NCBI GenBank assembly: GCA_001821395.1
Contig: MHLM01000006.1
Location: 1-64,000 of the forward strand
Origin: Candidatus Lloydbacteria bacterium RIFCSPHIGHO2_02_FULL_50_18
Lineage (GTDB): Bacteria; Patescibacteriota; Minisyncoccia; Phycocordibacterales; UBA6899
DNA length: 64,000 nt
Direction: 5' to 3'
Part shown: positions 1-64,000 of the stretch, piece by piece
Layout of the letters: every line of letters begins with the position of its first letter
Position numbering within the stretch: the first letter of the stretch is position 1
The notes under the pieces: generated by a model
The model's database searches: none
What the model was told of the DNA's origin: nothing
Seen by the model: only the letters and a program-made list of their open reading frames with translations
Program-made: the position numbers and the translations under genes

Positions 1-289
1 ACTCCTTGCAAGGTATTCGGAGCATGTTGCGTTTCAAGATAGAATTTAAGTGCACTCATCGCAGCCCTCATTTATTTGGCGATAGCAACAGTTCTACAAT
101 AATAAGTTTAGGATATTTGAATCTCATCCTCACTCATCACATAATCGATTTCGAATCCTGTGTGATGATTAATAACTGCACCCGCAGGAAGAATACCTGT
201 TTTTCCCCTTATTCGTTCGCGTAATTTAACTATTTTAGTGACAGATGACGCACATATTCAACCTATTCAGTCAAAAACTTTCTATACCG

Positions 290-346
290 AAAAGCGACCC
301 TTATCGGTCGCCTCTTGAGTCTCTGCGTCGGGGGTGCCTATAGGGA
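290..346. repeat. Putative attL: 57-bp direct repeat of the tRNA-His 3' end plus terminator hairpin (54/57 identical to 21303..21359)
   Basis: aaaagcgaccc..tcgggggtgcctataggga recurs at 21303..21359 with 3 mismatches; contains the tRNA-His acceptor/T-arm 3' fragment in the same orientation as the tRNA. Confidence 0.75.
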
Positions 347-372
347 GATCTCGGCTTACAGCCGCAGTACAC

Positions 373-418
373 CTTTGCGATTTATTCAGCATGAGAATGC
401 TTCACAAATAACGCAAAG
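373..418. repeat. Conserved hairpin motif, copy A: core TTTATTCAGCATGAGAATGCTTCACAAATA enclosed by the CTTTGCG/CGCAAAG stem
   Basis: Core is 30/32 identical to 29727..29756; the outer stem sequence differs but stays complementary (covariation). Confidence 0.6.
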
Positions 419-475
419 CTCTTCGATTCCCTATCGCAAGCAAAGCAGTTTGCTTGCTTAGTCACCCCTCAACGA

Positions 476-505
476 AAAAACTCCCGGGAGGGAGTCTTTT
501 CTTAT
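476..505. terminator. Bidirectional rho-independent terminator-like hairpin (A-run, CTCCC-GGGA-GGGAG, T-run)
   Basis: aaaaaactcccgggagggagtcttttctt. Confidence 0.5.
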
Positions 506-797
506 TCGGGGTGCCAATCCAGTTGTGAACCATACCCGCGAGACGGTTGAGAGGTTTCTTGACCGATATCTCGAGATCGCACTAATGCAATGCGGTCTGG
601 GTCTGATCGATACCTCTCTCCCTTCTACTCCCTCTCTGACTCCCCCTCCTACCTCTGACGATTCTCGACCCCAGTGAGACACCACAAGGGTTTCTTGTGT
701 TTCGCGAATAGTTCGACAATTCAGGAGCCCTGCTCCTCGGTCGTGAACCAATTATGTAGGGTGAGGAGGCAGTTTATCAATTTTAATCACACACAAT

Positions 798-1457
798 ATG
801 CAACTCTCTGAAGAGTCGGTTGATGAATTTAAGGAAATTTACAAGAAAAAGTACGGCAAAGAATTGGGTGATGCCGAGGCGCATGAATCCGCGAGAAAGC
901 TTGCGGGGTTCTTCGAGCTACTCTACAAGTGCGCACAGGAAGACAGCGCGAAGAAGCGTCGACTGAAAAAAGAGCCTGGAGGGTTCCCCACTGACGGGAA
1001 TCGCAACTGTCTTGTCTGTCATGCAATGATCACATCAGAAAATGGTTGGTACGATAAGTACGGTCAGAAATGTCTCAACTGCCAGCGCGCACTCAACACG
1101 GGTGCTGTTCCAACTTATGTCTTTATTAACCACGATAGTTTCTTCCTCCCTTGGCAGCTCAAGAGTAAGTTCGATCTCCCGCATGCAACTATGCGCAAAT
1201 TATTGCGACAGGGAAAATTAACAGCGAGAGTTATCACCACCGAGAATGGAGGTGTTCACGAATACATTCTTCTCAAAAAAGAAAATCCTGCGCTTGTTGC
1301 TCTTGAGAAATGGAATCCGATGCGAAAGTCATATGATCGACATCGGGATAAGGTGCACCGACGAGAAATGCGTGAGGAACTAAAAAAATTAAAGGCGGGA
1401 CTCTACGCTGAACACGCGAAGTGGAAAAAGAAGATCGAGAAACTGCGTACACGTTGA
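798..1457 (+). CDS. Hypothetical protein with a CxxC..CxxC zinc-ribbon and a basic C-terminus
   Basis: 219-aa ORF with NCLVCH..CLNCQ; no recognisable family. Confidence 0.5.
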   Translation: MQLSEESVDEFKEIYKKKYGKELGDAEAHESARKLAGFFELLYKCAQEDSAKKRRLKKEPGGFPTDGNRNCLVCHAMITSENGWYDKYGQKCLNCQRALNTGAVPTYVFINHDSFFLPWQLKSKFDLPHATMRKLLRQGKLTARVITTENGGVHEYILLKKENPALVALEKWNPMRKSYDRHRDKVHRREMREELKKLKAGLYAEHAKWKKKIEKLRTR

Positions 1458-1491
1458 TTGCGTACGCAGTCTCAAATCCTTCGAGTTGCAA

Positions 1492-1701
1492 TTACCCGAA
1501 ACGGTGCTCGACCTCTAATACAAGAGAGGGGTCTTTTCGATGATCCGCGATTTCGGCAACAACTTTCAATACATGCTCCTTGGTCAGATTGCCGATTTTC
1601 GCGTCTGCGACCCACTGGGAAATGTATCCACGAAATGCGGCATCCGCGCTGACTTCCTCGATCCACTCTTTGCCCCAGATGATATTTGGATTAGTGCTCA
1701 T
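1492..1701 (-). CDS. Small hypothetical protein (69 aa)
   Basis: Protein-like composition; competing overlapping ORFs on both strands. Confidence 0.25.
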   Translation of the reverse strand: MSTNPNIIWGKEWIEEVSADAAFRGYISQWVADAKIGNLTKEHVLKVVAEIADHRKDPSLVLEVEHRFG

Positions 1702-1837
1702 GTTCTTATCGATTAACTAATAATATCCTTATTTTACAAGAGTACATTTCGATCACGGGGGGATAGATTTCGGTGCGATTCCTCCGGGGACTGCTCCTCG
1801 GTCGTGAACTAAAATAGTACGACCCTCGAGGACATTG

Positions 1838-2347
1838 CTACTGCGTCACCGCATCACTCCCATGGTCACTCACTTGTGCATCAAACCACGCATGGATAGC
1901 ACTAAGTGTTTCGGTGTCTGTAGTCTCAAAATCGATCTTTGCTCCGTTCTCAATCTCACTGTAGGTTACCTTCATCTTTGTATAATTTGTTTTCAAAACG
2001 GATATACCTGCCATGCTCTCTCCGTGTAACCCCGTTGGGTCGGAAAAATTACCCTGCGCAAAGTTCTGCGCTTCCATCTGTAAGTGCATACGTATGAGCG
2101 AGAGATCTTGTGTGTCTCCCGGGTCACGCACAACGACACTCTGTGTTCCCCCGTTTTCGGTCTTCTTAAAGATATGCTGCGTCTTATCAAGACTGAACGG
2201 CATCACATTCTGACCTTTTTCATGGATCATTTGCTGGCGTGATGCGGGTTGTCTATTCCCAAGGAGAACATAAGACACGGCAACTACTACAATAACCGAT
2301 ACGGCTCCAATGATGATTTTGTGTGTGTTTTGAATTTGCATGCTCAC
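1838..2347 (-). CDS. Membrane-anchored hypothetical protein (N-terminal TM helix)
   Basis: 169 aa with an N-terminal hydrophobic helix; overlaps the downstream SHOCT gene by 4 bp (operon). Confidence 0.5.
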   Translation of the reverse strand: MSMQIQNTHKIIIGAVSVIVVVAVSYVLLGNRQPASRQQMIHEKGQNVMPFSLDKTQHIFKKTENGGTQSVVVRDPGDTQDLSLIRMHLQMEAQNFAQGNFSDPTGLHGESMAGISVLKTNYTKMKVTYSEIENGAKIDFETTDTETLSAIHAWFDAQVSDHGSDAVTQ

Positions 2348-2589
2348 TGGAGATCTTTCTTTTTTTCCTCAAACTCCTTCTGGTCTATCTCCCCTTTGGC
2401 ATACCGCTCTTTCAAAATATCAAGCGGAGATTTTTCGTGAGCATCACCACCATGGTTGTGTCCACATGCATGACCACCACCAAAACCTGATCTCACCAAG
2501 GAGACGATGCCCCAGATGACGAGGCCCCAAAAGATAATCATAAAGATCGGACCAAAACCGCCCATATATCCGTATCCAAAATCCATCAT
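2344..2589 (-). CDS. SHOCT-domain membrane protein
   Basis: N-terminal TM segment, Gly/His-rich linker, C-terminal LKERYAKGEIDQKEFEEKKKDL (SHOCT signature). Confidence 0.7.
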   Translation of the reverse strand: MMDFGYGYMGGFGPIFMIIFWGLVIWGIVSLVRSGFGGGHACGHNHGGDAHEKSPLDILKERYAKGEIDQKEFEEKKKDLQ

Positions 2590-2626
2590 ATGTTTGTGAA
2601 TTAATTATTAATAGTCGCAGGAATGA

Positions 2627-2956
2627 TCAAAACGTGACGACTTTATCCGAAGTCTCGATCATCTTGAGTAAGTCAGTCATCGTGGAAATGGGGCAGACTC
2701 CGCTCTCTTCTTTATTGCGAAGCTTCAGACACGTACCGCAAGCAAAGATCTCGCCCTTCAGTTCCTTAAACTCCGCTACCTTTACCGAGATGTCGAAATG
2801 TTCAGAATCTGCAATCGTATCGAGCTCGGATCCCTCGCTCATTAAAAAAACTTCCGCCTGATTGCCCGCTTTGAGCGCGGTGATTCCAAGGCGGAATGCA
2901 TTCCACGCATGTTCAGGGTTATTCGATTGCAAGATGATGCCGAGTTTCATTTTCAA
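2627..2956 (-). CDS. DsrE/DsrF (YchN)-like sulfur-relay family protein
   Basis: 109 aa; MKLGIILQS..; Cys-containing DsrE-like fold pattern. Confidence 0.55.
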   Translation of the reverse strand: MKMKLGIILQSNNPEHAWNAFRLGITALKAGNQAEVFLMSEGSELDTIADSEHFDISVKVAEFKELKGEIFACGTCLKLRNKEESGVCPISTMTDLLKMIETSDKVVTF

Positions 2957-3139
2957 ATTGTATCATAAATTAGCAGTGCGTGATTCCTTGGAGGTAATCC
3001 TTCAGGGAGTCGAACCAGATGTTACAAATGTTACACCCAAAGCCCCATTTTGGAGGCAATCTGAGCGAGCGTTTTTAAAAACGAAACGGCTATAAATATA
3101 GGTATTTGACGAAAAAAAGGGTTGATATAATGAGGGTAT

Positions 3140-3766
3140 ATGAATACACACAAAACGCCGCGATTCTCGGCACGTAAAAAGAACAAGGATCATATGACGC
3201 TTCTCCTTAGCTCGGAAGCGTTCCAGGCGGACGTCAAACTTCTCCGTGAGAGGTTCAACATCCATAAGGGTGGGAATACACAGGATGGTGCTCAACTCGC
3301 ATGGCTCTCACTGAACGCACCCCAGATGTATGAGTACGTAAAGGCAGTGAGCGATCTCGCAAGAGCATACCAAGTACCGGGGAACTTCGGCCGTCACTTG
3401 AAGACATATATCGAAGAAGGGATCGTGAGTAATCCCGTGAATCGCTTTGATGTGATCCCTCCGAATCCCCTCAATCCCTCGCTCACGGTGCAGATGCATG
3501 CAAAGCTCACCCGTGACGAGAAGGAGGATACGCTTGCGGAGGTCGACCGAGTTGGCGAAGCACTCATGGCATATGGAACGATCAAGGATCTCCCCGACCT
3601 CCTTGAAAGCGAGCGCCTTTATGGCGAGTGCGAGCAATACAATACAAGCAAGGATCGTGAGTACATCCTCACAGTGAAAGAGCAGGATCCGCGCAATACC
3701 GATCGCCACTACGAGAACATGCGCGTCCTCCGCAAAAAGCGCAATGAGCGATTCGGAATAAAGTGA
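3140..3766 (+). CDS. Hypothetical protein
   Basis: 208-aa ORF with GC-rich coding-like composition; no family recognised. Confidence 0.45.
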   Translation: MNTHKTPRFSARKKNKDHMTLLLSSEAFQADVKLLRERFNIHKGGNTQDGAQLAWLSLNAPQMYEYVKAVSDLARAYQVPGNFGRHLKTYIEEGIVSNPVNRFDVIPPNPLNPSLTVQMHAKLTRDEKEDTLAEVDRVGEALMAYGTIKDLPDLLESERLYGECEQYNTSKDREYILTVKEQDPRNTDRHYENMRVLRKKRNERFGIK

Positions 3767-3811
3767 GGAGGGTTTTTCCCAAGTCGAGAAAATAAGGGTG
3801 AAACACTGAAT

Positions 3812-5131
3812 ATGCGGTCACACGATCGCATTATTCACTCATCTTTACCCTCTATGGCAAAGACGCAACTCACTTGGCAGACGGAGAAACGCAAGGTCGA
3901 TGACCTCGTTCCCCACGCCAAGAACCCTCGCACCCTCTCTCCAAAGCAGAAGGAGGAAATCGAAGCGAGCATTACCAAGTTTAACCTCGTCGAGATCCCC
4001 GCGATCAACACCGACAATCTCGTCCTCGCCGGACACGTTCGCCTGAAGACCATGCAGGCACTCGGGCGCGGGCAGGAACTGATCGACGTGCGCGTCCCAA
4101 ATCGCACGCTCACTGCAAAGGAGTGCGAAGAGTACCTTCTCCGTTCCAATAAGAACACCGGCTCATGGGATTATGAGCTACTCAGAGCATTCGATACCGA
4201 GTTTTTGCTCGACATCGGATTCGACGATACCGACCTTTCGAATATTTGGGACGATGTACTCTCACTCGAAGACGACGACTTCAATGAGACGAAAGAGCTC
4301 GAGAAAGCCAAGAAAACCACCATCAAGGTCGGTGACTGCTTTCAGCTCGGTGATCACTCCCTCATATGCGGTGACAGCACCGACGAAGCGGTCGTGAAAG
4401 ACTTGGTCGGAGGCTTCCGCATCGACACCATCTATTCGGATAGCCCGTACAACATCGACCTGAACTATGACAAGGGCGTAGGCAACAAGCAGTCATACGG
4501 TGGAGATGTCGACGACAACAAGTCTGATGCGGAGTTCAGGGCATTCACCGTGAAGACCCTTGCGAACGGACTCTCGGTCATCAAGAAGGACGCACATGTC
4601 TTCTGGTGGTGCGACCAGCGTTATGTCGGGATGATCCAATCGGTGTATCAGGAGGTTGGGATCAAGTACAAGCGCACCTGCTTGTGGATCAAGAACGGAT
4701 TTTCGCCGACACCCAAGGTCGCCTTCAACAAGTGCTACGAGCCTTGTATCTATGGCACTATCGGCAAGCCCTATCTCTCCGACAAACAGCGCAAACTCCA
4801 CGAGATACTCAACACCGATGTTGGCACGGGAAACGCCACGGTAGATGACATCAGTGACATGATCGACATATGGCTTGCAAAGCGTGTGAGTAGCGACGAG
4901 TACGAGCACCCCACCCAGAAGCCACTCACGCTCCACGAACGCCCACTCCTGCGCTGCACGAAGATTGGCGATAATGTCCTCGACCTCTTCGGGGGAAGTG
5001 GTTCGACGCTTCTCGCTTGTGAACAACTGGGGCGCAAGGCCTTCCTCGTCGAACTGAGCCCCATCTTTTGTCAGCTCATCATCAACCGCTATGAAAAATT
5101 CACCGGAGACAAAGCAATCAAGCTCAATTAA
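3812..5131 (+). CDS. ParB-like nuclease domain fused to a beta-class DNA (N4-C/N6-A) methyltransferase
   Basis: N-terminal ParB-like motif region; motif IV DSPYN then motif I DLFGGSGST (order IV then I is beta class). Confidence 0.8.
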   Translation: MRSHDRIIHSSLPSMAKTQLTWQTEKRKVDDLVPHAKNPRTLSPKQKEEIEASITKFNLVEIPAINTDNLVLAGHVRLKTMQALGRGQELIDVRVPNRTLTAKECEEYLLRSNKNTGSWDYELLRAFDTEFLLDIGFDDTDLSNIWDDVLSLEDDDFNETKELEKAKKTTIKVGDCFQLGDHSLICGDSTDEAVVKDLVGGFRIDTIYSDSPYNIDLNYDKGVGNKQSYGGDVDDNKSDAEFRAFTVKTLANGLSVIKKDAHVFWWCDQRYVGMIQSVYQEVGIKYKRTCLWIKNGFSPTPKVAFNKCYEPCIYGTIGKPYLSDKQRKLHEILNTDVGTGNATVDDISDMIDIWLAKRVSSDEYEHPTQKPLTLHERPLLRCTKIGDNVLDLFGGSGSTLLACEQLGRKAFLVELSPIFCQLIINRYEKFTGDKAIKLN

Positions 5132-5888
5132 GACGGGAGATGTGATCGCGCTCGGTGATCACATCCTGATCTGTGGAGATGCGACAAAGGTTGACCTCGC
5201 GAGCATTGTGAAAGGCAGAGTCCACCTTGTCCTCACCGACCCGCCGTATGCGATCGACTACGTGGCGAGCAAGCGCAACATCGTCGGCGTGTCGAAGGAC
5301 AAGGATATTGCGAACGATGGCTTCATGAGTGATGCAGAGTATGTGACATTCACGAAGGGGTGGCTCACGCCAGTACTCCCCCTCCTTGAGAAGAAGAACA
5401 GCATCTACGTCTTCAACTCGGACAAGATGATCTTCGCTCTGAGGCAGGCATTCGTGGAGCTCAGGCTCAAGGTGGCACAGCTCATCATTTGGGTGAAGGA
5501 TCGCGCCATCGTCGGGAGACTCGACTACCTCCCACAACATGAGCTCATCCTCTATGGATGGCACGGGACCCACGACTTCAAGCGCGGGAAGGACAAGTCA
5601 GTCATGTTCGTGCCGAAGCCATCACGCAGTACGCTTCACCCCACCATGAAGCCGATCCCTCTCCTCCGCAAACTCATCTTGAACAGTACCGATGTGGGTG
5701 ACGTGGTCTATGACCCGTTCGGAGGGAGCGGATCGACGCTCATCGCCTGCGAACACACGAAGCGCAGATGCGTCATGGTGGAGATGGATCCCGAGTACTG
5801 CGCAACGATCGTTCGTCGCTACGAGCAGTTGATTAACCGCGAAGACAATGGCAAGCAAGCACCCCACAGTACTGGAAAAGCGAATTGA
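5091..5888 (+). CDS. Beta-class DNA methyltransferase (DPPY)
   Basis: LTDPPYAIDY (motif IV) then DPFGGSGSTLIA (motif I); overlaps the upstream MTase by 41 nt. Confidence 0.8.
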   Translation: MKNSPETKQSSSIKTGDVIALGDHILICGDATKVDLASIVKGRVHLVLTDPPYAIDYVASKRNIVGVSKDKDIANDGFMSDAEYVTFTKGWLTPVLPLLEKKNSIYVFNSDKMIFALRQAFVELRLKVAQLIIWVKDRAIVGRLDYLPQHELILYGWHGTHDFKRGKDKSVMFVPKPSRSTLHPTMKPIPLLRKLILNSTDVGDVVYDPFGGSGSTLIACEHTKRRCVMVEMDPEYCATIVRRYEQLINREDNGKQAPHSTGKAN

Positions 5889-6246
5889 TGCCCAAAAGGA
5901 AAAGGTTATCGAGTTCCTTGCTGAATCCGGCAACATCAGCTTCGCATGCAAGCGAGGGGGTATCAGTCGCGAGACATACTACCGATGGAGGGACGATGCG
6001 AGGTTTGCGGCAAAGGCTGACAGTGCCATTCAGTCGGGCAAGACCTTCGTGAACGACCTTGCCCACACCCAGCTCATCCGCAAGATCCAAGAGGGTGACA
6101 TGCAAGCGATACGCTTCCATCTCGTGAACTGCCATGACGACTATCGCCCGAAGCTGCCCGAGCGCATCGAGCGCGTGGTGCCGATCACTGCGGTGGAGAT
6201 CATTCAGGCGAGCCATGACTGCAAGAAAGAGGTTAACGCCGAGTAG
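5848..6246 (+). CDS. Phage terminase small subunit-like HTH protein (P27 family-like)
   Basis: GNISFACKRGGISRETYYRWRDDARF..AIRFHLVN pattern typical of TerS-type HTH proteins; no large terminase nearby. Confidence 0.55.
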   Translation: MASKHPTVLEKRIDAQKEKVIEFLAESGNISFACKRGGISRETYYRWRDDARFAAKADSAIQSGKTFVNDLAHTQLIRKIQEGDMQAIRFHLVNCHDDYRPKLPERIERVVPITAVEIIQASHDCKKEVNAE

Positions 6247-6982
6247 TCGCCTCCATAATCTTCTCCGCGATCTGTTTCCAATCATTATTCGATACTCCGT
6301 GTGCCACCGAGTGAGGGACGACTGCATATACTGTGTGGTCGTCTTTTGCTACATAGAGTTTCTTGGGAATTGTTTCGTGAAATGGTGCATCAGTGATCTC
6401 TCTCCAGTCTTCGAGATAGACCATGGAGTAACAGATGACGACTTTGGGTTTGTGTTTTTGGATGAGTTCACGGAGACGCTTAATGCGTTCGGGTTTGTAC
6501 ATCTTGAGGTACTCACGGCGAGATGACAGCCCCTCAATTCCCGATGATGCATACACCCAATCTTTTGCATGGAGCGAACGAGCAGGGAGCGGCATCAATT
6601 CGAGTAGCGCGTGATCATTGTTCTTTCTGCCAAAATGATTGATCTGGTATTCGCGGATATCTTCAAGTGATGGTTCTTTGCTTGTTTGGAAATAGCGTAG
6701 CAGATAGATCAGCTTGCGATAGGTTGCTTGTGTCGGCGCACCGTCCGTAAACCACGCCATGTGATCCGCATCACCGCCCATATCGTCGCAGATATCAAAG
6801 ACTTCTCCGTTTGATGTTGCTTCGAAACGTTTGATGAGTTTGGGTATTGATCCGTCGCATCCTTCTTCCATTCCTACAAACCACACATCACTATCTAATT
6901 CTCCATAACCCCAGAAATGTGCAATGCGTTCGTTGATCAGATGCCGAAAATTCCCTTCCGAAGAAAGTGTCGAGTTGTTCAT
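6233..6982 (-). CDS. Hypothetical protein
   Basis: 249-aa ORF; CTCTAGCGGG motif 10-20 nt upstream of the start. Confidence 0.45.
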   Translation of the reverse strand: MNNSTLSSEGNFRHLINERIAHFWGYGELDSDVWFVGMEEGCDGSIPKLIKRFEATSNGEVFDICDDMGGDADHMAWFTDGAPTQATYRKLIYLLRYFQTSKEPSLEDIREYQINHFGRKNNDHALLELMPLPARSLHAKDWVYASSGIEGLSSRREYLKMYKPERIKRLRELIQKHKPKVVICYSMVYLEDWREITDAPFHETIPKKLYVAKDDHTVYAVVPHSVAHGVSNNDWKQIAEKIMEATTRR

Positions 6983-7014
6983 ATATTGCTCTAGCGGGTT
7001 GGCAAATATGCTCG

Positions 7015-7581
7015 CTACTCTTTATCGGTTGTTCCATCCTGATAGATGATCGTACCAGGAAGCCAGACGTACTTGAGATTTTCAAGATCGGTGTTGTTCA
7101 ACTTGATATCGCTATCAATGAACTGGTTGTATTTGATGCTTGCAACCCACGCTTTGTCGGTGTGTGCAGCAATGGGAGTATCGTCGTATGCAATGCTCAC
7201 GCGTTTGATCTCGTTCTTGAAGATGTCGTAGAAGATGATCATTCCCTCTACGCCGCGAACATCTTTTGCGGTTTTGTTGGAGAACTTAAAGCCAAGGGTG
7301 ATGTAACTTTGAAATTGACCATCCTCGGCATTTGCGGGGTCAAACTTTTTCGAGGTGACCGTGAGGTCAACCTTTTCACGAAGTTTGTTCGGGGTGGCGA
7401 TATCCGCAACGGGAGCTTTCTCCTCGATGGTGGTTTTTCCATCCATCATGCCCGTGATTCCTTTTAATCCTTCAGATAATGCATTGCGTATTTGATACGC
7501 TTTGTACTCCATACCGGAGAAAAATCCTATGATAAAAATAAGTGCCGCAAGAGCGGTCTTTACGATGTGCTGCTTGTTCAT
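7015..7581 (-). CDS. Membrane-anchored or secreted hypothetical protein
   Basis: 188 aa with an N-terminal hydrophobic helix; structured leader upstream. Confidence 0.5.
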   Translation of the reverse strand: MNKQHIVKTALAALIFIIGFFSGMEYKAYQIRNALSEGLKGITGMMDGKTTIEEKAPVADIATPNKLREKVDLTVTSKKFDPANAEDGQFQSYITLGFKFSNKTAKDVRGVEGMIIFYDIFKNEIKRVSIAYDDTPIAAHTDKAWVASIKYNQFIDSDIKLNNTDLENLKYVWLPGTIIYQDGTTDKE

Positions 7582-7740
7582 AATTTGCTCTAGCGGGGTT
7601 TAAAGCGGGGAGGTAAGCAAAAGGCTCCCAGCCATTGCGATGGTGCCTTTCGGCGACCACCCGTATCCCTTTCGAGACACGACCCGCTAGAGCGACTCTG
7701 ACTGGGAGTCTTTTATTCTCTAGCGGGGATTTTCGACCAT
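7582..7740 (-). promoter_or_regulatory. Structured leader or small RNA with three copies of the CTCTAGCGGG motif able to form alternative pairings, plus nested hairpins
   Basis: CCCCGCUAGAG (from 7718-7728) and CUCUAGCGGG (from 7683-7692) form a 10-bp stem; a third copy (7588-7598) lies 9 nt before the AUG of 7015..7581; GAAA and CGCA tetraloop hairpins between them. Confidence 0.4.
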
Positions 7741-7809
7741 ATCCTAAAGCGTGAGCCGTAGGGGTTAGGTCTCCTATTAAGTTGTACTTGGTATTGTACG
7801 GCATATAAA

Positions 7810-7847
7810 GAAACCGCTCAACCTTAGCTTAGATCAAGCGGTTTGCG
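7810..7847 (-). terminator. Hairpin downstream of the RM operon (AAACCGCT..AGCGGTTT), a possible terminator
   Basis: 8-bp stem with an 18-nt loop; followed on the minus strand by a weak CTTTATAT tract. Confidence 0.3.
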
Positions 7848-7868
7848 AAGCAGAGTTACCAACAGCAA

Positions 7869-9023
7869 TTAATCAACCAGTTGGTAAAAACAGTTAGTTA
7901 ATTGGCGAATTAATTCTGGATAAATAGCGTCAAACGAGGAACCTTCTGGAATACCCAGCCGCTGACATACTGATACTAAGGCTTCAAATTTTTTCTCGTC
8001 ACTTACGGCATGGAGAAGATTTACCCGAAGATCGTACAGAACAAATAATGGGGAAACTATTTTGTGGACGTCCTTTTTAGGAAACTTCAGGCTAAACAGT
8101 AGTTCAATCCTCTTTAGTCCACCCAAATTTTTGGGGTCACCACCCAGCTTAATTATGATTGCCCCAAGATTGCTGACATCCAAAGATTCAATATTTATCT
8201 TATTCAAAAGATCCACGATATCCTTTTGCTCCTTTTCCGTATGAAGGACCGGTGGATTAAGTTTGGAGATGGATTGAATGGTCTCGTTTGTTAAATGACT
8301 CACCTCAAGTCCAAACTCTTTTGTACAAAACTCTAGGAATACAGACCGAGCATTAATTAACTTATCTTCAGGTGTATAGTCAGTAAATTTAACTTCAATC
8401 TGGCCATCATAGAACTCACTTCCAATGTCGTGGTCAGACTCAATATTTTCTGAACGCAGATAGTATTGCTCAGACTCATCTAGCGTGGCCATGTCACCAA
8501 GCCACATTATTACTTTTCCAGACTTGTTTACACCAAAAGATATATCGAAATCCTTTCCGCTGTAAATACTCCCATAGGTTTTTGAAGCAAATCGCACTCT
8601 ATAATCGGAATGGTTCTGGAATTTGAGCAGCACAGATTTTTTAAAAAATACAGGAGTTAAAAACCCAGAATTGTGATCTCTTTGCAGTCCAGGTATATAA
8701 TAGTAATCATCCGCATCATAAATAAATTTAACTTTTGTAAATCCAAGGTCCTCAACTATCTTCCTTCGATTACTGAAAATAGTATCCCGGTGTTCCTCAA
8801 GCGCCTTTTGGTGTAAATGAATGATCACAAATCTACTGTGATCAGGAAAATATTTTAAATCACATGATCCACAAAATAGATACGGTAGGGCTTGAATTGA
8901 TATATTTATTCCTGACACCAGTTCGTTGAAATCGAAATATTTCAAAACCATCGACTGTCCGCAATTTTCACAATATATACGCTGAACTTTTCCATCTTCG
9001 GGAAAGATATCCTTTATATCCAT
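7869..9023 (-). CDS. Uncharacterised zinc-ribbon protein that is the last gene of the type I RM operon
   Basis: 384 aa; N-terminal CENCG..CGSCD; 3-bp gap after the hsdR stop; no Walker motif, so not PrrC-like. Confidence 0.55.
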   Translation of the reverse strand: MDIKDIFPEDGKVQRIYCENCGQSMVLKYFDFNELVSGINISIQALPYLFCGSCDLKYFPDHSRFVIIHLHQKALEEHRDTIFSNRRKIVEDLGFTKVKFIYDADDYYYIPGLQRDHNSGFLTPVFFKKSVLLKFQNHSDYRVRFASKTYGSIYSGKDFDISFGVNKSGKVIMWLGDMATLDESEQYYLRSENIESDHDIGSEFYDGQIEVKFTDYTPEDKLINARSVFLEFCTKEFGLEVSHLTNETIQSISKLNPPVLHTEKEQKDIVDLLNKINIESLDVSNLGAIIIKLGGDPKNLGGLKRIELLFSLKFPKKDVHKIVSPLFVLYDLRVNLLHAVSDEKKFEALVSVCQRLGIPEGSSFDAIYPELIRQLTNCFYQLVD

Positions 9024-9026
9024 AGA

Positions 9027-11996
9027 CTAGTAATACTGCCTTATGTACTCATATGCTTTATCAAACAAAATATTATCTTTATGTAAGGCGTATTTATAGA
9101 GCGTCTTGCGAAGTGCCTGCTTGATCTCTCTCTCACCTGCTGCGGTACTCTGCCAACCCGGGAATCGTACAACTTTAACGATTCCATCTATGTCATTCAC
9201 TATGCGTTCTACTATTACAGGAGTTTGGTCAGTTTTGAGTTCAAGAAAAAGTTCGGAAAGAGCGGTCTTGGCACCATCTCTGCGTGTTTCTGTCTCAACT
9301 TCTTTTTCAGCCTGGACAGTTTCCTTCGCCAATTGAATAAGGTCTTTCAAAAACTCAATACTGTTAATTAGGCCCCGCTCAGCCTTATCCCTTAATTCCT
9401 CCAAGCGTTGACCAAGTGCGACAAAACGGGGGTCACCTTTGTGGCGAAGAAATCTCTTTGTAATCTCGATTTCAATTAGCTTAATTTTTTTCTTGTCAGT
9501 AGTGTGCATCAAATCCTCGATAACCTCTGCATCCAGAACTATTTCTTCGAGATGATCGTCAACTCCTTGGACGTGAATGTGTTCATGAATGAGTTTCATC
9601 GTCTGAGCACCAAGTGCATGCCAGAGAAGCCGACCTGTTTCTCCAGAGGGAGGGCGCACGGATTCATACACCTGCGATAACCATGTGTATTCATTCTGAA
9701 ATTTATTCAATATCGGATCTGGAGACAATGCTTCCCATATTTTACTTAAAACCGAGTAGTCCGCAGCATAGGCATCTCGTTTCTCGTCGGTATTTAAACA
9801 ATCCTGAGCTAGCAAAAGGCCTTCATAGCCCACCACAGATCGGTCGATGCCATGAAAATGACCGAGGCAAGTATTAACTGCTCCCTGAAGCTCATTTTTT
9901 AACTCGTTGAGATTTGTGATTACATACCGAACACTGGCATCGTCAAACTCGAGAGCTTTTGCAACATCATCGAATACGCCAAAATAATCCACGACTAATC
10001 CGTATGCCTTATCTTTATATACACGATTAGTGCGGCAAATGGCCTGTAGAAGGTTGTGATCTTTTAGCGCCTTGTCGAGATACATACACTGGAGAATCGG
10101 CGCATCAAACCCTGTAAGTAATTTAGCAGTAACGATCAAAAACTTAAGAGGATGCTCAGGATCCCGGAAGTTGTCGAGAAGTTTTTCCTGGTCTTCCTTG
10201 CTCATCTCATACTTCTGCTTAAGCATGGTGTCTGTTTCGCCCTTGCCGCCCGTTGAGATGACCACCGCACTTGCTTCCGGAGGTAAAATCTTATCAAGTT
10301 CTTGCTTATAGAGGTCACAGGCGTATCTGTCAGGAGTTACGATTTGGGCCTTAAAGCCCTGCGAATCAATTTTTTCTTGAAAATGTTTTACAACATCTTT
10401 AACGATTGTCTCAATGCGAGCAGGAGATTTAAGAAAAGCAGACATCTTTGCCGCTTCCTTTACCAAGCTCGTTCGATCGTCTTCTGAAAGATGTTCTGTC
10501 ATCTGGTCGAATTCAGCATCAATCAAGTCTCTGTCAACGTGAACATTCAATAGGCGCGGTTCGAAGTGCAGAGGGAGTGTTGCCTTGTCGCGAATTGAAT
10601 CCTGAAAAGTATATCGGGTCATGTAACCCTGATCATCTTCTTCGGCACCAAATGCCCAGAACGTGTTTCTTTCTGTTTTGTTGATAGGGGTACCAGTCAG
10701 ACCAAATAGGAATGCGTTCGGCAGGGCATCGCGCATTTTACGACCAAGATCACCCTCTTGTGTGCGATGAGCCTCATCTACCAAGACAATGATGTTTTCT
10801 CGTTCATTAAGCACGCCTCCAGCCTCAGCAAATTTAAAAATGGTAGTTATAATAATCTTTCTCGTATCCTTGTTTAAGAGATCGTGGAGTTCTGATCGTT
10901 TATCTGTTGACACAACATTTGGTATCTCTGTTGCGTTGAAAGTTCCTGTAATTTGAGTATCCAAATCGACTCGATCAACCACAACGAGAACGGTGGGGCT
11001 TTTTAATTCTTGAGATCGACGGAGCTTCTGCGCTGCAAATACCATCAATAGTGACTTACCAGATCCTTGAAAATGCCAAATGAGTCCCTTCTTCGGCCTA
11101 CCCGCCTTTACGCGCTCAATGATCAGGTTTGCGCCCTCCATCTGTTGGTAGCGGGCTATTATTTTTATCCGCTGCTTTCGCTTGTCTGTCGCAAAGAGCG
11201 TGAAGTTTTGAAGCAAGTCCAAAACAACTCCTGGATCAAGTGCTCCGGAAATCGCTTGTTTAATTTCAGAAAGACCCGCAATGGCACCTTTTGAGTCACG
11301 CCAAGGCCCCCACAACTCGAGCGGCATACGAATTGAGCCGTAACGGAATGTTTTACCCTCGGTTGCAAACGAAAACACATTTGGAACAAATAGTTGCGGG
11401 ATTGTATTTTCGTAATCGTCGTGAATATCGATCGCGCCGTCGAGCCAAGAAATAGAGGGGCGCACGGGTGTCTTAAATTCTCCCACGACGAGCGGAATTC
11501 CATTAACCAACATCACCAAATCGGGACGTTTCTCAGCCTTGCCTTGAACGGTGTACTGATTTGTGACAATGTATGTATTTTTCCCCAAGCTATCGAAATC
11601 AATAAAACTGATCGAAACGTGCTCATTATTTTCGCCAAACGGCATTGTCTTGTCACCACGGAGCCACGCAGAAAATTCTTCGTTCGCTCTAACGAGACCG
11701 GATGTTCCGACCGAGAGAAAGATCGCTCGTATTTTATATAAAACTTCGTCGGCTTTATTGGGGTCAGCTGCAATATCCGGATTAAGACGAATCAGAGCGT
11801 CTTTTAATAGCGACTCAACGATTGCATCTTTGGCTTCGCGCTTGAGTTGAGAGGAGGGAACGTATTGCCACTTCAAACCAGGGTGAAAAGCACTATCTGG
11901 GGCAAGATAGTTTGAATCCTGCATAAGCTCCGGGCTTATGCCGGTAAGTTCGTTCAAGATAAAGTGTTCGGTTGTATTTATTTCGTTAAATTTCAT
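9027..11996 (-). CDS. hsdR: Type I restriction enzyme R subunit
   Basis: 989 aa; SF2 helicase motif I FQGSGKS and DEAH box VLVDEAHRTQ; position after hsdS. Confidence 0.9.
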   Translation of the reverse strand: MKFNEINTTEHFILNELTGISPELMQDSNYLAPDSAFHPGLKWQYVPSSQLKREAKDAIVESLLKDALIRLNPDIAADPNKADEVLYKIRAIFLSVGTSGLVRANEEFSAWLRGDKTMPFGENNEHVSISFIDFDSLGKNTYIVTNQYTVQGKAEKRPDLVMLVNGIPLVVGEFKTPVRPSISWLDGAIDIHDDYENTIPQLFVPNVFSFATEGKTFRYGSIRMPLELWGPWRDSKGAIAGLSEIKQAISGALDPGVVLDLLQNFTLFATDKRKQRIKIIARYQQMEGANLIIERVKAGRPKKGLIWHFQGSGKSLLMVFAAQKLRRSQELKSPTVLVVVDRVDLDTQITGTFNATEIPNVVSTDKRSELHDLLNKDTRKIIITTIFKFAEAGGVLNERENIIVLVDEAHRTQEGDLGRKMRDALPNAFLFGLTGTPINKTERNTFWAFGAEEDDQGYMTRYTFQDSIRDKATLPLHFEPRLLNVHVDRDLIDAEFDQMTEHLSEDDRTSLVKEAAKMSAFLKSPARIETIVKDVVKHFQEKIDSQGFKAQIVTPDRYACDLYKQELDKILPPEASAVVISTGGKGETDTMLKQKYEMSKEDQEKLLDNFRDPEHPLKFLIVTAKLLTGFDAPILQCMYLDKALKDHNLLQAICRTNRVYKDKAYGLVVDYFGVFDDVAKALEFDDASVRYVITNLNELKNELQGAVNTCLGHFHGIDRSVVGYEGLLLAQDCLNTDEKRDAYAADYSVLSKIWEALSPDPILNKFQNEYTWLSQVYESVRPPSGETGRLLWHALGAQTMKLIHEHIHVQGVDDHLEEIVLDAEVIEDLMHTTDKKKIKLIEIEITKRFLRHKGDPRFVALGQRLEELRDKAERGLINSIEFLKDLIQLAKETVQAEKEVETETRRDGAKTALSELFLELKTDQTPVIVERIVNDIDGIVKVVRFPGWQSTAAGEREIKQALRKTLYKYALHKDNILFDKAYEYIRQYY

Positions 11997-13138
11997 GTAA
12001 TTACTTGAGTGAGGATTGCGTTTCGCATCGCCCTCGTTAGTTCGATAGAATTTTGCAACTGCTTCTTGATCTCCGTAAGTTGAGCAAGGTTCCTGAGAAT
12101 ATCTTTTTGCTTCTCGAGAGTAGGAACATAGATTTTATACTCGGAAACAATCTTATGAGATATGCGAGGCATCTTTGTCCCAAACCCCAGGGAAACAGCA
12201 TAGTGAATGAAACCATCAGAGTGTAGGTGGTGGAGAACGTATTCAATGTCTATATCAGGCGTTGCATCATACACAAGCAATTCCGTTGTACAGACTCCAT
12301 CAAATGATGGAATAACAGCCTTATCCAAATTGGGGCGTAGCTTGCTATAGAGCAATTGCCCGCTTTTGAAGACGTTGCAAGAGGACTGTGATTGTTGAGC
12401 GTCGCCATAAGCATCTACATTAAACGACCCTGGTTCAATATGCTCCAAACCTAAGTATTTCTCAAGTTTGTGTGGCGGAGCACTCTTCATCTTTGAAAGT
12501 TTTAAACATTCGCCTAGTTTTTTCCTGTCTAGTTTATTCTTAGTGAGTTCAGCAAAAATTGTCTTGAGTGTCAAATTTATTTTGTCCGCCGCGATTCTGT
12601 ATTTCTCTTCCAATTGATCTGACGCTATCAAAAGACCCAGTATTTTCTTCTGTACCTGACGGGGTGGCAGAAGAAATTTCTGTTGCGCAAGAATTTTCCA
12701 TTTAATGGTCGGTGAAAGTGAGCCTTCAGAGATATCTATCGCCCGATTCATAAATGCGTCAGAATGCATAAAGAATGGAAGAAAATCTGGTTCAATATGG
12801 GATGAATCTGCGCGGACGACCATCGCATGTGCGGAGCAAATTCCATCAAACTCTGCTATGGAGGCTTTTCTCTGGTATGCACGCCGTTTCCCAAAGATTA
12901 TGTCCCCTTTATATACACGAAGCTTGACGCCTTTTACATCAGACGGCACGCCGAATCGACGGATGTGAATAGAGTCGGAATCTAGATGTTCAAGACCAAC
13001 ATAAATATCGGCATCGGAACTGTTCGGGTCAACCCTTTCAGAGATATTCTTCGCTATATCACCAAACTTAGCCAACTCCCAATCGGAGCGGTTATGTTTA
13101 ACGAAAATATTTTCAGCTTGTTTATTAAGAGTTTTCAT
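11993..13138 (-). CDS. hsdS: Type I RM specificity subunit
   Basis: 381 aa with two TRD-like halves and conserved central/C-terminal repeats; operon position. Confidence 0.8.
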   Translation of the reverse strand: MKTLNKQAENIFVKHNRSDWELAKFGDIAKNISERVDPNSSDADIYVGLEHLDSDSIHIRRFGVPSDVKGVKLRVYKGDIIFGKRRAYQRKASIAEFDGICSAHAMVVRADSSHIEPDFLPFFMHSDAFMNRAIDISEGSLSPTIKWKILAQQKFLLPPRQVQKKILGLLIASDQLEEKYRIAADKINLTLKTIFAELTKNKLDRKKLGECLKLSKMKSAPPHKLEKYLGLEHIEPGSFNVDAYGDAQQSQSSCNVFKSGQLLYSKLRPNLDKAVIPSFDGVCTTELLVYDATPDIDIEYVLHHLHSDGFIHYAVSLGFGTKMPRISHKIVSEYKIYVPTLEKQKDILRNLAQLTEIKKQLQNSIELTRAMRNAILTQVIT

Positions 13139-14612
13139 ATGTTTTTTTGTCTAACATCTCTAAGAGAGATCGGGATCCCCTTTTTAGGTCAGAACTATTC
13201 TGAGACCATTCCTCTACTACCACTCGGAGTCCTTTTTCTTTAATACCATTCCCTTGAGTAGATATGTAGAGCGGAATATTAAGATTTGCGTTATTGTTGA
13301 GGATATTTTGATTGTCGATCACTTTCGTAAAATTTGGTATATCAATAAATTCCTTAAATGCTGCATGAATTCTTTCAACATGTGGATCTTCAAGAAAAGA
13401 AAAAGCATTCTGCCGCGTTACTTCTTTAACAGCATTTATAAAAAGTACTCTACCTTTTCGTTCTTTAGGTTTGTCCCAACGGCAAACCAACAAGCAGGCC
13501 TCCATGGGTGAGTTGTAAAATAGATTTGGGCCCAAACCGATGACTGCTTCGATTACGTCATCCTTTAGCATTTTTTCTCTGAACTCCCGCTCAGAATCAC
13601 GAAAGAGAACCCCGTGAGGCCAAAGGACAATGCTCCGGCCGTTTTTCTTGTCTAGGCTTTTGAGAATATGCTGCTCAAAAGCATAGTCTGCACATCCTTG
13701 TGGAGGGGTGCCGTAAATGTTTCTCCCGTAAGGATCATTCGTCCACGCATCTCGATTCCACCTCTTAACTGAATACGGCGGGTTCGCAAGGATGACGTCG
13801 AAGGTTTTAAGTTTGTCGTCCTCCAAAAACTTTGGGCTAGACAATGTGTCTCCACGCTCAATATGAAAGTCCTCGATTCCATGAAGAAACATGTTCATTC
13901 GCGCGATGGAGGATGTCATCAGATTCAACTCTTGCCCATAGAGCTTAAGCGTTCGGTATTCTTTACTCTGGTCCTTAAGTTGGTTTACGCAGTTCAGTAA
14001 TAACCCACCAGAACCACAAGTTGGATCGTATACGCTCTCACCTGGCTGGGGGTTCATTATCAAGCTCATTAAACGAACGACCGTACGATTGGTGTAGAAC
14101 TCAGCAGCTGTATGCCCACTATCATCTGCAAACTTCTTGATAAGGAATTCATATGCATTACCAAGTTCGTCATTGGGAACATTGGCAATGCTTAGGTCTT
14201 GTTCAGAAAAATGTTCGAGTAGGTCTATTAGAATCTCGTCAGATAGACGACTCTTGTTTGTCCAAGAGGCGTCGCCAAAAATACCGAATAAACGATCCTC
14301 GTTCGTCTTTTCAATTTTGCGGAGCGCCTTCTGTAGGGCATCCCCCACATTAACCGTCACCTGTCGAACATCATTCCAGTGTGCCCCTTTGGGAATTTGG
14401 AATCTATGATTTTCATCAAATTTTGCATATTCTTTGTCGCCCCCCGATTCATTGAGTGCCCGCTCGTATTCTTCTTTGTAGACATCACAGATGCGCTTAT
14501 AAAATAATAAGGGGAAAATATATTGCTTGTAGTCTCCAGCATCAATGACACCACGAAGAAGTGTCGCCGCTCCCCAAAGATATCTTTCCAGTTCTTGTTT
14601 TTTAATAGCCAT
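13125..14612 (-). CDS. hsdM: Type I RM N6-adenine methyltransferase subunit (paralog 1)
   Basis: 495 aa; VYDPTCGSGGLLL (motif I) and ILANPPYS (motif IV). Confidence 0.9.
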   Translation of the reverse strand: MAIKKQELERYLWGAATLLRGVIDAGDYKQYIFPLLFYKRICDVYKEEYERALNESGGDKEYAKFDENHRFQIPKGAHWNDVRQVTVNVGDALQKALRKIEKTNEDRLFGIFGDASWTNKSRLSDEILIDLLEHFSEQDLSIANVPNDELGNAYEFLIKKFADDSGHTAAEFYTNRTVVRLMSLIMNPQPGESVYDPTCGSGGLLLNCVNQLKDQSKEYRTLKLYGQELNLMTSSIARMNMFLHGIEDFHIERGDTLSSPKFLEDDKLKTFDVILANPPYSVKRWNRDAWTNDPYGRNIYGTPPQGCADYAFEQHILKSLDKKNGRSIVLWPHGVLFRDSEREFREKMLKDDVIEAVIGLGPNLFYNSPMEACLLVCRWDKPKERKGRVLFINAVKEVTRQNAFSFLEDPHVERIHAAFKEFIDIPNFTKVIDNQNILNNNANLNIPLYISTQGNGIKEKGLRVVVEEWSQNSSDLKRGSRSLLEMLDKKTYENS

Positions 14613-14613
14613 A

Positions 14614-16101
14614 CTATTTTGATATCAGAGAAAACCCATCTAAGAGTCTTTTGAGTTCTGTCTCAGCCTCCCATACCTCCTCGAGAGAATTCTTCAACTC
14701 TTTCGTGGCCTCTTCTACTGACGGGAGTGTCTTACCTGAAATCTTTTCAATATAAAGAGAAATATTTAGGCTCCAATCATTTGCCGCAATGTCTTTGAGG
14801 GTTGCCACCACGGCGTGGTCTTTAACACCCTTGAACGCAGAGTACCAGTCGAAAATCTGATCAACATGCCTCTGCTCAAGATAATTTTGAGCACGATCCA
14901 CGCGCACCTGGTCTGATGCGTCTATAAACAAAACCTTACCTTCTTTGTTGTCAGGCTTATTAGCACGAAATACTAAAATGCATGCGGCAACTGTTGCTCC
15001 ATAGAAGATATTAGGCCCAAGTCCTATCACTGCTTCAAGCGCATCTGTCTCTATTATTTTCTTTCTTATTTGTCCTTCTCGACCCTTGCGAAATAGTGCG
15101 CCATGAGGAAGAACCACGGCTATGCGTCCGCGAGGATAAGACATGGATTTGATCATGTGTTGCACCCACGCGTAATCTCCATAACCAGCTGGTGGTACCC
15201 CTGCAAAATTTCTACCGTATGGGTCCTGAATCCAAAGGTCATCACCCCACTTCTTTAGGGAGAAGGGTGGATTAGCAATAACGCAATCAAAGGTCGAAAG
15301 TTGATCGCCTTCATAGTATGCGGGACTTCGTAATGTATCTCCACGCTGAATTTGGAAGTCCTGAACATCGTGGAGGAACATGTTCATGCGAGCAATGGAT
15401 GAAGTGGTGAGGTTTTTTTCCTGTCCAAATATTTTTAGAGTGCGGGCGTCCTTACCATGAGAGCGTAGGTGCTCAACACAATTGAGTAGCATGCCTCCCG
15501 TACCACAGGCTGGGTCATATACAGTCTCACCTTCTTTTGGATCAATTATACGGCCCATGAGCTGAACAACTGTTCTCGGTGTATAAAACTCCCCCGCTTT
15601 CTTGTTTGTTAAATCAGCAAACTTTTTTATGAGGTATTCGTATGCCTGACCGAGCATGTCGAGGTCGACCGTTCCGTTTGCCAGCTTGTATTCAGAAAAA
15701 TGTTCAATAAGTTCCACCAATAAGCTGTCGGGCAACTTCTCCTTGTTGGTCCATTGTGCATCTCCAAAGATCCCATACAGAAAATCAGGATTGGCTTTTT
15801 CAATTTCACGAAATGCATACTGAAGCTTTGCTCCAACATTCTTTGTGGTGGCGCGCACATCTGCCCAATGACATCCATCAGGAATTATAAATCTATGGAA
15901 TTCTGGCAAAACTGCGTAACCCTCATCGCCCTTAGATTCTTCTAATAGCTTTTTATATTCATCATCATAAACATCTGAAAGTCGTTTAAAAAACAGGAGT
16001 GGAAAAACATATACCTTAAAATCAGCAGCATCAACTGGCCCCTTGAGTATCCATGCGGCTTGAGCGAGATGTTGTTCGAGTTGTGGGAGTGTCAATTTCA
16101 T
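14614..16101 (-). CDS. hsdM: Type I RM N6-adenine methyltransferase subunit (paralog 2, roughly 50% identical to paralog 1)
   Basis: 495 aa; VYDPACGTGGMLL and IANPPFS; collinear with paralog 1. Confidence 0.9.
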   Translation of the reverse strand: MKLTLPQLEQHLAQAAWILKGPVDAADFKVYVFPLLFFKRLSDVYDDEYKKLLEESKGDEGYAVLPEFHRFIIPDGCHWADVRATTKNVGAKLQYAFREIEKANPDFLYGIFGDAQWTNKEKLPDSLLVELIEHFSEYKLANGTVDLDMLGQAYEYLIKKFADLTNKKAGEFYTPRTVVQLMGRIIDPKEGETVYDPACGTGGMLLNCVEHLRSHGKDARTLKIFGQEKNLTTSSIARMNMFLHDVQDFQIQRGDTLRSPAYYEGDQLSTFDCVIANPPFSLKKWGDDLWIQDPYGRNFAGVPPAGYGDYAWVQHMIKSMSYPRGRIAVVLPHGALFRKGREGQIRKKIIETDALEAVIGLGPNIFYGATVAACILVFRANKPDNKEGKVLFIDASDQVRVDRAQNYLEQRHVDQIFDWYSAFKGVKDHAVVATLKDIAANDWSLNISLYIEKISGKTLPSVEEATKELKNSLEEVWEAETELKRLLDGFSLISK

Positions 16102-16331
16102 TTTGGTGACGATGTCAGCTTTTCAACGGTAGTCCCCAGAGCTGTGGCAATTTTTACCATCGTTGCCACTCGGGGATCAGGAGTGAGTCCGCTCTCAATC
16201 TTCGCAATGGTGTGATAATCAAGGCCGGTTTTCGTAACCAGCTTGCTCTTAGACAATCGCTTTTCATTTCTAATTTTTCTCAAGTTTCCTGCGATATTTG
16301 AGAATTTTTTTGGGTGAGATTTCTTTTTCAT
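16098..16331 (-). CDS. XRE-family HTH protein; candidate controller (C) protein of the RM operon
   Basis: 77 aa HTH_3-like (LSKSKLVTKTGLDYHTIAKIESG); 4-bp overlap with hsdM. Confidence 0.7.
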   Translation of the reverse strand: MKKKSHPKKFSNIAGNLRKIRNEKRLSKSKLVTKTGLDYHTIAKIESGLTPDPRVATMVKIATALGTTVEKLTSSPK

Positions 16332-16488
16332 ACGACAACCTTGCTTAGCATAATTATACCAAATTTATTGAGTTTTTGCTGCAATAAAAAGTGGATAAAA
16401 ATAGGGCTATTTGAGGGATGGTTACCAACAGCTTACCAACTGACCCTCCCTGGACTCCCTGGGAGGGTTGCGTCATCAATTGGTGTGT

Positions 16489-17844
16489 ATGAAAAATACA
16501 AACCCGCTAGAGGGCTCTGACGAGCCGAAAATTAAGTACTGTTTATACGCTAGAAAATCGAGCGAATCGGACGAGCAGCAAGCCCTTTCGATCGACTCCC
16601 AAGCCAAGGAGATGCTCCAGCTGGCGCAACGAGAGGGGCTTGATGTGGTCGACATCAAGCGCGAGTCGCACTCCGCAAAAAGCACCGGGCAACGCCCGGT
16701 CTTCAATGAGCTGATCAGCGACCTCAAGGAGGGCAAGTTTAATGCCATTCTCGCATGGCATCCGGATCGCTTAAGCAGAAATGCAGGCGACCTCGGTGCT
16801 ATCGTCGACCTGATGGACGAGCACCGACTTATCGAAGTGAGAACCTTTGGTCAAAAGTTTACAAATAGTCCAAGCGAGAAGTTTCTACTCATGATTCTAT
16901 GCTCGCAAGCAAAGCTTGAGAACGACAACAAGGGCGTGAACGTGAAGCGGGGGCTACGAGCAAAAGTTGAGATGGGACTATGGCCATGCGTTGCACCGAC
17001 CGGATACATCAACGACCGCATGCCTGGGCGTGCAGGATATGTGCTCGTCGACCCGGTGCGTGCTCCGATTATCAAGCAAATATTTGAAAAGGTCGGCAAT
17101 GACCGATGGAGCGCTAGGACGGTTTATAAATGGATGGTCAAAGAAGGAAAGTTCAATAGCGTGAGAAAAGGAAATAAGGCACTCACCCTGAGCACAATCT
17201 ATCGACTTCTGCATCAGCCTTTCTATTCGGGAACATTCGAGTACCCCACCGGGAGCGGTAACTGGTACAAAGGTCAACATGAGCCACTCGTTTCCAAGGA
17301 ACTCTTCGAGAAGGTGCAGCAAAAAATAGCGGAGGAGTTGAAGTCAAAGAAACAATATCAAGAATTCACCTTCACGAACCTTATGCTCTGCGGATACTGT
17401 GGGTCAGGTATTACCGCACAATCAAAAGACAAAAATCTCAAAGATGGGAGCGTCAAAAGTTACACCTACTACAACTGCACGCACAACAAGGATCACTTCT
17501 GCAAAAACCCGTTCATTCGCGAAGAAGAACTTCTCAAACAGATCGATGAGATCTTCGACAAGATCGATATCGACGAACTTGGAACACGGCATATCATTGA
17601 AAGAGAGGTTGCGCGATACAACAACATTCGGGCAAAACTCCTCGGCGCAAAAGAAAATGACAAAGCACTCGACGTCGACGTGCGAAACTATGCCAAGTAC
17701 ATGCTCAAAGAAGGCACGATGCTCGAAAAACGCGAACTCCTAGGGTGCCTAAAAAATAGAATTATTCTGAAGGATAAAACGATAACGCTTGAAAAAAGTT
17801 TGCAAATTAATGACTTAACGCCACAAACACAGATAGCACGCTGA
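16489..17844 (+). CDS. Large serine recombinase (resolvase domain, recombinase domain and zinc ribbon)
   Basis: YARKSSESDEQQALSIDSQ catalytic Ser region; C-terminal CGYCGS..YYNCTH; an alternative TTG start exists at 16468. Confidence 0.85.
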   Translation: MKNTNPLEGSDEPKIKYCLYARKSSESDEQQALSIDSQAKEMLQLAQREGLDVVDIKRESHSAKSTGQRPVFNELISDLKEGKFNAILAWHPDRLSRNAGDLGAIVDLMDEHRLIEVRTFGQKFTNSPSEKFLLMILCSQAKLENDNKGVNVKRGLRAKVEMGLWPCVAPTGYINDRMPGRAGYVLVDPVRAPIIKQIFEKVGNDRWSARTVYKWMVKEGKFNSVRKGNKALTLSTIYRLLHQPFYSGTFEYPTGSGNWYKGQHEPLVSKELFEKVQQKIAEELKSKKQYQEFTFTNLMLCGYCGSGITAQSKDKNLKDGSVKSYTYYNCTHNKDHFCKNPFIREEELLKQIDEIFDKIDIDELGTRHIIEREVARYNNIRAKLLGAKENDKALDVDVRNYAKYMLKEGTMLEKRELLGCLKNRIILKDKTITLEKSLQINDLTPQTQIAR

Positions 17845-18172
17845 GGATGACGAGTATCTTCACCCCACCTCCATACACAATCCAAGTAAATAATTTTTTT
17901 GCAGCAAGCATAACTATTCCGAGCACCAGAATGGAAACTCCAACGCCCGTGAGTGGGTCGTGCAATCCTTTCATAGGAGCATGAGTCCAAACAAAAAATA
18001 TACCTACGACAACCATAAGCCGCGCAATTATGTTAAACCAGCTTATGGAATCTTCGTGGCCAAAAGGAGCACCTCCTATGCCAACTTTCTTAGCAAAGAA
18101 GACACGAGTTACTGCTCCGGCAACACTTGCGATAACACGAATTACTAACTGTTGGAAAAAACTCCCATCCAT
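17807..18172 (-). CDS. Small four-TM membrane protein, last gene of the Ubl/E1 operon (candidate effector)
   Basis: 121 aa with four hydrophobic helices; 1-nt gap after the JAB-E1 stop; convergent 38-nt overlap with the recombinase 3' end. Confidence 0.5.
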   Translation of the reverse strand: MDGSFFQQLVIRVIASVAGAVTRVFFAKKVGIGGAPFGHEDSISWFNIIARLMVVVGIFFVWTHAPMKGLHDPLTGVGVSILVLGIVMLAAKKLFTWIVYGGGVKILVILSVLSVFVALSH

Positions 18173-18173
18173 A

Positions 18174-19565
18174 CTATTTTAAGTTCTCATCAAAAACTTG
18201 ATAACTATCATCATTTGAGTCTCCTTTTCCGGTAAATTCTGAGAATGGGCAATTTGGCAAGCAGTCTTCACCGAGTTTTCTTTCCAGCTCCCCGGTAACA
18301 AAATGGTATAGATTTTCACCGTGATGACTTATGCCGTTGGGTTTTACTACAAGTGCCAACATCTGTAGCACCATCATTGAGGCGAGGTGCATGCTAAAAG
18401 CAAAAACGTTTTGATTGTTCAAGTGATGGCGCAAACCGTCAACGGTGTTTATGTACTCCGAATCATCCAGCAGACCTTTGCGTTCAAGAGACACTTCAGC
18501 AAAGGTGTACTGCCCAATGCACGAGAGACATTTATTACCCGGGGTTGCAGTGTGCGCACGCCAATCCGCTGAGCGCAACAAATCCTCCTTGGTGTGCACT
18601 CGAATACCACCATCAACGACTGGAATCAGGTGTGTATAAGCAATGTAATTAAGAACGTGGCGCGCCCACGGCCTATCAACGCAACTGAACAGGAGGTCAC
18701 AATTTAGTGCACCTCGGTATCCCTCAGCTCCAGTTACATGAACTGGTAATCGTGTGACGAAAAAGTTGTCGGCAGTTGCGTGTTCAATAAGTCTTTTTGC
18801 AATTACATCCGTCTTCAATTCACCAACATCTTTTATCGTCGCATGCATAAGTCGATCGAGGTTGTGTTTCTTTACTACGTCAAAATCGATAAGCGAAATA
18901 TGCTGAACTCCAGTTCTAGCAAGTGCCTCAGCAATAGCACTTCCGACACTTCCCGTGCCGACTATTCCTATGTGTAAACGAGATAATTCGTCTTGCTTAT
19001 CTTGACCCCATGAAGAAATTGTACGTTTCAGTTCTTCTCTAAAACCCTGCGGCTTAAGCAGCGCGTCACAATAGGTGATAGAAAGGCCCATTTGACCTAT
19101 AGTGCGAACACTCTCGCACCATGATGGAGCATATTCCCGAACCCCGGTTCTATTCCAAAAACGAGCACTCCACGCACCATCTGTGCCTATAGTTAGTCCA
19201 AGGAGGGGTCGTTCTGTTATTCCAAAGGTTGCCGCAGCGTGCGATAACTCCGCCCGAACATCGGTCCTGCTCATATTCTGCCATCCAGGAAACGGGTGGC
19301 TATGCATAAAAGCAAGGCCCATATCTCGGGCGGATGCTATTTGTAGTGCTCTCTGAAAATACTCGGGAGAAAAACTCGCGTTGCCATGCACTTCCCGCTC
19401 TCCGTCTTCAGGAAGAATCGGTTCAACCAAGAGTGCTGTCAGTCTTTCTCCTCCGCTGCTCGGCTGCCACAAAGCAAAACATAAGTCTTCCTGCCCATCC
19501 TTACGCACAAGATGAGAAAAGAGTTTCTGGTTTACCTCGGTTGTCATCGCTACGCTGTATCTCAT
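18174..19565 (-). CDS. JAB/MPN (JAMM) metalloprotease fused to an E1-like ThiF/MoeB adenylyltransferase
   Basis: N-terminal HSHPFPGWQNMSRTD (HxH..SxxD JAMM motif); then GIVGTGSVGS..IDFDVVKKHNLDRL E1 Rossmann motifs; C-terminal CxxC pairs. Confidence 0.8.
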   Translation of the reverse strand: MRYSVAMTTEVNQKLFSHLVRKDGQEDLCFALWQPSSGGERLTALLVEPILPEDGEREVHGNASFSPEYFQRALQIASARDMGLAFMHSHPFPGWQNMSRTDVRAELSHAAATFGITERPLLGLTIGTDGAWSARFWNRTGVREYAPSWCESVRTIGQMGLSITYCDALLKPQGFREELKRTISSWGQDKQDELSRLHIGIVGTGSVGSAIAEALARTGVQHISLIDFDVVKKHNLDRLMHATIKDVGELKTDVIAKRLIEHATADNFFVTRLPVHVTGAEGYRGALNCDLLFSCVDRPWARHVLNYIAYTHLIPVVDGGIRVHTKEDLLRSADWRAHTATPGNKCLSCIGQYTFAEVSLERKGLLDDSEYINTVDGLRHHLNNQNVFAFSMHLASMMVLQMLALVVKPNGISHHGENLYHFVTGELERKLGEDCLPNCPFSEFTGKGDSNDDSYQVFDENLK

Positions 19566-19924
19566 AGTGTGTTGAGGAGTTTTATAACGTGAGCAAGGTA
19601 AACATCGACGTTACGTTTACTACTTTCCCAGCTCGGGTGCGGCCTACTAAGATGCATCCACTCAGGGCCAAAATCACTGTCGTGAATTCGATCACGATGC
19701 TCCTGTGATGAGGTGTTGGTGGGCAACGTACGCGGATGAATATGTGGGCCGTGGGGAGCAGTCAGCTCAAAGTCTCCTGGGACATCTACCCCAACGCGAA
19801 CTGTCTTGCCTGCAAGAGTTCCTTCGTTGACAGACAGCGCAAATGCCAGCCGATTGCCTTCAAGGTTTTCAACCTCAAAACCAAGATTCTTGAGACCTTG
19901 AATAAATTTTTCTTTGCCGCTCAT
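19562..19924 (-). CDS. E2/UEV-like protein lacking a catalytic Cys
   Basis: 120 aa, beta-rich, then PHGPHIHP (HPN-like) and two W.P-like motifs; no cysteine; 4-bp overlap with the E1 gene. Confidence 0.4.
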   Translation of the reverse strand: MSGKEKFIQGLKNLGFEVENLEGNRLAFALSVNEGTLAGKTVRVGVDVPGDFELTAPHGPHIHPRTLPTNTSSQEHRDRIHDSDFGPEWMHLSRPHPSWESSKRNVDVYLAHVIKLLNTL

Positions 19925-19929
19925 GTTGT

Positions 19930-20184
19930 TTACCCCACAGGCGTTTGTCCAGTAAACACCGTGACGAACTTCATGTGATTATGCATCTTGATCACCTCGT
20001 CCAAATCTTTATGCGGTTCCTGCTGATGACCCTTAACCTCAACCAAATAGTACTGCTGCGAATCGACATTCGCCATTGATAATATCTCTCGAACAGACAA
20101 CTCCTTCTTTTCAGTAGTGAGTGTTTCACCGTCGACCGTAAAATCGATACCGTGACCTTTTTCCTCCTTCTCGTGGTTTTCCAT
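19930..20184 (-). CDS. Ubiquitin-like beta-grasp protein ending ...TGQTPVG
   Basis: 84 aa; IDFTVDGE..YYLVEV..KFVTVF beta-grasp pattern; terminal Gly; 5-bp gap to the next gene. Confidence 0.5.
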   Translation of the reverse strand: MENHEKEEKGHGIDFTVDGETLTTEKKELSVREILSMANVDSQQYYLVEVKGHQQEPHKDLDEVIKMHNHMKFVTVFTGQTPVG

Positions 20185-20295
20185 ACAGTTTTTTTATATA
20201 ATTAATGAATTAACACATGAACCAATATTCCTCTTGACTCTGGACGAGAGTCGCGGTAACCTGTTTCATATGTAAGACAGTGTACACCTGAGGTG

Positions 20296-20315
20296 TTTCA
20301 CTAGTCAAACACTTT
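20296..20315. promoter_or_regulatory. Near-perfect 20-bp palindrome GTGTTTCACTAGTCAAACAC; candidate operator in the divergent promoter region
   Basis: 18/20 self-complementary; 9 bp upstream of the XRE start and upstream of the divergent Ubl operon. Confidence 0.45.
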
Positions 20316-20323
20316 TTTCATTT

Positions 20324-20674
20324 ATGAAACACAATAAAAACAGCGTCAATTTTGCTATTGAGCAATTGGGTCAGAAGGTCGCGCTTAAAAGATCGGGAAG
20401 CGGGATGAGAGATACCTCCGCAGAGATTGGCATCAGCCCTGCTACCCTCTCGCGAATCGAGAGGGGGTACATGCCCGATATCGGCACATTCCAAAAAGTA
20501 TGCACTTGGCTCAACATTGATCCGGGTGAAATTCTTGGTGCAAAAACTCACGTCAGTGAGGTGCAGATGGCAACTGTGCATTTTCGTAAGAAGCAAACGG
20601 TTGCTCCGGAAACCGCGCAAGCTTTAGCACAACTCATTATTGCAGTACAAAATAATGTTCTCGCATCAGAGTAA
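20324..20674 (+). CDS. XRE-family HTH repressor (CapH/ImmR-like)
   Basis: SAEIGISPATLSRIERG HTH_3; paired with the downstream ImmA peptidase. Confidence 0.8.
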   Translation: MKHNKNSVNFAIEQLGQKVALKRSGSGMRDTSAEIGISPATLSRIERGYMPDIGTFQKVCTWLNIDPGEILGAKTHVSEVQMATVHFRKKQTVAPETAQALAQLIIAVQNNVLASE

Positions 20675-20692
20675 AAAACTGATTATGTTGTC

Positions 20693-21271
20693 ATGTTTAA
20701 AAAAGGATTTAAAACCTGGTGTGAAAGAGCTTCAATTAGTACTCGCAGACAACTGGGTCTGCAATCTTTCGATCCGATAGACTTATACAAGGTCGCGGCA
20801 ATCGTCGAGGCTGATATTAAGTATCCAAAAGATGTTCCTGGGCTTGATAAAAAGTTTTTAAAAATTTTAACGGAGGAGGACCCAGATAGCTGGTCTGCAA
20901 TAACCATAAAAATAAAACAGAAAATCGTTATTATTCTAAACTCTGCCCACACCAAAGCGCGTCAGATGAGTAGTCTTGGTCATGAGTTATCTCATTTGAT
21001 TATCGGACACCCTGCGTCCAAAACTGGTATTTCAGCAGATGGGCTTTTGATAACTGGGTTCGATCGACTTCAAGAGGATGAGGCGGGATGGCTTTCGGGG
21101 TGTCTTCTTTTGCCCCATGATGCGTGTCAGTATATTAAAAAGACAAAGATGGACCAAAGCAGTGCTCAACGACATTACGGAATAAGCGCTGATATGTATA
21201 CATATCGCATGAACGCCTCTGGGGTAAATCGCTTGTGGACCCCTAAAGTAAGTAGCATTAAAGCGAAGTAA
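20693..21271 (+). CDS. ImmA/IrrE-family zinc metallopeptidase (CapP-like)
   Basis: HELSHLIIGH HExxH motif in the DUF955 context, directly after the XRE gene. Confidence 0.8.
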   Translation: MFKKGFKTWCERASISTRRQLGLQSFDPIDLYKVAAIVEADIKYPKDVPGLDKKFLKILTEEDPDSWSAITIKIKQKIVIILNSAHTKARQMSSLGHELSHLIIGHPASKTGISADGLLITGFDRLQEDEAGWLSGCLLLPHDACQYIKKTKMDQSSAQRHYGISADMYTYRMNASGVNRLWTPKVSSIKAK

Positions 21272-21302
21272 CGACCTATCAGGTCTAGAACCTTTAATGC
21301 CA

Positions 21303-21359
21303 AAAAGCGACCCTTCTGGGTCGCCTCTTGGGTCTCTGCGTCGGGGGTGCCTATAGGGA
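21303..21359. repeat. Putative attR: the partner of the 57-bp direct repeat, overlapping the tRNA-His 3' end and its terminator hairpin
   Basis: See 290..346; the GCGACCC-TTCT-GGGTCGC hairpin serves as the tRNA terminator. Confidence 0.75.
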
Positions 21360-21418
21360 ATCGAACCCTAGCTAAAGGCTCCACAAGCCTCTGTGCTAAC
21401 CGCTACACCATAGGCACC
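21346..21418 (-). tRNA. tRNA-His (GTG) with an encoded G-1
   Basis: Acceptor GTGCCTA/TAGGCAC, anticodon loop TTGTGGA, T-loop GGTTCGATTCC, extra 5' G pairing with discriminator C. Confidence 0.85.
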
Positions 21419-21610
21419 ATGCATAAACCAAACTCACACAACGACCACACTACTTTTTCACGTCATGATGTGGACCATGAACGAAAACGCACCTTGCGGT
21501 GCTGACTAGGATAATAACAGACTTTCAAAAAAAATCAACGTCACGCCAGTCTTCGGTTCTCCCCGTTAAAAACAGAAGAAAGGCCCCATGGCAGGAGGCC
21601 TTCTGATAAC

Positions 21611-22078
21611 TCACACGACGTGTTCGATGATGACCCTTCGATGAAGCGTGACGCGGTCTCCCGCCGAGAGCGAAAGTCCGTAGTGATTGAGGGCAAAATA
21701 ATCACTGCTCTCTTTTGCATCAGCACCATACACCCGCACTGCGATCTTTTTTTGAGAGCACGCAACCAACACCACACCATGAAGCACTCGGCAGTCCCCT
21801 TCGTGCCCGTGATGATGACGCCAGAACAAGGTTATGGTCTCTTTTGTCCACGGAGATTTCCCTTGTTGACCGGCAAACGCAAAAAGACCGCGCGTCGCAT
21901 CTGCAAAACATTCCATGAGCAGGGCCTGTTCGGGATCGCCATTCTCTTCGATGAGTTTTTGGAGTGTTGCGACATGCTCCTCCTTTATCAGCCCCCGAGA
22001 AAAACGGTCGTCCGTACAAACATATGCATAGCGCAGAAAAAGCTGCTCTCCCGTCAGTAAGGTCATAATGTTCTCCAA
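21611..22078 (-). CDS. Hypothetical protein
   Basis: 155-aa ORF; no family recognised. Confidence 0.4.
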   Translation of the reverse strand: MENIMTLLTGEQLFLRYAYVCTDDRFSRGLIKEEHVATLQKLIEENGDPEQALLMECFADATRGLFAFAGQQGKSPWTKETITLFWRHHHGHEGDCRVLHGVVLVACSQKKIAVRVYGADAKESSDYFALNHYGLSLSAGDRVTLHRRVIIEHVV

Positions 22079-22122
22079 AGTGCTACCTGTGCGGAGTATA
22101 GCAAAAGAATATTGGAACGCAA

Positions 22123-22641
22123 TTAAAACTTACGGCTATCGTAAGCCCAATGCAAAAGTGCTTGACGCTGGCGGGGACGACAGAAAATATCTCCGGCACG
22201 ACAGTTATTGCGTACCTGCGCGATGTGCCGCGTCATCGCCTTCCAGCGCTTGATCTGTCGGGTGTCTTCTATTGGAATACGCCGACCAATATAATACCGA
22301 CAATACCACTGAAACCAACCGCGCGGATCGTCGTCGTAGATCCAGCCTTTTGCTTTCCATACGGCAAGTGATTGAGAGGCGTGCACACCAAAATAATTCA
22401 ATGACTTATCCGCCTTTCCTTTTGCGAGTCTTGCGCCCTTCCACCACGATGCAGGAAATTCATCAGTGCAGTCACGCATATACTTTCCACCAAAGACACC
22501 GAGTGCGAGCATCTCGCGAGGTGTGAGGTCGGGCTTAAAGAGAGGATCAAAATCCTTTCCCACGAGCGCCGTACACGTGTAGTGATAGTTATGCTGCATA
22601 GTGTCATGGACAACTATCATTCTTGTTTCTCCACTCTTCAT
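22123..22641 (-). CDS. Hypothetical protein
   Basis: 172-aa ORF, Trp/Cys-rich; no family recognised. Confidence 0.4.
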   Translation of the reverse strand: MKSGETRMIVVHDTMQHNYHYTCTALVGKDFDPLFKPDLTPREMLALGVFGGKYMRDCTDEFPASWWKGARLAKGKADKSLNYFGVHASQSLAVWKAKGWIYDDDPRGWFQWYCRYYIGRRIPIEDTRQIKRWKAMTRHIAQVRNNCRAGDIFCRPRQRQALLHWAYDSRKF

Positions 22642-22651
22642 AATTGTATGA

Positions 22652-23215
22652 TCAATAGCGAGGTTGTTCTTCCTTCACATCCCCGCGATGATTTGCCAAT
22701 CGCGCGAGTGCGTAGAGCAGAGATGAAAGTCGATTCATGTATTGAAACATCGGAGGGTGAAGCGCGGGGTCGGCGATATTAAGTGCGCACACAACACGAC
22801 GTTCAGCGCGCCGTGCGACCGTCCGTGCGAAATCACATAATGCCGCAAGCTTCGTTCCTCCGGAAACAAAGAACGAAGTGATGGGTGACAGCTCGCCCTC
22901 GATCAGCCCGATCCATTCCTCCAGTTTTTTGACACGTGTAATATCCATCTTTTTGTCTGCTCCGGCAAGTTCTGCTTGAATAACAAAGAGGTCTTGCTGA
23001 ACGAGCGATAAGAGCTGCTGATAATTAAGACCGTCTGTCGCAATGGTATTTCCTCCCGCTAATTTTACAATACCCAACAGTGAGTTAATCTCATCAACCG
23101 TTCCGAGTGCTTCGGCAATATCCGAACTTTTTGCGATGCGTTGATCGCAACCAAACAGCTGCGTCGTACCGTTATCACCTTTTCCCGTGAATAGCATGTT
23201 CATAGTATAAGACAA
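22652..23215 (-). CDS. ATP:cob(I)alamin adenosyltransferase, PduO/MMAB type
   Basis: N-terminal TGKGDNGTT signature and family length. Confidence 0.8.
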   Translation of the reverse strand: MSYTMNMLFTGKGDNGTTQLFGCDQRIAKSSDIAEALGTVDEINSLLGIVKLAGGNTIATDGLNYQQLLSLVQQDLFVIQAELAGADKKMDITRVKKLEEWIGLIEGELSPITSFFVSGGTKLAALCDFARTVARRAERRVVCALNIADPALHPPMFQYMNRLSSLLYALARLANHRGDVKEEQPRY

Positions 23216-23284
23216 CGTTAACCTTTTGACGAAAGCAGCCCCACGAGATAGAGTGGCGGAAGATCATCAGGAAAGGAGTTCGTC

Positions 23285-23911
23285 ATGGCGCTTCCTTCTC
23301 AAGCCAAAGCAGCTTGCTACCAAAAAACGCTTCCGATCGGTGCCTTTCTTTTTCTTTTTCAAATAGCGATCCTTATCTGGATCGTGTTCAGCCGTACTCT
23401 TGGTGCGGACACGTTTCATGCACTGCTTGACGTCCTTACGCTTGCAGGCACGACATATTTATTCCAACGAAACTGGAAGACGGAAGAAGAGTTCGAACGA
23501 TACGAACATCGATGGCTCCTAATCGGTGTCATCTCGCTCGGATTGGGGGGTATCATGGTTGGACTCGAATCTGCCTCCTGCCTGCTCAGAGGAACGGCCT
23601 CAACACCTCCTCCCGCGTGGCCGCTCCTTATTGCGGCACTCGTGGGTGCACTCGGAAATTGGCGCATGCACCACCTCCTCGAATCGGTCGAGGACGCCGA
23701 GCACGACCACCTGCACAAGAACAACCTCGATCACGTATTCTGGGATATGATTCTATCATTCGCGGTCTTTTGCTCCGGCTGTTCGATGCTGCTCTTTGCA
23801 ACGAGTGCGGTCGACGGTTGGATCGCCACGGTCGTTGGCTTCATCGTTCTCCCCTATCTTGCACTGAAGCGATGGAAAGAGGGGACTCATGAACACGCGC
23901 ATCATCACTAG
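23285..23911 (+). CDS. Cation diffusion facilitator-like six-TM membrane protein with a His-rich C-terminus
   Basis: Six hydrophobic helices; HxxxD motifs in TM2 and TM5 (FHALLD, HVFWD); C-terminal HEHAHHH. Confidence 0.5.
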   Translation: MALPSQAKAACYQKTLPIGAFLFLFQIAILIWIVFSRTLGADTFHALLDVLTLAGTTYLFQRNWKTEEEFERYEHRWLLIGVISLGLGGIMVGLESASCLLRGTASTPPPAWPLLIAALVGALGNWRMHHLLESVEDAEHDHLHKNNLDHVFWDMILSFAVFCSGCSMLLFATSAVDGWIATVVGFIVLPYLALKRWKEGTHEHAHHH

Positions 23912-23999
23912 AACGATACTCCCGCAGTTATGCTGCGGGAGCTTTTTATACAAAAAACCCGCCCATATCATAGGCGGGTTGTAGAACCCAAACAAGAAA

Positions 24000-25559
24000 T
24001 TATTCGTCGTCATCCATTTTCGGTGCCAGACACTTTCGTGTCTCAACAACCTTTCCATCTTCTGCGACGCTTTCGATCTGCACACCGAAGCCCCAAAGGC
24101 GAGCGACATGTCGCAACACCTCATCCGTATCGTCATTCAACGGACGATTATTGGAACGTGTGTGACGCAGCGTCAGCGACCGATCCCCTCGCACATCAAC
24201 ATTCCATACTTGAATGTTCGGCTCCCGGTTTCCCAGGTTGTATTGATTCGAGAGCACCTCACGAACACGTCGATAGCCGGCATCATCATGGATCGCCGTC
24301 ACCACGTATTCTTCCTCATTCTCATCATCAAGGAGCGCGAAGAGATGAAAATCGCGGATGAGTTTCGGACTTAAGAACTGACCGATGAAACTCTCATCTT
24401 TGTAGTTGTGCATTGCATCGTGCAATACTGGCAACCAGTCCTTTCCCGCAATGTCCGGGAACCACTGCCGATCTTCATCGGTCGGCTCCTCACAGATACG
24501 CTTGATATCGGTATACATTGCGAAACCGAGCGCATAGGGATTGAACCCGTTGTAATACCTACTTGAGACCGGCGGCTGGTAGACCACATTGGTATGCGAC
24601 TTCAGGAACTCGATCATGAGTCCGTCGGACAGATACCCGTCATCGAACATCGTGTTCAATATCTTGTGATGCCAAAATGTTGCCCACCCCTCGTTCATCA
24701 CCTGCGTTTGGCGCTGCGGGTAAAAGTATTGCGCGATCTTTCGCACGATGCGCACGATCTCTCTTTCCCACGTCTGCAGATGCGGAGCCCGCTTTTCAAT
24801 GAAGTAGAGCAGGTTTTCCTCAGGCTCTTCCGGAAAACGTTTTTTCAAAGATTCCTTTGACGCGCTACCCGGTTTCGTTGGAACCGTGCTCCAGAGCTCA
24901 TTGACCTGCTGCTGCGCATATTCCGCATGCTCCGCTCTGCGTACCAACTCCTGTGCCAAACTCAATTTTTCCGGATGACGATAGCGGTCTACCCCGTAGT
25001 TCATGAGTGCATGGCAGGAATCGAGCACTTCTTCAACGCGTTCATACCCGTGTCTTTCCTCGCATGCTGCGATGTAATTCTTCGCGTACACGAGGTAGTC
25101 AAGGATGCTTCCCGCGTCAGTCCACATGCGGAACAAATAGTTGCCCTTAAAGAAACTGTTATGCCCATATGCTGCGTGTGCAATCACCAGCGCCTGCATC
25201 CCCATGGTATTTTCTTCCATGAGATAACTGATGCATGGACTCGAGTTGATCACGATCTCATAGGCGAGCCCCATTTCCCCGCGATGATAGCGTTGCTCAT
25301 TGGAGATGAACTCCTTCCCAAAGCTCCAATGCCGGTAATTGATCGGCATCCCGACAGACGCATATGCGTCCATCATCTGCTCGGCAGTGATGATCTCAAG
25401 CTGATTCGGATACGTATCAAGACCGAAGCGCTCTGCCGTGTCTCTGATCACCCGATGATATTGTTCGATCAGCGGAAATGACCATTCACCCGGCGACGGA
25501 AGTCGCTCGTGGGGTCGCTCTCCCGCAGGTAGCGGGATGCGTGGTATGACCTTGCTCAT
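24000..25559 (-). CDS. spoVR: SpoVR/YcgB family protein
   Basis: 519 aa; conserved N-terminal block; third gene of the prkA-yeaH-spoVR arrangement. Confidence 0.8.
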   Translation of the reverse strand: MSKVIPRIPLPAGERPHERLPSPGEWSFPLIEQYHRVIRDTAERFGLDTYPNQLEIITAEQMMDAYASVGMPINYRHWSFGKEFISNEQRYHRGEMGLAYEIVINSSPCISYLMEENTMGMQALVIAHAAYGHNSFFKGNYLFRMWTDAGSILDYLVYAKNYIAACEERHGYERVEEVLDSCHALMNYGVDRYRHPEKLSLAQELVRRAEHAEYAQQQVNELWSTVPTKPGSASKESLKKRFPEEPEENLLYFIEKRAPHLQTWEREIVRIVRKIAQYFYPQRQTQVMNEGWATFWHHKILNTMFDDGYLSDGLMIEFLKSHTNVVYQPPVSSRYYNGFNPYALGFAMYTDIKRICEEPTDEDRQWFPDIAGKDWLPVLHDAMHNYKDESFIGQFLSPKLIRDFHLFALLDDENEEEYVVTAIHDDAGYRRVREVLSNQYNLGNREPNIQVWNVDVRGDRSLTLRHTRSNNRPLNDDTDEVLRHVARLWGFGVQIESVAEDGKVVETRKCLAPKMDDDE

Positions 25560-26938
25560 GCTTTTCGCTCCTTTTGAAATAATCCACGGAATACGGGATA
25601 GATCTCACTCACTGCTTTCACCTTGCGGATAGCAAAGGACTTGTTTCTCTCGGCCAACTTTGCATATTCGCGCCAGAGGTTTTGCTCCTCTTCGACGACT
25701 TGAATATAGGCAAAGTAGCGGCACAAAGGCAACAATCTTGCCTCAAGCAGGTCGGAACAGGTCCCACTATCGTTCCCCCAATTATCACCGTCGCTTGCCT
25801 GCGCGCCGTAGATATTCCATTCACCTGACGGATAGCGTTCACGAATGATCTGCTCCATAAGCAAGAGCGCACTCGAAACGATGGTACCGCCGGTCTCCCT
25901 GGAGTGGAAGAATTCTTCTTCCGTCACTTCCTGTGCTTCAGTGTGATGCCGGATGAACACGATGTCGATCTTTTCATAATGCCGCGTCAAAAAGAGATAC
26001 AGCAGAATAAAGAAGCGTTTAGACAAGTCTTTACGCAGCTCATCCATCGAACCCGAAATATCCATGAGGCAGAACATGACCGCCTTTGAATACGGCATCG
26101 GCACACGCATACGAGCGCGATACTTCAGATCGATCGGATCAAGATAGGGAATGACCCGCATCTTCGATACGATCGCTGCAATGCGATTTGCGATGCTCTC
26201 GTGAGATTCAACCTCTGGATCGTGTCCGATCTTTGTCTCAAGCACACCGATCTCTTCAGTGAGCTTTTGATGCGCTTCGTCGTAACCGGCCGGACACATA
26301 TGACAGACCGACTCAAGCTGATCAAGCTCCTCAAGCAACTCCAGCAACTTTTTGCGGTCGTTCTTGTGGAATGCGATCCCGCGCCCGATCGAATTACGCA
26401 TCGAATGCACAATGGACAGATTATTCGGTGTCCCATCGTTCGTAAATCCCGATCGCACGCTCTTATATTCGGGCGTATCAGCAAGTGTCGTTTTGATCAG
26501 ATTCGGCAACGCGAGGTCGTCGAAAAAGATATTCATGAACTCTTCCTTGGTCAGATGGAAAACAAAATCGTCTTCCCCCTCACCCGAATCGCTCGCACTG
26601 CCTCCACTTCCCTGTCCGCCCCGTGGCCGCTCGATACGGTCACCGGTAACGTATTCTTCGTTACCCGGATGAACACCTTCGCGCGAACCACCCGGCCCAT
26701 GACCGAATACCGGCTCACGGAGGTCACGCTTCGGAATGCGCACGTCCTCGCCGCCATCTCCCACATCTCGGATCCCGCGACCTTCGATCGCGCGCTTTAC
26801 CGCCTCACGCACCTGCTCGCTCTGGCGACGCAGAAAACGTTGGCGATTACCAATAGACTTACCTTTGCCCGCCAAACGACGGTCGATCGGCGGGGGTAGT
26901 GTCCCGGAATCAACTCGCGTTATTTCATGATCACTCAT
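25556..26938 (-). CDS. yeaH: YeaH/YhbH (DUF444, vWA-like) protein
   Basis: 460 aa; operon partner between prkA and spoVR; 4-bp overlap. Confidence 0.75.
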   Translation of the reverse strand: MSDHEITRVDSGTLPPPIDRRLAGKGKSIGNRQRFLRRQSEQVREAVKRAIEGRGIRDVGDGGEDVRIPKRDLREPVFGHGPGGSREGVHPGNEEYVTGDRIERPRGGQGSGGSASDSGEGEDDFVFHLTKEEFMNIFFDDLALPNLIKTTLADTPEYKSVRSGFTNDGTPNNLSIVHSMRNSIGRGIAFHKNDRKKLLELLEELDQLESVCHMCPAGYDEAHQKLTEEIGVLETKIGHDPEVESHESIANRIAAIVSKMRVIPYLDPIDLKYRARMRVPMPYSKAVMFCLMDISGSMDELRKDLSKRFFILLYLFLTRHYEKIDIVFIRHHTEAQEVTEEEFFHSRETGGTIVSSALLLMEQIIRERYPSGEWNIYGAQASDGDNWGNDSGTCSDLLEARLLPLCRYFAYIQVVEEEQNLWREYAKLAERNKSFAIRKVKAVSEIYPVFRGLFQKERKA

Positions 26939-27013
26939 TTGCGTCTCCTAAAGAAAACAGGGTGCGTCTGGCGCACCCTGTAAGGTTTAAATCACAATTG
27001 TCGCACGGTTCTC

Positions 27014-29005
27014 TTATGAGGATTTCCGCACGCGCATATACCACTCACAAAGCAAACGCACCTGTTTCGGTGTGTAGCCTTTTCCGACCATCCGCGTCAC
27101 GAAATTCTCGTGCTTTTCCGCATCATTGGCACTTGCCTTGGGATTGAACGAAATGACCGGAAGCAGCTCTTCAGTATTCGAGAACATCTTCTTCTCGATC
27201 ACCGTCCGCAGCTTCTCGTAGCTCGTCCACACGGGATTCTTCCCTCCATTACTGGCTCGCGCACGAAGCACGAAATTCACGATCTCATTCCGGAAATCCT
27301 TCGGATTGGAAATCCCCGCAGGTTTCTCGATCTTCTCGAGGTCGCTGTTGAGCGCGGCACGATTAAAGGTTTCCCCCGTATCGACGTCGCGATATTCCGT
27401 ATCTTGGATCCAATAGTCGGCATAGTTCACGTAACGGTCAAAAATATTCTGACCATACTCGCTGTAACTCTCAAGATACGCCGTCTGAATTTCCTTCCCG
27501 ATGAACTCCGCATACTTGGTCGCCAATTGCTCTTTGATGAACGCATGGTATTTGTCGGACTGCTCCTTCGGAAGCTGTTCACGATCGATCTGCTGTTCCA
27601 ATACATACATGAGATGCACCGGATTTGCCGCGATTTCAGACGAGTCGAAGTTGAACACTTTCGACAGGATCTTGAACGCAAAACGCGTCGAGATACCCGT
27701 CATGCCTTCGTCGACTCCGGCGTAGTCACGATACTCCCCGTAGCTCTTCGCCTTCGGGTCAGTGTCTTTCAGGCTTTCACCGTCATACACCAACATCTTG
27801 GAAAAGAGATTCGAGTTTTCCGGATCTTTGAGCCGCGTGAGCGTAGCGAACTGCGCCATCATCTTGAACGTCCCCGGAGCACATTTGGCTTCCGAGAGCG
27901 ATGAGTTGCGAATCAATTTCTCGTAGATCTTGATCTCTTCGCTGACGCGGAGACAGTAGGGAACCTTCACGATATAGATACGGTCAAGGAACGCTTCATT
28001 GTTCTTATTGCCGCGGAATGTCTTCCATTCGCTTTCGTTCGAGTGAGCGAGCACGATACCGTCGAACGGGATCGCACCGAAACCCTCAGTACCCTTGTAA
28101 TTGCCTTCCTGCGTTGCCGTAAGAAGCGGATGGAGCACCTTAATGGGCGCCTTGAACATCTCGACGAATTCGAGCAGGCCCTGATTGGCCAAACACAGAC
28201 CTCCCGAGAAGCTATATGCATCAGGGTCGTCCTGCGAAAGATGCTCGATTTTTCGAATATCGGTCTTCCCAACCAAGGACGAAATGTCCTGATTGTTTTC
28301 ATCACCCGGCTCTGTCTTTGCGATAGCGATCTGCCGCAAAATGTTCGGGTAACGTTTCACGACCCTGAATTTGCTGATATCACCGTCGAATTCTTCGGAG
28401 GCGAGGCGTTTGACCGCCCATGGTGACAACACACGATTCAAATACCGTCGTGGAATGTTATATTCCTTTTCAAGCATCTCCGCGTCTTCGAGTGCATCGA
28501 ACAATCCGAGCGGTGATTCGTTCACCGGTGAACCTTCGATAGCGAAGAAGGGTACGTCCTGCATGAGCAGTTTCAGCCGTTCCGCGATAGACGATTTGCC
28601 GCCGCCAACGGGGCCAAGCAAATAGAGGATCTGTTTCTTTTCTTCCAGCCCCTGGGCAGAATGACGGAAGTAGGCGACCACTTGTTCAATGGCATCTTCC
28701 ATACCGTAAAATTCTTCAAAGGCCGGATAGACCTTGATGGTCTTATTCGCAAACAGCCGAGACAAGCGCGGATTAGTCCGCGTGTCGATCATCTGAGGTT
28801 CGCCGATCGCCTTCAGCATCCGCTCGGAAGCGGTTGCATAGGCCATTGGATTCCGTTTGCATTCTTCAAGGTACTCCTCAAGCGACATCGATTCTGAACG
28901 CAAGCGTTCATGACGTTTTGTTGCCTGAAGAGAAAAATGACTATTTCCCATGACTATCTCCTTATTTACCGGTGAATGATAAGCGAAGTGTGGTTGCGCA
29001 CCCAC
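27014..29005 (-). CDS. prkA: PrkA/YeaG serine protein kinase (AAA-type)
   Basis: 663 aa; Walker A LLGPVGGGKSS; family length. Confidence 0.85.
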   Translation of the reverse strand: MGAQPHFAYHSPVNKEIVMGNSHFSLQATKRHERLRSESMSLEEYLEECKRNPMAYATASERMLKAIGEPQMIDTRTNPRLSRLFANKTIKVYPAFEEFYGMEDAIEQVVAYFRHSAQGLEEKKQILYLLGPVGGGKSSIAERLKLLMQDVPFFAIEGSPVNESPLGLFDALEDAEMLEKEYNIPRRYLNRVLSPWAVKRLASEEFDGDISKFRVVKRYPNILRQIAIAKTEPGDENNQDISSLVGKTDIRKIEHLSQDDPDAYSFSGGLCLANQGLLEFVEMFKAPIKVLHPLLTATQEGNYKGTEGFGAIPFDGIVLAHSNESEWKTFRGNKNNEAFLDRIYIVKVPYCLRVSEEIKIYEKLIRNSSLSEAKCAPGTFKMMAQFATLTRLKDPENSNLFSKMLVYDGESLKDTDPKAKSYGEYRDYAGVDEGMTGISTRFAFKILSKVFNFDSSEIAANPVHLMYVLEQQIDREQLPKEQSDKYHAFIKEQLATKYAEFIGKEIQTAYLESYSEYGQNIFDRYVNYADYWIQDTEYRDVDTGETFNRAALNSDLEKIEKPAGISNPKDFRNEIVNFVLRARASNGGKNPVWTSYEKLRTVIEKKMFSNTEELLPVISFNPKASANDAEKHENFVTRMVGKGYTPKQVRLLCEWYMRVRKSS

Positions 29006-29321
29006 ATGATTCCTCGCCGCAGAATGTCAAAGAACGATATTGTTCTTACCCTTTTTCAGACTAACATCGTACTCAACGTCGTAAAGATTGATATATTGTC
29101 AAATATGTTGCGCAACTGAAGCATGGGTGAACAGCGAGGACAACAGCGACTCTTCCGTGGGTAAAGCTTGGATTTCTCTCGACCTGTCTGCTAGACTAGC
29201 CAGATCAAGCACTGAGCGGAAGTACCCCTTGAGATAACTTGGCATTCGTCCTTGTGAATGAGAAAATATCCAAAAGATGTGCGGCTCCATGGGAGTTTCG
29301 AGAGAGTTTTGTGCATTGTGT

Positions 29322-29403
29322 GGGCGTGTGGCGGAATTGGTATACGCGTACGTCTCAGAAGCGTATCCCGTAAGGGTTGGGAGTTCGAGTCTCCCCACGC
29401 CCA
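29322..29403 (+). tRNA. tRNA-Leu (CAG), type II
   Basis: Acceptor GGGCGTG/CACGCCC, anticodon loop CTCAGAA, long variable arm, T-loop GGGAGTTCGAGTCTCCC. Confidence 0.85.
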
Positions 29404-29709
29404 CAGAGTGCAAAAAGAGTCTCCCCAAGTTCACAAATACTCAGTCAGCCAAAGCGGGCGATTTTTGTTTGTAGCGAAACGTCCACTCACGCAAGCCAAG
29501 CAATTAAATAGGGAGGATGCTTGGTCACAGATAATTTTCTCGTCGTCATTCGAAAATTTCTGCGACCCCGACTCGCTGCGGTTTCTGCTGAAACCGCATT
29601 CGCTCCGTCTTTCAAATCCCCTTAAAAAAAGAAGATTTGAATCTTACAGATTCGGTACACCTTTCACCACGAAGAGTACTTCATTTTTCTAAGGCGGAGT
29701 ACCGCTAAG

Positions 29710-29806
29710 AAAAATTGGTCGGTGATTTATTCAGCATAAGAATGCTTCATAAATATCACAAAGCTTTTCAAATCCTCTCTCGCGACTGAAGCAGCGACCA
29801 ATTTTT
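29710..29806. repeat. Conserved hairpin motif, copy B (core 29727..29756) inside an outer 12-bp inverted repeat AAAAATTGGTCG/CGACCAATTTTT, with an inverted 16-nt tRNA-Leu 3' fragment at 29767..29782
   Basis: Core 30/32 identical to 380..411; inner stem GTGAT/ATCAC covaries with copy A's CTTTGCG/CGCAAAG. Confidence 0.6.
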
Positions 29807-29861
29807 CTTCATGGTATTCCATGTTAGAAAAATGAAGTACCCTTGTGGTGTTCAGTCGCTT

Positions 29862-29914
29862 CGGGCACAAATACAAAAAAGTCGCACTGTGCGACTTTTT
29901 TGTATTTGTGCCCG
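29862..29914. repeat. Perfect palindrome with 26-bp arms abutting and overlapping the last 6 nt of tRNA-Leu(GAG)
   Basis: cgggcacaaatacaaaaaagtcgcac t gtgcgacttttttgtatttgtgcccg. Confidence 0.8.
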
Positions 29915-29992
29915 AGAGAGGATTTGAACCTCCATGCCCTTACGAGCGCTACCACCTCAAGGTAGTGCGTCTACCAATTTCGCCACCCGGGC
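29909..29992 (-). tRNA. tRNA-Leu (GAG), type II
   Basis: Acceptor GCCCGGG/CTCGGGC, anticodon loop TTGAGGT, long variable arm, T-loop GGTTCAAATCC. Confidence 0.85.
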
Positions 29993-30090
29993 TTGGGATT
30001 TAACTACTATACGCAAAACATCCGATATTTTCAAGCTCAAAGAAAAAAACGAGGTGCCCTCAGTAAAACTTGGTCACCCCGCTCTCGTTC

Positions 30091-30543
30091 TTATTCAGCA
30101 ACGGCTTCGTTGGACTCTGCTTCCACGGGAACCTGGGTTGCCTCAAAATCCTTCGTTGATCCGCCTCCCATGCGGGTCTGTTTTAATTTGCGGCGGACAT
30201 CTCGGACAGCCTTGTCACGCACATAGTAGAGTTTCGAACGACGGACGACGGAACGTTTTACGAGTTCGATCTTATCGATCATCGGTGAGTAGAGCGGGAA
30301 GATACGCTCAACACCAACATTACTTGCGACCTTGCGCACGGTGAATGTCGCCCCAGTCTCCTTTCCATGCTTTCGTGCGAGCACCATTCCCTCGAATGCT
30401 TGCAAGCGATACTTTTTCTTTTCCGCATCCTCAAGCACCTTTACCCAAACGCGAACGGTGTCACCGGTGCGAAACTCAAGCTTGCGGCGTGACTCCACGT
30501 CAACAGGAGAGAGCGTAAACTTCGTGTGCAATGTGGAATTCAT
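30091..30543 (-). CDS. rplS: Ribosomal protein L19 with a basic C-terminal extension
   Basis: FRTGDTVRVWVKV..EGMVLARKHGKE..GVERIFPLYSP L19 core. Confidence 0.85.
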   Translation of the reverse strand: MNSTLHTKFTLSPVDVESRRKLEFRTGDTVRVWVKVLEDAEKKKYRLQAFEGMVLARKHGKETGATFTVRKVASNVGVERIFPLYSPMIDKIELVKRSVVRRSKLYYVRDKAVRDVRRKLKQTRMGGGSTKDFEATQVPVEAESNEAVAE

Positions 30544-30669
30544 AAGTTGATATTAATGATAGTATTCGCGTGTCACTTATGCAGAGGGGGGCTTTTATGC
30601 CGACCAACCTGCTCCACGTATGCGAATGTAGTCGCCAATCTAGCACGACCACCCCCATCGTGCAACTGT

Positions 30670-30732
30670 CCTATATTTTGCTTCATATTTTCTCACTTTT
30701 TTGTCAAGGTTTAACCTTGACATTTTGCTAAG
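30670..30732 (+). repeat. REP-like element copy 1 (extended 5' part plus palindrome TGTCAAGGTTTAACCTTGACA)
   Basis: Roughly 55 bp similar to 50601..50653 and, inverted, to 31463..31520. Confidence 0.75.
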
Positions 30733-30737
30733 TTTCG

Positions 30738-31424
30738 ATGAGAATGTGCGCTATGGCAAGATCAATTACGTTCGCCCCCGGTGAGTATTACCATATCTAT
30801 AATCGTGGCACCGACAAACGCCTCATCTTCCTTGACCAAGCAGACCATGAGCGCTTCATCTCTCTCCTCTACCTCTGCAACAGCGGCATCCCCATTCATC
30901 GGAGTGATCACCGCGTCACTTCTCTCGATGATATTTTTCTTATTCCGAAGGAGACATCACTGGTAAACATCGGTGCATACTGCCTCATGCCAAATCACTT
31001 TCATTTATTGTTGAACGAACAATCAGAAGGCGGCATCAGTCTCTTCATGCAAAAGCTCATGACCGCGTATACGATGTACTTCAACAAAAGGCATCTCCGC
31101 AAAGGAACGCTTTTTGAAGGCAGTTTTCAGGCGACACACGCGCAGAAAGATGAATACCTGAAGTATCTTTTCGCGTATATCCACTTGAATCCGATCGGCA
31201 TCAACGCCGAAGGATGGAAAGAGCACCACATTAAGGACACCAAGGCGGCAGAACTCTTCATTCAAACATACCCGTATTCAAGCCACCTTGATTATGCAAA
31301 GTTAGGATCCCCGCGCAGACAAGGAGTAATCCTCAACAAGCTCGCATTTCCCGAATACTTCGAAAAGCAACGGGATTTCAATGAATACATTAAAGACTGG
31401 ATGAGTGGGGACAAAGAGCCATAG
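30738..31424 (+). CDS. IS200/Y1-type HUH transposase, RAYT-like (REP-associated tyrosine transposase)
   Basis: YHIYNRG..CLMPNHFHLLL HUH motif; flanked by inverted REP palindromes. Confidence 0.8.
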   Translation: MRMCAMARSITFAPGEYYHIYNRGTDKRLIFLDQADHERFISLLYLCNSGIPIHRSDHRVTSLDDIFLIPKETSLVNIGAYCLMPNHFHLLLNEQSEGGISLFMQKLMTAYTMYFNKRHLRKGTLFEGSFQATHAQKDEYLKYLFAYIHLNPIGINAEGWKEHHIKDTKAAELFIQTYPYSSHLDYAKLGSPRRQGVILNKLAFPEYFEKQRDFNEYIKDWMSGDKEP

Positions 31425-31462
31425 TTTGAGACTACCCCCAGTCGCCCTCCGCCGTCCACGCA

Positions 31463-31520
31463 TGTCAAGGTTAAACCTTGACAAAAAAGGTCAAAAAAAT
31501 GGCTTAAAATATGAGATAGG
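31463..31520 (-). repeat. REP-like element copy 2 (inverted relative to copy 1)
   Basis: TGTCAAGGTTAAACCTTGACA plus an extended arm whose reverse complement matches copy 1. Confidence 0.75.
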
Positions 31521-31551
31521 CTGTCGCTGGATTATGAAGATGGTGTGCGCC

Positions 31552-32292
31552 CTACCCTAATGAAACTCCAAAAAGTGGGGCTGCGCTTTCAAAATCGGTG
31601 GGGTACGGTGCCGTGACCTCCATCTTTTTTCCTGCATAAAGAAACGCAATCCTCCGTGCATGTAGCGCCAAGCGCTTGAACCCGCACGCAGACGCTTTTG
31701 TTCCTCCATACCGAGTATCCGCAGCGATCGAATGTCCGAGTGCACTCAAATGCACGCGCAACTGGTGTGTGCGACCGGTTTTTGGACTTAACTCAAGAAA
31801 GGAATACTTATCATATTCTCCAAGCACAGCGTAGTCGGTAATGGCTGACCGAAGTGTCCCTCGTGCATGCGGCGCAATTGCCCACTGTCGAAAGTCCGCA
31901 CGGTTACGCCCAATGGGCATATCGATCCTTCCGTGGTCATTTTCGAGAGATCCGCGCACGACCGCATGGTACGTCTTCTCGATCTTTCTTTCGAGAAATT
32001 GTCGCTGCAGGTCGAGGAATGTTTGCGCATCTTTTGCAATGAGTAGCACTCCCGATGTGTCACGATCAAGGCGATGCACGATACCCCACCGCTCGACATA
32101 TCGCCCCGAGTCGAGCGTATGTAGCCCACCGATATCTTTCAGTTCAGGATATTTTTCTTTCACCCAGTCGCTGAGCGTAGCCTCCGTAGTGCGCCCATCT
32201 GAATGCACAACGAGACCAGCCGGCTTGTTTATCACGAGCAGGTGCTGATCTTCATAAAGGATCGTTGGGGTGATTTGACTCACAATACTCAA
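31552..32292 (-). CDS. RluA-family pseudouridine synthase
   Basis: HRLDRDTSGVLL catalytic motif. Confidence 0.8.
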   Translation of the reverse strand: MSIVSQITPTILYEDQHLLVINKPAGLVVHSDGRTTEATLSDWVKEKYPELKDIGGLHTLDSGRYVERWGIVHRLDRDTSGVLLIAKDAQTFLDLQRQFLERKIEKTYHAVVRGSLENDHGRIDMPIGRNRADFRQWAIAPHARGTLRSAITDYAVLGEYDKYSFLELSPKTGRTHQLRVHLSALGHSIAADTRYGGTKASACGFKRLALHARRIAFLYAGKKMEVTAPYPTDFESAAPLFGVSLG

Positions 32293-32316
32293 TAGGTTAG
32301 CGTACTTACAGACAGT

Positions 32317-32691
32317 TTGAAAGGACGCGTCATGAAGAAAAGTTCCCCATCTGACTCGGTCAACAAAAAATCAGCGCCGGTTGACGCAAAAACTCGACGG
32401 CAAGCAAGGAGGTGGCTCGAAAAGATCTGGCCATCACTCATCAAGCCCAAGCGACTGCGCAATGTCGTGCGCCGTGCAGTACGTAAAACAAAATCGAAAG
32501 AGTTTGCCGACAAACTCGATGCGGTATTGCTGTTCATGGCCACTGTCCACGACCTCACACAGCAAGAGAATGCGATGAATCCAAGTCCGGCGTTGCTCAA
32601 ATTGCAGCGCAGCGGAACGGTCACACGAGAGATCAAGGAAGAATTCCAGAAACTCTTGGCAGCCTGGAAGGAATTAATTGCCATAGTTTAA
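32317..32691 (+). CDS. Hypothetical basic protein
   Basis: 124-aa ORF. Confidence 0.4.
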   Translation: MKGRVMKKSSPSDSVNKKSAPVDAKTRRQARRWLEKIWPSLIKPKRLRNVVRRAVRKTKSKEFADKLDAVLLFMATVHDLTQQENAMNPSPALLKLQRSGTVTREIKEEFQKLLAAWKELIAIV

Positions 32692-32854
32692 CATTTAACA
32701 CAGCATTGGCTGTGTTTTTTATTTATATTTTCACCGAAAATTGGTGGCCACTATCAGGGAAAGAAAGTTCTTCGAACAAGAGAGAATATCCTCTCGTACG
32801 GCTCTAGGTGAAACGTTACACACGATACAGAAACTGCCAAACTCACGTGCGTTC

Positions 32855-33595
32855 CTATTTTCCCAACCTACGTTCCCGCTCACTGTAATTTTTAAGAATC
32901 GAAAGAAACTCTTCTTTGGAAAAATCCGGCCAGAGGGTCTTGGTAAATACTAGCTCGCTATACACGCTCTGCCACGGAAGAAAATTCGACAACCGCTCCT
33001 CGCCGCTCGTGCGAATGATCAGGTCGGGGTCACACATCTCTTTTGTCCAAAGCAATTGTGCAAATTCATCTTCGGAGATCGTTTCAAGTTTTTCTTTAGG
33101 AATACGGTGGATCGCATCAATGATCTCCGTGCGGCCCCCATACGAAAGCGCGATACCAAATGTGAGTGACACGTACATTCGCGTCTCTTGTTCTGCACGT
33201 TCGATCGCCTGCAGAATATCTTCGGCAAATCGTGTCCGCTCACCCAAAAAGATCAATCGTGTTTGTTTTTCTTTGGCTTCTTTTGTCATCGTCGCGATCA
33301 TTTCACGAAATAGATTCATCAGATAACCGACTTCTTCTGTCGTCCTATTCCAATTTTCTGTCGAGAATGCATAAACGATGATCTCATTTATTCCCGCTTC
33401 CTTTGTCCAAGAAAGGACGTCACGCAATTTATGATAACCCATGCGATGGCCTTCGAGGGTCGGTAGGCCTTTTGCTTTTGCATAGCGGCGATTGCCATCC
33501 ATGATTATCGCAATAGATTGAGGAACGAGATTATTTTTCTGCCGTAATAATTCCATATGATAATATTTTTTTTCTATATAAATACCCTTGAGCAA
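32855..33595 (-). CDS. uppS: Undecaprenyl diphosphate synthase
   Basis: HIAIIMDGNRRYA signature. Confidence 0.9.
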   Translation of the reverse strand: MLKGIYIEKKYYHMELLRQKNNLVPQSIAIIMDGNRRYAKAKGLPTLEGHRMGYHKLRDVLSWTKEAGINEIIVYAFSTENWNRTTEEVGYLMNLFREMIATMTKEAKEKQTRLIFLGERTRFAEDILQAIERAEQETRMYVSLTFGIALSYGGRTEIIDAIHRIPKEKLETISEDEFAQLLWTKEMCDPDLIIRTSGEERLSNFLPWQSVYSELVFTKTLWPDFSKEEFLSILKNYSERERRLGK

Positions 33596-34631
33596 TCATG
33601 GCAAGTGAATTTTTCCAAAATATGTCAGATAATATATTTATCAGTCGCAAGGGGAAAAAAGCAATTAAATTCGACACTCCAGATAGAACACGCCCAAGTA
33701 CGCAACCACTAATTGCATCGGAGTAATCATGATACACGACATTACGAAATCCCGCCTTCTTAAAATACTGGATCGCTTCAACTTTTGTTGACACAGATGG
33801 CGCAAGAAAACCGTCACAAAAATTAGTATATGCAGATAATTCTGTTGGTGCAGAAGGTTGCTTGAGAAGAAAAAGATCGGCAACAATAATTCGACCATTA
33901 GGCTCCAACACGCGGTATGCTTCGTTCACAAATCGAGCCTTTTCATGAACATGACAAATACTTTCGAGTGCCCACACAAGAGAAAAATACCCAGAAGTAA
34001 AATGCATATTCAACATATTTTCTTCGAAGACATTAATGCGCTTTGTATATTTCTTCCGTTTGATAAGTTTTTTGACCACAGAGACCTCACGTGCACCGAT
34101 TGTCACCGCATCAATGGTGCATAAATAGTGACGAGCAAGCCAAAACAAACTCCCACCCTGCCCACAACCAGCATCAAGAATATGATCTGAATCAGCGACA
34201 TGAGCAAGATGTGCAAGTTCTCTGTTTATATCAAGAGGCCATCGCATCTGATAATGAATATTGGGCGAATAAAGTCGAGAAAATCTCATAAATGCAGAGG
34301 CGGCAAAATTGTAAAAAGCAGGAACGGCATCTTCTCTTTCTTTTTCTTTATTTTTTTCATAGATGATCCGGAAATCACGATACAATCCGCTCGATTCCAC
34401 ATAATGGACATGCACATCTTCCACGGCAGAGAGTAGAGATCCTCGCTTTAATAGATCGATAAGCCTACAAAGTTGTGACTCATCACCTTCCGCAATGACG
34501 CGGACAGTACCATCCGTTTCGTTCCACACTTCCCCGACGACCCCGAGTTTTTTCGCATTCCGTGATACAAAATCACGAAACATCACCATCTGGACGCGCC
34601 CAAAAATCGTGCATTCAACGCGTTTTTTCAT
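33531..34631 (-). CDS. Acylphosphatase-like domain fused to a class I SAM-dependent methyltransferase
   Basis: N-terminal IFGRVQMVMFRDF (acylphosphatase signature-like); central ILDAGCGQGGS (SAM motif I). Confidence 0.6.
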   Translation of the reverse strand: MKKRVECTIFGRVQMVMFRDFVSRNAKKLGVVGEVWNETDGTVRVIAEGDESQLCRLIDLLKRGSLLSAVEDVHVHYVESSGLYRDFRIIYEKNKEKEREDAVPAFYNFAASAFMRFSRLYSPNIHYQMRWPLDINRELAHLAHVADSDHILDAGCGQGGSLFWLARHYLCTIDAVTIGAREVSVVKKLIKRKKYTKRINVFEENMLNMHFTSGYFSLVWALESICHVHEKARFVNEAYRVLEPNGRIIVADLFLLKQPSAPTELSAYTNFCDGFLAPSVSTKVEAIQYFKKAGFRNVVYHDYSDAISGCVLGRVLSGVSNLIAFFPLRLINILSDIFWKNSLAMIAQGYLYRKKILSYGIITAEK

Positions 34632-34666
34632 ACAGCAATAGTAACTCTCGATAAAATAAAACCATG

Positions 34667-34696
34667 CTTGACATAATCACAAAAAAGATATATACT
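34667..34696 (+). promoter_or_regulatory. Sigma70-like promoter (TTGACA, 18-bp spacer, TATACT)
   Basis: Consensus hexamers upstream of a non-coding 200-nt segment. Confidence 0.5.
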
Positions 34697-34702
34697 GTTA
34701 TT

Positions 34703-34900
34703 AGTTCACTTCCGCAATCTGAAGATGCAATGACTTGTTTCTTCTGACTGCGGCGGAGGAGCGATCCTTACAAGGAAGCCGGTCTATCGTTCGGGGAAGC
34801 TCGAATGGTGTCCACAGCTGTGAGAAGCTGGACCTCGAAGACGGAGGAGCCGTCGCAGCCAACACTAGTCGCCGAGCAATCGGCGACTAATCTTTTTTTC
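34703..34900 (+). ncRNA. Candidate small RNA (about 200 nt) bounded by a promoter and a terminator; possibly SRP/4.5S-like
   Basis: No ORF; contains an AAGGAAGC block resembling the SRP helix-8 consensus; ends with GTCGCCGA-GCAA-TCGGCGAC plus a T-run (34868..34900). Confidence 0.35.
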
Positions 34901-34940
34901 TTTTGAGATTTAGCGTAAGCTATGGACACGGAAGAGATAC

Positions 34941-35012
34941 GTCCTCGTAGTTCAATGGATAGAACGAAAGCCTTCTAAGCTTTAGATCTAGGTTCGATTC
35001 CTAGCGGGGGCA
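34941..35012 (+). tRNA. tRNA-Arg (TCT)
   Basis: Acceptor GTCCTCG/CGGGGGC, anticodon loop CTTCTAA, T-loop TTCGATT. Confidence 0.8.
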
Positions 35013-35081
35013 CAACCGGATTGCAGAGAGCAGTAAAATGTTCTATTGTTCAGAAATCTCAAGTGGGCGCGTATGTCATAT

Positions 35082-35154
35082 GCGCGATTAGCTCAGTTGG
35101 TAGAGCAGCGCTTTTACACAGCGAAGGTCGCAGGTTCGAATCCTGCATCGCGCA
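35082..35154 (+). tRNA. tRNA-Val (TAC)
   Basis: Acceptor GCGCGAT/ATCGCGC, D-arm GCTCAGTTGGTAGAGC, anticodon loop TTTACAC. Confidence 0.85.
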
Positions 35155-35331
35155 CAAGAAAACCACCCTTTGGTGGTTTTTGCGCGATAGGACACAACTG
35201 CTTGTGTCCGTAAGGATTCGAAAGGATATTCATTATCGAGTCTTCGAGATTGAATATCACCTGCGGCGGTAGCCGAGAATCCTCTGCATCGCGCACAGTC
35301 AGCGAGAAACTCCTGCATCGGCCACTGTTCA

Positions 35332-35748
35332 CTAATTCGGTGTCGCCTCAAAAGGGACCGCATCGTTACCCACATTCAACACTTCAACCTGAGCGGAGTC
35401 GACGATCTTTAGATCGATTCCTCTATCCCCACCGAGCGCCGGGGCGGTCGGTTGTGTCACAAGAAGTTCATCATATCGTTTTTGTTTTTCCGTATAAAAA
35501 TCGATGATACGATGGATCTCTTCGCTCGAGACAGTGCCCCTATCGACTTTTTGATCGACTACGGGCTCTTCAAGGGTTGACGCCCACTGGTAGGAATAAG
35601 AGGCGAATATCGCAAGACTGGTGAGCACGAGTAAGGTACTTGCAATAATAATCCTCCAGGAAAGATCGGGGTTCATATTACCGCTCGTCAATGAACGAAA
35701 CGAGGTTAAAAGAGCGGTAAACGTCGGTTTGGGGTTAAATTTTTCCAT
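35332..35748 (-). CDS. Membrane-anchored hypothetical protein in the pilus assembly operon (PilP-like position)
   Basis: 138 aa; N-terminal TM; follows pilO. Confidence 0.4.
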   Translation of the reverse strand: MEKFNPKPTFTALLTSFRSLTSGNMNPDLSWRIIIASTLLVLTSLAIFASYSYQWASTLEEPVVDQKVDRGTVSSEEIHRIIDFYTEKQKRYDELLVTQPTAPALGGDRGIDLKIVDSAQVEVLNVGNDAVPFEATPN

Positions 35749-35753
35749 AATGT

Positions 35754-36278
35754 TTACTGCACGCTTTTTAAGCTATCTAAGACTATCGCTGCGGTACCTG
35801 ACCAGACCCCGCCTGCTCCAGACCCTTTCACTTCAAATCGTGAGATGGTCAAATGGGAGGGAAATTCTTCCAGAAGTCGCAGAAAATGATACATTTGCCC
35901 CCAAGTTCCACTCATTGAAAATGAGCCACGCAGACTAGGCTGTGCATCAGTGCTCAAATCGAGTGATACTGTTTCTATCCTCGCACCGGTCGTACTCGAA
36001 CCGAGTTGTTCCATCCGTGAAACAAAATCTATTTGGCTTTCATCACTCGGATCATATAAGAATTTTAGCATTTCCTCATGGTCTTTTTCTACGGTAGCCA
36101 ATGTGCGTTTCAGGGCGATCAGGTTTCTCCCTTTTTGATCCTGCAGGAGCAACTCCTTACGTAATTCACTACCCTCATCTTTTTTACTCTGTATCACTGT
36201 ATACCCCCACCACAAACCCGCCGCCATGAATGCGTCGAGTGCGAGCAGTATCATCAGGATGTGTAAAATACGTTTCAT
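35754..36278 (-). CDS. pilO: Type IV pilus assembly protein PilO-like
   Basis: 174 aa; N-terminal TM; operon position after pilN. Confidence 0.55.
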   Translation of the reverse strand: MKRILHILMILLALDAFMAAGLWWGYTVIQSKKDEGSELRKELLLQDQKGRNLIALKRTLATVEKDHEEMLKFLYDPSDESQIDFVSRMEQLGSSTTGARIETVSLDLSTDAQPSLRGSFSMSGTWGQMYHFLRLLEEFPSHLTISRFEVKGSGAGGVWSGTAAIVLDSLKSVQ

Positions 36279-36279
36279 A

Positions 36280-36825
36280 CTATTTGATCGTTTTTTTGAA
36301 TGTTACCGTCACGGTAAAATCGATCGGTGACTTCTTCGTAATGAAACTGCTTCCGAATTTTATCGATTCCACCATTGATGTCTTGAACGCCTTCTGCAGT
36401 GCAAGTAATTCTTCACGAGTTATTGCAGTTCCCGAAAATTGGATGGCGATGATCCCGCCCATTTCAGCATACGCAACAGAAGAGAGCTCTATCCCGCGAG
36501 GTTTATTTTGCAGCAACTCCCCAATCAGACGTGAGGGCGGTATCCCGAGTATGTCATCGGACGATTGAAGCAACGCAAGCTCCTTTTTGATCGTCGTTAA
36601 TTGCGAAGGAATTTGCTCATTCACTTCAGGAGAAAGCGTCTTCTTCTGTTCCAATTCATCTGCAAGAGTTTTTGTCATCGAATTCATAATAAAATATGAC
36701 GGCAAAAAGAGGATGACCGAGGAGAGCTCAAGGACAAAGAGCGCGCACAGGACCACGATGACCAGACGAAGTCGGTATTCCTTATGGATCGTTTTTTTCG
36801 CGATAGGAGGGAGGAGGTTGATCAT
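36280..36825 (-). CDS. pilN: Type IV pilus assembly protein PilN-like
   Basis: 181 aa; N-terminal TM; adjacent to pilM; 4-bp overlap. Confidence 0.6.
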   Translation of the reverse strand: MINLLPPIAKKTIHKEYRLRLVIVVLCALFVLELSSVILFLPSYFIMNSMTKTLADELEQKKTLSPEVNEQIPSQLTTIKKELALLQSSDDILGIPPSRLIGELLQNKPRGIELSSVAYAEMGGIIAIQFSGTAITREELLALQKAFKTSMVESIKFGSSFITKKSPIDFTVTVTFKKTIK

Positions 36826-37916
36826 AGGTGGGAAAAGGTATTACGGAGAGCCAGTCCGATCGCCGCTGAATACCCATGGGACTCACGCATCGTAAGCGGC
36901 GGCACATATGTCTCGAACGAACAAACGTTGACCCAAGAATTTGCGATCGTGACCCTTACGGCTAATTCCATTCCAAGAAACTCGGTGATACCGCGCAAAT
37001 TCGCCCCTCCTCCGGTGATAAATACGCATTCAATGTTCCCTCCGACCTTTTCACCATGATGCGTCTGCCAATATGAATAGTGCCTCATCAATCGCGTGCG
37101 AAGGTCGGACACCACGGGTAGCATGGCATGATAGACCGCATCCGATTTCTCTCCCCCGACCAGACCATGCAGGACCTTTAATGCTTCAGCCTCATCATGG
37201 GTGACATTAAGTGCGCGCTCAATAGCCTGCGTCAGATAATGACCACCAATATCGAGTGATGCGGAGAACTGCACGACCCCGTTCGCAGCAACAAAAACAT
37301 TCGTTTCCATTTTTCCGATATCCAACACGAGAAAGGTCCCATTGTCCCCATGCGGAATAAGTGCGCGCGCCATTGCCTGCGATTCAAATTCAAACGCCTT
37401 CGGAGTGATCCCCGTCCCTGAAAAAATATCGAGATATTCTTCAACGACGACACGGGGCAGCACGGACACCACAACGTCCATATTTTCCTGACGCTTTGTC
37501 GCCGACTCCCCGACAACAACATAATCAAATACGGCATCAACGCCTGAAATTGGTACGTGTTCTTCAAGTCGTAGCTCGATCGTATCATGAAGGTCTCCAG
37601 GTGAAACGCGGGGAATACGCATATTAGCCAGATATGCCTGCTCCTCGGGAAGCGAAATATTCGCAAAAGAAAGATCGTGCTCCTTTGCAAGTGAGGCGAT
37701 CGCATCCTGTAGTTTTTTCTTGTCACGAACATGTCCCTCGGAAATGATCCCGAGAGGAAAATTCCTTGTGGCATGTCGCACGACCTCAAGGCAACCGTTC
37801 CGATTCTTGTCGAGTTCGATGAACCGAAGCGCATCAGCGGAAATATCAAAGCCGACCGCAGGCATGGAGAGGAATTTGGGTGCAGTAAGAAAAGGCATCA
37901 CCCATATTATACGCAA
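36822..37916 (-). CDS. pilM: Type IV pilus assembly protein PilM (actin-like ATPase fold)
   Basis: 364 aa; VGFDISADALRFIEL N-terminal motif. Confidence 0.8.
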   Translation of the reverse strand: MRIIWVMPFLTAPKFLSMPAVGFDISADALRFIELDKNRNGCLEVVRHATRNFPLGIISEGHVRDKKKLQDAIASLAKEHDLSFANISLPEEQAYLANMRIPRVSPGDLHDTIELRLEEHVPISGVDAVFDYVVVGESATKRQENMDVVVSVLPRVVVEEYLDIFSGTGITPKAFEFESQAMARALIPHGDNGTFLVLDIGKMETNVFVAANGVVQFSASLDIGGHYLTQAIERALNVTHDEAEALKVLHGLVGGEKSDAVYHAMLPVVSDLRTRLMRHYSYWQTHHGEKVGGNIECVFITGGGANLRGITEFLGMELAVRVTIANSWVNVCSFETYVPPLTMRESHGYSAAIGLALRNTFSHL

Positions 37917-37973
37917 TTGGCCCTACTCTGCCAAAGGAAAACTGCATGTGGTGGCGGGATTATTTGAAAGACG

Positions 37974-38321
37974 CTAGCGTAGTGCGCTTCCGGCGGGTAC
38001 CTCCTTGTCCGGATGCAGCAACACCGCACCTCCATCGGCGACACCAACAGCAAGGATCATGCCGTAACTCGTAAGTCCGCGCATCGTTCGTGGCTCAAGG
38101 TTGGTCACAAAGGGGCACTGCTTTCCGATCAGCTCTTCAGGCTGATAATATTCACGGATCCCGGAAAGGATCTGCCGCGGTTCCGCCTCACCGAAATCAA
38201 CAGTGAGTTTCAGTAGTTTATCCGCGCCCTCGATGTACTCGGCGGTCATGATCGTTCCGATCTTCATTTCAATCGCGTGGAAATCCTCTACGGTGGCCAT
38301 ATGGCAGGTATAGTAACACAA
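37974..38321 (-). CDS. tRNA-binding domain protein (CsaA/Trbp111-like)
   Basis: 115 aa EMAP/MetRS C-terminal-like OB fold (KIGTIMTAEYIEGADKLLKLTVDFG). Confidence 0.75.
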   Translation of the reverse strand: MCYYTCHMATVEDFHAIEMKIGTIMTAEYIEGADKLLKLTVDFGEAEPRQILSGIREYYQPEELIGKQCPFVTNLEPRTMRGLTSYGMILAVGVADGGAVLLHPDKEVPAGSALR

Positions 38322-38792
38322 CTACTCGTCATCAGAAAATTCTTCCTGCAGTTTTGGGAAATGTTTATCCAAATAACTCTGCAGGATGATGGCCGCAGCC
38401 GACGCATCATTTTGGGGATTATCCCCCTGCAAATGCATTGCTTCCCGGGAAGAAAGCACTTCGTTCATAAGAAAAATGGGGAGCGACGTCGTCGTCTTCA
38501 ACTGTCCCATGAACACGCCGATCTTTTTCATGATCGGATTCGGTAGATTCTGAAAATTCAACGACTCACCAATAACGATGGCATCAATGTGTTCCTTTTG
38601 ACAAATAGCAACAATATCCTCGATCAAGGAGTGAGTATTCAAGATGACGCACAAAGGAAAGGCCATCGTTCCCCCATCTGGGGCAACCGCAAGCCCAACG
38701 CGCTTTGTTCCAAAATCAATACCTAAATATTTCATCTCTACACAGTAGCGCACGTTCTCTGAGGGCACAACGTGATGAGTTTCGGTGAGCAA
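38322..38792 (-). CDS. ruvX: Holliday junction resolvase-like YqgF/RuvX
   Basis: KYLGIDFGTKRVGLAV N-terminal signature. Confidence 0.85.
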   Translation of the reverse strand: MLTETHHVVPSENVRYCVEMKYLGIDFGTKRVGLAVAPDGGTMAFPLCVILNTHSLIEDIVAICQKEHIDAIVIGESLNFQNLPNPIMKKIGVFMGQLKTTTSLPIFLMNEVLSSREAMHLQGDNPQNDASAAAIILQSYLDKHFPKLQEEFSDDE

Positions 38793-38855
38793 TCAAGCAA
38801 AGCGCTCTCCTTTGACTAATCAAAATGGCGCCACATGGCGCTCATTTTTAACGGG

Positions 38856-38942
38856 CGGAGGAGGTGAGATTCGAACTCACGGTCCACTTACATGGACGAC
38901 GGTTTTCAAGACCGTTGCCTTAAACCACTCAGCCACTCCTCC
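38856..38942 (-). tRNA. tRNA-Ser (TGA), type II
   Basis: Acceptor GGAGGAG/CTCCTCC, anticodon loop CTTGAAA, long variable arm, T-loop GAGTTCGAATCTC. Confidence 0.8.
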
Positions 38943-39235
38943 CTTATTGCACTCAGCCTCTCTTTCTAAATCGAACGAAACGCACAAATTCATTCGTGCT
39001 CATCACTATACTGAAAAATAGATAATTGGCAAAAGATCAATGTGGTATTGCTAATTCTTTTTTAATCGGAGCGCTTGACAAGCTGAACATATTGTGCTAA
39101 ACTTTCGCTAGTCTTCTTTGAAGAACCGTCTGTGGTCACCCCCGTGTCAATAAAAGCCTTATGGGCATCGGGGTGACCACAACAATACCGTTACCAGCCC
39201 ACGGCGGGTGTCAGCCGAAACTTTAGGAGATCTCC

Positions 39236-39739
39236 ATGGAAACAAACACTATGTCCTTCAATGAGCGTGAGACATTGCGCATCAGCGCATTCCGCGTCTC
39301 CGAGGCAAAAAAGACAAAAGGGAGGCTGTTGGCCTGGGCAGAAGCCGAGAAGCCACCGCTCGTCACATTCGTGAAGGAGCTGTCCGCTGCAGGGTTCGAC
39401 TACTCGCATGATGACCGCAATGCGGCGGTCTATGTCTGCGAAGGCGTGGAGATCCGCGCATTCGGCGGGGCGATCAACCCACCGGAAGCAAACGGAAAGC
39501 GGTTTACCGCCAACTTGAATCGTGAGCAACTCATGGCAAAATCGCGCCGCGAGGAGCTCGCGCGAAATCGTGCCCATGCACCTGAAACGGCCGCCGATCG
39601 GGCAAAGCGCGAGTCGGACCGTGTGGCTCGTCGACTTGAACGTCAGTCCGCTCAACCCAAGAAAGGCTTCGGCGGATCAACCGATCCTCACGGTAAGGGT
39701 AAGGATAAGGGCGACAAGAAAAACGGCAAGAAAAAATAG
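39236..39739 (+). CDS. Hypothetical protein with a Lys-rich tail
   Basis: 167-aa ORF followed by the terminator CCCCGCATGCGGGG plus a T-run at 39762..39787. Confidence 0.5.
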   Translation: METNTMSFNERETLRISAFRVSEAKKTKGRLLAWAEAEKPPLVTFVKELSAAGFDYSHDDRNAAVYVCEGVEIRAFGGAINPPEANGKRFTANLNREQLMAKSRREELARNRAHAPETAADRAKRESDRVARRLERQSAQPKKGFGGSTDPHGKGKDKGDKKNGKKK

Positions 39740-39841
39740 TCCTGCCACAAGCACATTTAAGACCCCGCATGCGGGGTCTTTTTTCTTTTCCCCTTTTTAC
39801 ATTGAGCAGCGACAAAGTGCATGCTACTATGAACTGACATT

Positions 39842-40291
39842 ATGGAGTGGGACACCCTTGAACATTCATATCATGAAAAAACGAACGACTGGTATCTATC
39901 AGTTATTTTGATCGCGAGTGCATTGATCATTGTGGAATTTTTCATGAATAACTTCCTCTTGATCACACTCACCTTCATCGGGACCATCGCCTTTGTCCTA
40001 CTCGCAGCACGAATACCGGAGATGATACATATCGAGATCCGTGAGATGGGTATCCGCGAGGGAGACCTGCTCTATCCGTACCAGAGTCTCGATGCGTACA
40101 CCGTCACCACATACGAGCACGAAACAAAACTGCTCCTTGAGTCGAACCGCCGCCTCATGCCACTTATTGTCATTCCCATTCCCGATGATATCGACCCCGA
40201 TCAGGTGCGCGTGGAATTAGACAAACATCTCCCCGAAAAAGAACTCCATGAGTCATTTGCACACCTACTCCTCGAACGCCTCGGATTCTAA
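39842..40291 (+). CDS. Hypothetical membrane protein
   Basis: 149 aa with two TM helices. Confidence 0.45.
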   Translation: MEWDTLEHSYHEKTNDWYLSVILIASALIIVEFFMNNFLLITLTFIGTIAFVLLAARIPEMIHIEIREMGIREGDLLYPYQSLDAYTVTTYEHETKLLLESNRRLMPLIVIPIPDDIDPDQVRVELDKHLPEKELHESFAHLLLERLGF

Positions 40292-40368
40292 GCGTTTTTG
40301 ACGAAATACCATTTCGTATGGTAATGTATCCCTAGCCACCCTCCTTGTTTGTTTGGTGGCTTTTATTT

Positions 40369-40440
40369 GTCTCCGTCGTTCAATGGATAGGACAAGAGTT
40401 TGCGGAACTCTAAATATAGGTTCGATTCCTATCGGGGGCA
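40369..40440 (+). tRNA. tRNA-Arg (GCG)
   Basis: Acceptor GTCTCCG/CGGGGGC, anticodon stem AGAGT/ACTCT, loop TTGCGGA. Confidence 0.7.
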
Positions 40441-40679
40441 CAAAACGAGATTCAAAGAGCGCTCTGCAGCGCTCTTTGCGTTTTGTGCGGGCACAGCGAT
40501 GTTTCGTCAGCAGACGAAACCGCGAGCCGGGGTCGCGAGCACTTACGTTTTTTAGTTAGGCTTTGCGCTAAAAAACTTAGTGACTTGTGACACAAGATAG
40601 ATCTCGCCTCCGAAGGAGCCAGCATGACGCGGACGTCGTCCTAGTAGCACGAAATTTTTTACGCTATACTGTCTACAAC

Positions 40680-41066
40680 ATGGAATCCAAAAAAGTACTT
40701 TCGATCGAAGATGACGCGTTCCTCTCCAGTCTTGTTTCAGGGAAACTGGTCGAAAGAGGATTTTCCGTCGTGACCGCGAGCACCGGCAAGGATGGGCTCG
40801 CAAAGGCGACACTCGAACATCCTGATCTTATCCTACTCGACATCATGCTTCCCGATATGGGAGGCTTTGAGATCCTTGAACATCTAAAAAACAACCCCGA
40901 AACAAAAAATATACCCGTGATCATTCTTTCAAATCTTGGAGGAAGAGATGAGATCGAAAAGGGAGTGTCGCTTGGAGCCTCTTCATATCTAATCAAATCA
41001 AACATTCTCCCGCATGAAGTAGCGGAAATGGTCCAAAGCCAGATCGCATCGGCCTCGCATAATTAA
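40680..41066 (+). CDS. Stand-alone response-regulator receiver domain (CheY-like)
   Basis: LLDIMLPDMGGFEILEHLK; the conserved Asp; the ATG at 40680 is preferred over the longer ORF. Confidence 0.8.
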   Translation: MESKKVLSIEDDAFLSSLVSGKLVERGFSVVTASTGKDGLAKATLEHPDLILLDIMLPDMGGFEILEHLKNNPETKNIPVIILSNLGGRDEIEKGVSLGASSYLIKSNILPHEVAEMVQSQIASASHN

Positions 41067-41191
41067 CGAGAAAAAATAGCATAGGACTCGTCCACCAATA
41101 ACTTCATAGTTATTGGTGATGACGGTCCTTTGTGCATCATCCATTTTTTATAGCAACTTATTCATGGATGAGGCCATGGCTCACCATCGTA

Positions 41192-41230
41192 GAAAAAAAC
41201 ACACTCATGAATCATGAGTGTGTTTTTTGT
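41192..41230. terminator. Bidirectional rho-independent terminator
   Basis: aaaaaaacacactcatgaatcatgagtgtgttttttg between convergent genes. Confidence 0.7.
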
Positions 41231-41237
41231 TTCAAAA

Positions 41238-41549
41238 TTACTTTTTTGCTTTCGCGACCTTCGGTACCTTTACGACGGGAATTTTTACGCTTTCCTTTTT
41301 CATAAAGAGCACGAGACGTGACTTCTTTCTTGCGGCAGTGTTCTTTTTGATCACTCCGCGCTTTGCCGCCTTATCAATAGCCTTATATACACCGGGAAGT
41401 GCTTTTAACGCACCCTCATGATTCCCCGCCTCAGACAACTTGCGGAGCGCCTTCATCCCATCCTTCATCGTGTCTGAACGACGAAGATTCAATACGCGCT
41501 TACGCGCCGATACTCTGATTGCCCGCTTTGCGGAAGACGTGATTGCCAT
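41238..41549 (-). CDS. rpsT: Ribosomal protein S20
   Basis: MAITSSAKRAIRVSARKRVLN... (S20 family); the longer ORF's N-terminal 90 aa is judged spurious. Confidence 0.8.
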   Translation of the reverse strand: MAITSSAKRAIRVSARKRVLNLRRSDTMKDGMKALRKLSEAGNHEGALKALPGVYKAIDKAAKRGVIKKNTAARKKSRLVLFMKKESVKIPVVKVPKVAKAKK

Positions 41550-41672
41550 AATCGAGAATCCTACAGGAGTCGCAAACAAAAGGCAAGCGGACGGCCGTGG
41601 GGGGCAAACAGTCGCACGAACGATCTCGCCACCCATCGCCACAATGCGTCTTCGCATAGTACAATATGATTC

Positions 41673-42248
41673 ATGATCGGATACATAGAAGGAACCGTAA
41701 AATGGAAGGATGAGCGCACGCTCATCGTGCTTGTTTCCGGCATAGGCTACATACTTTCCGGTACTCCGCACCTTCAAAATGCGGCCAAGGTCGGTGGATC
41801 GATAGCACTCTTTACCCACCTTGCCGTTCGGGAAGATGCACTCGATCTGTATGGTTTTCTAGAGCGGGACGAACTCATGCTTTTTCGATTGCTCATCGGT
41901 ATTTCCGGTATTGGACCGCGGAGCGCAATGAACGTCCTTGCGCTTGCCGATCGCAGTACACTCATTCATGCCATACAAAAGGGTGACGCAAGTTATCTCA
42001 CCAAAGTCTCAGGTATCGGAAAAAAGCTCGCAGAGAAAATCATTCTTGAACTCAAAGATAAGGTCGCCACATGGAACGCGGGGGAACAAAGTGCGAGTGC
42101 TGAAAGCGAAGCGCTTGATGCGCTCGAAGCACTCGGATATCTCCCCAGAGATACAAGAGAGATCGTACGACTACTCACGAAAGAGCACGAAAAACCCGAA
42201 GACATCATTCGTCGTGCACTACAGATCCTCGGGGGACGCCTAGAGTAG
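41673..42248 (+). CDS. ruvA: Holliday junction branch-migration complex subunit RuvA
   Basis: MIGYIEGTV..LLIGISGIGPRSAMNVL. Confidence 0.9.
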   Translation: MIGYIEGTVKWKDERTLIVLVSGIGYILSGTPHLQNAAKVGGSIALFTHLAVREDALDLYGFLERDELMLFRLLIGISGIGPRSAMNVLALADRSTLIHAIQKGDASYLTKVSGIGKKLAEKIILELKDKVATWNAGEQSASAESEALDALEALGYLPRDTREIVRLLTKEHEKPEDIIRRALQILGGRLE

Positions 42249-42300
42249 CGGGATGGCCTACCGCTTTTTTTGAAGCATTTCGTCATGCTATGATAGCTTC

Positions 42301-43563
42301 ATGCTTTCGATCGTGAAACGTATCACTCCGCAATTCGTTCTGCGCGCACTGCGTCCCGTCTACCACTACCTGCTTGCCCTCATCGGCGCGCTCTATTACC
42401 GCTTCCCGGGAAGAGAGCTCATCGTCGTCGGGGTGACCGGAACAAAAGGCAAATCAAGTACCGCGGAGATACTGGGAAATATTTTTGACCGTGCGGGATA
42501 TACGACAGCTGTGCTTGGGACGATCAAATTCAAGATCGGCAACACCACGGAGCGCAATCTCAAAAAAATGACGATGCCTGGTAGATTTTTTGTGCAAAAA
42601 TTTCTTCGCGATGCCGTCCGAGCCGGCTGTACGCACGCGGTCATCGAAATGACTTCTGAGGGTGCCAAGCAATACCGAGAACGATTCATCGACATGGATG
42701 CGCTCATCTTCACCAACCTCTCTCCGGAACATATCGAATCGCACGGCTCGTATGAGCACTATCGTGCAGCGAAACTTGCTATTGCACGCACACTCGCACG
42801 CTCAAAAAAACAGAAGCGCTTCATGGTCGGGAATGCAGACGACAAGGAATCCGCTTTATTCTTTGCCGTGCCTGACGTCATTCCCATACCCTTCTCCCTC
42901 GACCAAGCGAAAGGGCTCATTGCGGACGAGAAACACATCGCATTTCTCTGGCATGACACCGCGGTAACGAGTGACCTCGGCGGTCGATTCAACGCCTTTA
43001 ACATCCTCGCTGCGGCAACGGTGGCGCGCGAGCTTGGAGTGCCTCTCCCCGCGATCGTGGATGGCATAGCAACAACTGCGAAGATCGACGGGCGACTAGA
43101 GCGCATCGAAGTCGGACAGACCTATCCGGTCATCGTAGACTACGCGCATACGCCCGACTCCCTTGAGGCGGTCTACAAGACCTTTACCGAATACGACACG
43201 ATATGCGTACTAGGAAATACCGGTGGAGGAAGAGATAAGTGGAAGCGCCCCGTCATGGGAGCACTCGCAGAGCGCTACTGTGGAGAGGTGATCCTCACGA
43301 ATGAAGATCCATATGATGAAGACCCAACACAAATACTCACAGAGATCGCAAGTGGGATGAAACAAAAACATCCGGAGATCATCCTCGATAGACGTGAGGC
43401 GATCATGCGTGCACTATTGCTGGCAAAAGAGAAAAAACATCCCGCCGTACTCATCACAGGTAAAGGGACTGACCCGTTCATCATGGGCCCGAATGGAACA
43501 AAAGAACCGTGGGACGATCGCAGTGTGGCGGAGGAGGCACTGCACAAGGTCCTCGCCTCGTAA
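42301..43563 (+). CDS. Mur ligase family protein, MurE-like
   Basis: VGVTGTKGKSST P-loop and DYAHTPDSLEAV C-terminal motif; shorter than canonical MurE. Confidence 0.55.
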   Translation: MLSIVKRITPQFVLRALRPVYHYLLALIGALYYRFPGRELIVVGVTGTKGKSSTAEILGNIFDRAGYTTAVLGTIKFKIGNTTERNLKKMTMPGRFFVQKFLRDAVRAGCTHAVIEMTSEGAKQYRERFIDMDALIFTNLSPEHIESHGSYEHYRAAKLAIARTLARSKKQKRFMVGNADDKESALFFAVPDVIPIPFSLDQAKGLIADEKHIAFLWHDTAVTSDLGGRFNAFNILAAATVARELGVPLPAIVDGIATTAKIDGRLERIEVGQTYPVIVDYAHTPDSLEAVYKTFTEYDTICVLGNTGGGRDKWKRPVMGALAERYCGEVILTNEDPYDEDPTQILTEIASGMKQKHPEIILDRREAIMRALLLAKEKKHPAVLITGKGTDPFIMGPNGTKEPWDDRSVAEEALHKVLAS

Positions 43564-43575
43564 TACTCCCCGTCT

Positions 43576-44076
43576 TTAACGGATATTCCTATCTGTATCG
43601 AACATGCGATACATAGCTACACCGAACGCGACCGCAACGTTCAATGATTCCTTCTTTCCACGCATCGGAATCTCAACGATCGTATCTGCATGACGCTTCA
43701 TCGCGGGGGATAAACCAAGCACTTCATTGCCGACGAGCACCAATACTTTTTCAGATGCACACTGATACTCCTTGTAATCGATCGCGGACTCATCTTGTTC
43801 TATCGCGACGATTGCAAACCCCTCTTTTTTGAGTTTGTTGATGAGTCGTACAGCACTCTTCACTCCTTCCCAGGCGATCGTCTGCTCTGCACCAAGCGCT
43901 GTCTTCGCGATCTCTTTCACGGGACGGCCAAATCGGTCGAGGGGCAACGGAGCATATCCGGAAAGATAGATGTGTGAAACACCGATCGCATCAGCGGTGC
44001 GGAATATCGATCCCACGTTGTGGGCACTGCGAATGTTGTGCAACAAGATGCGAATATCATGAGACATTGATCCCAT
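43576..44076 (-). CDS. SpoU/TrmH-family RNA 2'-O-methyltransferase
   Basis: IRSAHNVGSIFRTADAIG SPOUT motif. Confidence 0.8.
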   Translation of the reverse strand: MGSMSHDIRILLHNIRSAHNVGSIFRTADAIGVSHIYLSGYAPLPLDRFGRPVKEIAKTALGAEQTIAWEGVKSAVRLINKLKKEGFAIVAIEQDESAIDYKEYQCASEKVLVLVGNEVLGLSPAMKRHADTIVEIPMRGKKESLNVAVAFGVAMYRMFDTDRNIR

Positions 44077-44149
44077 CGTACCTCGGCCTTTAAAAAATCA
44101 AAAACATGTGTTAGTATCGCTTTGTTTCACCATTGTTATATACTTTCCA

Positions 44150-44260
44150 ATATCCCCCTATAACTGTTTTGGTAGATAACAGGAATTAGGGAAAATAAAG
44201 GAAAAAATCTACAGTAATGAACGAAGCACCCACTATAGCTGTTTTGGTAGACAACAGCGG
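44150..44260 (+). repeat. Two degenerate copies of the tRNA-Lys 5' half (44154..44183 and 44229..44258)
   Basis: CCCCCTATAACTGTTTTGGTAGATAACAG and CACCCACTATAGCTGTTTTGGTAGACAACAG versus tRNA CCCCCTATAGCTCAGCTGGTAGAGCAG. Confidence 0.6.
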
Positions 44261-44301
44261 ATAAGTGTAGCCAGAAATAACTCCACCACACACAATGACA
44301 T

Positions 44302-44374
44302 CCCCCTATAGCTCAGCTGGTAGAGCAGTAGCCTTTTAAGCTAACGGTCGCAGGTTCGAGCCCTGCTGGGGGGA
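44302..44374 (+). tRNA. tRNA-Lys (TTT)
   Basis: Acceptor CCCCCTA/TGGGGGG, anticodon loop CTTTTAA, T-loop GGTTCGAGCC; terminator AAAACCGCGCAAGCGGTTTTTT downstream. Confidence 0.85.
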
Positions 44375-44530
44375 CAAGACATAAAACCGCGCAAGCGGTT
44401 TTTTGCTGGGACCCACAAGAAAGTGCCCTACGGCACTTTCGGCAGGGCTCGAAAAGGTTCTCCGTTATTTTCTGGAAATTCCTATTTCTAGAAAATCGGA
44501 AACCTGCACTGCGCCTGTAAGGCGAGAGAC

Positions 44531-44547
44531 CCCTGCTGGGGGGACAA
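44531..44547 (+). repeat. 17-bp direct repeat of the tRNA-Lys 3' end (CCCTGCTGGGGGGACAA); a possible att scar
   Basis: Identical to 44361..44377; the intervening ~150 bp contains a terminator and an 8-bp-stem hairpin (44419..44442). Confidence 0.6.
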
Positions 44548-44731
44548 TGTGCTCTATTCCCCCCAAGAAGGTGCTTTGCGGCGACTAATTTTTCTTATTC
44601 GCTAAATGAGTGAGCGACATGAGAAAGCTTGCGTTCTCATGTTCGAGCGAATGACGCGAAAAAGAGGTCGTCCGATTAGCGGTACTCCGCCTTAGAAATA
44701 CGTCATAACTATTGTTCTGATCCTCGTAGCT

Positions 44732-44968
44732 GTGCAATTCCGCGGACTGTTCGTTTCCGACGACGTCGGCGCACAGGCGCTGAAGAATGAGGGATACACG
44801 AATGTCCGCGTAACAGACAACGCATTCTTCTTGGTCGGAATTCGCGGGTGCGACAACACTGATGCCACGCGGATAACCGCGCTTGTAACAAACTCACAGG
44901 GCAAAGAAGTCACTATGTACGCCTGCGTCGGTTGGCCGTTCAAGGGCGCAACAGTGCGAAACCCCTGA
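44732..44968 (+). CDS. Small hypothetical protein
   Basis: 78-aa ORF followed by the terminator GCCGAGGATCTCTCCTCGGC plus a T-run. Confidence 0.35.
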   Translation: MQFRGLFVSDDVGAQALKNEGYTNVRVTDNAFFLVGIRGCDNTDATRITALVTNSQGKEVTMYACVGWPFKGATVRNP

Positions 44969-45084
44969 TCAGAGTACTAATTCAAAAGCCGAGGATCTCT
45001 CCTCGGCTTTTTTCTGTCCAAATATGCACCTTGCACCAATGAAAATGCAACAAAAAAAACCCGCAATAAATTGCGGGTTGTGTT

Positions 45085-46278
45085 TCAAAAGAACGAGTCG
45101 GGCGAGCGATACTCTTTCGAGAGATCGTGATGTGCCGCTACGTGCTCGTTGGTAACGTATCCGTTATAGGTCTGGAGTCCTTTTCTGAGATCGGTATTAT
45201 CTCGTAATGCGGTATATTCTCCGCCTTTGGAACGCAGACTTTCGGAAACCAAAACAAGGACATACGGCAACGTTGTGTCGGTGAGCGCGAGGGTTGCCTC
45301 AGCGGGAACCGTTGAGCCGGGAATATTCGGAACAGCAGAGAACACGAGCTTGCGCGCGCCGCGGGTGAACGTCTCACCGGGCTTGGTGGGATTTCCCTTT
45401 GTCCACGCAGTTGAACCGCCTTGATCGATCGACACATCCGCGATGTAGCACCCTTGCTTCATGATGCGGAAATGTTTCTGCGTAAGGACGATCGGAGCCT
45501 CTTTCCCTCCGGGAAGCATCGGTCCGGAAATAACGATATCCGCTTCCTTCAGATATTTCCTCACACTCTTGTCATCCAGCATCGTGAGGGGAAAGATCTT
45601 CACTTTTTCTATGCGACCATACTCTTTTTTCAGCTCAAGAATACGCTTCTCCCAAGCCTCAAAGATCACGATTGAACCAACGCCGCATACGGCACGGCAG
45701 AGAGCCGCCTCTCCGACATTTCCTCCGCCGATGATGACGACGGAAAGATCTTGATGATGCTCCGGCTGGTGACGCGCGAGTGCACCGTGCATCGCTTGAG
45801 TTCCTGCGATCTGCGACATGGGCACAAGAAGTGGAAACACCGCTCTGTTGTCTTTCCCAGGCAGAGACACCGTTTCATAGGCAATTGCAGTGATCTTATT
45901 GTCCAACAACGTGCGCGTGAGGTCAATTGCGCCTCCTGCCAAGTGCAGATACGTGAAGAGCGTCCTTCCCGCAAATGAACGTAAGTGCGGATACTCAGAC
46001 TTGATCGGCTCCTTGATCTTCACGACGATATCCGCGTTCTTCCAGATCTCGTCCGAAGTTTCGACGATGATTGCGCCGAGATCTTTGTATGCTTGATCAG
46101 AAAATCCCGACAACACTCCCGCATCATGCTCAACGAGCACTCTCCCGCCCAACTGGGTGACCACCCAAACGCCGGCCGGAGTCATGCCGACCCGACCTTC
46201 TTGAGTTTTCTGTTCCCGAGGAACACCAACGACACATTCAGCCATGACCAGCTCCTTTACAAAGTAATCCTCCATCAA
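45085..46278 (-). CDS. ald: Alanine dehydrogenase / PNT-alpha family NAD(H)-binding protein
   Basis: VGVPREQKTQEGRVGMTP N-terminal signature, Rossmann VIIGGGNVG; terminator downstream. Confidence 0.7.
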   Translation of the reverse strand: MMEDYFVKELVMAECVVGVPREQKTQEGRVGMTPAGVWVVTQLGGRVLVEHDAGVLSGFSDQAYKDLGAIIVETSDEIWKNADIVVKIKEPIKSEYPHLRSFAGRTLFTYLHLAGGAIDLTRTLLDNKITAIAYETVSLPGKDNRAVFPLLVPMSQIAGTQAMHGALARHQPEHHQDLSVVIIGGGNVGEAALCRAVCGVGSIVIFEAWEKRILELKKEYGRIEKVKIFPLTMLDDKSVRKYLKEADIVISGPMLPGGKEAPIVLTQKHFRIMKQGCYIADVSIDQGGSTAWTKGNPTKPGETFTRGARKLVFSAVPNIPGSTVPAEATLALTDTTLPYVLVLVSESLRSKGGEYTALRDNTDLRKGLQTYNGYVTNEHVAAHHDLSKEYRSPDSFF

Positions 46279-46300
46279 TCTAGACCTTCCGAAATAAAAG

Positions 46301-46876
46301 TCAAAGGATCACGCCCCTTTTTAGGAGAATCTGATATGCACCCTCTACTGTTTCCTCAAATTTACCATCAATGTTCAGAACCTCCTCGTCAAATGCGGTC
46401 CGTGAATGCATTTCCTCTTCAGCAACCGTAAGTCTCTTTTGTATTTCTTCATCACCAGTTCCCCGCAAATGCAGACGAACAGAGAGATCTTGCATATCTC
46501 CGGGAGAGAGAAATATCACCAACGCATCGGGCTCAAGTTTTTTTACAATATGACACCCCTCCACATCAAGTGCTCCAAAAACGATCGGATGCTGCTCAAG
46601 GAGGCTATGCACCTGTAACCGTGAACTACCGTAATACCCCGTCGGCCGCTCAACCGCTTCGTAGAATTCCCCTTTTGCCTTTCTTTCGATGAAGTCTTCC
46701 GCTGTCGTGAACTCATAATCGACACCGTGTTTTTCAGTGGGTCGGATCGCACGCGTCGTCGTCGATATGATAACGCCGGTATTTGGGATGCGTTTTCGCA
46801 ATGCATCAATGAGTGTCGTCTTGCCGACACAGGTCGGTCCAACGATAAGAATGATCTGTCCTTTAGTGTTAGTCAT
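46301..46876 (-). CDS. gmk: Guanylate kinase
   Basis: IILIVGPTCVGKTTL P-loop and family length. Confidence 0.85.
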   Translation of the reverse strand: MTNTKGQIILIVGPTCVGKTTLIDALRKRIPNTGVIISTTTRAIRPTEKHGVDYEFTTAEDFIERKAKGEFYEAVERPTGYYGSSRLQVHSLLEQHPIVFGALDVEGCHIVKKLEPDALVIFLSPGDMQDLSVRLHLRGTGDEEIQKRLTVAEEEMHSRTAFDEEVLNIDGKFEETVEGAYQILLKRGVIL

Positions 46877-47225
46877 GTATGTTTAATATAACACAATGAG
46901 TTATCCACAGTTTGTCCTTGACCTTGATAAAGGACACCGATATACTTGTCCCAGACGCGATTGCAGTAATATCCTCTTTTTTAAAGGACTACTGCACAAG
47001 CAGTAGTTCTTTACACAATCCAAAAAGTTTTCCTCCAACAAAGACCTCCGAGATCTCCAGCTCGGGGGTCAATTTTTATAAAAAAAGCTCATTTCATGGG
47101 CTTTTTTTATTCCTCGGTGAAGAAAACACAAGATTCTTCACCATTTGAGATGCCTCTCGTTCTTGTCTCGCAAAATGCTTCCTCACCCTTCCGGACCTTG
47201 AATAAGCCAATCTAGACCTCAGATG

Positions 47226-47975
47226 CTAGGCATTCAGGAAATACTGCTCAAGCAGCGTATCAAGATCACCTTCGCCGTGATGCGCCTTGTGATACATATC
47301 CTTAAGTTCGCGGAGGCGATCTTCAAGCTCGTGACCGAGATATTTCTTCGAGTTGGTCAGATAGCGCTGATAGTTATATGGACTCACCCCGGCCTTTATG
47401 GCCTCATCTTTGTCGCAATGCGCGCAGAGATAGAGCAGTTTCGTCGCCCAAAATATGGTCCCATGAATCTCTTCCGCCGCCGCCCCACGTGACTTTGCAC
47501 GTACAAACTCCACCCAAGCAGTCTTCTTATCCCGCGCGGCGATGGCATCAGCGATCACAAAATTATTCTCAATTTTAGCCTTTTTAATCAGTGGAAAATC
47601 GTGAACTGTTCCGACCTTCTGAAAAAGTTTTAACATATCCTTATTTGGAGCCGTTTCACGGATAAAGAGGTGATTGGGAGTCGCAGCTATCTCTTCAGAA
47701 TAAAATGACTCAGCCTCTTTTGAGCCCGATATCCCATCAAAAACGATCATATTTTTCTCTCCAAAGAGATTTTGCGCAAAAATAGCCTCACGTGCGGCCA
47801 TTGGATCAAAACTCACATCGGAAAAGCGTGATACTCCGACGGATGGATCATCCGATATTGTAGCATCTACGGCCTTGCGTAAGGCTTTTCTGGCGGATTG
47901 AGTATCTTCTCCGATGAATATGTCGATCATAGGTAGGTACATTTTATCATGCCGGCACGAAGAGACCGAATGCAC
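47226..47975 (-). CDS. Hypothetical protein; possibly a short DNA polymerase III delta (HolA)-like protein
   Basis: MIDIFIGEDT N-terminus resembles HolA; shorter than usual. Confidence 0.35.
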   Translation of the reverse strand: MHSVSSCRHDKMYLPMIDIFIGEDTQSARKALRKAVDATISDDPSVGVSRFSDVSFDPMAAREAIFAQNLFGEKNMIVFDGISGSKEAESFYSEEIAATPNHLFIRETAPNKDMLKLFQKVGTVHDFPLIKKAKIENNFVIADAIAARDKKTAWVEFVRAKSRGAAAEEIHGTIFWATKLLYLCAHCDKDEAIKAGVSPYNYQRYLTNSKKYLGHELEDRLRELKDMYHKAHHGEGDLDTLLEQYFLNA

Positions 47976-48008
47976 AGCTTCCGGTGATTCATATTGGAGT
48001 TCTTCCTA

Positions 48009-50522
48009 TTATTTTAGACTTCCCCAGCGTTTTCCATGCTTGCTGTCCACGACAAGCGGGACATTTGCACCGCGGGTACCTACATTGACCGATGTCATGG
48101 CCTTTTTGATCACTTCCGTTACCGTTGTAATGGTTTCCGGGTCATCGCGCACTTCAAGAATGAGTTCATCATGAACCTGAAGGATCAGTGCCGCATCATT
48201 ATCCAGATGCTTATCTTTCAGCGCATTATCGGCCTTCTGCATTGCGATCTTAAAAAAGTCCGCCGCAGTCCCCTGAAGAGGTGCATTCATTGCCATACGT
48301 TCCGCCATCGCTTTCATAAACGGAATACGTGAGCGAAGGTTCGGAAAATACCGACGTCTTCCAAAGAGCGTTTCCGTATAGCCCTTTTTTGTTGCTTCAA
48401 CTTTTACGTTATCAAAATATGCGGCGATCTTTGGAAATGCGATAAAATACTGATCATAGAACTGTTGTGCTTCCTCACGCGTTGCGCCGAGATTCTGTTT
48501 GAGTGCATTCACTCCCATCCCATAGATGATACCGAAGTTGATGACCTTTGCGCGACGGCGCATTTCTTTTGTCACTTCTTCGGGCTTCATACGGAAAACA
48601 CGTGACGCAACCGATGTATGGATATCCGCGCCCGATCGAAATATTTCTGCCAACCCCGGATCTTCGGAGAGCATCGCGAGCACGCGCATTTCGATCTGTG
48701 AATAATCAAACGACATGAGCACGGATCCCAGAGGGGCAATAAATGCGTCGCGCACGACCGCACCCAAGCCCTCACGAACGGGGATGTTTTGGACATTCGG
48801 ATTGGATGAGGAAAATCTTCCGGTTGTCGTACCATCTTGATGCAGCGTCGAATGAAGCCGGCTGTGCTCATCAACCATGAGTGGAATATTGTCGATATAG
48901 GTCGAAAGGAGTTTTTGGACTTCCCGATATGCAAGGATGGAAGCAATGATCGGATGTACGTCCCGAAGCTTCTCCAGCTCTGACTCGCGCGTTGAGCGCG
49001 CCCCACCCGCGGTCTTCTTCAGACCCTTCACCGCAAGCCCCATGTGGTCAAAAAGAACGACCCCGAGCTGTTTTGGCGAATTCATATTGAATTCTTCCCC
49101 CGCAAGACGATATATCTCTTTTTCCGACTTATCGAGCTGTGCATGATAATCAAGCGAGAGCTTTTTCAGATACGCAACATCAATGAGCACGCCCTTTTTT
49201 TCTGCACGGAGAATGAGTGGAATGAGTGGAAGCTCAATATCCTCATACAGATGCAGGAGCCCCTGTGCCGCAAGCTCTCCTATGATCTTCTGATGCGCAA
49301 GAGATAGATCATGCTCTCCTGTGTGATCGACGATCTCCTCTATGCCGGGCGTGGTTAGATCTGAATTGAGCAACCATAAGCCTATCGCGGTCTTTCTGAG
49401 TAACACTTGATCAACGTCTCCCCCATCCTTCTTCTCCTTACCCCCCGTAATTTTTTTTTGTTTTGTCTCATCGCTCTTCTCTACACTATCATTAAGCGAT
49501 CTCACGCGAGCGCCGAGGTTTTTAAATTCAAGCTGATTAAAGAGCGTAATGGCCTTATCAACAGTGAATGTTTCTTTCCATGTTTTCTCCGGCAGTGTGT
49601 AGGTAATTGGCGCATCCCTCCGTATCGTCCCAAGCATTTTTGAAAAAAGCGCATCTTCCTCACCCGCAATGAGCAGCTCGACCATGCGTGGTGAAATTCC
49701 CGCTTCGGTGAGTTTCTCTTTCCCCTTTTTCAACGCCGCATATATTCCTTCTATCGTGCCAAATTTTTGGATCAATGTGCTTCCGGTCTTTTCTCCGATG
49801 CCTGCGATACCAATGATATTGTCGGACGGATCACCGCGCAGACCCTTATAGTCAGGCAGCTGTAACGGACCAAAGCCAAATCGCTCGTTCACCTTATCCT
49901 CATCGTAAACAATCGTATCATTAATGCCTTTCCGCAGGGTGTACACTCGTACGCGTTTTTTTGATACGAGCTGAAGCGTGTCCATATCTCCGGTCACGAT
50001 AAGAATTTCAAGATCCTTCTCTTTCTTTAGCTGCTCCACGATCGTCCCGAGCATGTCATCAGCCTCAAACCCCGGCGTATCGTAAATCGGAATATGAAAT
50101 GCGGAAAAGATGTCGCGACTTCGATTGAGCTGCTGTTTCAGCTCTTCATCCGCCTTTGCGCGTCCCGCCTTATAGTCTTTATATTCTTTATGACGGAACG
50201 TCGGACCGGGGAGATCGTAGCAGGCCGCCATATAGTCAGGCTGAAATTCCTGGATCGAACGCAGGAGCATCGTCGAAAGACCATACAGGCCTCCTGTTGG
50301 CTCTCCTGCCTTTGTCGCGAACTCGGGAAGTGCATGATACGCACGATGCACGATCGCGTGTGCATCAAAGAGGACGAGTCGTTTTGCATGGGTTTTTGCA
50401 ACCATGTGGATATCATACCAGTTCGTTGATGTTTTCCACTCTCGCCCATACCAATATTGTTCATATTTGGCAAAAAACTGAGAAAGAAGATTGTGATCTC
50501 CATTAAGCATAACGAAACACAC
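48009..50522 (-). CDS. polA: DNA polymerase I
   Basis: 837 aa; 5'-3' exonuclease N-terminus; pol motifs RRRAKVINFGIIYGMG and QVHDELILE. Confidence 0.9.
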   Translation of the reverse strand: MCFVMLNGDHNLLSQFFAKYEQYWYGREWKTSTNWYDIHMVAKTHAKRLVLFDAHAIVHRAYHALPEFATKAGEPTGGLYGLSTMLLRSIQEFQPDYMAACYDLPGPTFRHKEYKDYKAGRAKADEELKQQLNRSRDIFSAFHIPIYDTPGFEADDMLGTIVEQLKKEKDLEILIVTGDMDTLQLVSKKRVRVYTLRKGINDTIVYDEDKVNERFGFGPLQLPDYKGLRGDPSDNIIGIAGIGEKTGSTLIQKFGTIEGIYAALKKGKEKLTEAGISPRMVELLIAGEEDALFSKMLGTIRRDAPITYTLPEKTWKETFTVDKAITLFNQLEFKNLGARVRSLNDSVEKSDETKQKKITGGKEKKDGGDVDQVLLRKTAIGLWLLNSDLTTPGIEEIVDHTGEHDLSLAHQKIIGELAAQGLLHLYEDIELPLIPLILRAEKKGVLIDVAYLKKLSLDYHAQLDKSEKEIYRLAGEEFNMNSPKQLGVVLFDHMGLAVKGLKKTAGGARSTRESELEKLRDVHPIIASILAYREVQKLLSTYIDNIPLMVDEHSRLHSTLHQDGTTTGRFSSSNPNVQNIPVREGLGAVVRDAFIAPLGSVLMSFDYSQIEMRVLAMLSEDPGLAEIFRSGADIHTSVASRVFRMKPEEVTKEMRRRAKVINFGIIYGMGVNALKQNLGATREEAQQFYDQYFIAFPKIAAYFDNVKVEATKKGYTETLFGRRRYFPNLRSRIPFMKAMAERMAMNAPLQGTAADFFKIAMQKADNALKDKHLDNDAALILQVHDELILEVRDDPETITTVTEVIKKAMTSVNVGTRGANVPLVVDSKHGKRWGSLK

Positions 50523-50600
50523 GCAAAAAGCGGGGGTCTTTCACTTCGTCTATTAACGGTTCATTCCAATGACTTCATCCTCGACTCTCCAACGAACTCA

Positions 50601-50653
50601 TCCTATATTTTTCAACATATTTTCACCGTTTTTTGTCAAGGTTTAACCTTGAC
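50601..50653 (+). repeat. REP-like element copy 3 (solitary)
   Basis: CCTATATTTTTCAACATATTTTCACCGTTTTTTGTCAAGGTTTAACCTTGACA, near-identical to copy 1. Confidence 0.75.
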
Positions 50654-50683
50654 AAAAAACGTCGATGGAGGAGCGGGGGGTGT

Positions 50684-50917
50684 TTAATCTTTATCCTCAC
50701 CCCATCCTGATCCAAACTCATAATTAAGCAGCGTGCGCGCCTCATCCACGTCCTCTTCTCGAAGCGCAAAAAGGTCGAAACCAAAGGCCTCTCCACTCGT
50801 TTCAGATCTCGCTCCTTCACGATTGCGAATGAAGCTCTTGATCCCATGCGTGATCAAGAACTGGCGTGTATCTCGCGCCTGATCCGCCTCGCGAAAGAAT
50901 TTGATCCGCGTACTCAT
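50684..50917 (-). CDS. Small hypothetical protein (DUF2007-like?)
   Basis: 77 aa; 4-bp overlap with tsaE. Confidence 0.35.
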   Translation of the reverse strand: MSTRIKFFREADQARDTRQFLITHGIKSFIRNREGARSETSGEAFGFDLFALREEDVDEARTLLNYEFGSGWGEDKD

Positions 50918-51378
50918 ATATTTCCTTTTTTATCATAAATGCGCCGCACTGTCTCACTGATTACCTGAAAAAAAAGAATTGCTCCATATGAAGGAAAGCT
51001 CTTCCCGATCATCTCCGGCCATTCAACAAGAAGAAGATTCGTCGGCTCTGCAAGCAACGCGCTCCATCCGATCGGACCAAGCTCATCCTCGGATCCGATA
51101 CGATACGCATCCACATGCACGAGCCGACGAAATTGCGCAGTATTTGGAATGTCATAAAATCGCGCAATCACAAATGTGGGTGAGGGAACGGATTCACGAA
51201 TACCGAGCGCACGTGCAAACGATTGTGTAAATGCTGTTTTCCCGGCTCCCAACTCACCGGAAAGACCGAGTACGGTCGCATGAGTAGCATGAGCATCTTT
51301 CGTCTCACGAAGCATTTGTTCAAGTATCGCTGCTGCAACACCGTCCATCTCGATCTTATTGTTGATGATCTTTTCCAT
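50914..51378 (-). CDS. tsaE: tRNA t6A biosynthesis ATPase TsaE (YjeE)
   Basis: GELGAGKTAFTQ P-loop in a 154-aa protein. Confidence 0.85.
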   Translation of the reverse strand: MEKIINNKIEMDGVAAAILEQMLRETKDAHATHATVLGLSGELGAGKTAFTQSFARALGIRESVPSPTFVIARFYDIPNTAQFRRLVHVDAYRIGSEDELGPIGWSALLAEPTNLLLVEWPEMIGKSFPSYGAILFFQVISETVRRIYDKKGNI

Positions 51379-51439
51379 CGTGATGTCATTCTCTCACAAA
51401 AAAGCACCACATGGTGCTTTTTTGTTTTGTTTTCTTCAT

Positions 51440-53113
51440 TTAACGGGGTGTCCCGCCCACCGAAGGAAGCATTCGCGCAAGCCGCGAACCGTCTTCCTCC
51501 TGCTCCATCGCCTCGATCGAGGCTTTCTTCTGTCGGTAATATGCTATTCCTTTTCGGACCCCAATGATCGCAAGCACAACAAATATGAGGTAGAGGATCC
51601 AGCCAACAAACGAACTGGGGAGCATACCGTTTCCCGCTCCCGCAGTGTTTGCTCTTGCTCCCGTACTTCCTTTTGCGCCGGCTAGGGCGGTGCCGCCCGA
51701 CGATACGACACGCGTCGCACCCATCTGCTGAAATTCCAATCGTGCACGCGCATCAGGAAAACCTTTTGCACTTCCCGTTGTCATACCAAGAATGCTCAAC
51801 ACTCTCGTTCCACCTTTTTCAAGACGCCCAATCGGAAGAACGTACGTACGCTCTCCTCCTGATCCATCTTCAAGCAAGAGCTCATTGTTCGTATTATCAC
51901 CGATATACACAACGTCAAACGGAATGATGATCTTCAATTTCGCACCGGTTGCAACGGATGATTCCCCGTATTGATAGGTGATACGATACTCCACCGGAGT
52001 ATGGATCGAGACATTGGTGGGTCCGATCTTTTCTATCTGCACCGCGGTCTTCTTATCGCTCCCCATAAGTGCATTCCAAAATGCGCCGAGTGGTCCGCCT
52101 GCCGTGGCGACACTCGCGACTTGCGCGCTGGGATCATTGACCATGCTGGTATTCACGGAGTCTGCGGTGTCAGATTGAGGAGTGGCCGTTGTTGTTTTTT
52201 TCCGAAAAAGTGAAGCGAGGAGATCGCCGGCAAAGTTCTGCGAAGTAATCCCGCCCGCGGCCACTGATGACCCCTGATTCGTTGCAAGATAGACCCCGCT
52301 TGACGACGTCGTGCGGGCAACACCGTCGCCACCCACTGTCGCAGGCGGAATTGCTTGAGAAACTTGCGCTTCGGGTGGCGGAGGAGGAGTGCCTGCAGTA
52401 TTCAATATGCGGATTGCACCATAGGTACGCCCTGCGGAATTTTCCGCAACGATCCGATAAAAATATGTCGTTCCGGGAGTCAGGCTCGAGAGAGCGCTCT
52501 CAAAGAAATTTGCGTTCGACGAGACGCCCACTTTAGACGTTTGGCCTTCAAGGCGCTGGGACGTACCCCAATCAAACCATGCCTTTGTCGTAGTGTCCCC
52601 ATGCGGGCTCACGTACCCCCGAAGCGTCACCGTCGTTTCACCGACGGCGCTTGGAGAGTCCGTCTCTGCAATCACCAGCGGCGGGACACCAATGACGAGT
52701 ACCTTTGTGGTGAAATACAATGTTTGACCGACATCCTTACCGCGTCCGTTCTCTACGATCTGACGGTAAAAATATTGTGTACTCGGCGCGAGCCCAACGA
52801 TGTCCGCACTTGTGTCAGTAAGCGTGTTTCCATACCAACTCGACACCGACTGATGCGTGGTCTCGTAGACGACCCCGGGTCGGCCGGAAATTCCCCACTC
52901 AAACCAGGCATAGGCATCGGGCATTTCACTAGGATTCGCCTGACCATTCAGCTTTGCGCTCTTTTCCGTGATGAATAATGCCTGCTTTGAGATCGCGATC
53001 GGTGCGGCCTGATATGCAAAGACCGTCACCGGGGAGATGATGAGCAGTAGCGGCATCACAAAAAGGGAGACCGATAAATAATTCGATGTCTTTTTCATTC
53101 GCCCATTATACAC
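51440..53113 (-). CDS. Surface-anchored protein with Fn3-like repeats, a Pro-rich linker and a C-terminal TM anchor
   Basis: Signal peptide; two repeated ..WFEWG..YFYR.. Fn3-like modules; PPPPP linker; C-terminal hydrophobic helix then a cytoplasmic tail. Confidence 0.55.
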   Translation of the reverse strand: MYNGRMKKTSNYLSVSLFVMPLLLIISPVTVFAYQAAPIAISKQALFITEKSAKLNGQANPSEMPDAYAWFEWGISGRPGVVYETTHQSVSSWYGNTLTDTSADIVGLAPSTQYFYRQIVENGRGKDVGQTLYFTTKVLVIGVPPLVIAETDSPSAVGETTVTLRGYVSPHGDTTTKAWFDWGTSQRLEGQTSKVGVSSNANFFESALSSLTPGTTYFYRIVAENSAGRTYGAIRILNTAGTPPPPPEAQVSQAIPPATVGGDGVARTTSSSGVYLATNQGSSVAAGGITSQNFAGDLLASLFRKKTTTATPQSDTADSVNTSMVNDPSAQVASVATAGGPLGAFWNALMGSDKKTAVQIEKIGPTNVSIHTPVEYRITYQYGESSVATGAKLKIIIPFDVVYIGDNTNNELLLEDGSGGERTYVLPIGRLEKGGTRVLSILGMTTGSAKGFPDARARLEFQQMGATRVVSSGGTALAGAKGSTGARANTAGAGNGMLPSSFVGWILYLIFVVLAIIGVRKGIAYYRQKKASIEAMEQEEDGSRLARMLPSVGGTPR

Positions 53114-53184
53114 TATTTATATTTTTTGTCAAACATTAATATAACTTCTTGTTGAGCCATCGCAGAGGGAGTACAATATGATTT

Positions 53185-54864
53185 ATGCCCCATTTTCAAG
53201 ACGAAAAACAAACAAAGGTGTTCAGCGATATGCGCGAAAAGGAAGCAGAAGACCTTGCGCAGATCCTTGCAGCACGATATGAGCTTCCCTACGTTGACCT
53301 TTCACGGGTCATCATCAACAACAACGCCGCACGTCTTATACCGGAAGAAACGGCACGCAAGGCAAAGCTCATCGTGTACTCGGTCGACATGAAAAATGTC
53401 AGTATTGCGATACAGACTCCGCACATAGAGGGCGTCAACCAGGTCGTCACAGAGCTCACTCGACAAGGTTATAATCCTACCATATTGATCGCATCGGAAT
53501 ACGGGATCGCTCGCGCATGGGAGGTCTACAAAGAGGTCTCGCACGCGATCGCCTCGACCGCAGGAGTGATGTCAGTATCGAACGAAACAATGCAGAAATA
53601 TGTCTCAATGATCAAGACCATCGCGGACGTGAAGGCGGTCGTTGATGAAGCGATCGGCTCGGGTGATGTGCACTCACTTTCTACGGTCGTGGAGATCATC
53701 TTGGGCGGTGCAGTTGCGACAAGCGTCTCCGATGTGCATATCGAACCGGAGAAGGAAACGGTCCGCGTGCGTTATCGTCTCGATGGAGTCCTCCAGGATG
53801 TCGTTGAGATCACACACGTCGGCTATAAAAAAGTACTCGCGCGCATTAAGCTGCTGGCGGGAATGAAGCTCAATGTCACCCACGAAGCCCAAGACGGACG
53901 GTTCACGATCAAGATCAACGACATCGATGTTGAGGTGCGTACCTCGGTACTCCCGGCCGCATATGCGGAATCGGTAGTGATGCGTATTTTGAATCCGAAA
54001 TCCATTTCCGTTCCGCTTGAGGAACTCGGTATGGATGAATACTTTTATAAGATCATGACGGAGCAGATTGGAAAACCGAACGGACTCATTCTTACGACCG
54101 GGCCGACCGGATCAGGAAAAACAACGACACTCTACGCCTGTCTAAAAAAATTACGTAGCCCGCAAATAAAGATCATCACCATTGAGGACCCTATCGAATA
54201 CCACCTTGACGGCATCTCGCAAACACAGATCGATCACGAAAAAGGTTACGACTTCTCTCATGGGCTCCGCGCAGCGGTGCGCCAAGACCCCGATGTCATC
54301 ATGGTCGGTGAAATTCGAGACGAAGAAACAGCTTCCGTTGCGATCGACTCTGCGCTCACCGGTCACTTGGTCTTTTCAACACTCCATACCAATAATGCCG
54401 CCGGCGCTATTCCTCGACTCATCGATATCGGTGTGAATCCGAAGATCATCAGTTCCGCGCTCAACATCGCAATCGGTCAACGACTCGTGCGCAGACTCTG
54501 CACGCAGTGCAAAGAAGAATATGTTCCCGTAGGGAAAGAGATAGAGCTGCTCATGCGCGAATTACCGGAGATAAAAAAATATCGTCCGAACATAGAATTT
54601 CCCGAACACCTTTGGCGACCCGCCGGATGTGAAAAATGTTCGTTCACCGGTTATAAAGGCCGCATCTCTATTTACGAGGGTATCCTCATGGATAGAAACA
54701 TTGAGGAGATCCTTCGAGAGAACCCGAGCGAGCGCGAGATCAAAGAAGCCTCAAAATCGCAAGGGCTCCTGGATATGCGCCAAGACGGGATCATCAAGTG
54801 CATCAAAGGAATAACTTCAATCGCCGAAATCGAGCGGTCTGTCGGACTCGAAGAATCACGCTAA
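53185..54864 (+). CDS. pilB: Type II secretion / type IV pilus assembly ATPase (GspE/PilB family)
   Basis: LILTTGPTGSGKTTTLYA Walker A and a C-terminal tetracysteine motif. Confidence 0.85.
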   Translation: MPHFQDEKQTKVFSDMREKEAEDLAQILAARYELPYVDLSRVIINNNAARLIPEETARKAKLIVYSVDMKNVSIAIQTPHIEGVNQVVTELTRQGYNPTILIASEYGIARAWEVYKEVSHAIASTAGVMSVSNETMQKYVSMIKTIADVKAVVDEAIGSGDVHSLSTVVEIILGGAVATSVSDVHIEPEKETVRVRYRLDGVLQDVVEITHVGYKKVLARIKLLAGMKLNVTHEAQDGRFTIKINDIDVEVRTSVLPAAYAESVVMRILNPKSISVPLEELGMDEYFYKIMTEQIGKPNGLILTTGPTGSGKTTTLYACLKKLRSPQIKIITIEDPIEYHLDGISQTQIDHEKGYDFSHGLRAAVRQDPDVIMVGEIRDEETASVAIDSALTGHLVFSTLHTNNAAGAIPRLIDIGVNPKIISSALNIAIGQRLVRRLCTQCKEEYVPVGKEIELLMRELPEIKKYRPNIEFPEHLWRPAGCEKCSFTGYKGRISIYEGILMDRNIEEILRENPSEREIKEASKSQGLLDMRQDGIIKCIKGITSIAEIERSVGLEESR

Positions 54865-55470
54865 GGTAATTTTGACGCACTACTTGTTATTTTTTTGCTC
54901 GGTCTTGGGGCAGTATCACTCATACAGCCCCTGCAACACTGCGCCAAAAATAACTTCGTATTGCATTCAAAATAATCTCAGCGAAACATATCGAAATACA
55001 AAACAACCGCGTTAAGCGGTTATTTCATCATCTCATTATCTTGCCGAAAGCGCAGTGAAGAAGTGCCGGAAACTATTGAGCACATTACCCTTCAAATAAC
55101 TACTTTAATCAAAGTTGAAAAAAGTTAAAGGTATTCCTAAGGAGATCGCCAGCACGTACGCACGGGGCGACAACCAGTGAATCCTCGGATATACATCATG
55201 GAAGCCTGTGGGGCCTTAATTATTTGAAGGGTGACATGTTCAAGAGCAGAACCTCTGCCACCGAAGCGAGTGAGAAGATCAGTACAGATGCATAATATCA
55301 CAGATAATATCTTTTGTCAAGAGATTACCGTGTAGACATGAAAACTCAATCTTTTTGGGGAAGAGTCTTACTTATGGCATACTGAGAAGGAAATTGGCCG
55401 AAGGTATTCCGAAGCGTTTTTTCGAGCCACCAATTTCTGTACTAAAGGCAGCATAGCACAACCATTTTTT

Positions 55471-56484
55471 ATGTCAAGCGATATTTCCCCTCAACACAAA
55501 GAAGCATTATTTTTGGACCAAAAACTCCGCCCCGAACGGTGGGAAGATTACATCGGGCAAAGCCATATCAAGCAGAATCTGGAAATCCTTCTCGCTGCAG
55601 CAAAAGAGCGCGCGCACCCTCCCGAGCACCTGCTCTTTTACGGGCCTCCGGGCTTGGGAAAAACGACGCTTGCGCACTTGATCGCAAAAGAAACTCAGTC
55701 ACAGATGAAAAGCACTTCCGGCCCGGCGATCGAGAAGGTCGGTGACCTCGCGTCCATTCTTACAAACCTCAATCCGGGTGATATTTTATTCATCGATGAG
55801 ATCCATCGTCTAAATAAAATGGTTGAAGAGGTACTCTACCCCGCGATGGAATCAGGAATCCTCGACATCATCATCGGCAAGGGTCCTTCGGCACGGACAA
55901 TCCAGCTTGAGCTTCCTCCTTTTACACTGATCGCCGCCACCACGCGTATTGCTCTTCTCTCGGCACCCTTGCGTTCACGTTTTTCCGGAGGGGTATTTCG
56001 TCTCGAATTCTACACGGAAGCGGAGATCGAGGAGATCGTCTCCCGCTCCGCTCTCATACTCGGGGTACCGCTCGCAAGCGGTGCGGGTCATGAGATCGCA
56101 ATGCGCAGTCGATTCACTCCCCGTACGGCGAATTATTTCTTAAAACGTGCACGTGATTTCGCCCAAGTGAGCAAAACCTCACTGAATGAACTAGCGGTCA
56201 AAGAAGCACTTCGACTTCTTGAGATCGATGAGATAGGACTCGGGCAACCCGATCGACACATGCTCACCATTCTTATCGAAAAATTTGGCGGTCGTCCGGT
56301 CGGGCTTGGCACTATCGCCGCCGCGACAAGTGAAGAAGCCGCAACCATCGAAGAAGTCTACGAACCCTATCTCCTCAAGCTCGGACTGCTCGAACGCACT
56401 CCCCGCGGACGAATACCGACAAAGAGGGCATATGAACATCTCGGGTTTGATTATCCGGAGGCCCTGCAGGAAAAATTATTATAA
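55471..56484 (+). CDS. ruvB: Holliday junction ATP-dependent helicase RuvB
   Basis: [19 protein letters not shown] Walker A and DEIHRL. Confidence 0.9.
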
Positions 56485-56508
56485 TTATTTATTTTAATCA
56501 ACACATAT

Positions 56509-57039
56509 ATGTCCGGTCACAGCAAGTGGGCGCAAATTAAACGGCAAAAAGGTGCGGAGGACTCGAAGAAATCGAAGGTATTTGGAAAACTCGGTAGTCT
56601 CATAGCAACGGAATCCCGTAAGGCCGGAGGTGATGTCAACGCGCCGGGCCTGCGTATGCTGATCGAGAAAGCAAAAAAAGAGAACATGCCAAAAGACACA
56701 ATCGAACGCGCCGTTAAAAAAGGCGCCGGAGGTGAGGTCGAGACCATGGAGGCACTCACCTACGAGGGGTACGGGCCGGGCGGCTGCGCGCTCATCATCG
56801 AGGCATTCACCAGTAATCGGAACAAAGCATCCCAAGAGATCAAACACATCTTAACAAGAAGCGGGGGATCGCTTGCCGCACAAGGAGCTGCCGCGTGGGC
56901 TTTCACAAAAACAGAGGAAGGATGGGAGCCAAACTCCACCATTCCACTCTCCGACGAAGATGGTGCGGTACTCTCGACTATCATCGAAGACCTTGAGAAC
57001 AATGACGAAGTACAGGAGGTCTTCACCAACGCCGACTAG
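56509..57039 (+). CDS. YebC/PmpR-family protein (short)
   Basis: MSGHSKWAQIKRQKG N-terminus. Confidence 0.75.
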   Translation: MSGHSKWAQIKRQKGAEDSKKSKVFGKLGSLIATESRKAGGDVNAPGLRMLIEKAKKENMPKDTIERAVKKGAGGEVETMEALTYEGYGPGGCALIIEAFTSNRNKASQEIKHILTRSGGSLAAQGAAAWAFTKTEEGWEPNSTIPLSDEDGAVLSTIIEDLENNDEVQEVFTNAD

Positions 57040-57180
57040 TCAATCACGAGAGGTGCTGCGACTGAAGTACTTTTCACGATTTGTTTTTTCATCATACAAT
57101 ACGCATCCCAGTAACTCAGTAGCCCGAGATAAAAAGCGGGTGACAATGTGTCATATCAACCACCATACTATTCGACATTT

Positions 57181-57210
57181 AGAGCATTTGCTACTATAAG
57201 CAAATGCTCT
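57181..57210. promoter_or_regulatory. Perfect 12-bp-arm palindrome AGAGCATTTGCT-ACTATA-AGCAAATGCTCT; related imperfect copies at 57640..57657 and 58197..58220
   Basis: Overlaps the ATG of the 57204 ORF; operator-like. Confidence 0.45.
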
Positions 57211-57587
57211 ATCATTCGAAAGCAAAATTGGAAAAATTGAAAAAGAAACGGATCGCGGCACGATATGATATGTCCGGACGACCGACCCCCGAAGAACGAG
57301 CACGAAGACTTTTGCATGCAGAGCCGATCTGGGGACCAATACTCCGCGAATGTCTCGCCATCGCGGACGAGAAAGAACGCAGTAAAAAGAGCACGAGTGG
57401 CTTTGCTGGTGCATGGGTCATGCAAGCACTGCGAGCGAAAGGTATCACTCCTCCAAACAATCTGCGTACCCCAGCCTGCCTTGGTATTTTGAAGTTAGTC
57501 GCGACGACACGCTCCGGGAATCGCGCCTACTACCACATCCCCGATCCAAAAGGTCTCGCCAGGGCATTAAAAAGTTCGACCCGCTGA
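57204..57587 (+). CDS. Hypothetical basic protein
   Basis: 127-aa ORF whose start codon lies inside the palindrome. Confidence 0.35.
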   Translation: MLYHSKAKLEKLKKKRIAARYDMSGRPTPEERARRLLHAEPIWGPILRECLAIADEKERSKKSTSGFAGAWVMQALRAKGITPPNNLRTPACLGILKLVATTRSGNRAYYHIPDPKGLARALKSSTR

Positions 57588-57805
57588 GTAGCGAGGCTTC
57601 CACTGCTCCGCTCACCCCAATATCCACATTTGTGAATCTGCACATGCTTATCGTAGCGACCTGAATTTCACGACCGCAGGGAGATGAAATTGGAAGTACT
57701 CTCTATGGTGCAAATGCAAGATGAACCAATTGGTGGAGAAGACTTCATCTTCCTTTATGAATTAGGCGCTTCAAAATGAAGCTCCACGCAGCAAGCTGTA
57801 CCCTC

Positions 57806-58049
57806 GCTCGCTCCGCTCCGCATCGGCGTGGTATCTCAGGAGCTCCGCTCTAGATTATCTTGAGAAACCAACGGTTTCTCAGGCTCTTCCTCAGCGGAGT
57901 CCCCGCCGCAAGCGGACGGGGTATGGAGAGAAATGAAGCCCCCCGAGGCAGAGCATACCCTCACTCCGCTACCGCTCCGTATCGACAGAATATCGAGAGA
58001 TTCGCCCTAGACCACCCTGAGAAACCAACGGTTTCTCAGGCTCTTCCTT
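57806..58049 (+). repeat. Two ~85-bp direct repeats (period ~160 bp), each carrying the hairpin GAGAAACC-AACG-GTTTCTC
   Basis: 31-bp cores at 57861..57891 and 58018..58048 identical; no ORF. Confidence 0.7.
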
Positions 58050-58583
58050 GGTGGAGACCCTGTAGTAGAACCACGAGGAATTGAGAGACTGAAAACTGGT
58101 GTGTCGATATTATCGATACCACAGACGGTGTCCAAAAAGGGGAGGTGTCGGATGAAACAAATTATCGAATAACTACCGCCATTATGTTTTCTCTTTGCAC
58201 ATGCTTATAGTAGCAAATGCGAAGAGTAAAATTACTGTTGCAACTAATTTCCGTTAGGTATCACCACAATTCAGGGGAACAAGATTTCAAGAAATTATTT
58301 CGCACGAAGTTTCAACGTATCAAAAATACAAAGGGCCAGTTCGATCACCATGGGCAGGAGCCCGGGGGTTAATCGTCGGCTAGAGTGTGGAAGTGAAATA
58401 GGGCATCAGCGAAGCGCTGGTGAGTTTTACGCACCGCAGCGCCTATTACTCAAACTGCGCGTCCATTCCCGTGCAGAGCACGGGATTTTAATTCCGCACA
58501 ATAAAAAGCCCCGCGCCGTATTTGCATACATGCGTGGGGCGATATTGAAGGTCAAAATATCAGCATGACACAAGAAATCCAAG

Positions 58584-60461
58584 TTACCCAGCATCAGACT
58601 TGCGGATACGGAAGACAAACTGGTAGCTCGCACTCCACCTACCCGAGGGCTCCGCATGGCTCGTGTTGAGCCACAGACCATCATCGTTCCGATAGAGGTT
58701 GAATATGTTCGGGTAGCCATCGCGGACAGAAATTTGTTTAATTCCTATGCGCATCCATTCGGGATTGTCAGTGGCGAGGCGCAGTGCGGGACCCACTTCG
58801 GGAGGACAGAGTTCCAGTCCCCACTCGTTTGCTCGCTTGTATATTTCATCAGTCGTTGCACCTTGTGAAAGTCCGAGGTCGAAAACGGTGAGGCGTACGA
58901 GTGCGATATGCTCGCCGGATGGAAGTGTGACGAACTCAGGACTTTCCAAGAGTTGCTGTGCATAGGTACCAATTTTGATGTTTTTCTCTGTAAGTGCATT
59001 GAGGTATTCTTCTTTGGCTTTTCCTCCGATCTCGATGTTGTATGTTTGGAGTTTGCCTTCGGGAAAAGTGGTATAGATATGTTCGATGTTTGATTGAAAG
59101 ATTTTGGAGGAAAGTGTTCCCACATAGGCGATAGTATCCGTGGTAACCTCGCCTTCATTGTGCGCGATCTGTTCTTTTGTGCAACCGAAGATCATTGGCA
59201 TGTCTTCTCCGGGGTTTCTTTTATCGCGGAGTTCTTTGATGCGCGGGTCTTTCTTGTAGCCAAAGCCTTCTATCGAAGTGTCAACTTCATAGAGGAAGGT
59301 GAGGTCTTCTTTGGAGAATGATTCGCCCTTCTTTGTCTTCTGTTCAAGCAGCGTGAGATACCTCATGTCTTCCGACTTTTTTTCATAGGAGGCTCCATCG
59401 GGAAATTCCTTCATTTTCAGGGCTATGACGGGAGCGATGAAGGGGTCGATGTTTTGATTGGGAGCGATGCCGCGGACCTCAGCGATGCTTCCCTCTTGCA
59501 TGCGGATGGCGGCACGGGGAATGACTGCTTCACCGTCCTGGTTTATTGAGTAGTATACGAAGAAGTCACCTCCTTCGAGCTGTGTCTGTGCAGTGCTCAT
59601 GTTTGCGGTGCACCATTCGAGGGGATAGCCGTCGAGTGAGCGGACGAGCGGGGTGGGGTCTGAGTGTTGCGGATAGGTGACCCACTCGCCGCGCGTTTCT
59701 TCAAGCCCTTCTTTGCTATATGCAGGAAGCTCGATCAAGAATTGGGTATAGAGCTTGGGGAAGCTTTCCCCCGCAAGGAGGGTGGCAAACTCCTCATCGA
59801 AAAGCTTAGTACTCGTATTTGGTACGGGCATGCGCTCGCCTTTTGCTTTTTGTTGCTCGGTGATGCGTTTTTCCATTGCGGCGACGACCATACCCAGTGC
59901 GCGAGGGTTGAGCGGAGGAAATGGTGCAACGGTATTCTTTTCACGCTTCGCAAAGCGTGCGGATTCTTTTCCTTCTTCGTCTTCCGCCTTCTCAAACTTT
60001 CCCATATTGACCATCTGGGTGAATGCCCAATACTTTGCCCATATGGGGTATTGTGCATCGGGTGAAGTGAGATAGTCGACCCACTTATCGAGGCTTTCTT
60101 CTTGGGCATGGATGATTTCCTCCTGCTTTTTTTCTTTGTATTCGTTGGTGATTTCAACCGTACCATGTCCGAGATTGCGGGCGATGCGTTGCTCGAGGAG
60201 GTATGCGGCCTCGGGTACTTCGTCCGGAGTGATGACGTATTCCTTTTTATAATAGTCCTTGATGCGCTCGAGGACTTCCGGATTGTCGGGGTGTCCCATG
60301 TGGGTCTCTTCAAGAACACGCATCCAATCCGCGATCTTGTCTGCGGGTTTTTGGTGTACTTCCTCACCTGCACGTGCGCGCTGTGTCTGCTCGTACTCAA
60401 CGGGGTCGGAAATGTGGAGTGCGGGGTCTTTTTGGTGGAGGAATTGTTCGGGGGATTCCAT
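58584..60461 (-). CDS. Large hypothetical protein (625 aa), acidic, with no recognisable domains
   Basis: Long ORF with a terminator at 58508..58545 downstream. Confidence 0.5.
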   Translation of the reverse strand: MESPEQFLHQKDPALHISDPVEYEQTQRARAGEEVHQKPADKIADWMRVLEETHMGHPDNPEVLERIKDYYKKEYVITPDEVPEAAYLLEQRIARNLGHGTVEITNEYKEKKQEEIIHAQEESLDKWVDYLTSPDAQYPIWAKYWAFTQMVNMGKFEKAEDEEGKESARFAKREKNTVAPFPPLNPRALGMVVAAMEKRITEQQKAKGERMPVPNTSTKLFDEEFATLLAGESFPKLYTQFLIELPAYSKEGLEETRGEWVTYPQHSDPTPLVRSLDGYPLEWCTANMSTAQTQLEGGDFFVYYSINQDGEAVIPRAAIRMQEGSIAEVRGIAPNQNIDPFIAPVIALKMKEFPDGASYEKKSEDMRYLTLLEQKTKKGESFSKEDLTFLYEVDTSIEGFGYKKDPRIKELRDKRNPGEDMPMIFGCTKEQIAHNEGEVTTDTIAYVGTLSSKIFQSNIEHIYTTFPEGKLQTYNIEIGGKAKEEYLNALTEKNIKIGTYAQQLLESPEFVTLPSGEHIALVRLTVFDLGLSQGATTDEIYKRANEWGLELCPPEVGPALRLATDNPEWMRIGIKQISVRDGYPNIFNLYRNDDGLWLNTSHAEPSGRWSASYQFVFRIRKSDAG

Positions 60462-60542
60462 ACTCCAAATCTATCAGAGATGGGTTTCTCCGTCTAACAG
60501 CGAACACTTGCTTCCTGATGTCCGATACTTAATACTGATGTC

Positions 60543-61034
60543 ATGACTGTCTTAGCCATCGATCCGGGATTTGGGCGGTGTGGGGTTGCCGTACTTGAGG
60601 GAGACGGAGCGAGGGCAACCCTCCTTTATTCTGCGTGCGTGGAAACAGGTCCGAAGAATACTTTTCCTGAACGCCTACTTACGGTCGCAACTGAAGTGAC
60701 GCGTCTCATTGAAGTGTATACACCGGAAACAATGTCCATCGAGGAGATCTATTTCACCAACAACGCAAAAACGGCGATCAATGTCGCGGAGATCCGCGGC
60801 ATGCTTATTTACCTTGCCACTTCACGAAAAATTCCCCTTGTTGAATTCAATCCCCTTGCGGTCAAGATCGCCATAACGGGGTACGGCCGCGCGACGAAAG
60901 AGCAGGTTACCAAAATGGTGAAAAAACTTGTCGCTATCCCAAACAAGAAGATGCTCGACGACGAATATGACGCCATCGCCCTTGGCCTCACCGCTCTCGC
61001 CCACGCGCGACACACACAATCTCGAAAGCTCTAA
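60543..61034 (+). CDS. ruvC: Crossover junction endodeoxyribonuclease RuvC
   Basis: VLAIDPGFGRCGVAVLE N-terminal signature. Confidence 0.85.
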   Translation: MTVLAIDPGFGRCGVAVLEGDGARATLLYSACVETGPKNTFPERLLTVATEVTRLIEVYTPETMSIEEIYFTNNAKTAINVAEIRGMLIYLATSRKIPLVEFNPLAVKIAITGYGRATKEQVTKMVKKLVAIPNKKMLDDEYDAIALGLTALAHARHTQSRKL

Positions 61035-61391
61035 CTCTATTAAGCGAGGGTTTTCCTTTTTGAGAAGCCTTGCGGAGGCCCATGAGCCCGGCATGGTCAA
61101 CGCCGAAGGCGTTGCGGGCTCGCCGAGCAGAATCACAATTTTTCGCTGGAAAAATTGATGATGAGCTTTTCAAAAAGGAAAACCCGAGCGCCCCTTTATC
61201 CACAGTTTTCTTCCCAACCCTTGCAAAAAAACACTGAAATATGTTACATAATGGATTAGCCCTGTGAGTTGTATTCTCTCTAGTGTTCCGACTGAGCATT
61301 CTACTCGGACGCCAGAGGCATCTCACGAACGTGTTGCATTGTTGTCACATGGGGTGGTCGGATTATGAATTAATTAAGGTAAAATCTAATC

Positions 61392-61550
61392 ATGAGCGAT
61401 GATTTTCTCGCAGGAGGGGTCCTCCCGGGTGATGATGCATTAGTAGGCGCGGATGATCCAAATGCGGTGAGCAGTGATGCTTTCCTCGATGAACTCGATC
61501 TACCTCTCGGAATTTTCGAGGAGGATGACGAGATGCCTGAAGACGAATAG
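61392..61550 (+). CDS. Small, highly acidic hypothetical protein (52 aa)
   Basis: ATG..TAG ORF below the ORF-track length cutoff; followed by a strong terminator. Confidence 0.25.
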   Translation: MSDDFLAGGVLPGDDALVGADDPNAVSSDAFLDELDLPLGIFEEDDEMPEDE

Positions 61551-61560
61551 CCGGTCACAA

Positions 61561-61592
61561 TAAAAAACTCGCCCTAGTGGGCGAGTTTTTTA
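61561..61592. terminator. Bidirectional rho-independent terminator (AAAAAACTCGCCC-TAGT-GGGCGAGTTTTTT)
   Basis: Perfect hairpin flanked by an A-run and a T-run between convergent genes. Confidence 0.8.
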
Positions 61593-61593
61593 T

Positions 61594-63042
61594 TTACTTG
61601 ATGTCGAATGAAACGAACCGATGTTTTCCTATCTTGAGGATGATCGGCTCATTGATCACCACCTGAGGATCGGTCAATTTTTCCTCTCCGTTCTTCTTGA
61701 TCGCCCCATCGGTCATCAGTCTACGGAAGTCAGTCTTTGACTCAACGATATGCTGTGTGAGCAGCGCGTCGACAAGCAATGTTCCTCTTGCGACCGAAAC
61801 GACTGGGATATCATCGGGAATTTCTTTTTTCTGGAACGTATTCACAAAATTCTCACGTGCACCCCTCCCCGCCTCTGCACCATGGTAGATATTCACGATC
61901 TGTTCGGCAAGGTCCATTTTCACCTCCTTTGGATGCAGCTTACCGGATGCCAGTTTTTTCTCTATTTCTCTTACCTCTGCGACGGGTGTATAAGTACAGA
62001 GTTCGAAATATTTCGGCAAAACACTGTCAGGGATACTCATTAATTTGCCAAACATATCATTCGGCTCATCCGTGATTCCCACATAATTATCAAGTGATTT
62101 CGACATTTTTTCTTTCCCATCGAGCCCGACGAGGAGATCGAAGGCAAGTACCGCTTGAGCTTCTTTTTTGGTCATTTCCATTACCTTCCTCCCGATAAGC
62201 ATATTGAACGTCTGGTCAGTCCCGCCAACCTCAAGGTCACATGAGCCATATACTTGAGCAAGTACATCGGAGTCGATCCCCTGCATCACCGGATAGAGCA
62301 TCTCATGCATGAACAGTGGCTCACTGCTTTTTATGCGATCCTGAAACATGTCGCGTTCGATCAACTGCGCAAGAGAGATCTTTCTCAATACGGCGAGCAT
62401 GTTGACCAGCGAGACACTGTGCACTGCGGTGCGGGAAAGAAAAGATTTTTGCATGCGCGTATTCTCGTACACGACGGCTTTTGAAACAAAAGAATTGGAC
62501 GCGATAGGAATATTGATTTTCTTTCCGTCGAATTCTGCCGTGAGCGCGCTCTGACTCGCACCCTCGGGAGTGATATCGGTGACTCCATAGAACCAGTCAG
62601 AATTGCGCATCCAACTGAATGACCGGCCATCCTTCATCGCACCAGAATCATCTCTTTCAACAAGAAGGATCTTGTCTACCTGATCAAGATACGTACGCAT
62701 GTTCTCATTGATCGCCGCCTGGTCGACCTCCGGCCGAACTTTGCTTTTGCCGGTAGGGTCACCGATCAACGCGGTAAAATCCCCGATCAAGAAGATGACC
62801 TTCACTCCCATGTCCTGCATTTGGCGGAGCTTACGCAGTACTACGGCGTGACCCAAGTGAATGTCCGGTCGGGTCGGGTCGACACCGAACTTCACGATAA
62901 TCTCGGCATTACTTGTTCCATTCGCCCTTGCGATCAATTTTTTGCGAAATACTCCATTGGGATCAACGAATGTGCCGACCCCGCGCGTCAAAATGTCGTC
63001 GACGCGTGCTTCTATCTCCTTTGTATTGTCTATCTTTTCCAT
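61594..63042 (-). CDS. tyrS: Tyrosine--tRNA ligase
   Basis: HLGH (HIGH) motif, IGDPTGKS, KMSKS, C-terminal S4-like domain. Confidence 0.75.
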   Translation of the reverse strand: MEKIDNTKEIEARVDDILTRGVGTFVDPNGVFRKKLIARANGTSNAEIIVKFGVDPTRPDIHLGHAVVLRKLRQMQDMGVKVIFLIGDFTALIGDPTGKSKVRPEVDQAAINENMRTYLDQVDKILLVERDDSGAMKDGRSFSWMRNSDWFYGVTDITPEGASQSALTAEFDGKKINIPIASNSFVSKAVVYENTRMQKSFLSRTAVHSVSLVNMLAVLRKISLAQLIERDMFQDRIKSSEPLFMHEMLYPVMQGIDSDVLAQVYGSCDLEVGGTDQTFNMLIGRKVMEMTKKEAQAVLAFDLLVGLDGKEKMSKSLDNYVGITDEPNDMFGKLMSIPDSVLPKYFELCTYTPVAEVREIEKKLASGKLHPKEVKMDLAEQIVNIYHGAEAGRGARENFVNTFQKKEIPDDIPVVSVARGTLLVDALLTQHIVESKTDFRRLMTDGAIKKNGEEKLTDPQVVINEPIILKIGKHRFVSFDIK

Positions 63043-63236
63043 AGAACAAATCCTAACATGGTGTCTTTAGTTTGTCTTATGAACCCATTTTTTGTGATAA
63101 ACTGTGTAGGATTTGCATATTTTGCGAATTTCTTCTTTACTACACTTTCTTGCTTCCGAATTGTAGAGCGCGAGAGCGTAGCAGGAAGCAGTGCTTGCCC
63201 TCGGGGCAACATGAACACACGCAGACCTTACTGAAT

Positions 63237-64000
63237 ATGCTAAAAAAACACCGCAGGAATAAGGGGAATTTCTTATATTGGCTACAGATCATAACGATCA
63301 CCATGCTTATTTTGGGTATTTTTTTAGTGAGCGCATTCCTAATCTGGGCCGCAACGATCAAGATACCGGACTTTAGCCTGTTCGAATCGCGCAAAGTCTC
63401 TCAATCCACCAAGCTCTATGACCGTACCGGAACGATCCTTCTGTATGATGTCCACAAGGATATTCGCCGTACGATCGTACCGTTTGAAAAGATCAGCCCG
63501 TATGTCAAGAATGCCAGCGTCGCGATCGAGGATGAGCGCTTTTACCAACACATAGGGATAGAGCCGAAAGCGATATTACGTGCGGTCTTGGTGAATCTTC
63601 ATCTTCGCGAGGGATATCTTGGTCAGGGAGGTTCTACGATCACTCAGCAGGTGATCAAAAATGCGCTCTTAACGAACGAGAGGACGATCACCCGCAAACT
63701 GACTGAATGGATACTTGCGATCAAGCTCGAACGACAGCTGAACAAAGAACAGATCTTGACCCTGTATCTGAATGAAGCACCCTATGGAGGAAACATCTAC
63801 GGGGTTGAGGAGGCGAGCATGTCGTTCTTTGGAAAACATGCGGGAGAGATCACCCTTGCTGAAGCGGCATACCTTGCAGCACTTCCTCAATCACCGACGC
63901 GCTACTCACCGTACGGAAACAATATTACACTGCTTGAAACACGCAAAAATATCGTATTAAAAAAAATGAGCGAGCTCGGCTCAATCTCGGAAGATGAATA
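63237..64000 (+). CDS. Penicillin-binding protein 1A (GT51 transglycosylase domain), partial; continues beyond the window
   Basis: N-terminal TM; IEDERFYQHIGIEPKAILRA and GGSTITQQVIKN transglycosylase motifs. Confidence 0.8.
   Translation, partial: MLKKHRRNKGNFLYWLQIITITMLILGIFLVSAFLIWAATIKIPDFSLFESRKVSQSTKLYDRTGTILLYDVHKDIRRTIVPFEKISPYVKNASVAIEDERFYQHIGIEPKAILRAVLVNLHLREGYLGQGGSTITQQVIKNALLTNERTITRKLTEWILAIKLERQLNKEQILTLYLNEAPYGGNIYGVEEASMSFFGKHAGEITLAEAAYLAALPQSPTRYSPYGNNITLLETRKNIVLKKMSELGSISEDE

Follow-up and report, generated by a model that had tools for sequence, protein, structure and literature searches.

An Island Bounded by tRNA-His Repeats in a Candidatus Lloydbacteria Genome and the Large Serine Recombinase That Likely Integrated It

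Gene Content of the Island

The window analysed here, a stretch of 64,000 nucleotides, belongs to a genome of Candidatus Lloydbacteria, an uncultivated member of the CPR (Parcubacteria). An island of about 21 kb lies in it between two direct repeats. Its genes and RNA are, in window coordinates:

798-1457, plus strand: 219-aa protein, no family match; tblastn homologues in recombinase loci L169 (44%) and L175 (31%)
1492-2341, minus strand: two small ORFs, called on identical contigs, with products of 69 aa and 167 aa
2344-2950, minus strand: SHOCT-domain protein and DsrE-like protein (Pfam)
3194-3766, plus strand: 190-aa protein, no family match (gene call)
3812-5131, plus strand: ParB-like N-terminus fused to an N6/N4 DNA methyltransferase (Pfam N6_N4_Mtase; PHROG ParB-like and methyltransferase families)
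5091-5888, plus strand: second N6/N4 DNA methyltransferase (Pfam, E 1e-33)
5848-6246, plus strand: TerS-like HTH protein (Pfam HTH_Tnp_1_2; PHROG terminase small subunit)
6233-7581, minus strand: two ORFs of 249 aa and 188 aa, no family matches, in the position that TerL occupies in relatives
7642-7771, minus strand: LOOT RNA (Rfam RF03000; 71.4 bits, gathering score 46.4; model positions 1-121, the full model)
7869-9023, minus strand: 384-aa protein, no family matches, downstream of hsdR
9027-16101, minus strand: type I restriction-modification system (Pfam), with HsdR at 9027-11996, HsdS at 11993-13138 and HsdM paralogues at 13125-14612 and 14614-16101
16098-16331, minus strand: XRE-type HTH protein of 77 aa, heading the restriction-modification operon (Pfam HTH_3)
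16489-17844, plus strand: large serine recombinase (LSR) of 451 aa, the proposed integrase (Pfam Resolvase, Recombinase, Zn_ribbon_recom)
17807-20184, minus strand: Bub-like ubiquitination operon (Pfam ThiF, weak Multi_ubiq; PADLOC E1-E2 models), with a putative Ubl at 19930-20184, a 120-aa protein, a BubCD-like E1 at 18174-19565 and a 121-aa protein
20324-20674 and 20693-21271, plus strand: XRE-type regulator and ImmA/IrrE M78 peptidase (Pfam)

Searches with Pfam, PHROGs and PDB sequences confirm that the cargo is mobile, phage or defence related, as an initial sequence-only reading had it. HsdR, HsdM and HsdS share one operon, in which the two HsdM paralogues stand in tandem. The E1 matches Citrobacter BubCD (PDB 9ea4, E 2e-23, residues 6-328), the Ubl candidate reaches 22.5 bits with Multi_ubiq, under the cut-off of 24.5, and as regards an E2, the 120-aa protein of the same operon has no match in family searches. 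The N-terminus of the methylase is matched here only by PHROG ParB-like families, the ParB_N Pfam domain being seen on the homologue in locus L103. A family scan of the 167-aa ORF product gave no match, and the TerL cluster obtained by family gene clustering is missing from the window. The SHOCT/DsrE cassette (2353-2968) is also present, at 83-86% nucleotide identity, in three unrelated contexts (L092, L140 and L147; blastn).

Direct Repeats and the tRNA-His Target

The island ends are formed by the following features:

261-346, no strand: distal direct repeat, made of terminator-like DNA (hairpin at 294-311) and a 17-nt tRNA-His 3' fragment (330-346, antisense on the plus strand)
21274-21359, no strand: proximal direct repeat, with the terminator and the tRNA-His 3' end, beginning 3 nt past the ImmA stop codon
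21343-21418, minus strand: intact tRNA-His(GTG), the integration target

The repeat of 57 bp first noticed (290-346 against 21303-21359) is identical at 54 positions, and without gaps it widens to 86 nt at 85% (73/86), the last 28 nt up to 346 and up to 21359 showing no mismatch. A 20-mer of the repeat occurs exactly twice in the 64 kb, where shuffles expect 0. ARAGORN and Rfam (62.7 bits) agree on the tRNA-His, and the intact gene is found only at the right end of the island, as had been claimed. From its coordinates it follows that the repeat combines the final 17 nt of the tRNA with about 69 nt of downstream DNA. The tRNA portion begins at the final T of the T-loop, and the terminator hairpin lies within the downstream portion. 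A hairpin GCGACCC-TTNT-GGGTCGC had been ascribed to both copies; this holds for the right one (GCGACCC-TTCT-GGGTCGC), whereas the left one differs slightly (GCGACC-CTTATC-GGTCGC). Beyond GGGA the copies part, the left continuing with GATCTCGG and the right with ATCGAACC, the tRNA body. The locus has the direct repeats with a tRNA 3' end, and the intact tRNA at a single end, that characterise tRNA islands.

Comparison with related genomes points in the same direction. In the relatives L092/L094, L096 and L099-L101, the synteny PrkA...CobA-tRNA-His is kept with unrelated DNA behind the tRNA. The distal repeat can be aligned to the native DNA downstream of tRNA-His in relatives. A strain 99.3% identical in the flank (L202) matches the tRNA and the 59 nt of the proximal repeat that adjoin it, and continues into DNA absent from the window. 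Since so close a strain diverges about 60 nt beyond the tRNA, the region is accessory. Variability of the site is thus seen at the level of both strains and species. In relatives, where the sequence-only reading had proposed to look for an empty tRNA-His site, different DNA lies at the same position; an exact empty site was not recovered among them, the DNA of L202 beyond the tRNA does not run on into the left flank of the window, and no excised circle was recovered. The left chromosomal flank is interrupted by an IS30-like element, so the original left context is not visible. Altogether, these observations support an accessory island integrated at tRNA-His and bounded by repeats with the tRNA 3' end.

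The Large Serine Recombinase and Its Family

The LSR is the sole recombinase of the island, in agreement with the sequence-only reading: no island ORF matches a tyrosine recombinase family in Pfam. Its catalytic domain (PF00239, E 1e-21) is followed by the C-terminal domains PF07508 (8e-14) and PF13408 (2e-9), and the protein matches the integrases of PHROG 95 at 6e-71. In an alignment of 42 sequences, the invariant columns include Y20, R22, S24, Q31, D93 and R94; from the motif, S24 is presumably the nucleophile. The gene is preceded by a conserved 68-nt leader with a hairpin at 16444-16467.

More than 8000 homologues of the LSR were found, and all the named ones belong to Patescibacteria or CPR; neither the LSR nor the end motif described below has relatives in IMG/VR. 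A set of 82 loci homologous to the recombinase locus of the window was compared. Genes usually run from ParB-methylase through TerS, in many loci followed by TerL, to variable cargo and then the recombinase. ParB-methylase (29/82 loci) and TerS, whose homologues follow it in about 26 loci, are backbone genes; TerL is present in 22 relatives, LOOT RNA in 26 of the 82 loci, and a LexA-like repressor in some. Because canonical relatives carry TerS together with TerL, the family can be regarded as phage-derived.

As judged from gene positions, recombinase and tRNA genes are associated throughout the family. In all 40 loci that have a downstream tRNA gene, the first one lies on the opposite strand. 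A tRNA stands at most 3 kb downstream of the LSR in 15/40 loci, against 2/53 upstream, and minimal relatives have only 80-215 nt between the end of the LSR gene and the tRNA; in several loci, the first 10 kb downstream contain no tRNA. LSR clusters correspond to tRNA identity, with separate Arg, Ser, Gln and Asp clusters. In the cluster of the window's LSR, each of the six members for which a tRNA can be seen faces tRNA-His; the window is one of the six, and two others, L105 and L106, are possibly one element. Locus L125 (tRNA-Ser) has a 48-nt repeat (87.5%), whose tRNA part runs from the 3' end as far as the T-loop, and which encloses a 13.2-kb element of the same gene order. Clear repeats are limited to the window and L125; in 18 other loci searched, no flanking repeat lies within +/-10 kb.

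Since LSRs of this family adjoin tRNA genes convergently, with clades that track tRNA identity, the LSR is likely the integrase of the element, and we infer that it catalysed the insertion. The view that a serine recombinase at a tRNA gene is an oddity finds no support in a family of this size and arrangement; the recombinase is rather the hallmark of the element. Its mid-island position, also remarked upon earlier, is real here; it does not extend to the minimal relatives, and arises only because cargo fills slots on both sides of the gene. LSRs of 97%, 92% and 85% identity have different restriction or defence cargo from 68 nt upstream of the ATG, which accounts for the composite content.

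Units at the Left End

Next to the distal repeat lie two further features:

347-506, plus strand: structured end unit (DNA fold z-score -5.9)
507-531, no strand: weak third tRNA-His-like fragment CGGGGTGCCAATCCAGTTGTGAACC, matching the tRNA at 18/28 from 508, not significant alone

The end unit contains the motif CTTACAGCCGCAGTACA (355-371), which encloses the palindrome CGGCT-TAC-AGCCG. Two hairpins come next, hairpin 1 at 372-418 and hairpin 2 at 436-457, and between them TTCGATTCCCTAT (422-434) repeats the T-loop/T-stem of tRNA-His in inverted, sense orientation. The acceptor-like TAGTCACCCC (459-468) and, at 475-505, a terminator follow. This design recurs, with covarying arms, at five other tRNA-linked sites, and in the window as well as in L125 the conserved motif with covarying palindrome arms adjoins the tRNA fragment at the distal end. 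In L169, a comparable terminator and then a tRNA-Gln fragment stand upstream of its homologue of the 219-aa protein. It is possible that 507-531 is an inner junction of the recombinase element. Logan contigs of three samples begin at 526-527, two of the three at the G of GAACC, and a further weak tRNA-His-like fragment is found at 2993-3020. Given the internal fragments and these contig starts, the outer repeat may enclose a tandem array instead of one element.

Proposed Origin of the Island

We consider it probable that the island belongs to a CPR-specific family of mobile elements, driven by the LSR and inserted in the 3' part of tRNA genes, here tRNA-His of Candidatus Lloydbacteria. The element would bring a replacement tRNA 3' end with its terminator, so that the tRNA would stay intact at the recombinase-proximal end, and the displaced 3' fragment would mark the far end. 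Crossover presumably occurred in or near the T-loop, or at most about 60 nt downstream of the tRNA. The family backbone would read ParB-methylase, TerS, (TerL), (LOOT RNA), LSR, then tRNA, and the window copy would be a decorated member that is probably decayed and composite. It has lost TerL, the type I restriction system and genes without family matches fill a hypervariable slot upstream of the LSR, and the Bub-like operon and XRE/ImmA pair lie between LSR and tRNA. The far-left 0.2-3 kb may stem from earlier insertions at the same tRNA, and the 21 kb are probably composite and not one clean unit. Against insertion by the LSR, it should be noted that a repeat of 57-86 nt exceeds what the 2-bp crossover of typical serine integrases needs. 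The scarcity of flanking repeats in the family, the loci with no nearby downstream tRNA, the failure to recover a circle or an exact empty site, and the signs of a tandem array also weigh against this explanation.

The composite content brings this explanation close to another, rather unlikely one, which sees a hypervariable defence hotspot in place of one element. Remnants and cassettes would form a patchwork behind tRNA-His (the mini-unit 347-506, the block from the 219-aa protein to DsrE, the backbone from ParB to LSR, and the Bub/ImmA block) and would be exchanged among strains mainly by homologous recombination or transformation. The outer repeat would then be an old insertion scar and the 21 kb would not move as one unit. 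The weak internal fragments at 507-531 and 2993-3020 speak for it, as do contig breaks at 526-527, 16139/16222 and 21322, near-identical LSRs with different neighbours, the lack of an integrase in any relative's tRNA-His island, and the DsrE-SHOCT cassette, shared at 83-86% where the core flank reaches only 72-73% identity. It leaves unexplained, however, why one LSR clade always faces tRNA-His and other clades other tRNAs, and why the L125 element has clean repeats. The hotspot is otherwise largely compatible with a composite island, the dispute being only whether the LSR made the outermost junctions.

The sequence-only reading had also seen a resemblance to PICIs. According to such a satellite model, a helper phage would induce the island via XRE/ImmA, and after excision the TerS-like protein would redirect packaging. 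Both the TerS-like protein and the ImmA/XRE pair are encoded, relatives have TerS with TerL and at times the LexA-like repressor, and the L125 element, at 13.2 kb, is below tailed-phage size. However, the resemblance is reduced to the TerS-like protein: no replication module (primase/helicase, Rep and ori) was found among the island ORFs scanned with Pfam, PHROGs and NCBIfam, capsid-remodelling and packaging-interference genes were not detected, and a tyrosine integrase and TerL are missing. Moreover, 21 kb is larger than typical PICIs, the XRE/ImmA pair sits in a cargo slot beside the Bub operon, away from the integrase, no helper phage is known, and the LSR and end motif lack viral relatives in the collection named above. 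This makes the satellite very unlikely. Hardly to be credited is a classical tyrosine-integrase island that lost its integrase and in which the serine recombinase is unrelated cargo. A long repeat that starts in the T-loop would be its textbook signature, reportedly pointed out by Williams in 2002, and ImmA/XRE beside the tRNA resembles the int-immA-immR layout of ICEBs1. Yet no ORF has a tyrosine recombinase domain, and the gene density of the island, with 3 nt between the ImmA stop codon and the repeat, leaves no room for the decayed integrase that had been envisaged. No tyrosine recombinase forms a conserved cluster in the 82 loci, and the association of LSR and tRNA is strong.

Comparison With Known Systems

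The LSR-driven element thus favoured shares features with several known systems. To our knowledge, tyrosine integrases adjoining the tRNA drive the great majority of tRNA islands of the Islander/TIGER type. The present island is like them in its tRNA 3'-end direct repeat, intact tRNA at one end and accessory cargo present or absent among relatives, and unlike them in having no tyrosine integrase. With phage-type large serine integrases (phiFC1, Streptococcus suis rum-site prophages, phiC31, Bxb1, TP901-1), the LSR has in common the Resolvase, Recombinase and zinc ribbon domains and an integrase gene at the element end beside the att site; in the phage collection it best matches proteins annotated as integrases, with less than 30% identity to the phage-type enzymes. 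The known ones insert at protein-coding or intergenic positions and use a short core, whereas tRNA genes are targeted here and attP appears to mimic the tRNA 3' end and terminator over 50-90 nt. Phage satellites such as PICIs likewise integrate site-specifically and have immunity-type regulators and a TerS-like gene, and some relatives of the island are similarly small; the satellites differ in their replication module, capsid-interference genes and integrase type. SCCmec and other serine-recombinase islands (CcrAB) are cargo islands too, mobilised by such an enzyme and lodged where a conserved housekeeping gene has its 3' end; they show direct repeats and can form tandem or composite arrays, but SCC targets rlmH and not a tRNA, uses paired CcrA/CcrB and has no phage-like backbone.

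Among the tycheposons of Prochlorococcus, 27/937 use a large serine recombinase and not a tyrosine recombinase, and some are 'PICI-like' with terS (Hackl et al., bioRxiv 10.1101/2020.12.28.424599). Compared by description, both groups occur in streamlined genomes, insert in tRNA genes leaving partial tRNA repeats, and carry modular cargo. Tycheposon hosts are cyanobacteria and those of the present family CPR; the serine recombinase, in the minority there, is the rule for the whole CPR family; and no primase/helicase was found in the CPR element, its backbone being ParB-methylase/TerS/TerL with LOOT RNA.

The family of mobile elements to which the island would belong is large and apparently undescribed, and its LSR would insert it into tRNA genes. 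LOOT is an orphan structured RNA, and palindromic, tRNA-mimicking units of about 190 nt lie behind several tRNAs. It is conceivable, though we hold it to be unlikely, that LOOT RNA is a functional partner of the LSR, that these units are non-autonomous mini-elements mobilised by the same enzymes, or both; the RNA could act as a regulator or as a directionality or assembly cofactor in tRNA-targeted integration. Either case, if true, would amount to a new serine-recombinase system, linked to an RNA and switching from one tRNA target to another.

Direct repeats at the tRNA-His gene

The island of ~21 kb is bounded by two direct repeats, at 290-346 and 21303-21359 of the window, which are identical at 54/57 positions; their tRNA-proximal 28 nt are the same in both copies, and ungapped similarity reaches 261-346 versus 21274-21359 (73/86). 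The tRNA-His(GTG) gene occupies 21343-21418 on the minus strand. Each repeat copy therefore corresponds to the last 17 nt of tRNA-His, from the last T of the T-loop, followed by ~69 nt of downstream DNA that includes the terminator hairpin. The 57-bp repeats proposed in the sequence-only reading are thus real, a repeat-derived 20-mer occurring exactly twice in the window (0 expected by chance). That reading also placed the intact tRNA-His at the right end only, and indeed the right copy alone runs on into the tRNA body. The 28-nt repeat core had no match in viral and metagenome contigs, a collection evidently without the source samples. One Logan contig start, at 21322, is not explained by an attP/attR branch.

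Gene content

The gene map is based on Pfam, PHROGs, PADLOC, NCBIfam and a PDB sequence search.

Features of the island, in map order
798-1457 (+), g219, 219-aa protein without assigned function
two small ORFs without assigned function
2353-2968, SHOCT protein and DsrE-like protein
190-aa protein without assigned function
ParB-like/N6-N4 methylase fusion
second methylase
TerS-like HTH protein
two ORFs without assigned function
7642-7771 (-), LOOT RNA (Rfam RF03000, 71 bits), overlapped by a spurious 110-aa ORF
384-aa protein without assigned function
type I restriction genes: HsdR, HsdS, two HsdM
small HTH protein
16489-17844 (+), large serine recombinase (LSR), 451 aa
17807-20184 (-), Bub-like operon of four genes; its E1 resembles Citrobacter BubCD (PDB 9ea4, E 2e-23)
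XRE protein and ImmA/IrrE peptidase

Family searches bore out the cargo previously read from the sequence (methylases, TerS-like protein, type I restriction-modification, serine recombinase, ubiquitin-like operon, XRE/ImmA). In the Bub-like operon, which adjoins the XRE/ImmA pair, the Multi_ubiq protein is a weak match and no family was detectable for the 120-aa and 121-aa partner proteins. The right repeat begins 3 nt from the ImmA stop codon. Eight ORFs without assigned function gave no matches in PADLOC, PHROGs or NCBIfam. The GC content of the island is 45.8%, versus 49% in the remainder of the window.

Several local features may be mentioned. The two hsdM genes (13125-16101, minus strand) are tandem full-length paralogues of 495 aa each within one type I operon, and the same pair is carried by a related locus, L105 (80% and 82% identity). 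The DsrE-SHOCT cassette (2353-2968) has sharp homology boundaries. It shows 83-86% nucleotide identity in three other contigs (L092, L140, L147; DsrE protein 93-97%), among which its position relative to the recombinase differs; the core flank of L092, the sole one of these contexts to include it, is only 72-73% identical. A 22-nt repeat, CTGCTCCTCGGTCGTGAACCAA (21/22), is found at 730-751 and 1791-1812, upstream of the 219-aa and 69-aa genes; it resembles GTTGTGAACCAT at 523-534 and may be an operator.

The recombinase family and its probable tRNA targets

More than 8000 homologues of the LSR were found at 57-67% identity, and all the named ones are from Patescibacteria or CPR. Its best matches in deposited phages are annotated serine integrases with less than 30% identity, and a scan of IMG/VR gave no matches. 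Eighty-two loci around LSR homologues were fetched and compared using the island proteins and ARAGORN. A recurrent order emerged: ParB-methylase (29 loci), TerS-like protein (26), TerL (22), variable cargo, often restriction-modification, and LSR. This TerL (498 aa) has a terminase RNaseH-like nuclease domain; the window lacks it.

The first tRNA gene downstream of the LSR is on the opposite strand in all 40 loci with a downstream tRNA. The gap between them is 80-215 nt in minimal loci and several kb in others, and 15/40 loci have a tRNA within 3 kb on the downstream side, versus 2/53 on the upstream side. Moreover, LSR identity clusters sort by tRNA. In the window's cluster, all six members with a tRNA in view, the window included, face tRNA-His; since L105 and L106 possibly represent one element, this amounts to ~5 independent instances. 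Other clusters face Arg, Ser, Gln or Asp tRNAs. The case for the LSR as the integrase, and for tRNA genes as its targets, rests chiefly on this match between clade and tRNA and on the constant orientation. The sequence-only reading had considered the LSR unusual as a recombinase of a kind that does not usually target tRNA genes, a view at odds with this family-wide adjacency. At L125, a tRNA-Ser locus, a 48-nt repeat (87.5%) bounds a 13.2-kb element with the family gene order; of this repeat, 26 nt are downstream DNA and 22 nt belong to the tRNA 3' end, as far as the T-loop. L125 was the only positive locus in a flanking-repeat search of 20 family loci.

LSRs 97%, 92% and 85% identical to that of the window have wholly different neighbour genes, namely type II-like methylase/nuclease sets and RadC/MutH-like genes, so that the restriction system here fills a fast-turnover slot. 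Homology of these close relatives to the window extends from 68 nt before the start codon to 65 nt before the stop. The change of cargo 68 nt before the start codon accounts for the breaks of two assemblies a short way upstream of the LSR. The interval from the LSR to the tRNA is another slot, occupied by the Bub-like operon and XRE/ImmA. The mid-island position of the LSR, earlier noted as an oddity, follows from cargo gained in slots on both sides. The conserved 68-nt leader (16421-16488) starts exactly at the border with variable cargo, where close-relative homology begins, and contains a 10-bp hairpin, CCCTCCCTGG-ACTC-CCTGGGAGGG (16444-16467).

Variation behind tRNA-His in related genomes

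The flanking cobalamin adenosyltransferase shows 100% identity to a protein encoded in a Rifle groundwater MAG of Candidatus Lloydbacteria (Parcubacteria, CPR), and several metagenome assemblies contain identical copies of the island. All these contigs end at the window's left edge, whose last ~40 nt (1-40), like L006 1-132, encode a transposase C-terminus (...INHRPRKSLHWETPCKVF...), which we take to be of the IS30 family. As every island contig ends at this transposase, the chromosomal left flank is out of view.

Relatives with CobA 86%, 77% and 75% identical retain the PrkA-DUF444-SpoVR-CDF-CobA-tRNA-His synteny, and the DNA behind their tRNA-His is unrelated: Fic...ArsP...DsrE-SHOCT in L092 and L094, SWIM/HNH genes in L096, Fic and other genes in L099-L101. 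L202 (ERZ27254842 k141_274362), from a strain 99.3% identical in the flank, matches the window through tRNA-His and 59 nt more, then diverges. This makes the region accessory between strains as well as between species. A comparison of related genomes for an empty tRNA-His site had been proposed; it revealed the variability of the region but no exact empty site, L202 not being one, as its tail shows no match to the left flank of the window. This tail is absent from the window and the fetched loci; in the alternative allele (L202 955-1173), a gene for a signal-peptide-like protein (MRHVAIILSILLSFFAW...) begins. In L096, a decayed tRNA-like fragment with the conserved terminator lies 1.4 kb downstream of tRNA-His, and the 1.4-kb islet between them (12107-13581) encodes 80-aa, 65-aa and SWIM-domain proteins and contains three copies of TAGACCGAGAAGGGT.

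Two observations concern the flank itself. The PrkA-DUF444-SpoVR operon (24000-29005, minus strand), also present on related Parcubacteria contigs, has SpoVR matches in Burkholderiales only (69-76% protein identity) among the best 80 listed from GTDB species genomes, none of them with the tRNA-His synteny; these matches suggest a transfer between phyla. A 621-nt ARAGORN 'tmRNA*' call (38328-38948, minus strand), overlapping tRNA-Ser, is probably false, since Rfam reports a tRNA alone there.

End units and candidate junctions

Directly inside the left repeat, 347-506 forms a strongly structured unit (DNA fold z-score -5.9). It comprises a palindrome, CGGCT-TAC-AGCCG, inside the motif CTTACAG-N5-RGTACA; a hairpin of ~47 nt; an inverted (sense) copy of the tRNA-His T-loop and T-stem, then an acceptor-like segment split from it by a 9-bp hairpin; and a terminator. 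The same design recurs in L099 and L106, behind tRNA-Lys and tRNA-Leu(GAG), and at the left end of L125. Every one of these sites has covarying palindrome arms and an inverted copy that corresponds to its own tRNA. The units at Lys, Leu and Arg sites are without cargo.

Other copies of the end unit
44376-44546, ~170 nt, behind tRNA-Lys (44302-44375), without cargo
29636-29800, between tRNA-Leu(CAG) and tRNA-Leu(GAG)
L099 4190-4330
L106 8640-8800

After tRNA-Lys come a terminator, a hairpin, the inverted T-arm copy (GCAGGGCTCGAA), a long hairpin and the palindrome (GCGCC-TTAC-AGGCGC), and 44531-44546 repeats 16 nt of the tRNA-Lys 3' end without a mismatch; this unit could be a relic or a non-autonomous mini-element. 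Window positions 379-448 and 29724-29794 are 82% identical. Ten IMG/VR matches to the end motif were chance-like, with neither an LSR nor a tRNA close by.

A weak third tRNA-His-like fragment, ending in GAACC, lies at 507-531, and another at 2993-3020; most matches from an ungapped search for degenerate tRNA fragments were non-significant. Logan contigs of three samples start at 526-527, two at the G of GAACC. In L169, an analogous terminator and then a tRNA-Gln fragment precede the g219 homologue. In view of the extra tRNA-like fragments, the contig starts and the sharing of the DsrE-SHOCT cassette, the 21 kb are probably composite and would result from successive insertions at one tRNA.

Candidate positions for the LSR crossover are the T-loop, GAACC and the first ~60 nt downstream of the tRNA. 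Within these ~60 nt fall the L202 divergence and the AGACCGA...GGTTCTAGAC motifs, conserved across tRNA-His loci of different CPR lineages. As GGTTCTAGAC is found once in the window, a genome-wide REP element made of AGACCGAGAAG/GGTTCTAGAC was discarded.

Candidate junctions
outer attB: ...CTTGAGTCTCTGCGTCGGGGGTGCCTATAGGGA joined to ATCGAACCCTAGCTAAAGG
outer attP: ...CTTGGGTCTCTGCGTCGGGGGTGCCTATAGGGA joined to GATCTCGGCTTACAGCCGCAG
inner attP: ...GGTGCCTATAGGGAATCGAACC joined to ATACCCGCGAGACGG
inner attB: ...GGTGCCAATCCAGTTGTGAACC joined to CTAGCTAAAGGCTCC

Association with LOOT RNA

Rfam LOOT matches were found in 4/10 further loci, and a covariance model built from five copies detected LOOT in 26/82 recombinase loci (L111 6359-6483, L169 5776-5892, L172 7860-7983, L133 11366-11493 and 22 more). 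It is usually encoded either on the strand opposite the LSR, 200-330 nt upstream of it, or on the LSR strand, 40-70 nt downstream; in the window, LOOT and LSR are set apart by the restriction cassette. A role as guide RNA was rejected, the longest target matches being no better for cognate (mean 7 nt) than for non-cognate pairs (7.4 nt), and no complementarity to the target tRNA was found.

Origin of the island

Taken together, the sequence data make LSR-mediated integration of a phage-derived element into tRNA-His the most likely account, and one that we consider probable. The LSR would insert the element into tRNA-His, and the tRNA gene would be restored because attP mimics its 3' end and terminator; cargo gain, TerL loss and accretion would follow. 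The main rival is a hotspot shaped by recombination, in which the outer repeat would be an old scar and the LSR element only one tenant. It differs from LSR-mediated integration in degree, and we regard it as rather unlikely.

A PICI-type satellite is markedly less probable: the resemblance to such phage-inducible islands, noted earlier, is not supported, as neither replication nor capsid-interference functions were detected. Least credible is an island whose tyrosine integrase was lost. The scan proposed for a decayed integrase left no remnant of any kind, no island ORF matching the tyrosine recombinase family in family searches and gene density leaving no space for one, and the LSR family data contradict this origin.

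Comparison with known elements and significance

Among described systems, the Prochlorococcus tycheposons come closest, tRNA-integrating elements of which a minority use an LSR and some carry terS (Hackl et al., 10.1101/2020.12.28.424599). Comparisons can also be drawn with classical serine-integrase prophages and SCC elements. No description of the CPR serine-recombinase tRNA element family, or of the link between LOOT and the recombinase, was found in literature searches. A tRNA island is in itself ordinary; what is unusual is the targeting of tRNA genes by serine recombinases across a huge CPR family, with tRNA-mimicking palindromic end units and an association with LOOT RNA. This orphan RNA gains a concrete genomic context adjoining a recombinase gene, so that its function is now testable. 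Clade-specific, tRNA-targeting serine integrases (His, Ser, Arg, Gln, Asp, Met) would give a natural toolbox of orthogonal integrases, for which conserved tRNA genes would supply ready-made attB sites. The mobile elements of CPR/Patescibacteria have so far hardly been described, and this family, with its thousands of recombinase homologues, seems to be a main carrier of restriction genes and other defence genes in these very small genomes.

Follow-up and report, generated by a model that had tools for sequence, protein, structure and literature searches.

Folded non-coding elements that mirror the 3′ ends of neighbouring tRNA genes in Candidatus Lloydbacteria

Two copies of a conserved hairpin lie near tRNA genes in a 64,000-nucleotide stretch of contig MHLM01000006.1 (hereafter, the window), which raises the question of what larger feature they belong to. 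The original prediction described a shared core followed by an inverted tRNA 3′ fragment. The core is real: the window has exactly two occurrences of the 30-nt sequence TTTATTCAGCATRAGAATGCTTCAYAAATA, at 381–410 and 29726–29755, both on the plus strand, and shuffled sequences gave 0 matches. As predicted, similarity continues past the hairpin, upstream through CTTACAG..GTACACCTTT and downstream through CGC.A...AAGCAG. The inverted fragments also match their tRNAs (TTCGATTCCCTAT at 422–434 for tRNA-His; the 16-nt TTCAAATCCTCTCTCG at 29767–29782 for tRNA-Leu(GAG)), but each is an integral arm of a larger structure and not a separate scar. The two hairpins, named copies A and B, each form the central stem-loop (P3) of an element ~110–190 nt long, and these elements belong to a hitherto uncatalogued family of small, strongly folded non-coding DNA at tRNA genes. 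A covariance-model search of the window yields five members, at tRNA-His, Leu(GAG), Val, Arg(GCG) and Lys, three of which (C, D and the weak E) had been overlooked; seven related genomes contain at least 11 more. The element matched no Rfam family, even with an E-value threshold of 10, and the family had no match in phage and plasmid collections.

Read antiparallel to the tRNA, an element consists of six parts. It begins with the reverse complement of the last 13–20 nt of the tRNA, which on the tRNA strand is a direct repeat that starts in the T-loop (positions 56–60). Hairpin P2, with TAC in its loop, the junction CAGTAC and the long hairpin P3 follow. The fifth part mirrors the T-loop, T-stem 3′ strand, acceptor 3′ strand, discriminator and trailer, interrupted where the T-stem meets the acceptor strand by hairpin P4 (loop GCAG), whose position is constant across copies. 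The sixth is a bidirectional terminator common to the element and the convergent tRNA. The direct and mirrored tRNA copies (parts 1 and 5) pair as P1, and one strand therefore folds into a forked hairpin of ~140 nt, the stem of which replicates the 3′-end duplex of the tRNA gene. The conserved unpaired bases are TAC, CAGTAC, RAGA and GCAG. Element A and its surroundings are as follows.

261–329, minus strand: copy of the tRNA-His trailer and terminator, the distal part of an 86-nt direct repeat with 21274–21342 (85% identity over 86 nt)
330–346, plus: P1 5′ strand, the reverse complement of the last 16–17 nt of tRNA-His and so a direct repeat of its 3′ end; pairs with 428–434 and 460–468 in the minimum-free-energy fold
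352–364, plus: hairpin P2 (CGGC TTACA GCCG), with a covarying stem and a loop in which TAC is conserved
373–418, plus: hairpin P3, the predicted copy A, recovered by core search, alignment and fold
422–434, plus: mirrored tRNA-His T-loop and T-stem 3′ strand, TTCGATTCCCTAT, identical at 13/13 nt; the P1 3′ strand starts here
436–457, plus: hairpin P4 (GCAAGCAAA GCAG TTTGCTTGC) at the T-stem/acceptor-strand junction; 7/9 pairs covary
460–468, plus: mirrored acceptor 3′ strand and discriminator base, AGTCACCCC, with one mismatch to the tRNA
475–506, either strand: bidirectional intrinsic terminator, a module (AAAAAACTCCC..GGGAGT TTTT) shared with copy L017D, the element at tRNA-Val in genome L017
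508–515, plus: GGGGTGCC, putatively what is left of a reverse-complemented tRNA-His 3′ end; the analogy is with B, C, D and copies in L017 and L023
21274–21359, minus: the 86-nt direct repeat again, in its tRNA-proximal copy, made up of 17 nt from the tRNA-His 3′ end, trailer and terminator
21343–21418, minus: tRNA-His(GTG), mirrored by A and now 21 kb from it

The same analogy makes GGGGTGCC the likely left junction of the 21-kb island, where the tRNA would begin if the island were absent. Lying just past the terminator of A, this remnant suggests that the island landed between tRNA-His and an older mini-element already in place.

At tRNA-Leu(GAG), element B is the newer of two elements in tandem.

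29545–29621, plus: older, truncated type 3 element (GCGACCCCGACTCGC, hairpin GCGGTTTC TGCT GAAACCGC, GCTCCGTC TTTCAAATCC), which aligns with the elements at tRNA-Leu(GAG) in L020 and L022
29631–29653, plus: degenerate P1 5′ strand (GAAGATTTGAA) and hairpin P2 (GAATC TTACA GATTC)
29661–29763, plus: hairpin P3, holding the predicted copy B (29722–29759), its 5′ strand split by an R57 repeat (29665–29721)
29767–29782, plus: mirrored T-loop, T-stem 3′ strand and start of the acceptor strand of tRNA-Leu(GAG), TTCAAATCCTCTCTCG, identical at 16/16 nt
29782–29859, plus: hairpin P4 (GCGACTGAA GCAG .. TTCAGTCGC) with a second, inverted R57 copy in its loop (29795–29850)
29861–29915, either strand: perfect palindrome with 27-nt arms (100% complementary), running from the mirrored acceptor end and trailer of B across the bidirectional terminator into the tRNA-Leu(GAG) trailer and 3′ end
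29908–29992, minus: tRNA-Leu(GAG), mirrored by B

The orthologue of B in L017 carries the same R57 insertion in P3. L020 and L022 have only a type 3 element at this tRNA; in the window the truncated type 3 copy lies outside B, which pushed it outward. The remaining members are all on the minus strand, beside tRNA genes on the plus strand.

44380–44548, minus: element C (covariance-model hit 44402–44548, 125 bits) at tRNA-Lys (44302–44375, plus), comprising direct repeat and 5′ strand (44531–44548), P2 (44512–44524), P3 with a variant apex (44456–44505), T part (44443–44453), P4 (44419–44440), degenerate acceptor (44405–44415) and terminator (44380–44404)
35156–35297, minus: element D (covariance-model hit 35160–35297, 39.9 bits, E 1e-9) at tRNA-Val (35082–35155, plus), comprising 5′ strand (35297–35278), P2 (35275–35264), P3 with the type 2 apex ATCTCGA AGAC TCGATAA (35258–35225), T part (35223–35213), P4 (35209–35190), acceptor (35188–35181) and terminator (35180–35156)
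40439–40564, minus: element E (19.2 bits, E 9e-4), a weak, degenerate type 3 copy abutting tRNA-Arg(GCG) (40369–40441, plus)

The claim that a secondary structure linked to tRNA 3′ ends is under selection is borne out by covariation and by tRNA linkage, although one of the comparisons behind it was not of homologous stems. CTTTGCG in A had been set against GTGAT in B; the homologous closing stem of B is CTTT/GTG with CACAAAG, split by the 57-nt insertion, and A and B therefore differ there by one compensated pair (C-G to T-A). In a MAFFT alignment of six copies, both sides change in 21 of 33 pairs, and 94% of alignment cells are paired, compared with 32–43% when partners are slid; none of 500 shuffles reached the observed values. 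P2, P3 and P4 each covary strongly, and minimum-free-energy folds reproduce P1 to P4. Among 346 pairs, 321 are Watson-Crick, five G.T and three A.C, with no strand bias. The wobble intermediates expected in RNA are almost absent, and the pairing is DNA-like. Fold z-scores range from −4.7 to −8.4, with both strands equally stable.

All 16 copies, from eight genomes, run antiparallel to a tRNA gene, and in 14 the distance to the tRNA 3′ end is 7–49 nt. The other two are further away because of inserted DNA, which is the 21-kb island in the case of A and 739 nt with an IS200-like fragment in that of L008. The core was always found at a tRNA gene and with complementary flanks, not dispersed among non-tRNA sites. 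Ten tRNA genes by anticodon (eight amino-acid specificities) are occupied, all with homologous P2–P4 modules, which must therefore have moved between loci. Occupancy varies by species, as with Leu(GAG) versus Leu(CAG), and Ser(TGA) is occupied in L022 and unoccupied in the window. Fourteen of the 16 copies sit in housekeeping surroundings (adjoining genes include uvrC/ddl, multicopper oxidase, L19/prkA, SpoU methylase and alanine dehydrogenase) free of any island or recombinase, which tells against an end module of one island family. Orthologous sites keep their elements in species whose L19 proteins are 79–91% identical, and the P3 apex is invariant over 20 nt across genomes whose other intergenic DNA cannot be aligned.

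The arms are specific to the tRNA that they adjoin. Compared with 33 tRNAs, the mirrored arm best matches its own neighbouring, or identical orthologous, tRNA in 13 of 15 copies, and the orthologues B and L017B each agree with their own species' tRNA-Leu(GAG) at four positions that differ between the tRNAs. The mirror takes in the trailer, which is absent from mature tRNA, and perfect palindromes cross the tRNA end, trailer and terminator over 27 nt at the B locus and 23 nt in a second case. The predicted marks of tRNA integration are also present, as tRNA-derived flanking repeats of the kind left by integration; in L021, a displaced old 3′ fragment of tRNA-Leu(CAG) is identical to the tRNA of L020.

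Our tentative reading, to which we give a little less than an even chance, is that these are DNA-level, non-autonomous integrative mini-elements, or their attachment modules, that colonise tRNA 3′ flanks in Candidatus Lloydbacteria and have an analogue in the folded attP of CTXphi. They would then act like miniature integrated elements, each mirroring the 3′ end of its own tRNA, and not like the end of a single island. A recombinase acting in trans would be offered a folded single strand or small circle that imitates the tRNA-gene target, with the near-universal T-loop sequence as recombination site. The element would bring a replacement tRNA 3′ end, trailer and terminator, and the original 3′ end would stay at the far side as the direct repeat. 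Newcomers would insert beside the tRNA and displace older copies outward, after which template switching in the hairpins could keep the arms perfectly complementary and matched to the adjoining tRNA. No recombinase lies inside or adjoining any mini-element, and the enzyme is therefore hypothetical; nor was an excised form, an empty-site polymorphism or a near-identical recent copy seen, and assemblies of the window's genome from different samples are 100% identical at these loci. Persistence at orthologous sites and the invariant P3 apex suit a conserved host function better than a parasite. The reading does not account for retargeting of the arms to a new tRNA species, and if a foreign 3′ end recombined within the T-loop, the tRNA would come out chimeric. 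The conserved unpaired bases and the terminator directly 3′ of the element fit an RNA gene equally well.

Such a gene, encoding a small structured RNA convergent with the tRNA, is the main alternative, which we consider unlikely but well worth weighing. P1 would mimic the cognate acceptor/T-arm minihelix, much as the tRNA-like domain of tmRNA or YrlA does, and the RNA might engage tRNA-processing enzymes or other tRNA-binding factors, or its 5′ strand might pair with the tRNA 3′ end. Covarying helices, conserved loops and junctions, the stable fold (z-scores down to −8.4) and retention at orthologous loci in streamlined genomes would all be expected. Every well-preserved copy is followed by an intrinsic terminator in the element orientation, and this holds for A and L008 too, where no convergent tRNA is present; P1 of L008 is perfectly paired yet no longer matches the nearby tRNA-Ser, which points to selection on the pairing itself. 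Sequence analysis cannot reliably separate single-stranded DNA from RNA structures (PMC5737381). The near-absence of G.U pairs (five of 346, against three A.C) without strand asymmetry nevertheless argues against RNA, as does an equal or better fold of the opposite strand. No sigma-70-like promoter was found upstream of A, B or C in the element orientation, and in B and L002 the P1 5′ strand is missing or degenerate while P2–P4 are intact. T-loop bases 56–60 are taken up in P1, and a true T-loop fold is therefore not expected. An RNA gene also sits poorly with the lack of Rfam matches, and leaves the mirrored trailers, direct repeats and displaced tandem copies unexplained.

The tRNA-derived layout could also be a passive by-product of replication, although this is improbable. 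Template switching at the tRNA terminator hairpin would yield a tandem inversion duplication, that is, a direct-inverted-direct triplication of the tRNA 3′ end, with arms homogenised by quasi-palindrome correction and no function. Inverted triplications are reported to arise by template switching at short inverted repeats (PMC11790251). The direct/inverted/direct order with junctions at hairpins, the third copy at A that even takes in trailer and terminator, the long perfect palindromes and the Watson-Crick-only pairs lacking wobble intermediates all agree with this origin. It does not account for homologous P2–P3–P4 at ten tRNA genes in several genomes, for the 20-nt invariant P3 apex amid unalignable intergenic DNA, or for the constant position of P4.

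The originally proposed end module of one island family, an arm-type or accessory recombination site marking present and former integration sites, is very unlikely. The 86-nt direct repeat does bound a 21-kb island that has A at its tRNA-distal end and encodes a large serine recombinase, and other copies are also flanked by direct repeats of tRNA ends, but 14 of 16 copies lack island or cargo, the GGGGTGCC remnant suggests that the island arrived beside an existing element, the recombinase gene is 3.4 kb and 16 kb from the island ends and belongs to a class that uses short sites without arms, and the tRNA-His islands of L017 and L022 have no such module within the DNA examined.

The integrative reading can be set beside several known systems. 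Like tRNA-like RNAs (the tRNA-like domain of tmRNA, YrlA, viral tRNA-like structures), the elements have an acceptor plus T-stem helix with TTCGAAT, but their 5′ strand is unbroken, the additional domains are placed within the T-loop and along the 3′ strand, a G.U signature and an Rfam match are both lacking, and the arms reproduce the adjoining tRNA together with its trailer. REP/REPIN sequences with their RAYTs are also short, non-coding nested palindromes, multicopy per genome and vertically inherited at orthologous sites; REPINs, however, are not tied to tRNA genes and have no target-derived arms, and the orientation of the present family follows the tRNA and not the direction of replication. 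The window also holds a RAYT-like Y1_Tnp gene (30738–31424), flanked by another palindrome, TGTCAAGGTTTAACCTTGACA.

Islands and phages integrated at tRNA genes (attL/attR), and their cis-mobilisable remnants, share the tRNA 3′-end direct repeat starting in the T-loop, the restored 3′ end and tandem accretion with the newest insert beside the tRNA. The family differs in its lack of an integrase, its size (~150 bp), the extra mirrored tRNA copy, the covarying hairpins and the recurrence of one core at many tRNA species in a single genome. Integron attC sites are likewise set by structure and not by sequence, with Watson-Crick covarying stems and a variable, possibly branched centre, and are found by structured-RNA search methods (PMC5737381). 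Unlike them, the elements have no R″/R′ core sequences (the T-loop GTTCGAA does not fit GTTRRRY), no cassette arrays and no IntI gene, and their arms copy the neighbouring tRNA. The attachment site of CTXphi, attP(+), is a 150-nt forked hairpin that arises in its single-stranded genome from two oppositely oriented, target-like sites ~90 bp apart (PMC3089051). The target of the present family would be tRNA gene 3′ ends and not dif, with a hypothetical single-stranded intermediate and recombinase; its members are non-coding and only 110–190 nt long, with conserved P2 and P3 in the spacer and P4 splitting one arm. In both the family and the attP(+) of CTXphi and other Xer-exploiting elements, opposed target copies ~75–95 nt apart pair in a single strand into a forked hairpin of ~140–150 nt, with a stem that imitates the duplex of the host target; neither encodes an integrase, and copies, once integrated, are stable and build up in tandem (PMC3089051).

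The 30-nt hairpin core occurs exactly twice in the window, at 381–410 and 29726–29755, both on the + strand, and shuffled sequences gave no matches. The inverted tRNA-like flanks that the original prediction placed downstream of each copy are genuine: TTCGATTCCCTAT (422–434) is an inverted match to tRNA-His (21343–21418, −), and TTCAAATCCTCTCTCG (29767–29782) matches tRNA-Leu(GAG) (29908–29992, −) over 16 nt. When both regions were aligned, the homology between element A (tRNA-His) and element B (tRNA-Leu(GAG)) exceeded that first described, with CTTACAG..GTACACCTTT common to both upstream and CGCNA...AAGCAG common to both downstream. B is interrupted by two copies of R57, a 56–57-nt repeat, at 29665–29721 (+) and 29795–29850 (−). 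A third window copy, C (44402–44548, −), lies beside tRNA-Lys and was spotted by eye, having been missed by the exact-core search because the apex of its long hairpin differs.

These elements belong to a family of folded, non-coding inserts of 110–190 bp, each mirroring the 3′-end of its own tRNA. Read in the direction antiparallel to the tRNA, an element has six parts, the fifth of which is split by an additional hairpin:

Part 1, 5′ strand: the reverse complement of the last 13–20 nt of the tRNA; on the tRNA strand, a direct repeat starting at T-loop positions 56–60.
Part 2, hairpin P2: a loop with a conserved TAC.
Part 3, junction: CAGTAC.
Part 4, long hairpin P3: an A/T-rich lower stem and the loop RAGA.
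Part 5, copies of the neighbouring tRNA: a TTCGAAT-type T-loop, T-stem 3′ strand, acceptor 3′ strand, discriminator and trailer.
Hairpin P4: splits part 5 at the junction of T-stem and acceptor strand; a 9-bp stem and the loop GCAG, ACAG or GTAG.
Part 6: a bidirectional terminator common to the element and the convergent tRNA.

Pairing of part 1 with part 5 forms helix P1, whose arms are spaced 75–95 nt apart in an entire unit of ~140 nt. Minimum-free-energy folds of A, C and two copies from other genomes (L009 and L023a) recovered P1 to P4. The central module is of three types, distributed over the window elements, including D (tRNA-Val) and E (tRNA-Arg(GCG)), and loci from other genomes (L numbers, with a suffix for the element):

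Type 1: the core of the original prediction.
Type 2: apex ATCTCGA AGAC TCGATAA; in D, L017D, L021a, L023a and L023R.
Type 3: GACCCCGRCTCGC followed by the hairpin GTTTCGNC TGCT GNCGAAAC; in E, three L022 copies, the Leu(GAG) copy of L020 and window positions 29545–29621.

Covariation was computed on a MAFFT alignment of six copies that was not fitted to any structure. Paired cells amounted to 94.4%, compared with 32–43% when the partners were slid, and both partners change in 21 of the 33 pairs; the observed values were not reached in any of 500 shuffles. The secondary structure is under selection. The covariation originally ascribed to the outer stems holds in this alignment, but not by the comparison first drawn, which set non-homologous positions against each other; the true closing stem of B is CTTT-GTG/CACAAAG, one compensated pair apart from that of A. 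Copy C by itself accounts for five compensated pairs in the P3 apex. The P3 outer stem of L009 has been rewritten from CCTTTGCG/CGCAAAGC to CCGTTCCG/CGGAATGG. The P1 helix of L008 is perfectly paired (12/12) despite several differences from the nearby tRNA-Ser, and P1 is therefore maintained for its own sake.

The exact-core scan of the genome collection, which covered one genome per species, returned nine loci, three of them real (L002, L008 and L009, all from uncultivated bacteria) and six due to chance. A covariance model built from six copies recovered D and, weakly, E in the window, and gave ten more hits in four syntenic loci obtained via L19/PrkA homologues; a proteobacterial locus (L018), reached via the PrkA relative P0006, was of no use. 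Copies lie beside the tRNAs for His, Leu(GAG), Leu(CAG), Val, Arg(TCT), Arg(GCG), Lys, Ala(TGC), Ser(GCT) and Ser(TGA). Each of the 16 tabulated copies is antiparallel to its tRNA, and 14 are within 7–49 nt of the 3′-end of that tRNA; the exceptions are A, with a 21-kb island between the element and tRNA-His, and L008, with 739 nt including an IS200-like fragment. Five of the seven tRNA transcription units in the window have a copy, Leu(CAG) and Ser(TGA) being without one. In the metagenome collection, the exact-core scan gave three matches, all by chance. The collection of viral contigs contained no match to the P3 core or the P4 pattern, and blastn against phage and plasmid collections found none. 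With Rfam 15, only tRNAs and a LOOT RNA reached the gathering score across the whole window; positions 300–520 gave just terminator-like noise at E ≤ 10, and L002, L008 and L009 had no match on the element at E ≤ 1. We found no description of such an element in the literature.

The mirrored arm follows the neighbouring tRNA closely. Its best match among 33 tRNAs was its own, or the identical orthologous, tRNA in 13 of 15 copies, and at all four positions where the tRNA-Leu(GAG) of the window differs from that of L017, B and its orthologue L017B both follow the tRNA of their own species. The mirror also reaches into the trailer (CAAATAC in the window, CAATAC and ATATTT in L017, AAATTA in L022, CAAGCG in L002). 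Mature tRNA lacks the trailer, and the copy must therefore have been made from DNA or, at most, from the primary transcript. Mirror and terminator together form perfect palindromes with arms of 27 nt and 23 nt. Three independent assemblies of the same genome from other samples (L014, L015 and L016) are 100% identical to the window, and their contigs end at 29904 and 29864, within the palindrome at B, and at 21322, within an 86-nt direct repeat. The palindrome and the direct repeat may break assemblies or mark population variants; the coincidence of perfect palindromes with contig ends in independent assemblies holds whether the elements act as DNA or as RNA.

Direct repeats of the tRNA 3′-end, 13–20 nt long, are present at A, C, D, L009, L021a, L022D, L023a and L023R, and the tRNA is intact. 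There is no integrase gene within the inserts, and their neighbours are housekeeping genes. The set of occupied tRNAs differs between species; position is conserved at Val (window, L017 and L022) and at Leu(GAG) (window, L017, L020 and L022). In L020 and L022, tRNA-Leu(GAG) has a type 3 element only. As candidate empty sites, L020 is without an element after tRNA-Val and tRNA-His, and at its Leu(GAG) the older type 3 is the sole element; the flanks of these sites are too diverged for exact junctions to be defined. In the window, a truncated type 3 element (29545–29621) lies outside B, which is therefore a later arrival, nearer the tRNA; the L017 sequence, read by eye, suggests the same arrangement. 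In L021 (10971–11000/11104–11260 region), a displaced tRNA-Leu(CAG) 3′ fragment, identical to the tRNA of L020, sits between the current tRNA and the element. The same locus has a P2–P3 module fused to the reverse complement of a 3′-truncated tRNA-Leu-like pseudogene, and the two sequences point to repeated rearrangement at tRNA-Leu(CAG). A and L017D share a terminator module despite their different tRNAs. Separately, the genuine tRNA-Lys is immediately preceded by two degenerate copies of its 5′-end (44152–44182 and 44227–44257), with a spacing of 75 nt.

Other repeats and genes occur in the same regions. R57 is a two-hairpin repeat (CACCACGRAGAGTACTTCATTTTTCTAAG..AAGAAAAATTGGTCG) inserted in the P3 stem and the P4 loop of B; the insertion in P3 is common to B and its L017 orthologue. 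Further sites are 44583–44700 (adjoining C), L008 1888–1945, and L017 ~2895–2940 and 8620–8680, the L008 and L017 copies being within ~100 nt of elements. R57 looks like a second family of small palindromic repeats that favours hairpins. Inverted repeats of 58 nt that contain TGTCAAGGTTTAACCTTGACA flank an IS200/RAYT-like Y1_Tnp gene (30738–31424; region 30666–31519), and the repeat recurs in a third copy at 50600–50654; synteny of the gene in L017 and L020 suggests a domesticated REP-associated transposase. In L008, the C-terminal fragment of an IS200-like transposase (~2520–2757, read by eye) lies between the element and tRNA-Ser, with an ORF for a LAGLIDADG endonuclease beyond that tRNA. 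ARAGORN predicted a permuted tmRNA (38328–38948, −) overlapping tRNA-Ser(TGA), probably a false positive because Rfam finds no tmRNA there. The prkA-DUF444-spoVR operon (24000–29005, −) encodes proteins 83–85% identical to those of Burkholderiales in a genome labelled Candidatus Lloydbacteria; its synteny in two other Lloydbacteria-like genomes indicates that it is probably an old horizontal transfer, not a binning error. A 99-nt repeat pair (57833–57931 and 57990–58088) is 74% identical, with copies 157 nt apart and each containing the palindrome GAGAAACCAACGGTTTCTC.

We tentatively favour the possibility that the elements are non-autonomous integrative elements acting at the DNA level, which, as folded single strands, would mimic the 3′ duplex of the tRNA gene. 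The steps of integration, the recombinase and the retargeting of the arms are what we infer. A doubtful further proposal sees the element as a non-coding replicator in its own right: a single-stranded, rod-shaped circle of ~150–190 nt, whose central helix would be a copy of the tRNA gene's 3′-end, and which would hijack a host recombinase for insertion at the T-loop and have its arms re-templated from the adjoining tRNA, making it a self-reprogramming attachment site.

The main alternative, which we consider unlikely, is an RNA that mimics a tRNA minihelix; on a par with the doubtful replicator proposal, the family may consist of minihelix RNAs, each specific to a tRNA and one for every tRNA gene, with a role in the maturation or quality control of the cognate tRNA. 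Terminator-like sites lie downstream of A and C, and no sigma-70-like promoter was found upstream of A, B or C in the element orientation. Across 12 copies, 321 of 346 pairs are Watson–Crick, 5 are G.T and 3 are A.C. In an RNA, one strand should be rich in G.U pairs and poor in A.C pairs; there is neither excess nor asymmetry, so the strand-specific signature of RNA is missing, and both strands fold equally well. A tRNA mimic like YrlA or the tRNA-like domain of tmRNA would stack its acceptor stem on a T-arm with a free T-loop; here the acceptor and T-arm helices both fall within P1, T-loop bases 56–60 pair with the 5′ strand, and the 3′ strand is split by P4. The arguments from pairing, folding and promoters are not decisive, because motifs of single-stranded DNA and RNA look alike to sequence analysis (PMC5737381). 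GC skew is uniformly negative over 1–56 kb, with A and B on the + strand and C, D and E on the − strand; since both orientations occur against a skew of single sign, it is the tRNA, not the replication fork, that determines orientation.

It is improbable that the elements are a functionless by-product of template switching, which would leave the shared modules and the invariant P3 apex unexplained. The island-end module of the original prediction is very improbable. The defence-type island (~516–21350) at tRNA-His is bounded by an 86-nt imperfect direct repeat (261–346 and 21274–21359). It encodes a type I restriction-modification system that has two hsdM genes, a pair of N6/N4 DNA methylases, a large serine recombinase (16468–17844), a ThiF/E1-like gene with small neighbouring ORFs (17807–19924), and an ImmA/HTH gene pair adjoining the tRNA. 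Just beyond the terminator of A is GGGGTGCC (508–515), at the spot where the reverse-complemented tRNA starts in every other copy, and the island therefore probably inserted between tRNA-His and a pre-existing mini-element; alternatively, A may belong to the island. PHROGs gave no match for the unannotated ORFs of the island, the ORF beside the L009 element or the Y1_Tnp ORF, the last of which is recognised by Pfam. The island also holds a LOOT RNA (RF03000; 7642–7771, −), scoring 71 bits (gathering score 46), immediately 3′ of a 384-aa ORF that lacks annotation (7869–9023).

Several known mechanisms were considered and rejected. Lagging-strand targeting of the IS200/IS605 kind is disfavoured by element orientation relative to GC skew. 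Mimicry restricted to tRNAs whose synthetases ignore the anticodon, as the first copies (His, Leu, Ala and Ser) would have it, is ruled out by the Val, Arg and Lys copies. The relevant base of a hammerhead-like CUGAUGA, read on the opposite strand, is variable. Neither a primer-binding site of the retroviral kind nor reverse transcription from mature tRNA fits the mirrored trailer and the lack of conservation of the CCA complement. Nor do the elements fit a guide RNA of the TnpB, IscB or IS110 bridge type: genes of these kinds do not adjoin them, and their arms pair with each other rather than with two target halves. The large serine recombinase is found at one locus only, far from the island ends, and was discarded as the responsible enzyme.

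If the DNA reading is true, these would be the smallest known integrative elements, with the first folded attachment site to mimic a tRNA gene rather than dif or attI. Single-strand recombination, so far represented by CTXphi and integrons, would extend to the commonest class of bacterial integration targets, and a view would open on mobile DNA in Candidate Phyla Radiation bacteria, about whose mobile elements little is known. If the elements instead act as RNA, a ~1 Mb genome would keep, next to most of its tRNA genes, a dedicated structured RNA that matches the tRNA concerned; this would indicate a layer of tRNA biology so far unknown. In both cases, Rfam lacks the family, which is now open to modelling.

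In a manner that we have not seen described, the family joins features of tRNA-targeting islands, folded attachment sites and REPIN-like palindromes. Its closest precedent is CTXphi, whose single-stranded genome has two oppositely oriented dif-like sites, ~90 bp apart, which form a 150-nt forked hairpin that serves as the attachment site for host recombinases (PMC3089051). Here, too, target-like sites in opposite orientation pair into a hairpin, with comparable arm spacing and unit length; unlike CTXphi, which uses dif and the host Xer recombinases, the element has a tRNA 3′-end as its target and a hypothetical recombinase. Integron attC sites have RYYYAAC/GTTRRRY core sites and occur in cassette arrays, whereas the P1 arms consist of tRNA sequence, their GTTCGAA departs from GTTRRRY, and the copies stand singly at tRNA genes. 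Unlike REP/REPIN sequences with their RAYT, the Y1_Tnp gene is flanked by a different palindrome, and every copy of the element is at a tRNA 3′-end.

Follow-up and report, generated by a model that had tools for sequence, protein, structure and literature searches.

The LOOT RNA of a Patescibacteria genomic island carries a hairpin arm that recurs before downstream start codons, suggesting a pairing switch for translation

The minus-strand element at 7642-7771 of the window (the whole 64-kb stretch of DNA analysed here) is a LOOT RNA, a member of an RNA family without an assigned function (Rfam RF03000), and the 5' arm of its second hairpin is repeated just before the start codons of the two genes that follow it. 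The LOOT motif was described by Weinberg et al. in 2017 (PMC5737381) and is termed a 'metagenomic-based RNA' in PMC7779021. It has been an orphan since 2017: its structure is well supported, and the literature searched gives no organism, gene association or mechanism for it. Searches on LOOT function, RF03000 and CPR prophage recombinases returned database mentions only, with no function. An earlier note on this DNA had taken the element for an unnamed motif family and missed the known RNA. The cmscan match scores 71.4 bits (gathering score 46.4; E=7e-13) and covers model positions 1-121 of 121; a permissive Rfam scan of positions 6000-8500 (E≤1) gave LOOT as its sole match. The features discussed below are collected in Table 1.

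Table 1. Features of the LOOT locus and of the recombinase gene in the window (H1-H4, hairpins 1 to 4).
Feature	Position	Strand	Basis or remark
Upstream-operon terminator (7844..7811), then promoter-like TTGAGC-17-TACAAT (7821..7793), before LOOT	7793..7844	-	sequence prediction
LOOT RNA (Rfam RF03000), H1-H4	7642..7771	-	cmscan
H2 5' basal arm CCCCGCUAGAG, internal mimic of the start-site copies	7718..7728	-	copy search, model alignment, fold
Segment a, AAAAGACUCCC, H2 5' apical half with its A-run	7704..7714	-	complementary to segment c
Apical GACUC/GAGUC hairpin of H2	7694..7710	-	model alignment, folds
H2 3' basal arm GCUCUAGCGGG, proposed anti-start-site sequence	7683..7693	-	complement of every other copy
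Segment c, GGGAGCCUUUU, after H4, outside the Rfam model	7619..7629	-	pairs with segment a
Fifth hairpin GGCUGGGAG ... CUCCCCGCU with a U-rich loop, after LOOT and ahead of the first arm copy	7604..7633	-	folds, comparison
Arm copy d1 CCCGCUAGAGC, 5 nt before ATG of gene 7015..7581; 11 bp with 3' arm	7587..7597	-	copy search, folds
188-aa membrane-anchored protein, no family match	7015..7581	-	homologues directly after LOOT in loci L069 and L095
Arm copy d2 CCCGCUAGAGC, 5 nt before ATG of gene 6233..6982	6988..6998	-	copy search
249-aa protein, no family match	6233..6982	-	at least 7 loci with homologues directly after LOOT
Arm copy followed by CUCUGAC, recombinase mRNA +15..+33	16503..16521	+	complementary to 3' part of H2 loop and 3' arm
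Large serine recombinase; Resolvase, Recombinase and Zn_ribbon_recom domains	16489..17844	+	domain search

Folded alone, the window RNA adopts the same four hairpins as the Rfam model, with a minimum energy of -54.2 kcal/mol (z=-4.7). The model alignment shows the conserved CCUAA/AUGG internal loop, the A-rich linker and GNRA-capped hairpins 3 and 4, and neither in its hairpins nor in its conserved nucleotides does the RNA core differ from the family. What is new for the family is its assignment to the CPR, a 3' extension made up of segment c and the fifth hairpin, the arm copies at start sites and the link to serine recombinases. Two tetraloop hairpins had been proposed from the sequence: the GAAA loops are real and conserved, belonging to LOOT hairpins 3 and 4, while the CGCA loop caps a 4-bp stem in the conserved linker that is not kept as a hairpin in other LOOT loci. 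Folding also bore out the minus-strand pairing of CCCCGCUAGAG (7718-7728) with CUCUAGCGGG (7683-7692) around a GACUC/GAGUC hairpin, which is hairpin 2 of LOOT. Across loci, the basal nine pairs of this hairpin are 99.4% Watson-Crick, and G.U pairs make up 0.75% of its basal stem compared with 17% of hairpin 3. A plain RNA switch does not predict this near-lack of G.U pairs, which may reflect an additional constraint, perhaps one acting on the DNA. A stem that is both strictly Watson-Crick and hypervariable is not accounted for by ordinary RNA structure.

The Rfam model is incomplete in that it lacks a universal long-range pairing between segments a and c. Of the 11 positions in the window, 10 pair and one is an A.C mismatch. 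The pairing is found in nearly all LOOT loci, segment c lying 19-25 nt after hairpin 3, and the duplex has a median energy of -13.5 kcal/mol against -8.6 kcal/mol for partners swapped between loci (P=2e-61). It would form either a pseudoknot or an alternative, terminator-like helix, and segment c is followed by a U-run.

The sequence CTCTAGCGGG has exactly five copies in the window, at 6989-6998(+), 7588-7597(+), 7683-7692(-), 7718-7727(+) and 16503-16512(-), where 0.05 are expected by chance; none of 100 shuffled sequences reached five. This upholds the five copies reported earlier, two of which, given as 7588..7598 and 7718..7728, are 11-mer readings of the second and fourth sites. The basal stem of hairpin 2 is built from two copies that are inverted with respect to each other. 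The remaining three repeat the 5' arm of that hairpin in mRNA sense, and all are complementary to the 3' arm. Two of these end 5 nt before the ATGs (7581 and 6982) of the two genes next after LOOT, in agreement with the earlier observation of a copy at the same position before both genes, and both are part of a 24-nt repeat that reaches into the third codon. A search of the 64 kb for more targets with up to two mismatches gave 12 sites beyond the five, against about 10 expected, which is chance level, and no right-hand att remnant of hairpin 2 was found elsewhere in the window.

The two genes behind LOOT appear to be co-transcribed with it: a terminator of the upstream operon and a promoter-like sequence are predicted before LOOT, and the stretch from LOOT to gene 7015..7581 has no predicted terminator. 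The A/T-rich spacer could instead house a promoter of the cargo gene's own, in which case the copy would be partly absent from that mRNA. About 90 nt upstream of the window LOOT are conserved with loci L076 and L113. At L076 a homologue of the 249-aa protein follows LOOT directly, without the 188-aa gene between them, which identifies the 188-aa gene as an insertion in the window; relative to L076, this extra gene is flanked by the 24-nt repeat containing the arm copy. Each of the 249-aa homologues behind LOOT (at least 7 loci) has an arm copy matching its own locus. Pfam, PHROGs and PADLOC gave nothing for the 188-, 249- and 384-aa proteins. The absence of a Shine-Dalgarno sequence before both genes was considered as a sign of special initiation and dropped as uninformative, since many genes of the genome lack one: a strong Shine-Dalgarno precedes only 26% of the long ORFs here, and several have TATAAT directly before the ATG.

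To place the locus in its family, LOOT loci were collected by pattern search, which gave 247 matches, 230 of them with LOOT-like helices; the comparisons used approximately 226-239 loci. When 18 pattern-found loci were tested against the Rfam cut-off, 14 passed. In the collections searched, the named genomes with LOOT are almost all Patescibacteria/CPR, and among the matches listed there is one match per contig stretch and one contig per genome. Several metagenome assemblies in JGI, ENA and Logan also contain the window locus, and the groundwater sites that yielded the contig include those of JGI 3300002502 and the SRR2090153/155 series. Against viral contigs, two narrow patterns gave chance matches only, the sole Rfam match there being 6S RNA, and the working LOOT pattern matched six contigs, of which only two had LOOT-like helices. 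The first downstream ORF is co-oriented with LOOT in 182 of 192 loci (95%). These genes are functionally unrelated, including DNA methyltransferases (at least 9 of 44), nucleases and small membrane proteins, and most belong to no family. LOOT thus heads highly variable cargo genes in recombinase-bearing islands, the cargo often being restriction-modification or small membrane proteins. A large serine recombinase is the commonest LOOT neighbour elsewhere, lying within 4 kb of LOOT in 81 of 239 loci (about a third), mostly in divergent orientation.

Start-site copies of the hairpin 2 arm are present in about 27-30% of the approximately 230 LOOT loci compared, and an exact 10-mer copy lies downstream on the same strand in 35 of 226. 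As MAFFT alignment shifts arm and copy by 1-2 columns between rows, tests in which arms were permuted between loci were used instead. The longest exact match of arm to downstream sequence is at least 9 nt in 27% of loci, compared with 0.4% when the arms are swapped. Among 60 distinct copy-bearing loci there are 36 different cores, each matching its own LOOT, at a median of 64 nt after hairpin 3, and in 53 of the 60 an ATG lies within -3 to +8 nt of the copy. Gene families found behind one LOOT turn up behind others with different copies, each locally matched. Comparison of the loci upholds the core of the earlier proposal: where a downstream copy is present, it changes together with the hairpin arms. 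Of all LOOT segments, the 3' arm alone shows complementarity to the downstream leader that is specific to its locus (-17.9 kcal/mol against -7.4 kcal/mol in swapped controls, P=1e-26), and in loci whose hairpin 2 departs from Watson-Crick pairing the copy tracks the 3'-arm complement in preference to the 5' arm (12:5:4). In loci without a copy, comparison of every LOOT segment with the downstream leader revealed no comparable signal, the best being the 3' apical half of hairpin 2 (marginal, P=0.011). Elsewhere in the loci, exact arm copies occur only at L076, L113 and L201 (all three on the opposite strand) and at L202 (far upstream), together with four shuffled-word matches. Two downstream copies are found in the window alone among some 238 loci.

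When the window RNA is folded with its leader, the minimum-energy structure pairs GCUCUAGCGGG with the copy before gene 7015..7581, which is the alternative pairing that the earlier note had foreseen. Blocking either partner of the 3' arm shifts the fold energy by only 6 kcal/mol in the window, and over 61 loci the two alternative folds differ by a mean of 1.2 kcal/mol. On balance we think it probable, though well short of certain, that LOOT is a bistable anti-start-site switch that acts in cis and possibly also in trans on the recombinase. The 3' arm would be the anti-start-site sequence. In one state it would be held by the 5' arm within hairpin 2, leaving the start sites free; in the other it would pair with a start-site copy and occlude that start site, the targets in cis being genes 7015..7581 and 6233..6982. 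The direction of the effect is presumably repression. Approximately 70% of LOOT loci have no start-site copy, so LOOT must have some function beyond such a switch.

As a diffusible RNA, LOOT could also act in trans on the recombinase mRNA. The recombinase ATG is at 16489 and the motif occupies +15 to +24 of the ORF; with CTCTGAC (16515-16521) included, the match to 7683-7702 amounts to 10 + 7 nt with one indel, so that the 17-18/20 complementarity claimed before was a fair description. Copies at the recombinase start are also found at L015 and L113, with weaker ones at L207 and L051, giving three clear and two weaker matches among 68 recombinase genes. L076 keeps a site of this type with no recombinase gene (no ORF) behind it. 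RNAduplex, applied to the whole LOOT and the recombinase start region, gave an over-extended and uninformative duplex. These matches suggest that antisense action in trans on the recombinase is plausible but rare. The seed in the 3' arm is locked in a perfect 9-10-bp stem, which is unfavourable for pairing in trans, and the rarity of recombinase-site copies is a point against the pairing switch. Of the three mechanisms first suggested for the element, a riboswitch-like cis switch is retained as a pairing switch and not as a metabolite riboswitch, the controlled genes being functionally unrelated; a trans-acting antisense RNA is kept as plausible, though rare; and a shared protein operator is disfavoured by the hypervariability of the arms.

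Several other readings of these data were weighed. LOOT may be a sensor-type leader whose conserved core (the H1 internal loop, the A-rich linker, H3/H4 and the a-c pairing) binds a ligand or protein, with hairpin 2 as a switching helix whose 3' strand is shared with an expression platform at the start site. The multi-helix fold with its conserved nucleotides, the nearly invariable position directly upstream of a co-oriented gene, the presence of two alternative pairings that co-vary (one between the 3' arm and the start-site copy, the other between a and c) and the near-equal energy of the two states would all suit such a leader. We nevertheless regard it as unlikely, given that the downstream genes (DNA methyltransferases, nucleases, small membrane proteins and many unknowns) share no function, that the gene context points to no ligand and that the platform-like copy is present in only about 30% of loci; it also overlaps with the pairing switch, from which it differs only in what triggers the switch. 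The protein operator, a site shared by a DNA-binding protein such as the island's XRE repressor or HTH protein, can draw on the HTH genes nearby and on inverted-repeat arms in perfect Watson-Crick register, a strand-symmetric repeat. It is extremely improbable: the arms vary freely and all copies change together, so that specificity would have to re-evolve each time, near-identical neighbouring proteins sit beside arms that differ, and the arms lie in an RNA with classic covariation, including the G.U pairs of H3.

A different proposal is that the arms of hairpin 2 and their copies are recombination or targeting sites of a mobile element, used by the neighbouring serine recombinase directly or under the guidance of LOOT, with cargo inserted cassette-like at the copy. 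The frequency of mostly divergent recombinase genes within 4 kb is compatible with this, as are the arm copy at the 5' end of the recombinase gene, the extra window gene flanked by a copy-bearing repeat, and the strictly Watson-Crick basal stem, which a role for both DNA strands would predict. Two 98%-identical recombinases, moreover, adjoin arms that differ at 6 of 10 positions and have different LOOT/cargo modules. Against this, the copy at 53 of the 60 loci has mRNA sense and precedes an ATG by 0-5 nt, which fits translation and not an arbitrary DNA target. The L053/L137 homology breakpoint has no arm copy, and outside start regions the loci have only the isolated ones at L076, L201 and L202; the restriction of two downstream copies to the window means that cassette arrays are not the rule; the recombinases have an ordinary, protein-guided domain set; and the arms are not palindromic about a central dinucleotide. 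We consider DNA sites of this kind improbable. The strand symmetry of the hairpin 2 arms is the one feature that keeps a DNA-level reading alive. Alternatively, the second copy and the recombinase copy may be leftovers of start-region duplication at gene insertion, with no regulatory role. The 24-nt repeat does take in the ATG and two codons, and the L076 arrangement identifies the 188-aa gene as inserted, but duplication explains neither how unrelated genomes come to have 36 different, locally matched cores at one position nor why the copy tracks the 3'-arm complement, and we judge it very improbable.

The pairing switch that we favour has partial parallels in known systems. The c4 antisense RNA of phages P1 and P7 and the CI RNA of P4 are structured immunity RNAs that lie upstream of their target and are co-oriented with it; they pair with the ribosome-binding region of the downstream gene through short complementary segments that differ between related elements. 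LOOT is likewise upstream, co-oriented and complementary to the ribosome-binding region of the next gene, but has no homology to these RNAs, LOOT being alone in the permissive scan described above. Whereas c4 shows its pairing segments in loops and targets an antirepressor, in LOOT the segment is buried in a stem whose other strand competes for it, and the targets are diverse cargo genes, those in the window having no recognisable function. As in leaders that sequester translation start sites and in riboswitch platforms, a helix strand can pair alternatively with the start region, giving exclusive states of similar energy; the alternative pairing co-varies and is present in about 30% of LOOT members. 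Unlike riboswitch platforms, LOOT has neither a coherent gene function nor a known ligand, and has a platform in only that share of loci. A metabolite riboswitch fits poorly, the downstream genes being functionally unrelated where genes of one pathway would be expected. RNA-OUT of IS10 is read from the other strand of the DNA that encodes its target, the transposase mRNA, and is complementary to the first codons of that mRNA. LOOT resembles the RNA-OUT/RNA-IN pair in that the element encodes an RNA whose sequence is complementary to the first few codons of its recombinase mRNA; it differs in that the RNA gene is 9 kb away, the match is 17/20 and such matches are seen in few loci. With the IS110 bridge RNA and the integron attI/attC sites, LOOT shares a structured non-coding element by a recombinase gene, short variable sequences and variable cargo. 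An IS110-type bridge RNA was rejected, the recombinase being a large serine enzyme (Resolvase/Recombinase/Zn-ribbon) and not DEDD, with no arm copies at the element ends. An integron attI/attC platform was also rejected, given a serine and not a tyrosine recombinase and the lack of cassette arrays, with two downstream copies in the window only (about 238 loci).

The window and some 230 further loci give LOOT a host group (Patescibacteria/CPR), a gene context and a candidate mechanism. In about a third of loci (27-30%), a sequence within hairpin 2 changes in step with the start site of the following gene, and these start-site copies give an orphan RNA a testable role as a pairing switch for translation. 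We also raise, as a quite improbable extension, that hairpin 2 serves a CPR mobile element as a programmable nucleic-acid address, by which the conserved neighbouring large serine recombinase or another element protein would be guided in cargo insertion or in silencing incoming relatives; its two arms, hypervariable and strictly Watson-Crick, would correspond to the two strands of a short site in DNA or RNA. Such an address would explain the scarcity of G.U pairs, the occurrence of near-identical recombinases by unrelated arms and the turnover of cargo exactly at the copy, and, if true, would amount to RNA-guided recombination or to an RNA-based specificity of immunity. CPR bacteria are uncultured and poorly understood, and a family-wide regulatory RNA of their mobile elements would therefore be useful to know.

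The locus is a genuine LOOT RNA (Rfam RF03000) with copies of its hairpin 2 arm on the starts of downstream genes. The Rfam scan gave LOOT as the sole non-tRNA family in the window: a full-length minus-strand match at 7642-7771 whose 71.4 bits exceed the gathering score of 46.4. The repeated motif pair forms the basal stem of LOOT hairpin 2, and the GAAA-capped hairpins that an earlier note had read as structured RNA correspond to LOOT hairpins 3 and 4. When only these 130 nt are folded, precisely the four LOOT hairpins form, at -54.2 kcal/mol (z = -4.7). The family goes back to the Weinberg/Breaker 2017 survey (PMC5737381). The Rfam 14 paper (PMC7779021) labels it a 'metagenomic-based RNA', another paper mentions its many 'cross-covariations' (PMC7657543), and it gained two base pairs in Rfam 15 (PMC11701678). 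A literature search found no function, host or gene association for it.

The five copies of CTCTAGCGGG listed in the earlier note are exact and are all that the 64-kb window holds, and, as the note had stated, the arms enclose GACUC/GAGUC on the minus strand; after dinucleotide-preserving shuffling the mean count was 0.05, with five copies in none of 100 shuffles. The two start-site copies, before genes 7015..7581 (188 aa) and 6233..6982 (249 aa), are part of a 24-nt repeat, 92% identical, that extends into the third codon. The copy in the large serine recombinase gene (16489..17844) is followed by GG-CUCUGAC, matching the CGA-CUCUGAC that adjoins the 3' arm in the hairpin. Read in the mRNA sense, the three outlying copies are thus all complementary to one strand, the 3' arm.

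Motif copies, hairpin 2 arms and neighbouring signals in the window
Feature	Position	Strand or reading	Remark
CTCTAGCGGG copy	6989-6998	+	exact match
CTCTAGCGGG copy	7588-7597	+	exact match
CTCTAGCGGG copy	7683-7692	-	exact match
CTCTAGCGGG copy	7718-7727	+	exact match
CTCTAGCGGG copy	16503-16512	-	exact match
Hairpin 2 5' arm CCCCGCUAGAG	7718-7728	minus-strand reading	arm enclosing GACUC/GAGUC
Hairpin 2 3' arm GCUCUAGCGGG	7683-7693	minus-strand reading	arm enclosing GACUC/GAGUC
Start-site copy CCCGCUAGAGC	7587-7597	sense of gene 7015..7581	ends 5 nt before ATG
Start-site copy CCCGCUAGAGC	6988-6998	sense of gene 6233..6982	ends 5 nt before ATG
Recombinase copy CCCGCUAGAG	from 16503	recombinase mRNA sense	+15 from ATG at 16489
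Predicted terminator	7844..7811		before LOOT

A search pattern of conserved LOOT positions, checked on the window, matched at least 119 stretches in one-genome-per-species contigs and at least 119 in metagenome contigs, with one match each. The Rfam cut-off was passed by 14 of 18 loci tested, the failures being from Prochlorococcus, Mucilaginibacter, Calothrix and one MAG. Among the matches listed, the stems of hairpins 2 and 3 were complementary in 230 of 247, and the named genomes were nearly all Patescibacteria/CPR (Saccharibacteria, Paceibacterota, Microgenomates, Gracilibacteria and others), with a few MAGs carrying a Gammaproteobacteria label. IMG/VR held just two true LOOTs. The window's own locus is also present in several JGI, ENA and Logan metagenome assemblies, and its LOOT, with ~90 nt upstream, is near-identical to that of a Lloydbacteria MAG contig (L076).

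For each locus the 3' arm was extracted and its complement searched, with shuffled words and arms swapped between loci as controls. In 35 loci the complement recurred as an exact 10-mer 50-90 nt downstream on LOOT's own strand, compared with 4 for shuffled words; pairing at 10 or more of 11 positions occurred in 25% of loci (6% with swapped arms), and in 27% (0.4%) the longest exact match reached 9 nt or more. The duplex energy between 3' arm and leader was -17.9 kcal/mol versus -7.4 kcal/mol in the swapped control (P = 1e-26), and no other LOOT segment tested against the leader showed locus-specific complementarity. Sixty distinct loci with this third copy held 36 different cores, at a median of 64 nt past hairpin 3; an ATG lay within -3 to +8 nt of the core in 53, and 48 of those ATGs opened an ORF of at least 50 codons. 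Covariation among homologues, named earlier as a check, is present: the third copy is a LOOT family feature, and in alignments it changes together with both arms (for example CCGCTACAGTG, CCGCTAAAGTG, CCCGCTACAGG, CTCGCTACAA and CGCGACGAAC). At non-Watson-Crick positions of hairpin 2 the copy agrees with the 3'-arm complement in 12 cases, the 5' arm in 5 and neither in 4, which favours selection for 3'-arm pairing over simple copying of the 5' arm.

When the window's RNA was folded with its leader, the 3' arm was paired, in the minimum-energy state, with the copy preceding gene 7015..7581, and the apical hairpin was retained; this and the locus-specific complementarity support the alternative pairing proposed earlier for that gene. 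Of 61 loci, 38 had hairpin 2 in the minimum-energy fold, 16 the long-range pairing and 7 another structure, and the two forced states differed on average by 1.2 kcal/mol; the window's clade favoured the long-range state, by 4-7 kcal/mol. In 182 of 192 loci LOOT and the first downstream ORF share a strand, and this ORF begins a median of 72-76 nt past hairpin 3, with or without a copy. A promoter-like site also precedes LOOT in the window, and terminator prediction gave nothing between LOOT and gene 7015..7581.

The genes that immediately follow the copy vary widely: at least 9 of 44 encode DNA methyltransferases, others encode nucleases (Mrr-like, HNH or VRR-NUC) or Pmp3-like small membrane proteins, and the majority belong to no Pfam family. 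Of the riboswitch-like cis switch suggested earlier, the alternative pairing at the start site is supported, whereas a metabolite riboswitch is unlikely because the downstream genes are so diverse. The window's 249-aa and 188-aa families recur behind LOOT elsewhere, each with its own genome's arm; relative to L076, the window carries the 188-aa gene as an insertion that separates LOOT from the 249-aa gene, together with a duplicated start region.

When the ORFs lying up to 4 kb from LOOT were compared all against all, the commonest neighbour was a large serine recombinase (81 of the 239 loci listed, mostly upstream and divergent), followed by DNA methyltransferases, a terminase-small-like HTH protein and a terminase-large-like protein. 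All of these also occur in the window, where LOOT is separated from the recombinase by a type I restriction-modification block; exact direct 12-mers, GTTACCAACAGC, bracket the block at 7855-7866 and 16421-16432. In L076, GTTRCCAACA stands at both ends of a different cargo; such bracketing repeats may be the scar of cargo exchange. The stretch 9027-16331 (minus strand) holds an XRE-type HTH gene, two HsdM paralogues, HsdS and HsdR, and like the gene of a 384-aa protein without a family (7869-9023, minus strand), which comes next, these lie upstream of LOOT and co-oriented. Plus-strand genes at 3812-6246 code for a DNA methyltransferase with a ParB domain, another methyltransferase and a terminase-small-like HTH protein; in 20-30 loci this trio recurs close to LOOT, in many cases along with a 492-aa terminase-large-like protein and without other phage structural genes. 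Among the loci listed, a reverse-transcriptase family occurs within 4 kb of LOOT in 10, and an 84-aa protein upstream within 4 kb in 15.

The complementarity to the recombinase start, noted earlier, extends beyond the window but is rare: of 68 recombinase genes, those of the window, L015 and L113 have an arm copy there and those of L207 and L051 a weaker one, which is above the swapped control. L076 carries at ~1810-1830 (minus strand) a 21-of-22-nt copy of the hairpin 2 3' half; the ~100 nt in front of it are homologous to the sequence that leads up to the recombinase ATG in the window, yet no recombinase ORF follows. A shared protein operator, also suggested earlier, is unlikely because the arms are hypervariable. 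In L053 and L137 the recombinases are 98% identical and the adjoining LOOT arms differ at 6 of 10 positions, so that the arms are not the recombinase's protein-recognised site. Homology between these loci stops ~130 nt upstream of LOOT, and their LOOTs, arms and downstream genes are unrelated, indicating that the LOOT/cargo module has been exchanged relative to the recombinase module.

Two features are not explained by the switch model. Across 212 distinct sequences, 99.4% of the cells for the nine basal pairs of hairpin 2 are Watson-Crick, and G.U pairs make up 0.5-1.5% of this stem, with or without a third copy and despite its hypervariable sequence, compared with 17% in hairpin 3 and 11% in hairpin 1 of the same RNAs. 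Given these strictly Watson-Crick arms and the link to the recombinase, a DNA-level or guide role for the arms is possible. The other feature is a complementarity, on the minus strand, of 7704-7714 (hairpin 2 5' apical half and A-run) to 7619-7629, a segment right after hairpin 4 and followed by a U-rich run. It recurs in nearly all loci (-13.5 versus -8.6 kcal/mol with swapped partners, P = 2e-61), with the segment 19-25 nt past hairpin 3 and the pairing independent of the third copy. Since this pairing, absent from the Rfam model, crosses the hairpin 2 basal stem, it would form a pseudoknot or an alternative, terminator-like helix.

Elsewhere in the window, directly beyond the recombinase, a ThiF/E1-like 463-aa protein with PADLOC E1-E2 matches lies between two small ORFs (17807-19924, minus strand), in what looks like a ubiquitin-like conjugation type defence module. 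An ARAGORN permuted tmRNA call (38328-38948, minus strand) overlaps tRNA-Ser at 38854-38942; Rfam found no tmRNA there, and the call is probably false. TATAAT-like boxes directly before ATG (for example genes 36822..37898, 51440..53098 and 53185..54864) and a strong Shine-Dalgarno match in just 26% of long ORFs suggest that many mRNAs of the source genome may be leaderless or Shine-Dalgarno-independent.

Functionally, the proposed LOOT switch comes closest to two kinds of element: the c4/CI immunity RNAs of phages P1/P7 and P4, to which the Rfam scan found no homology, and sequestering leaders. In the best-supported mechanism, the start-site copies compete with the 5' arm for pairing to the 3' arm. 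On the expression side, we infer that this competition would act as a translational switch in cis on genes 7015..7581 and 6233..6982, and the 3' arm might also exert antisense control of the recombinase in trans.
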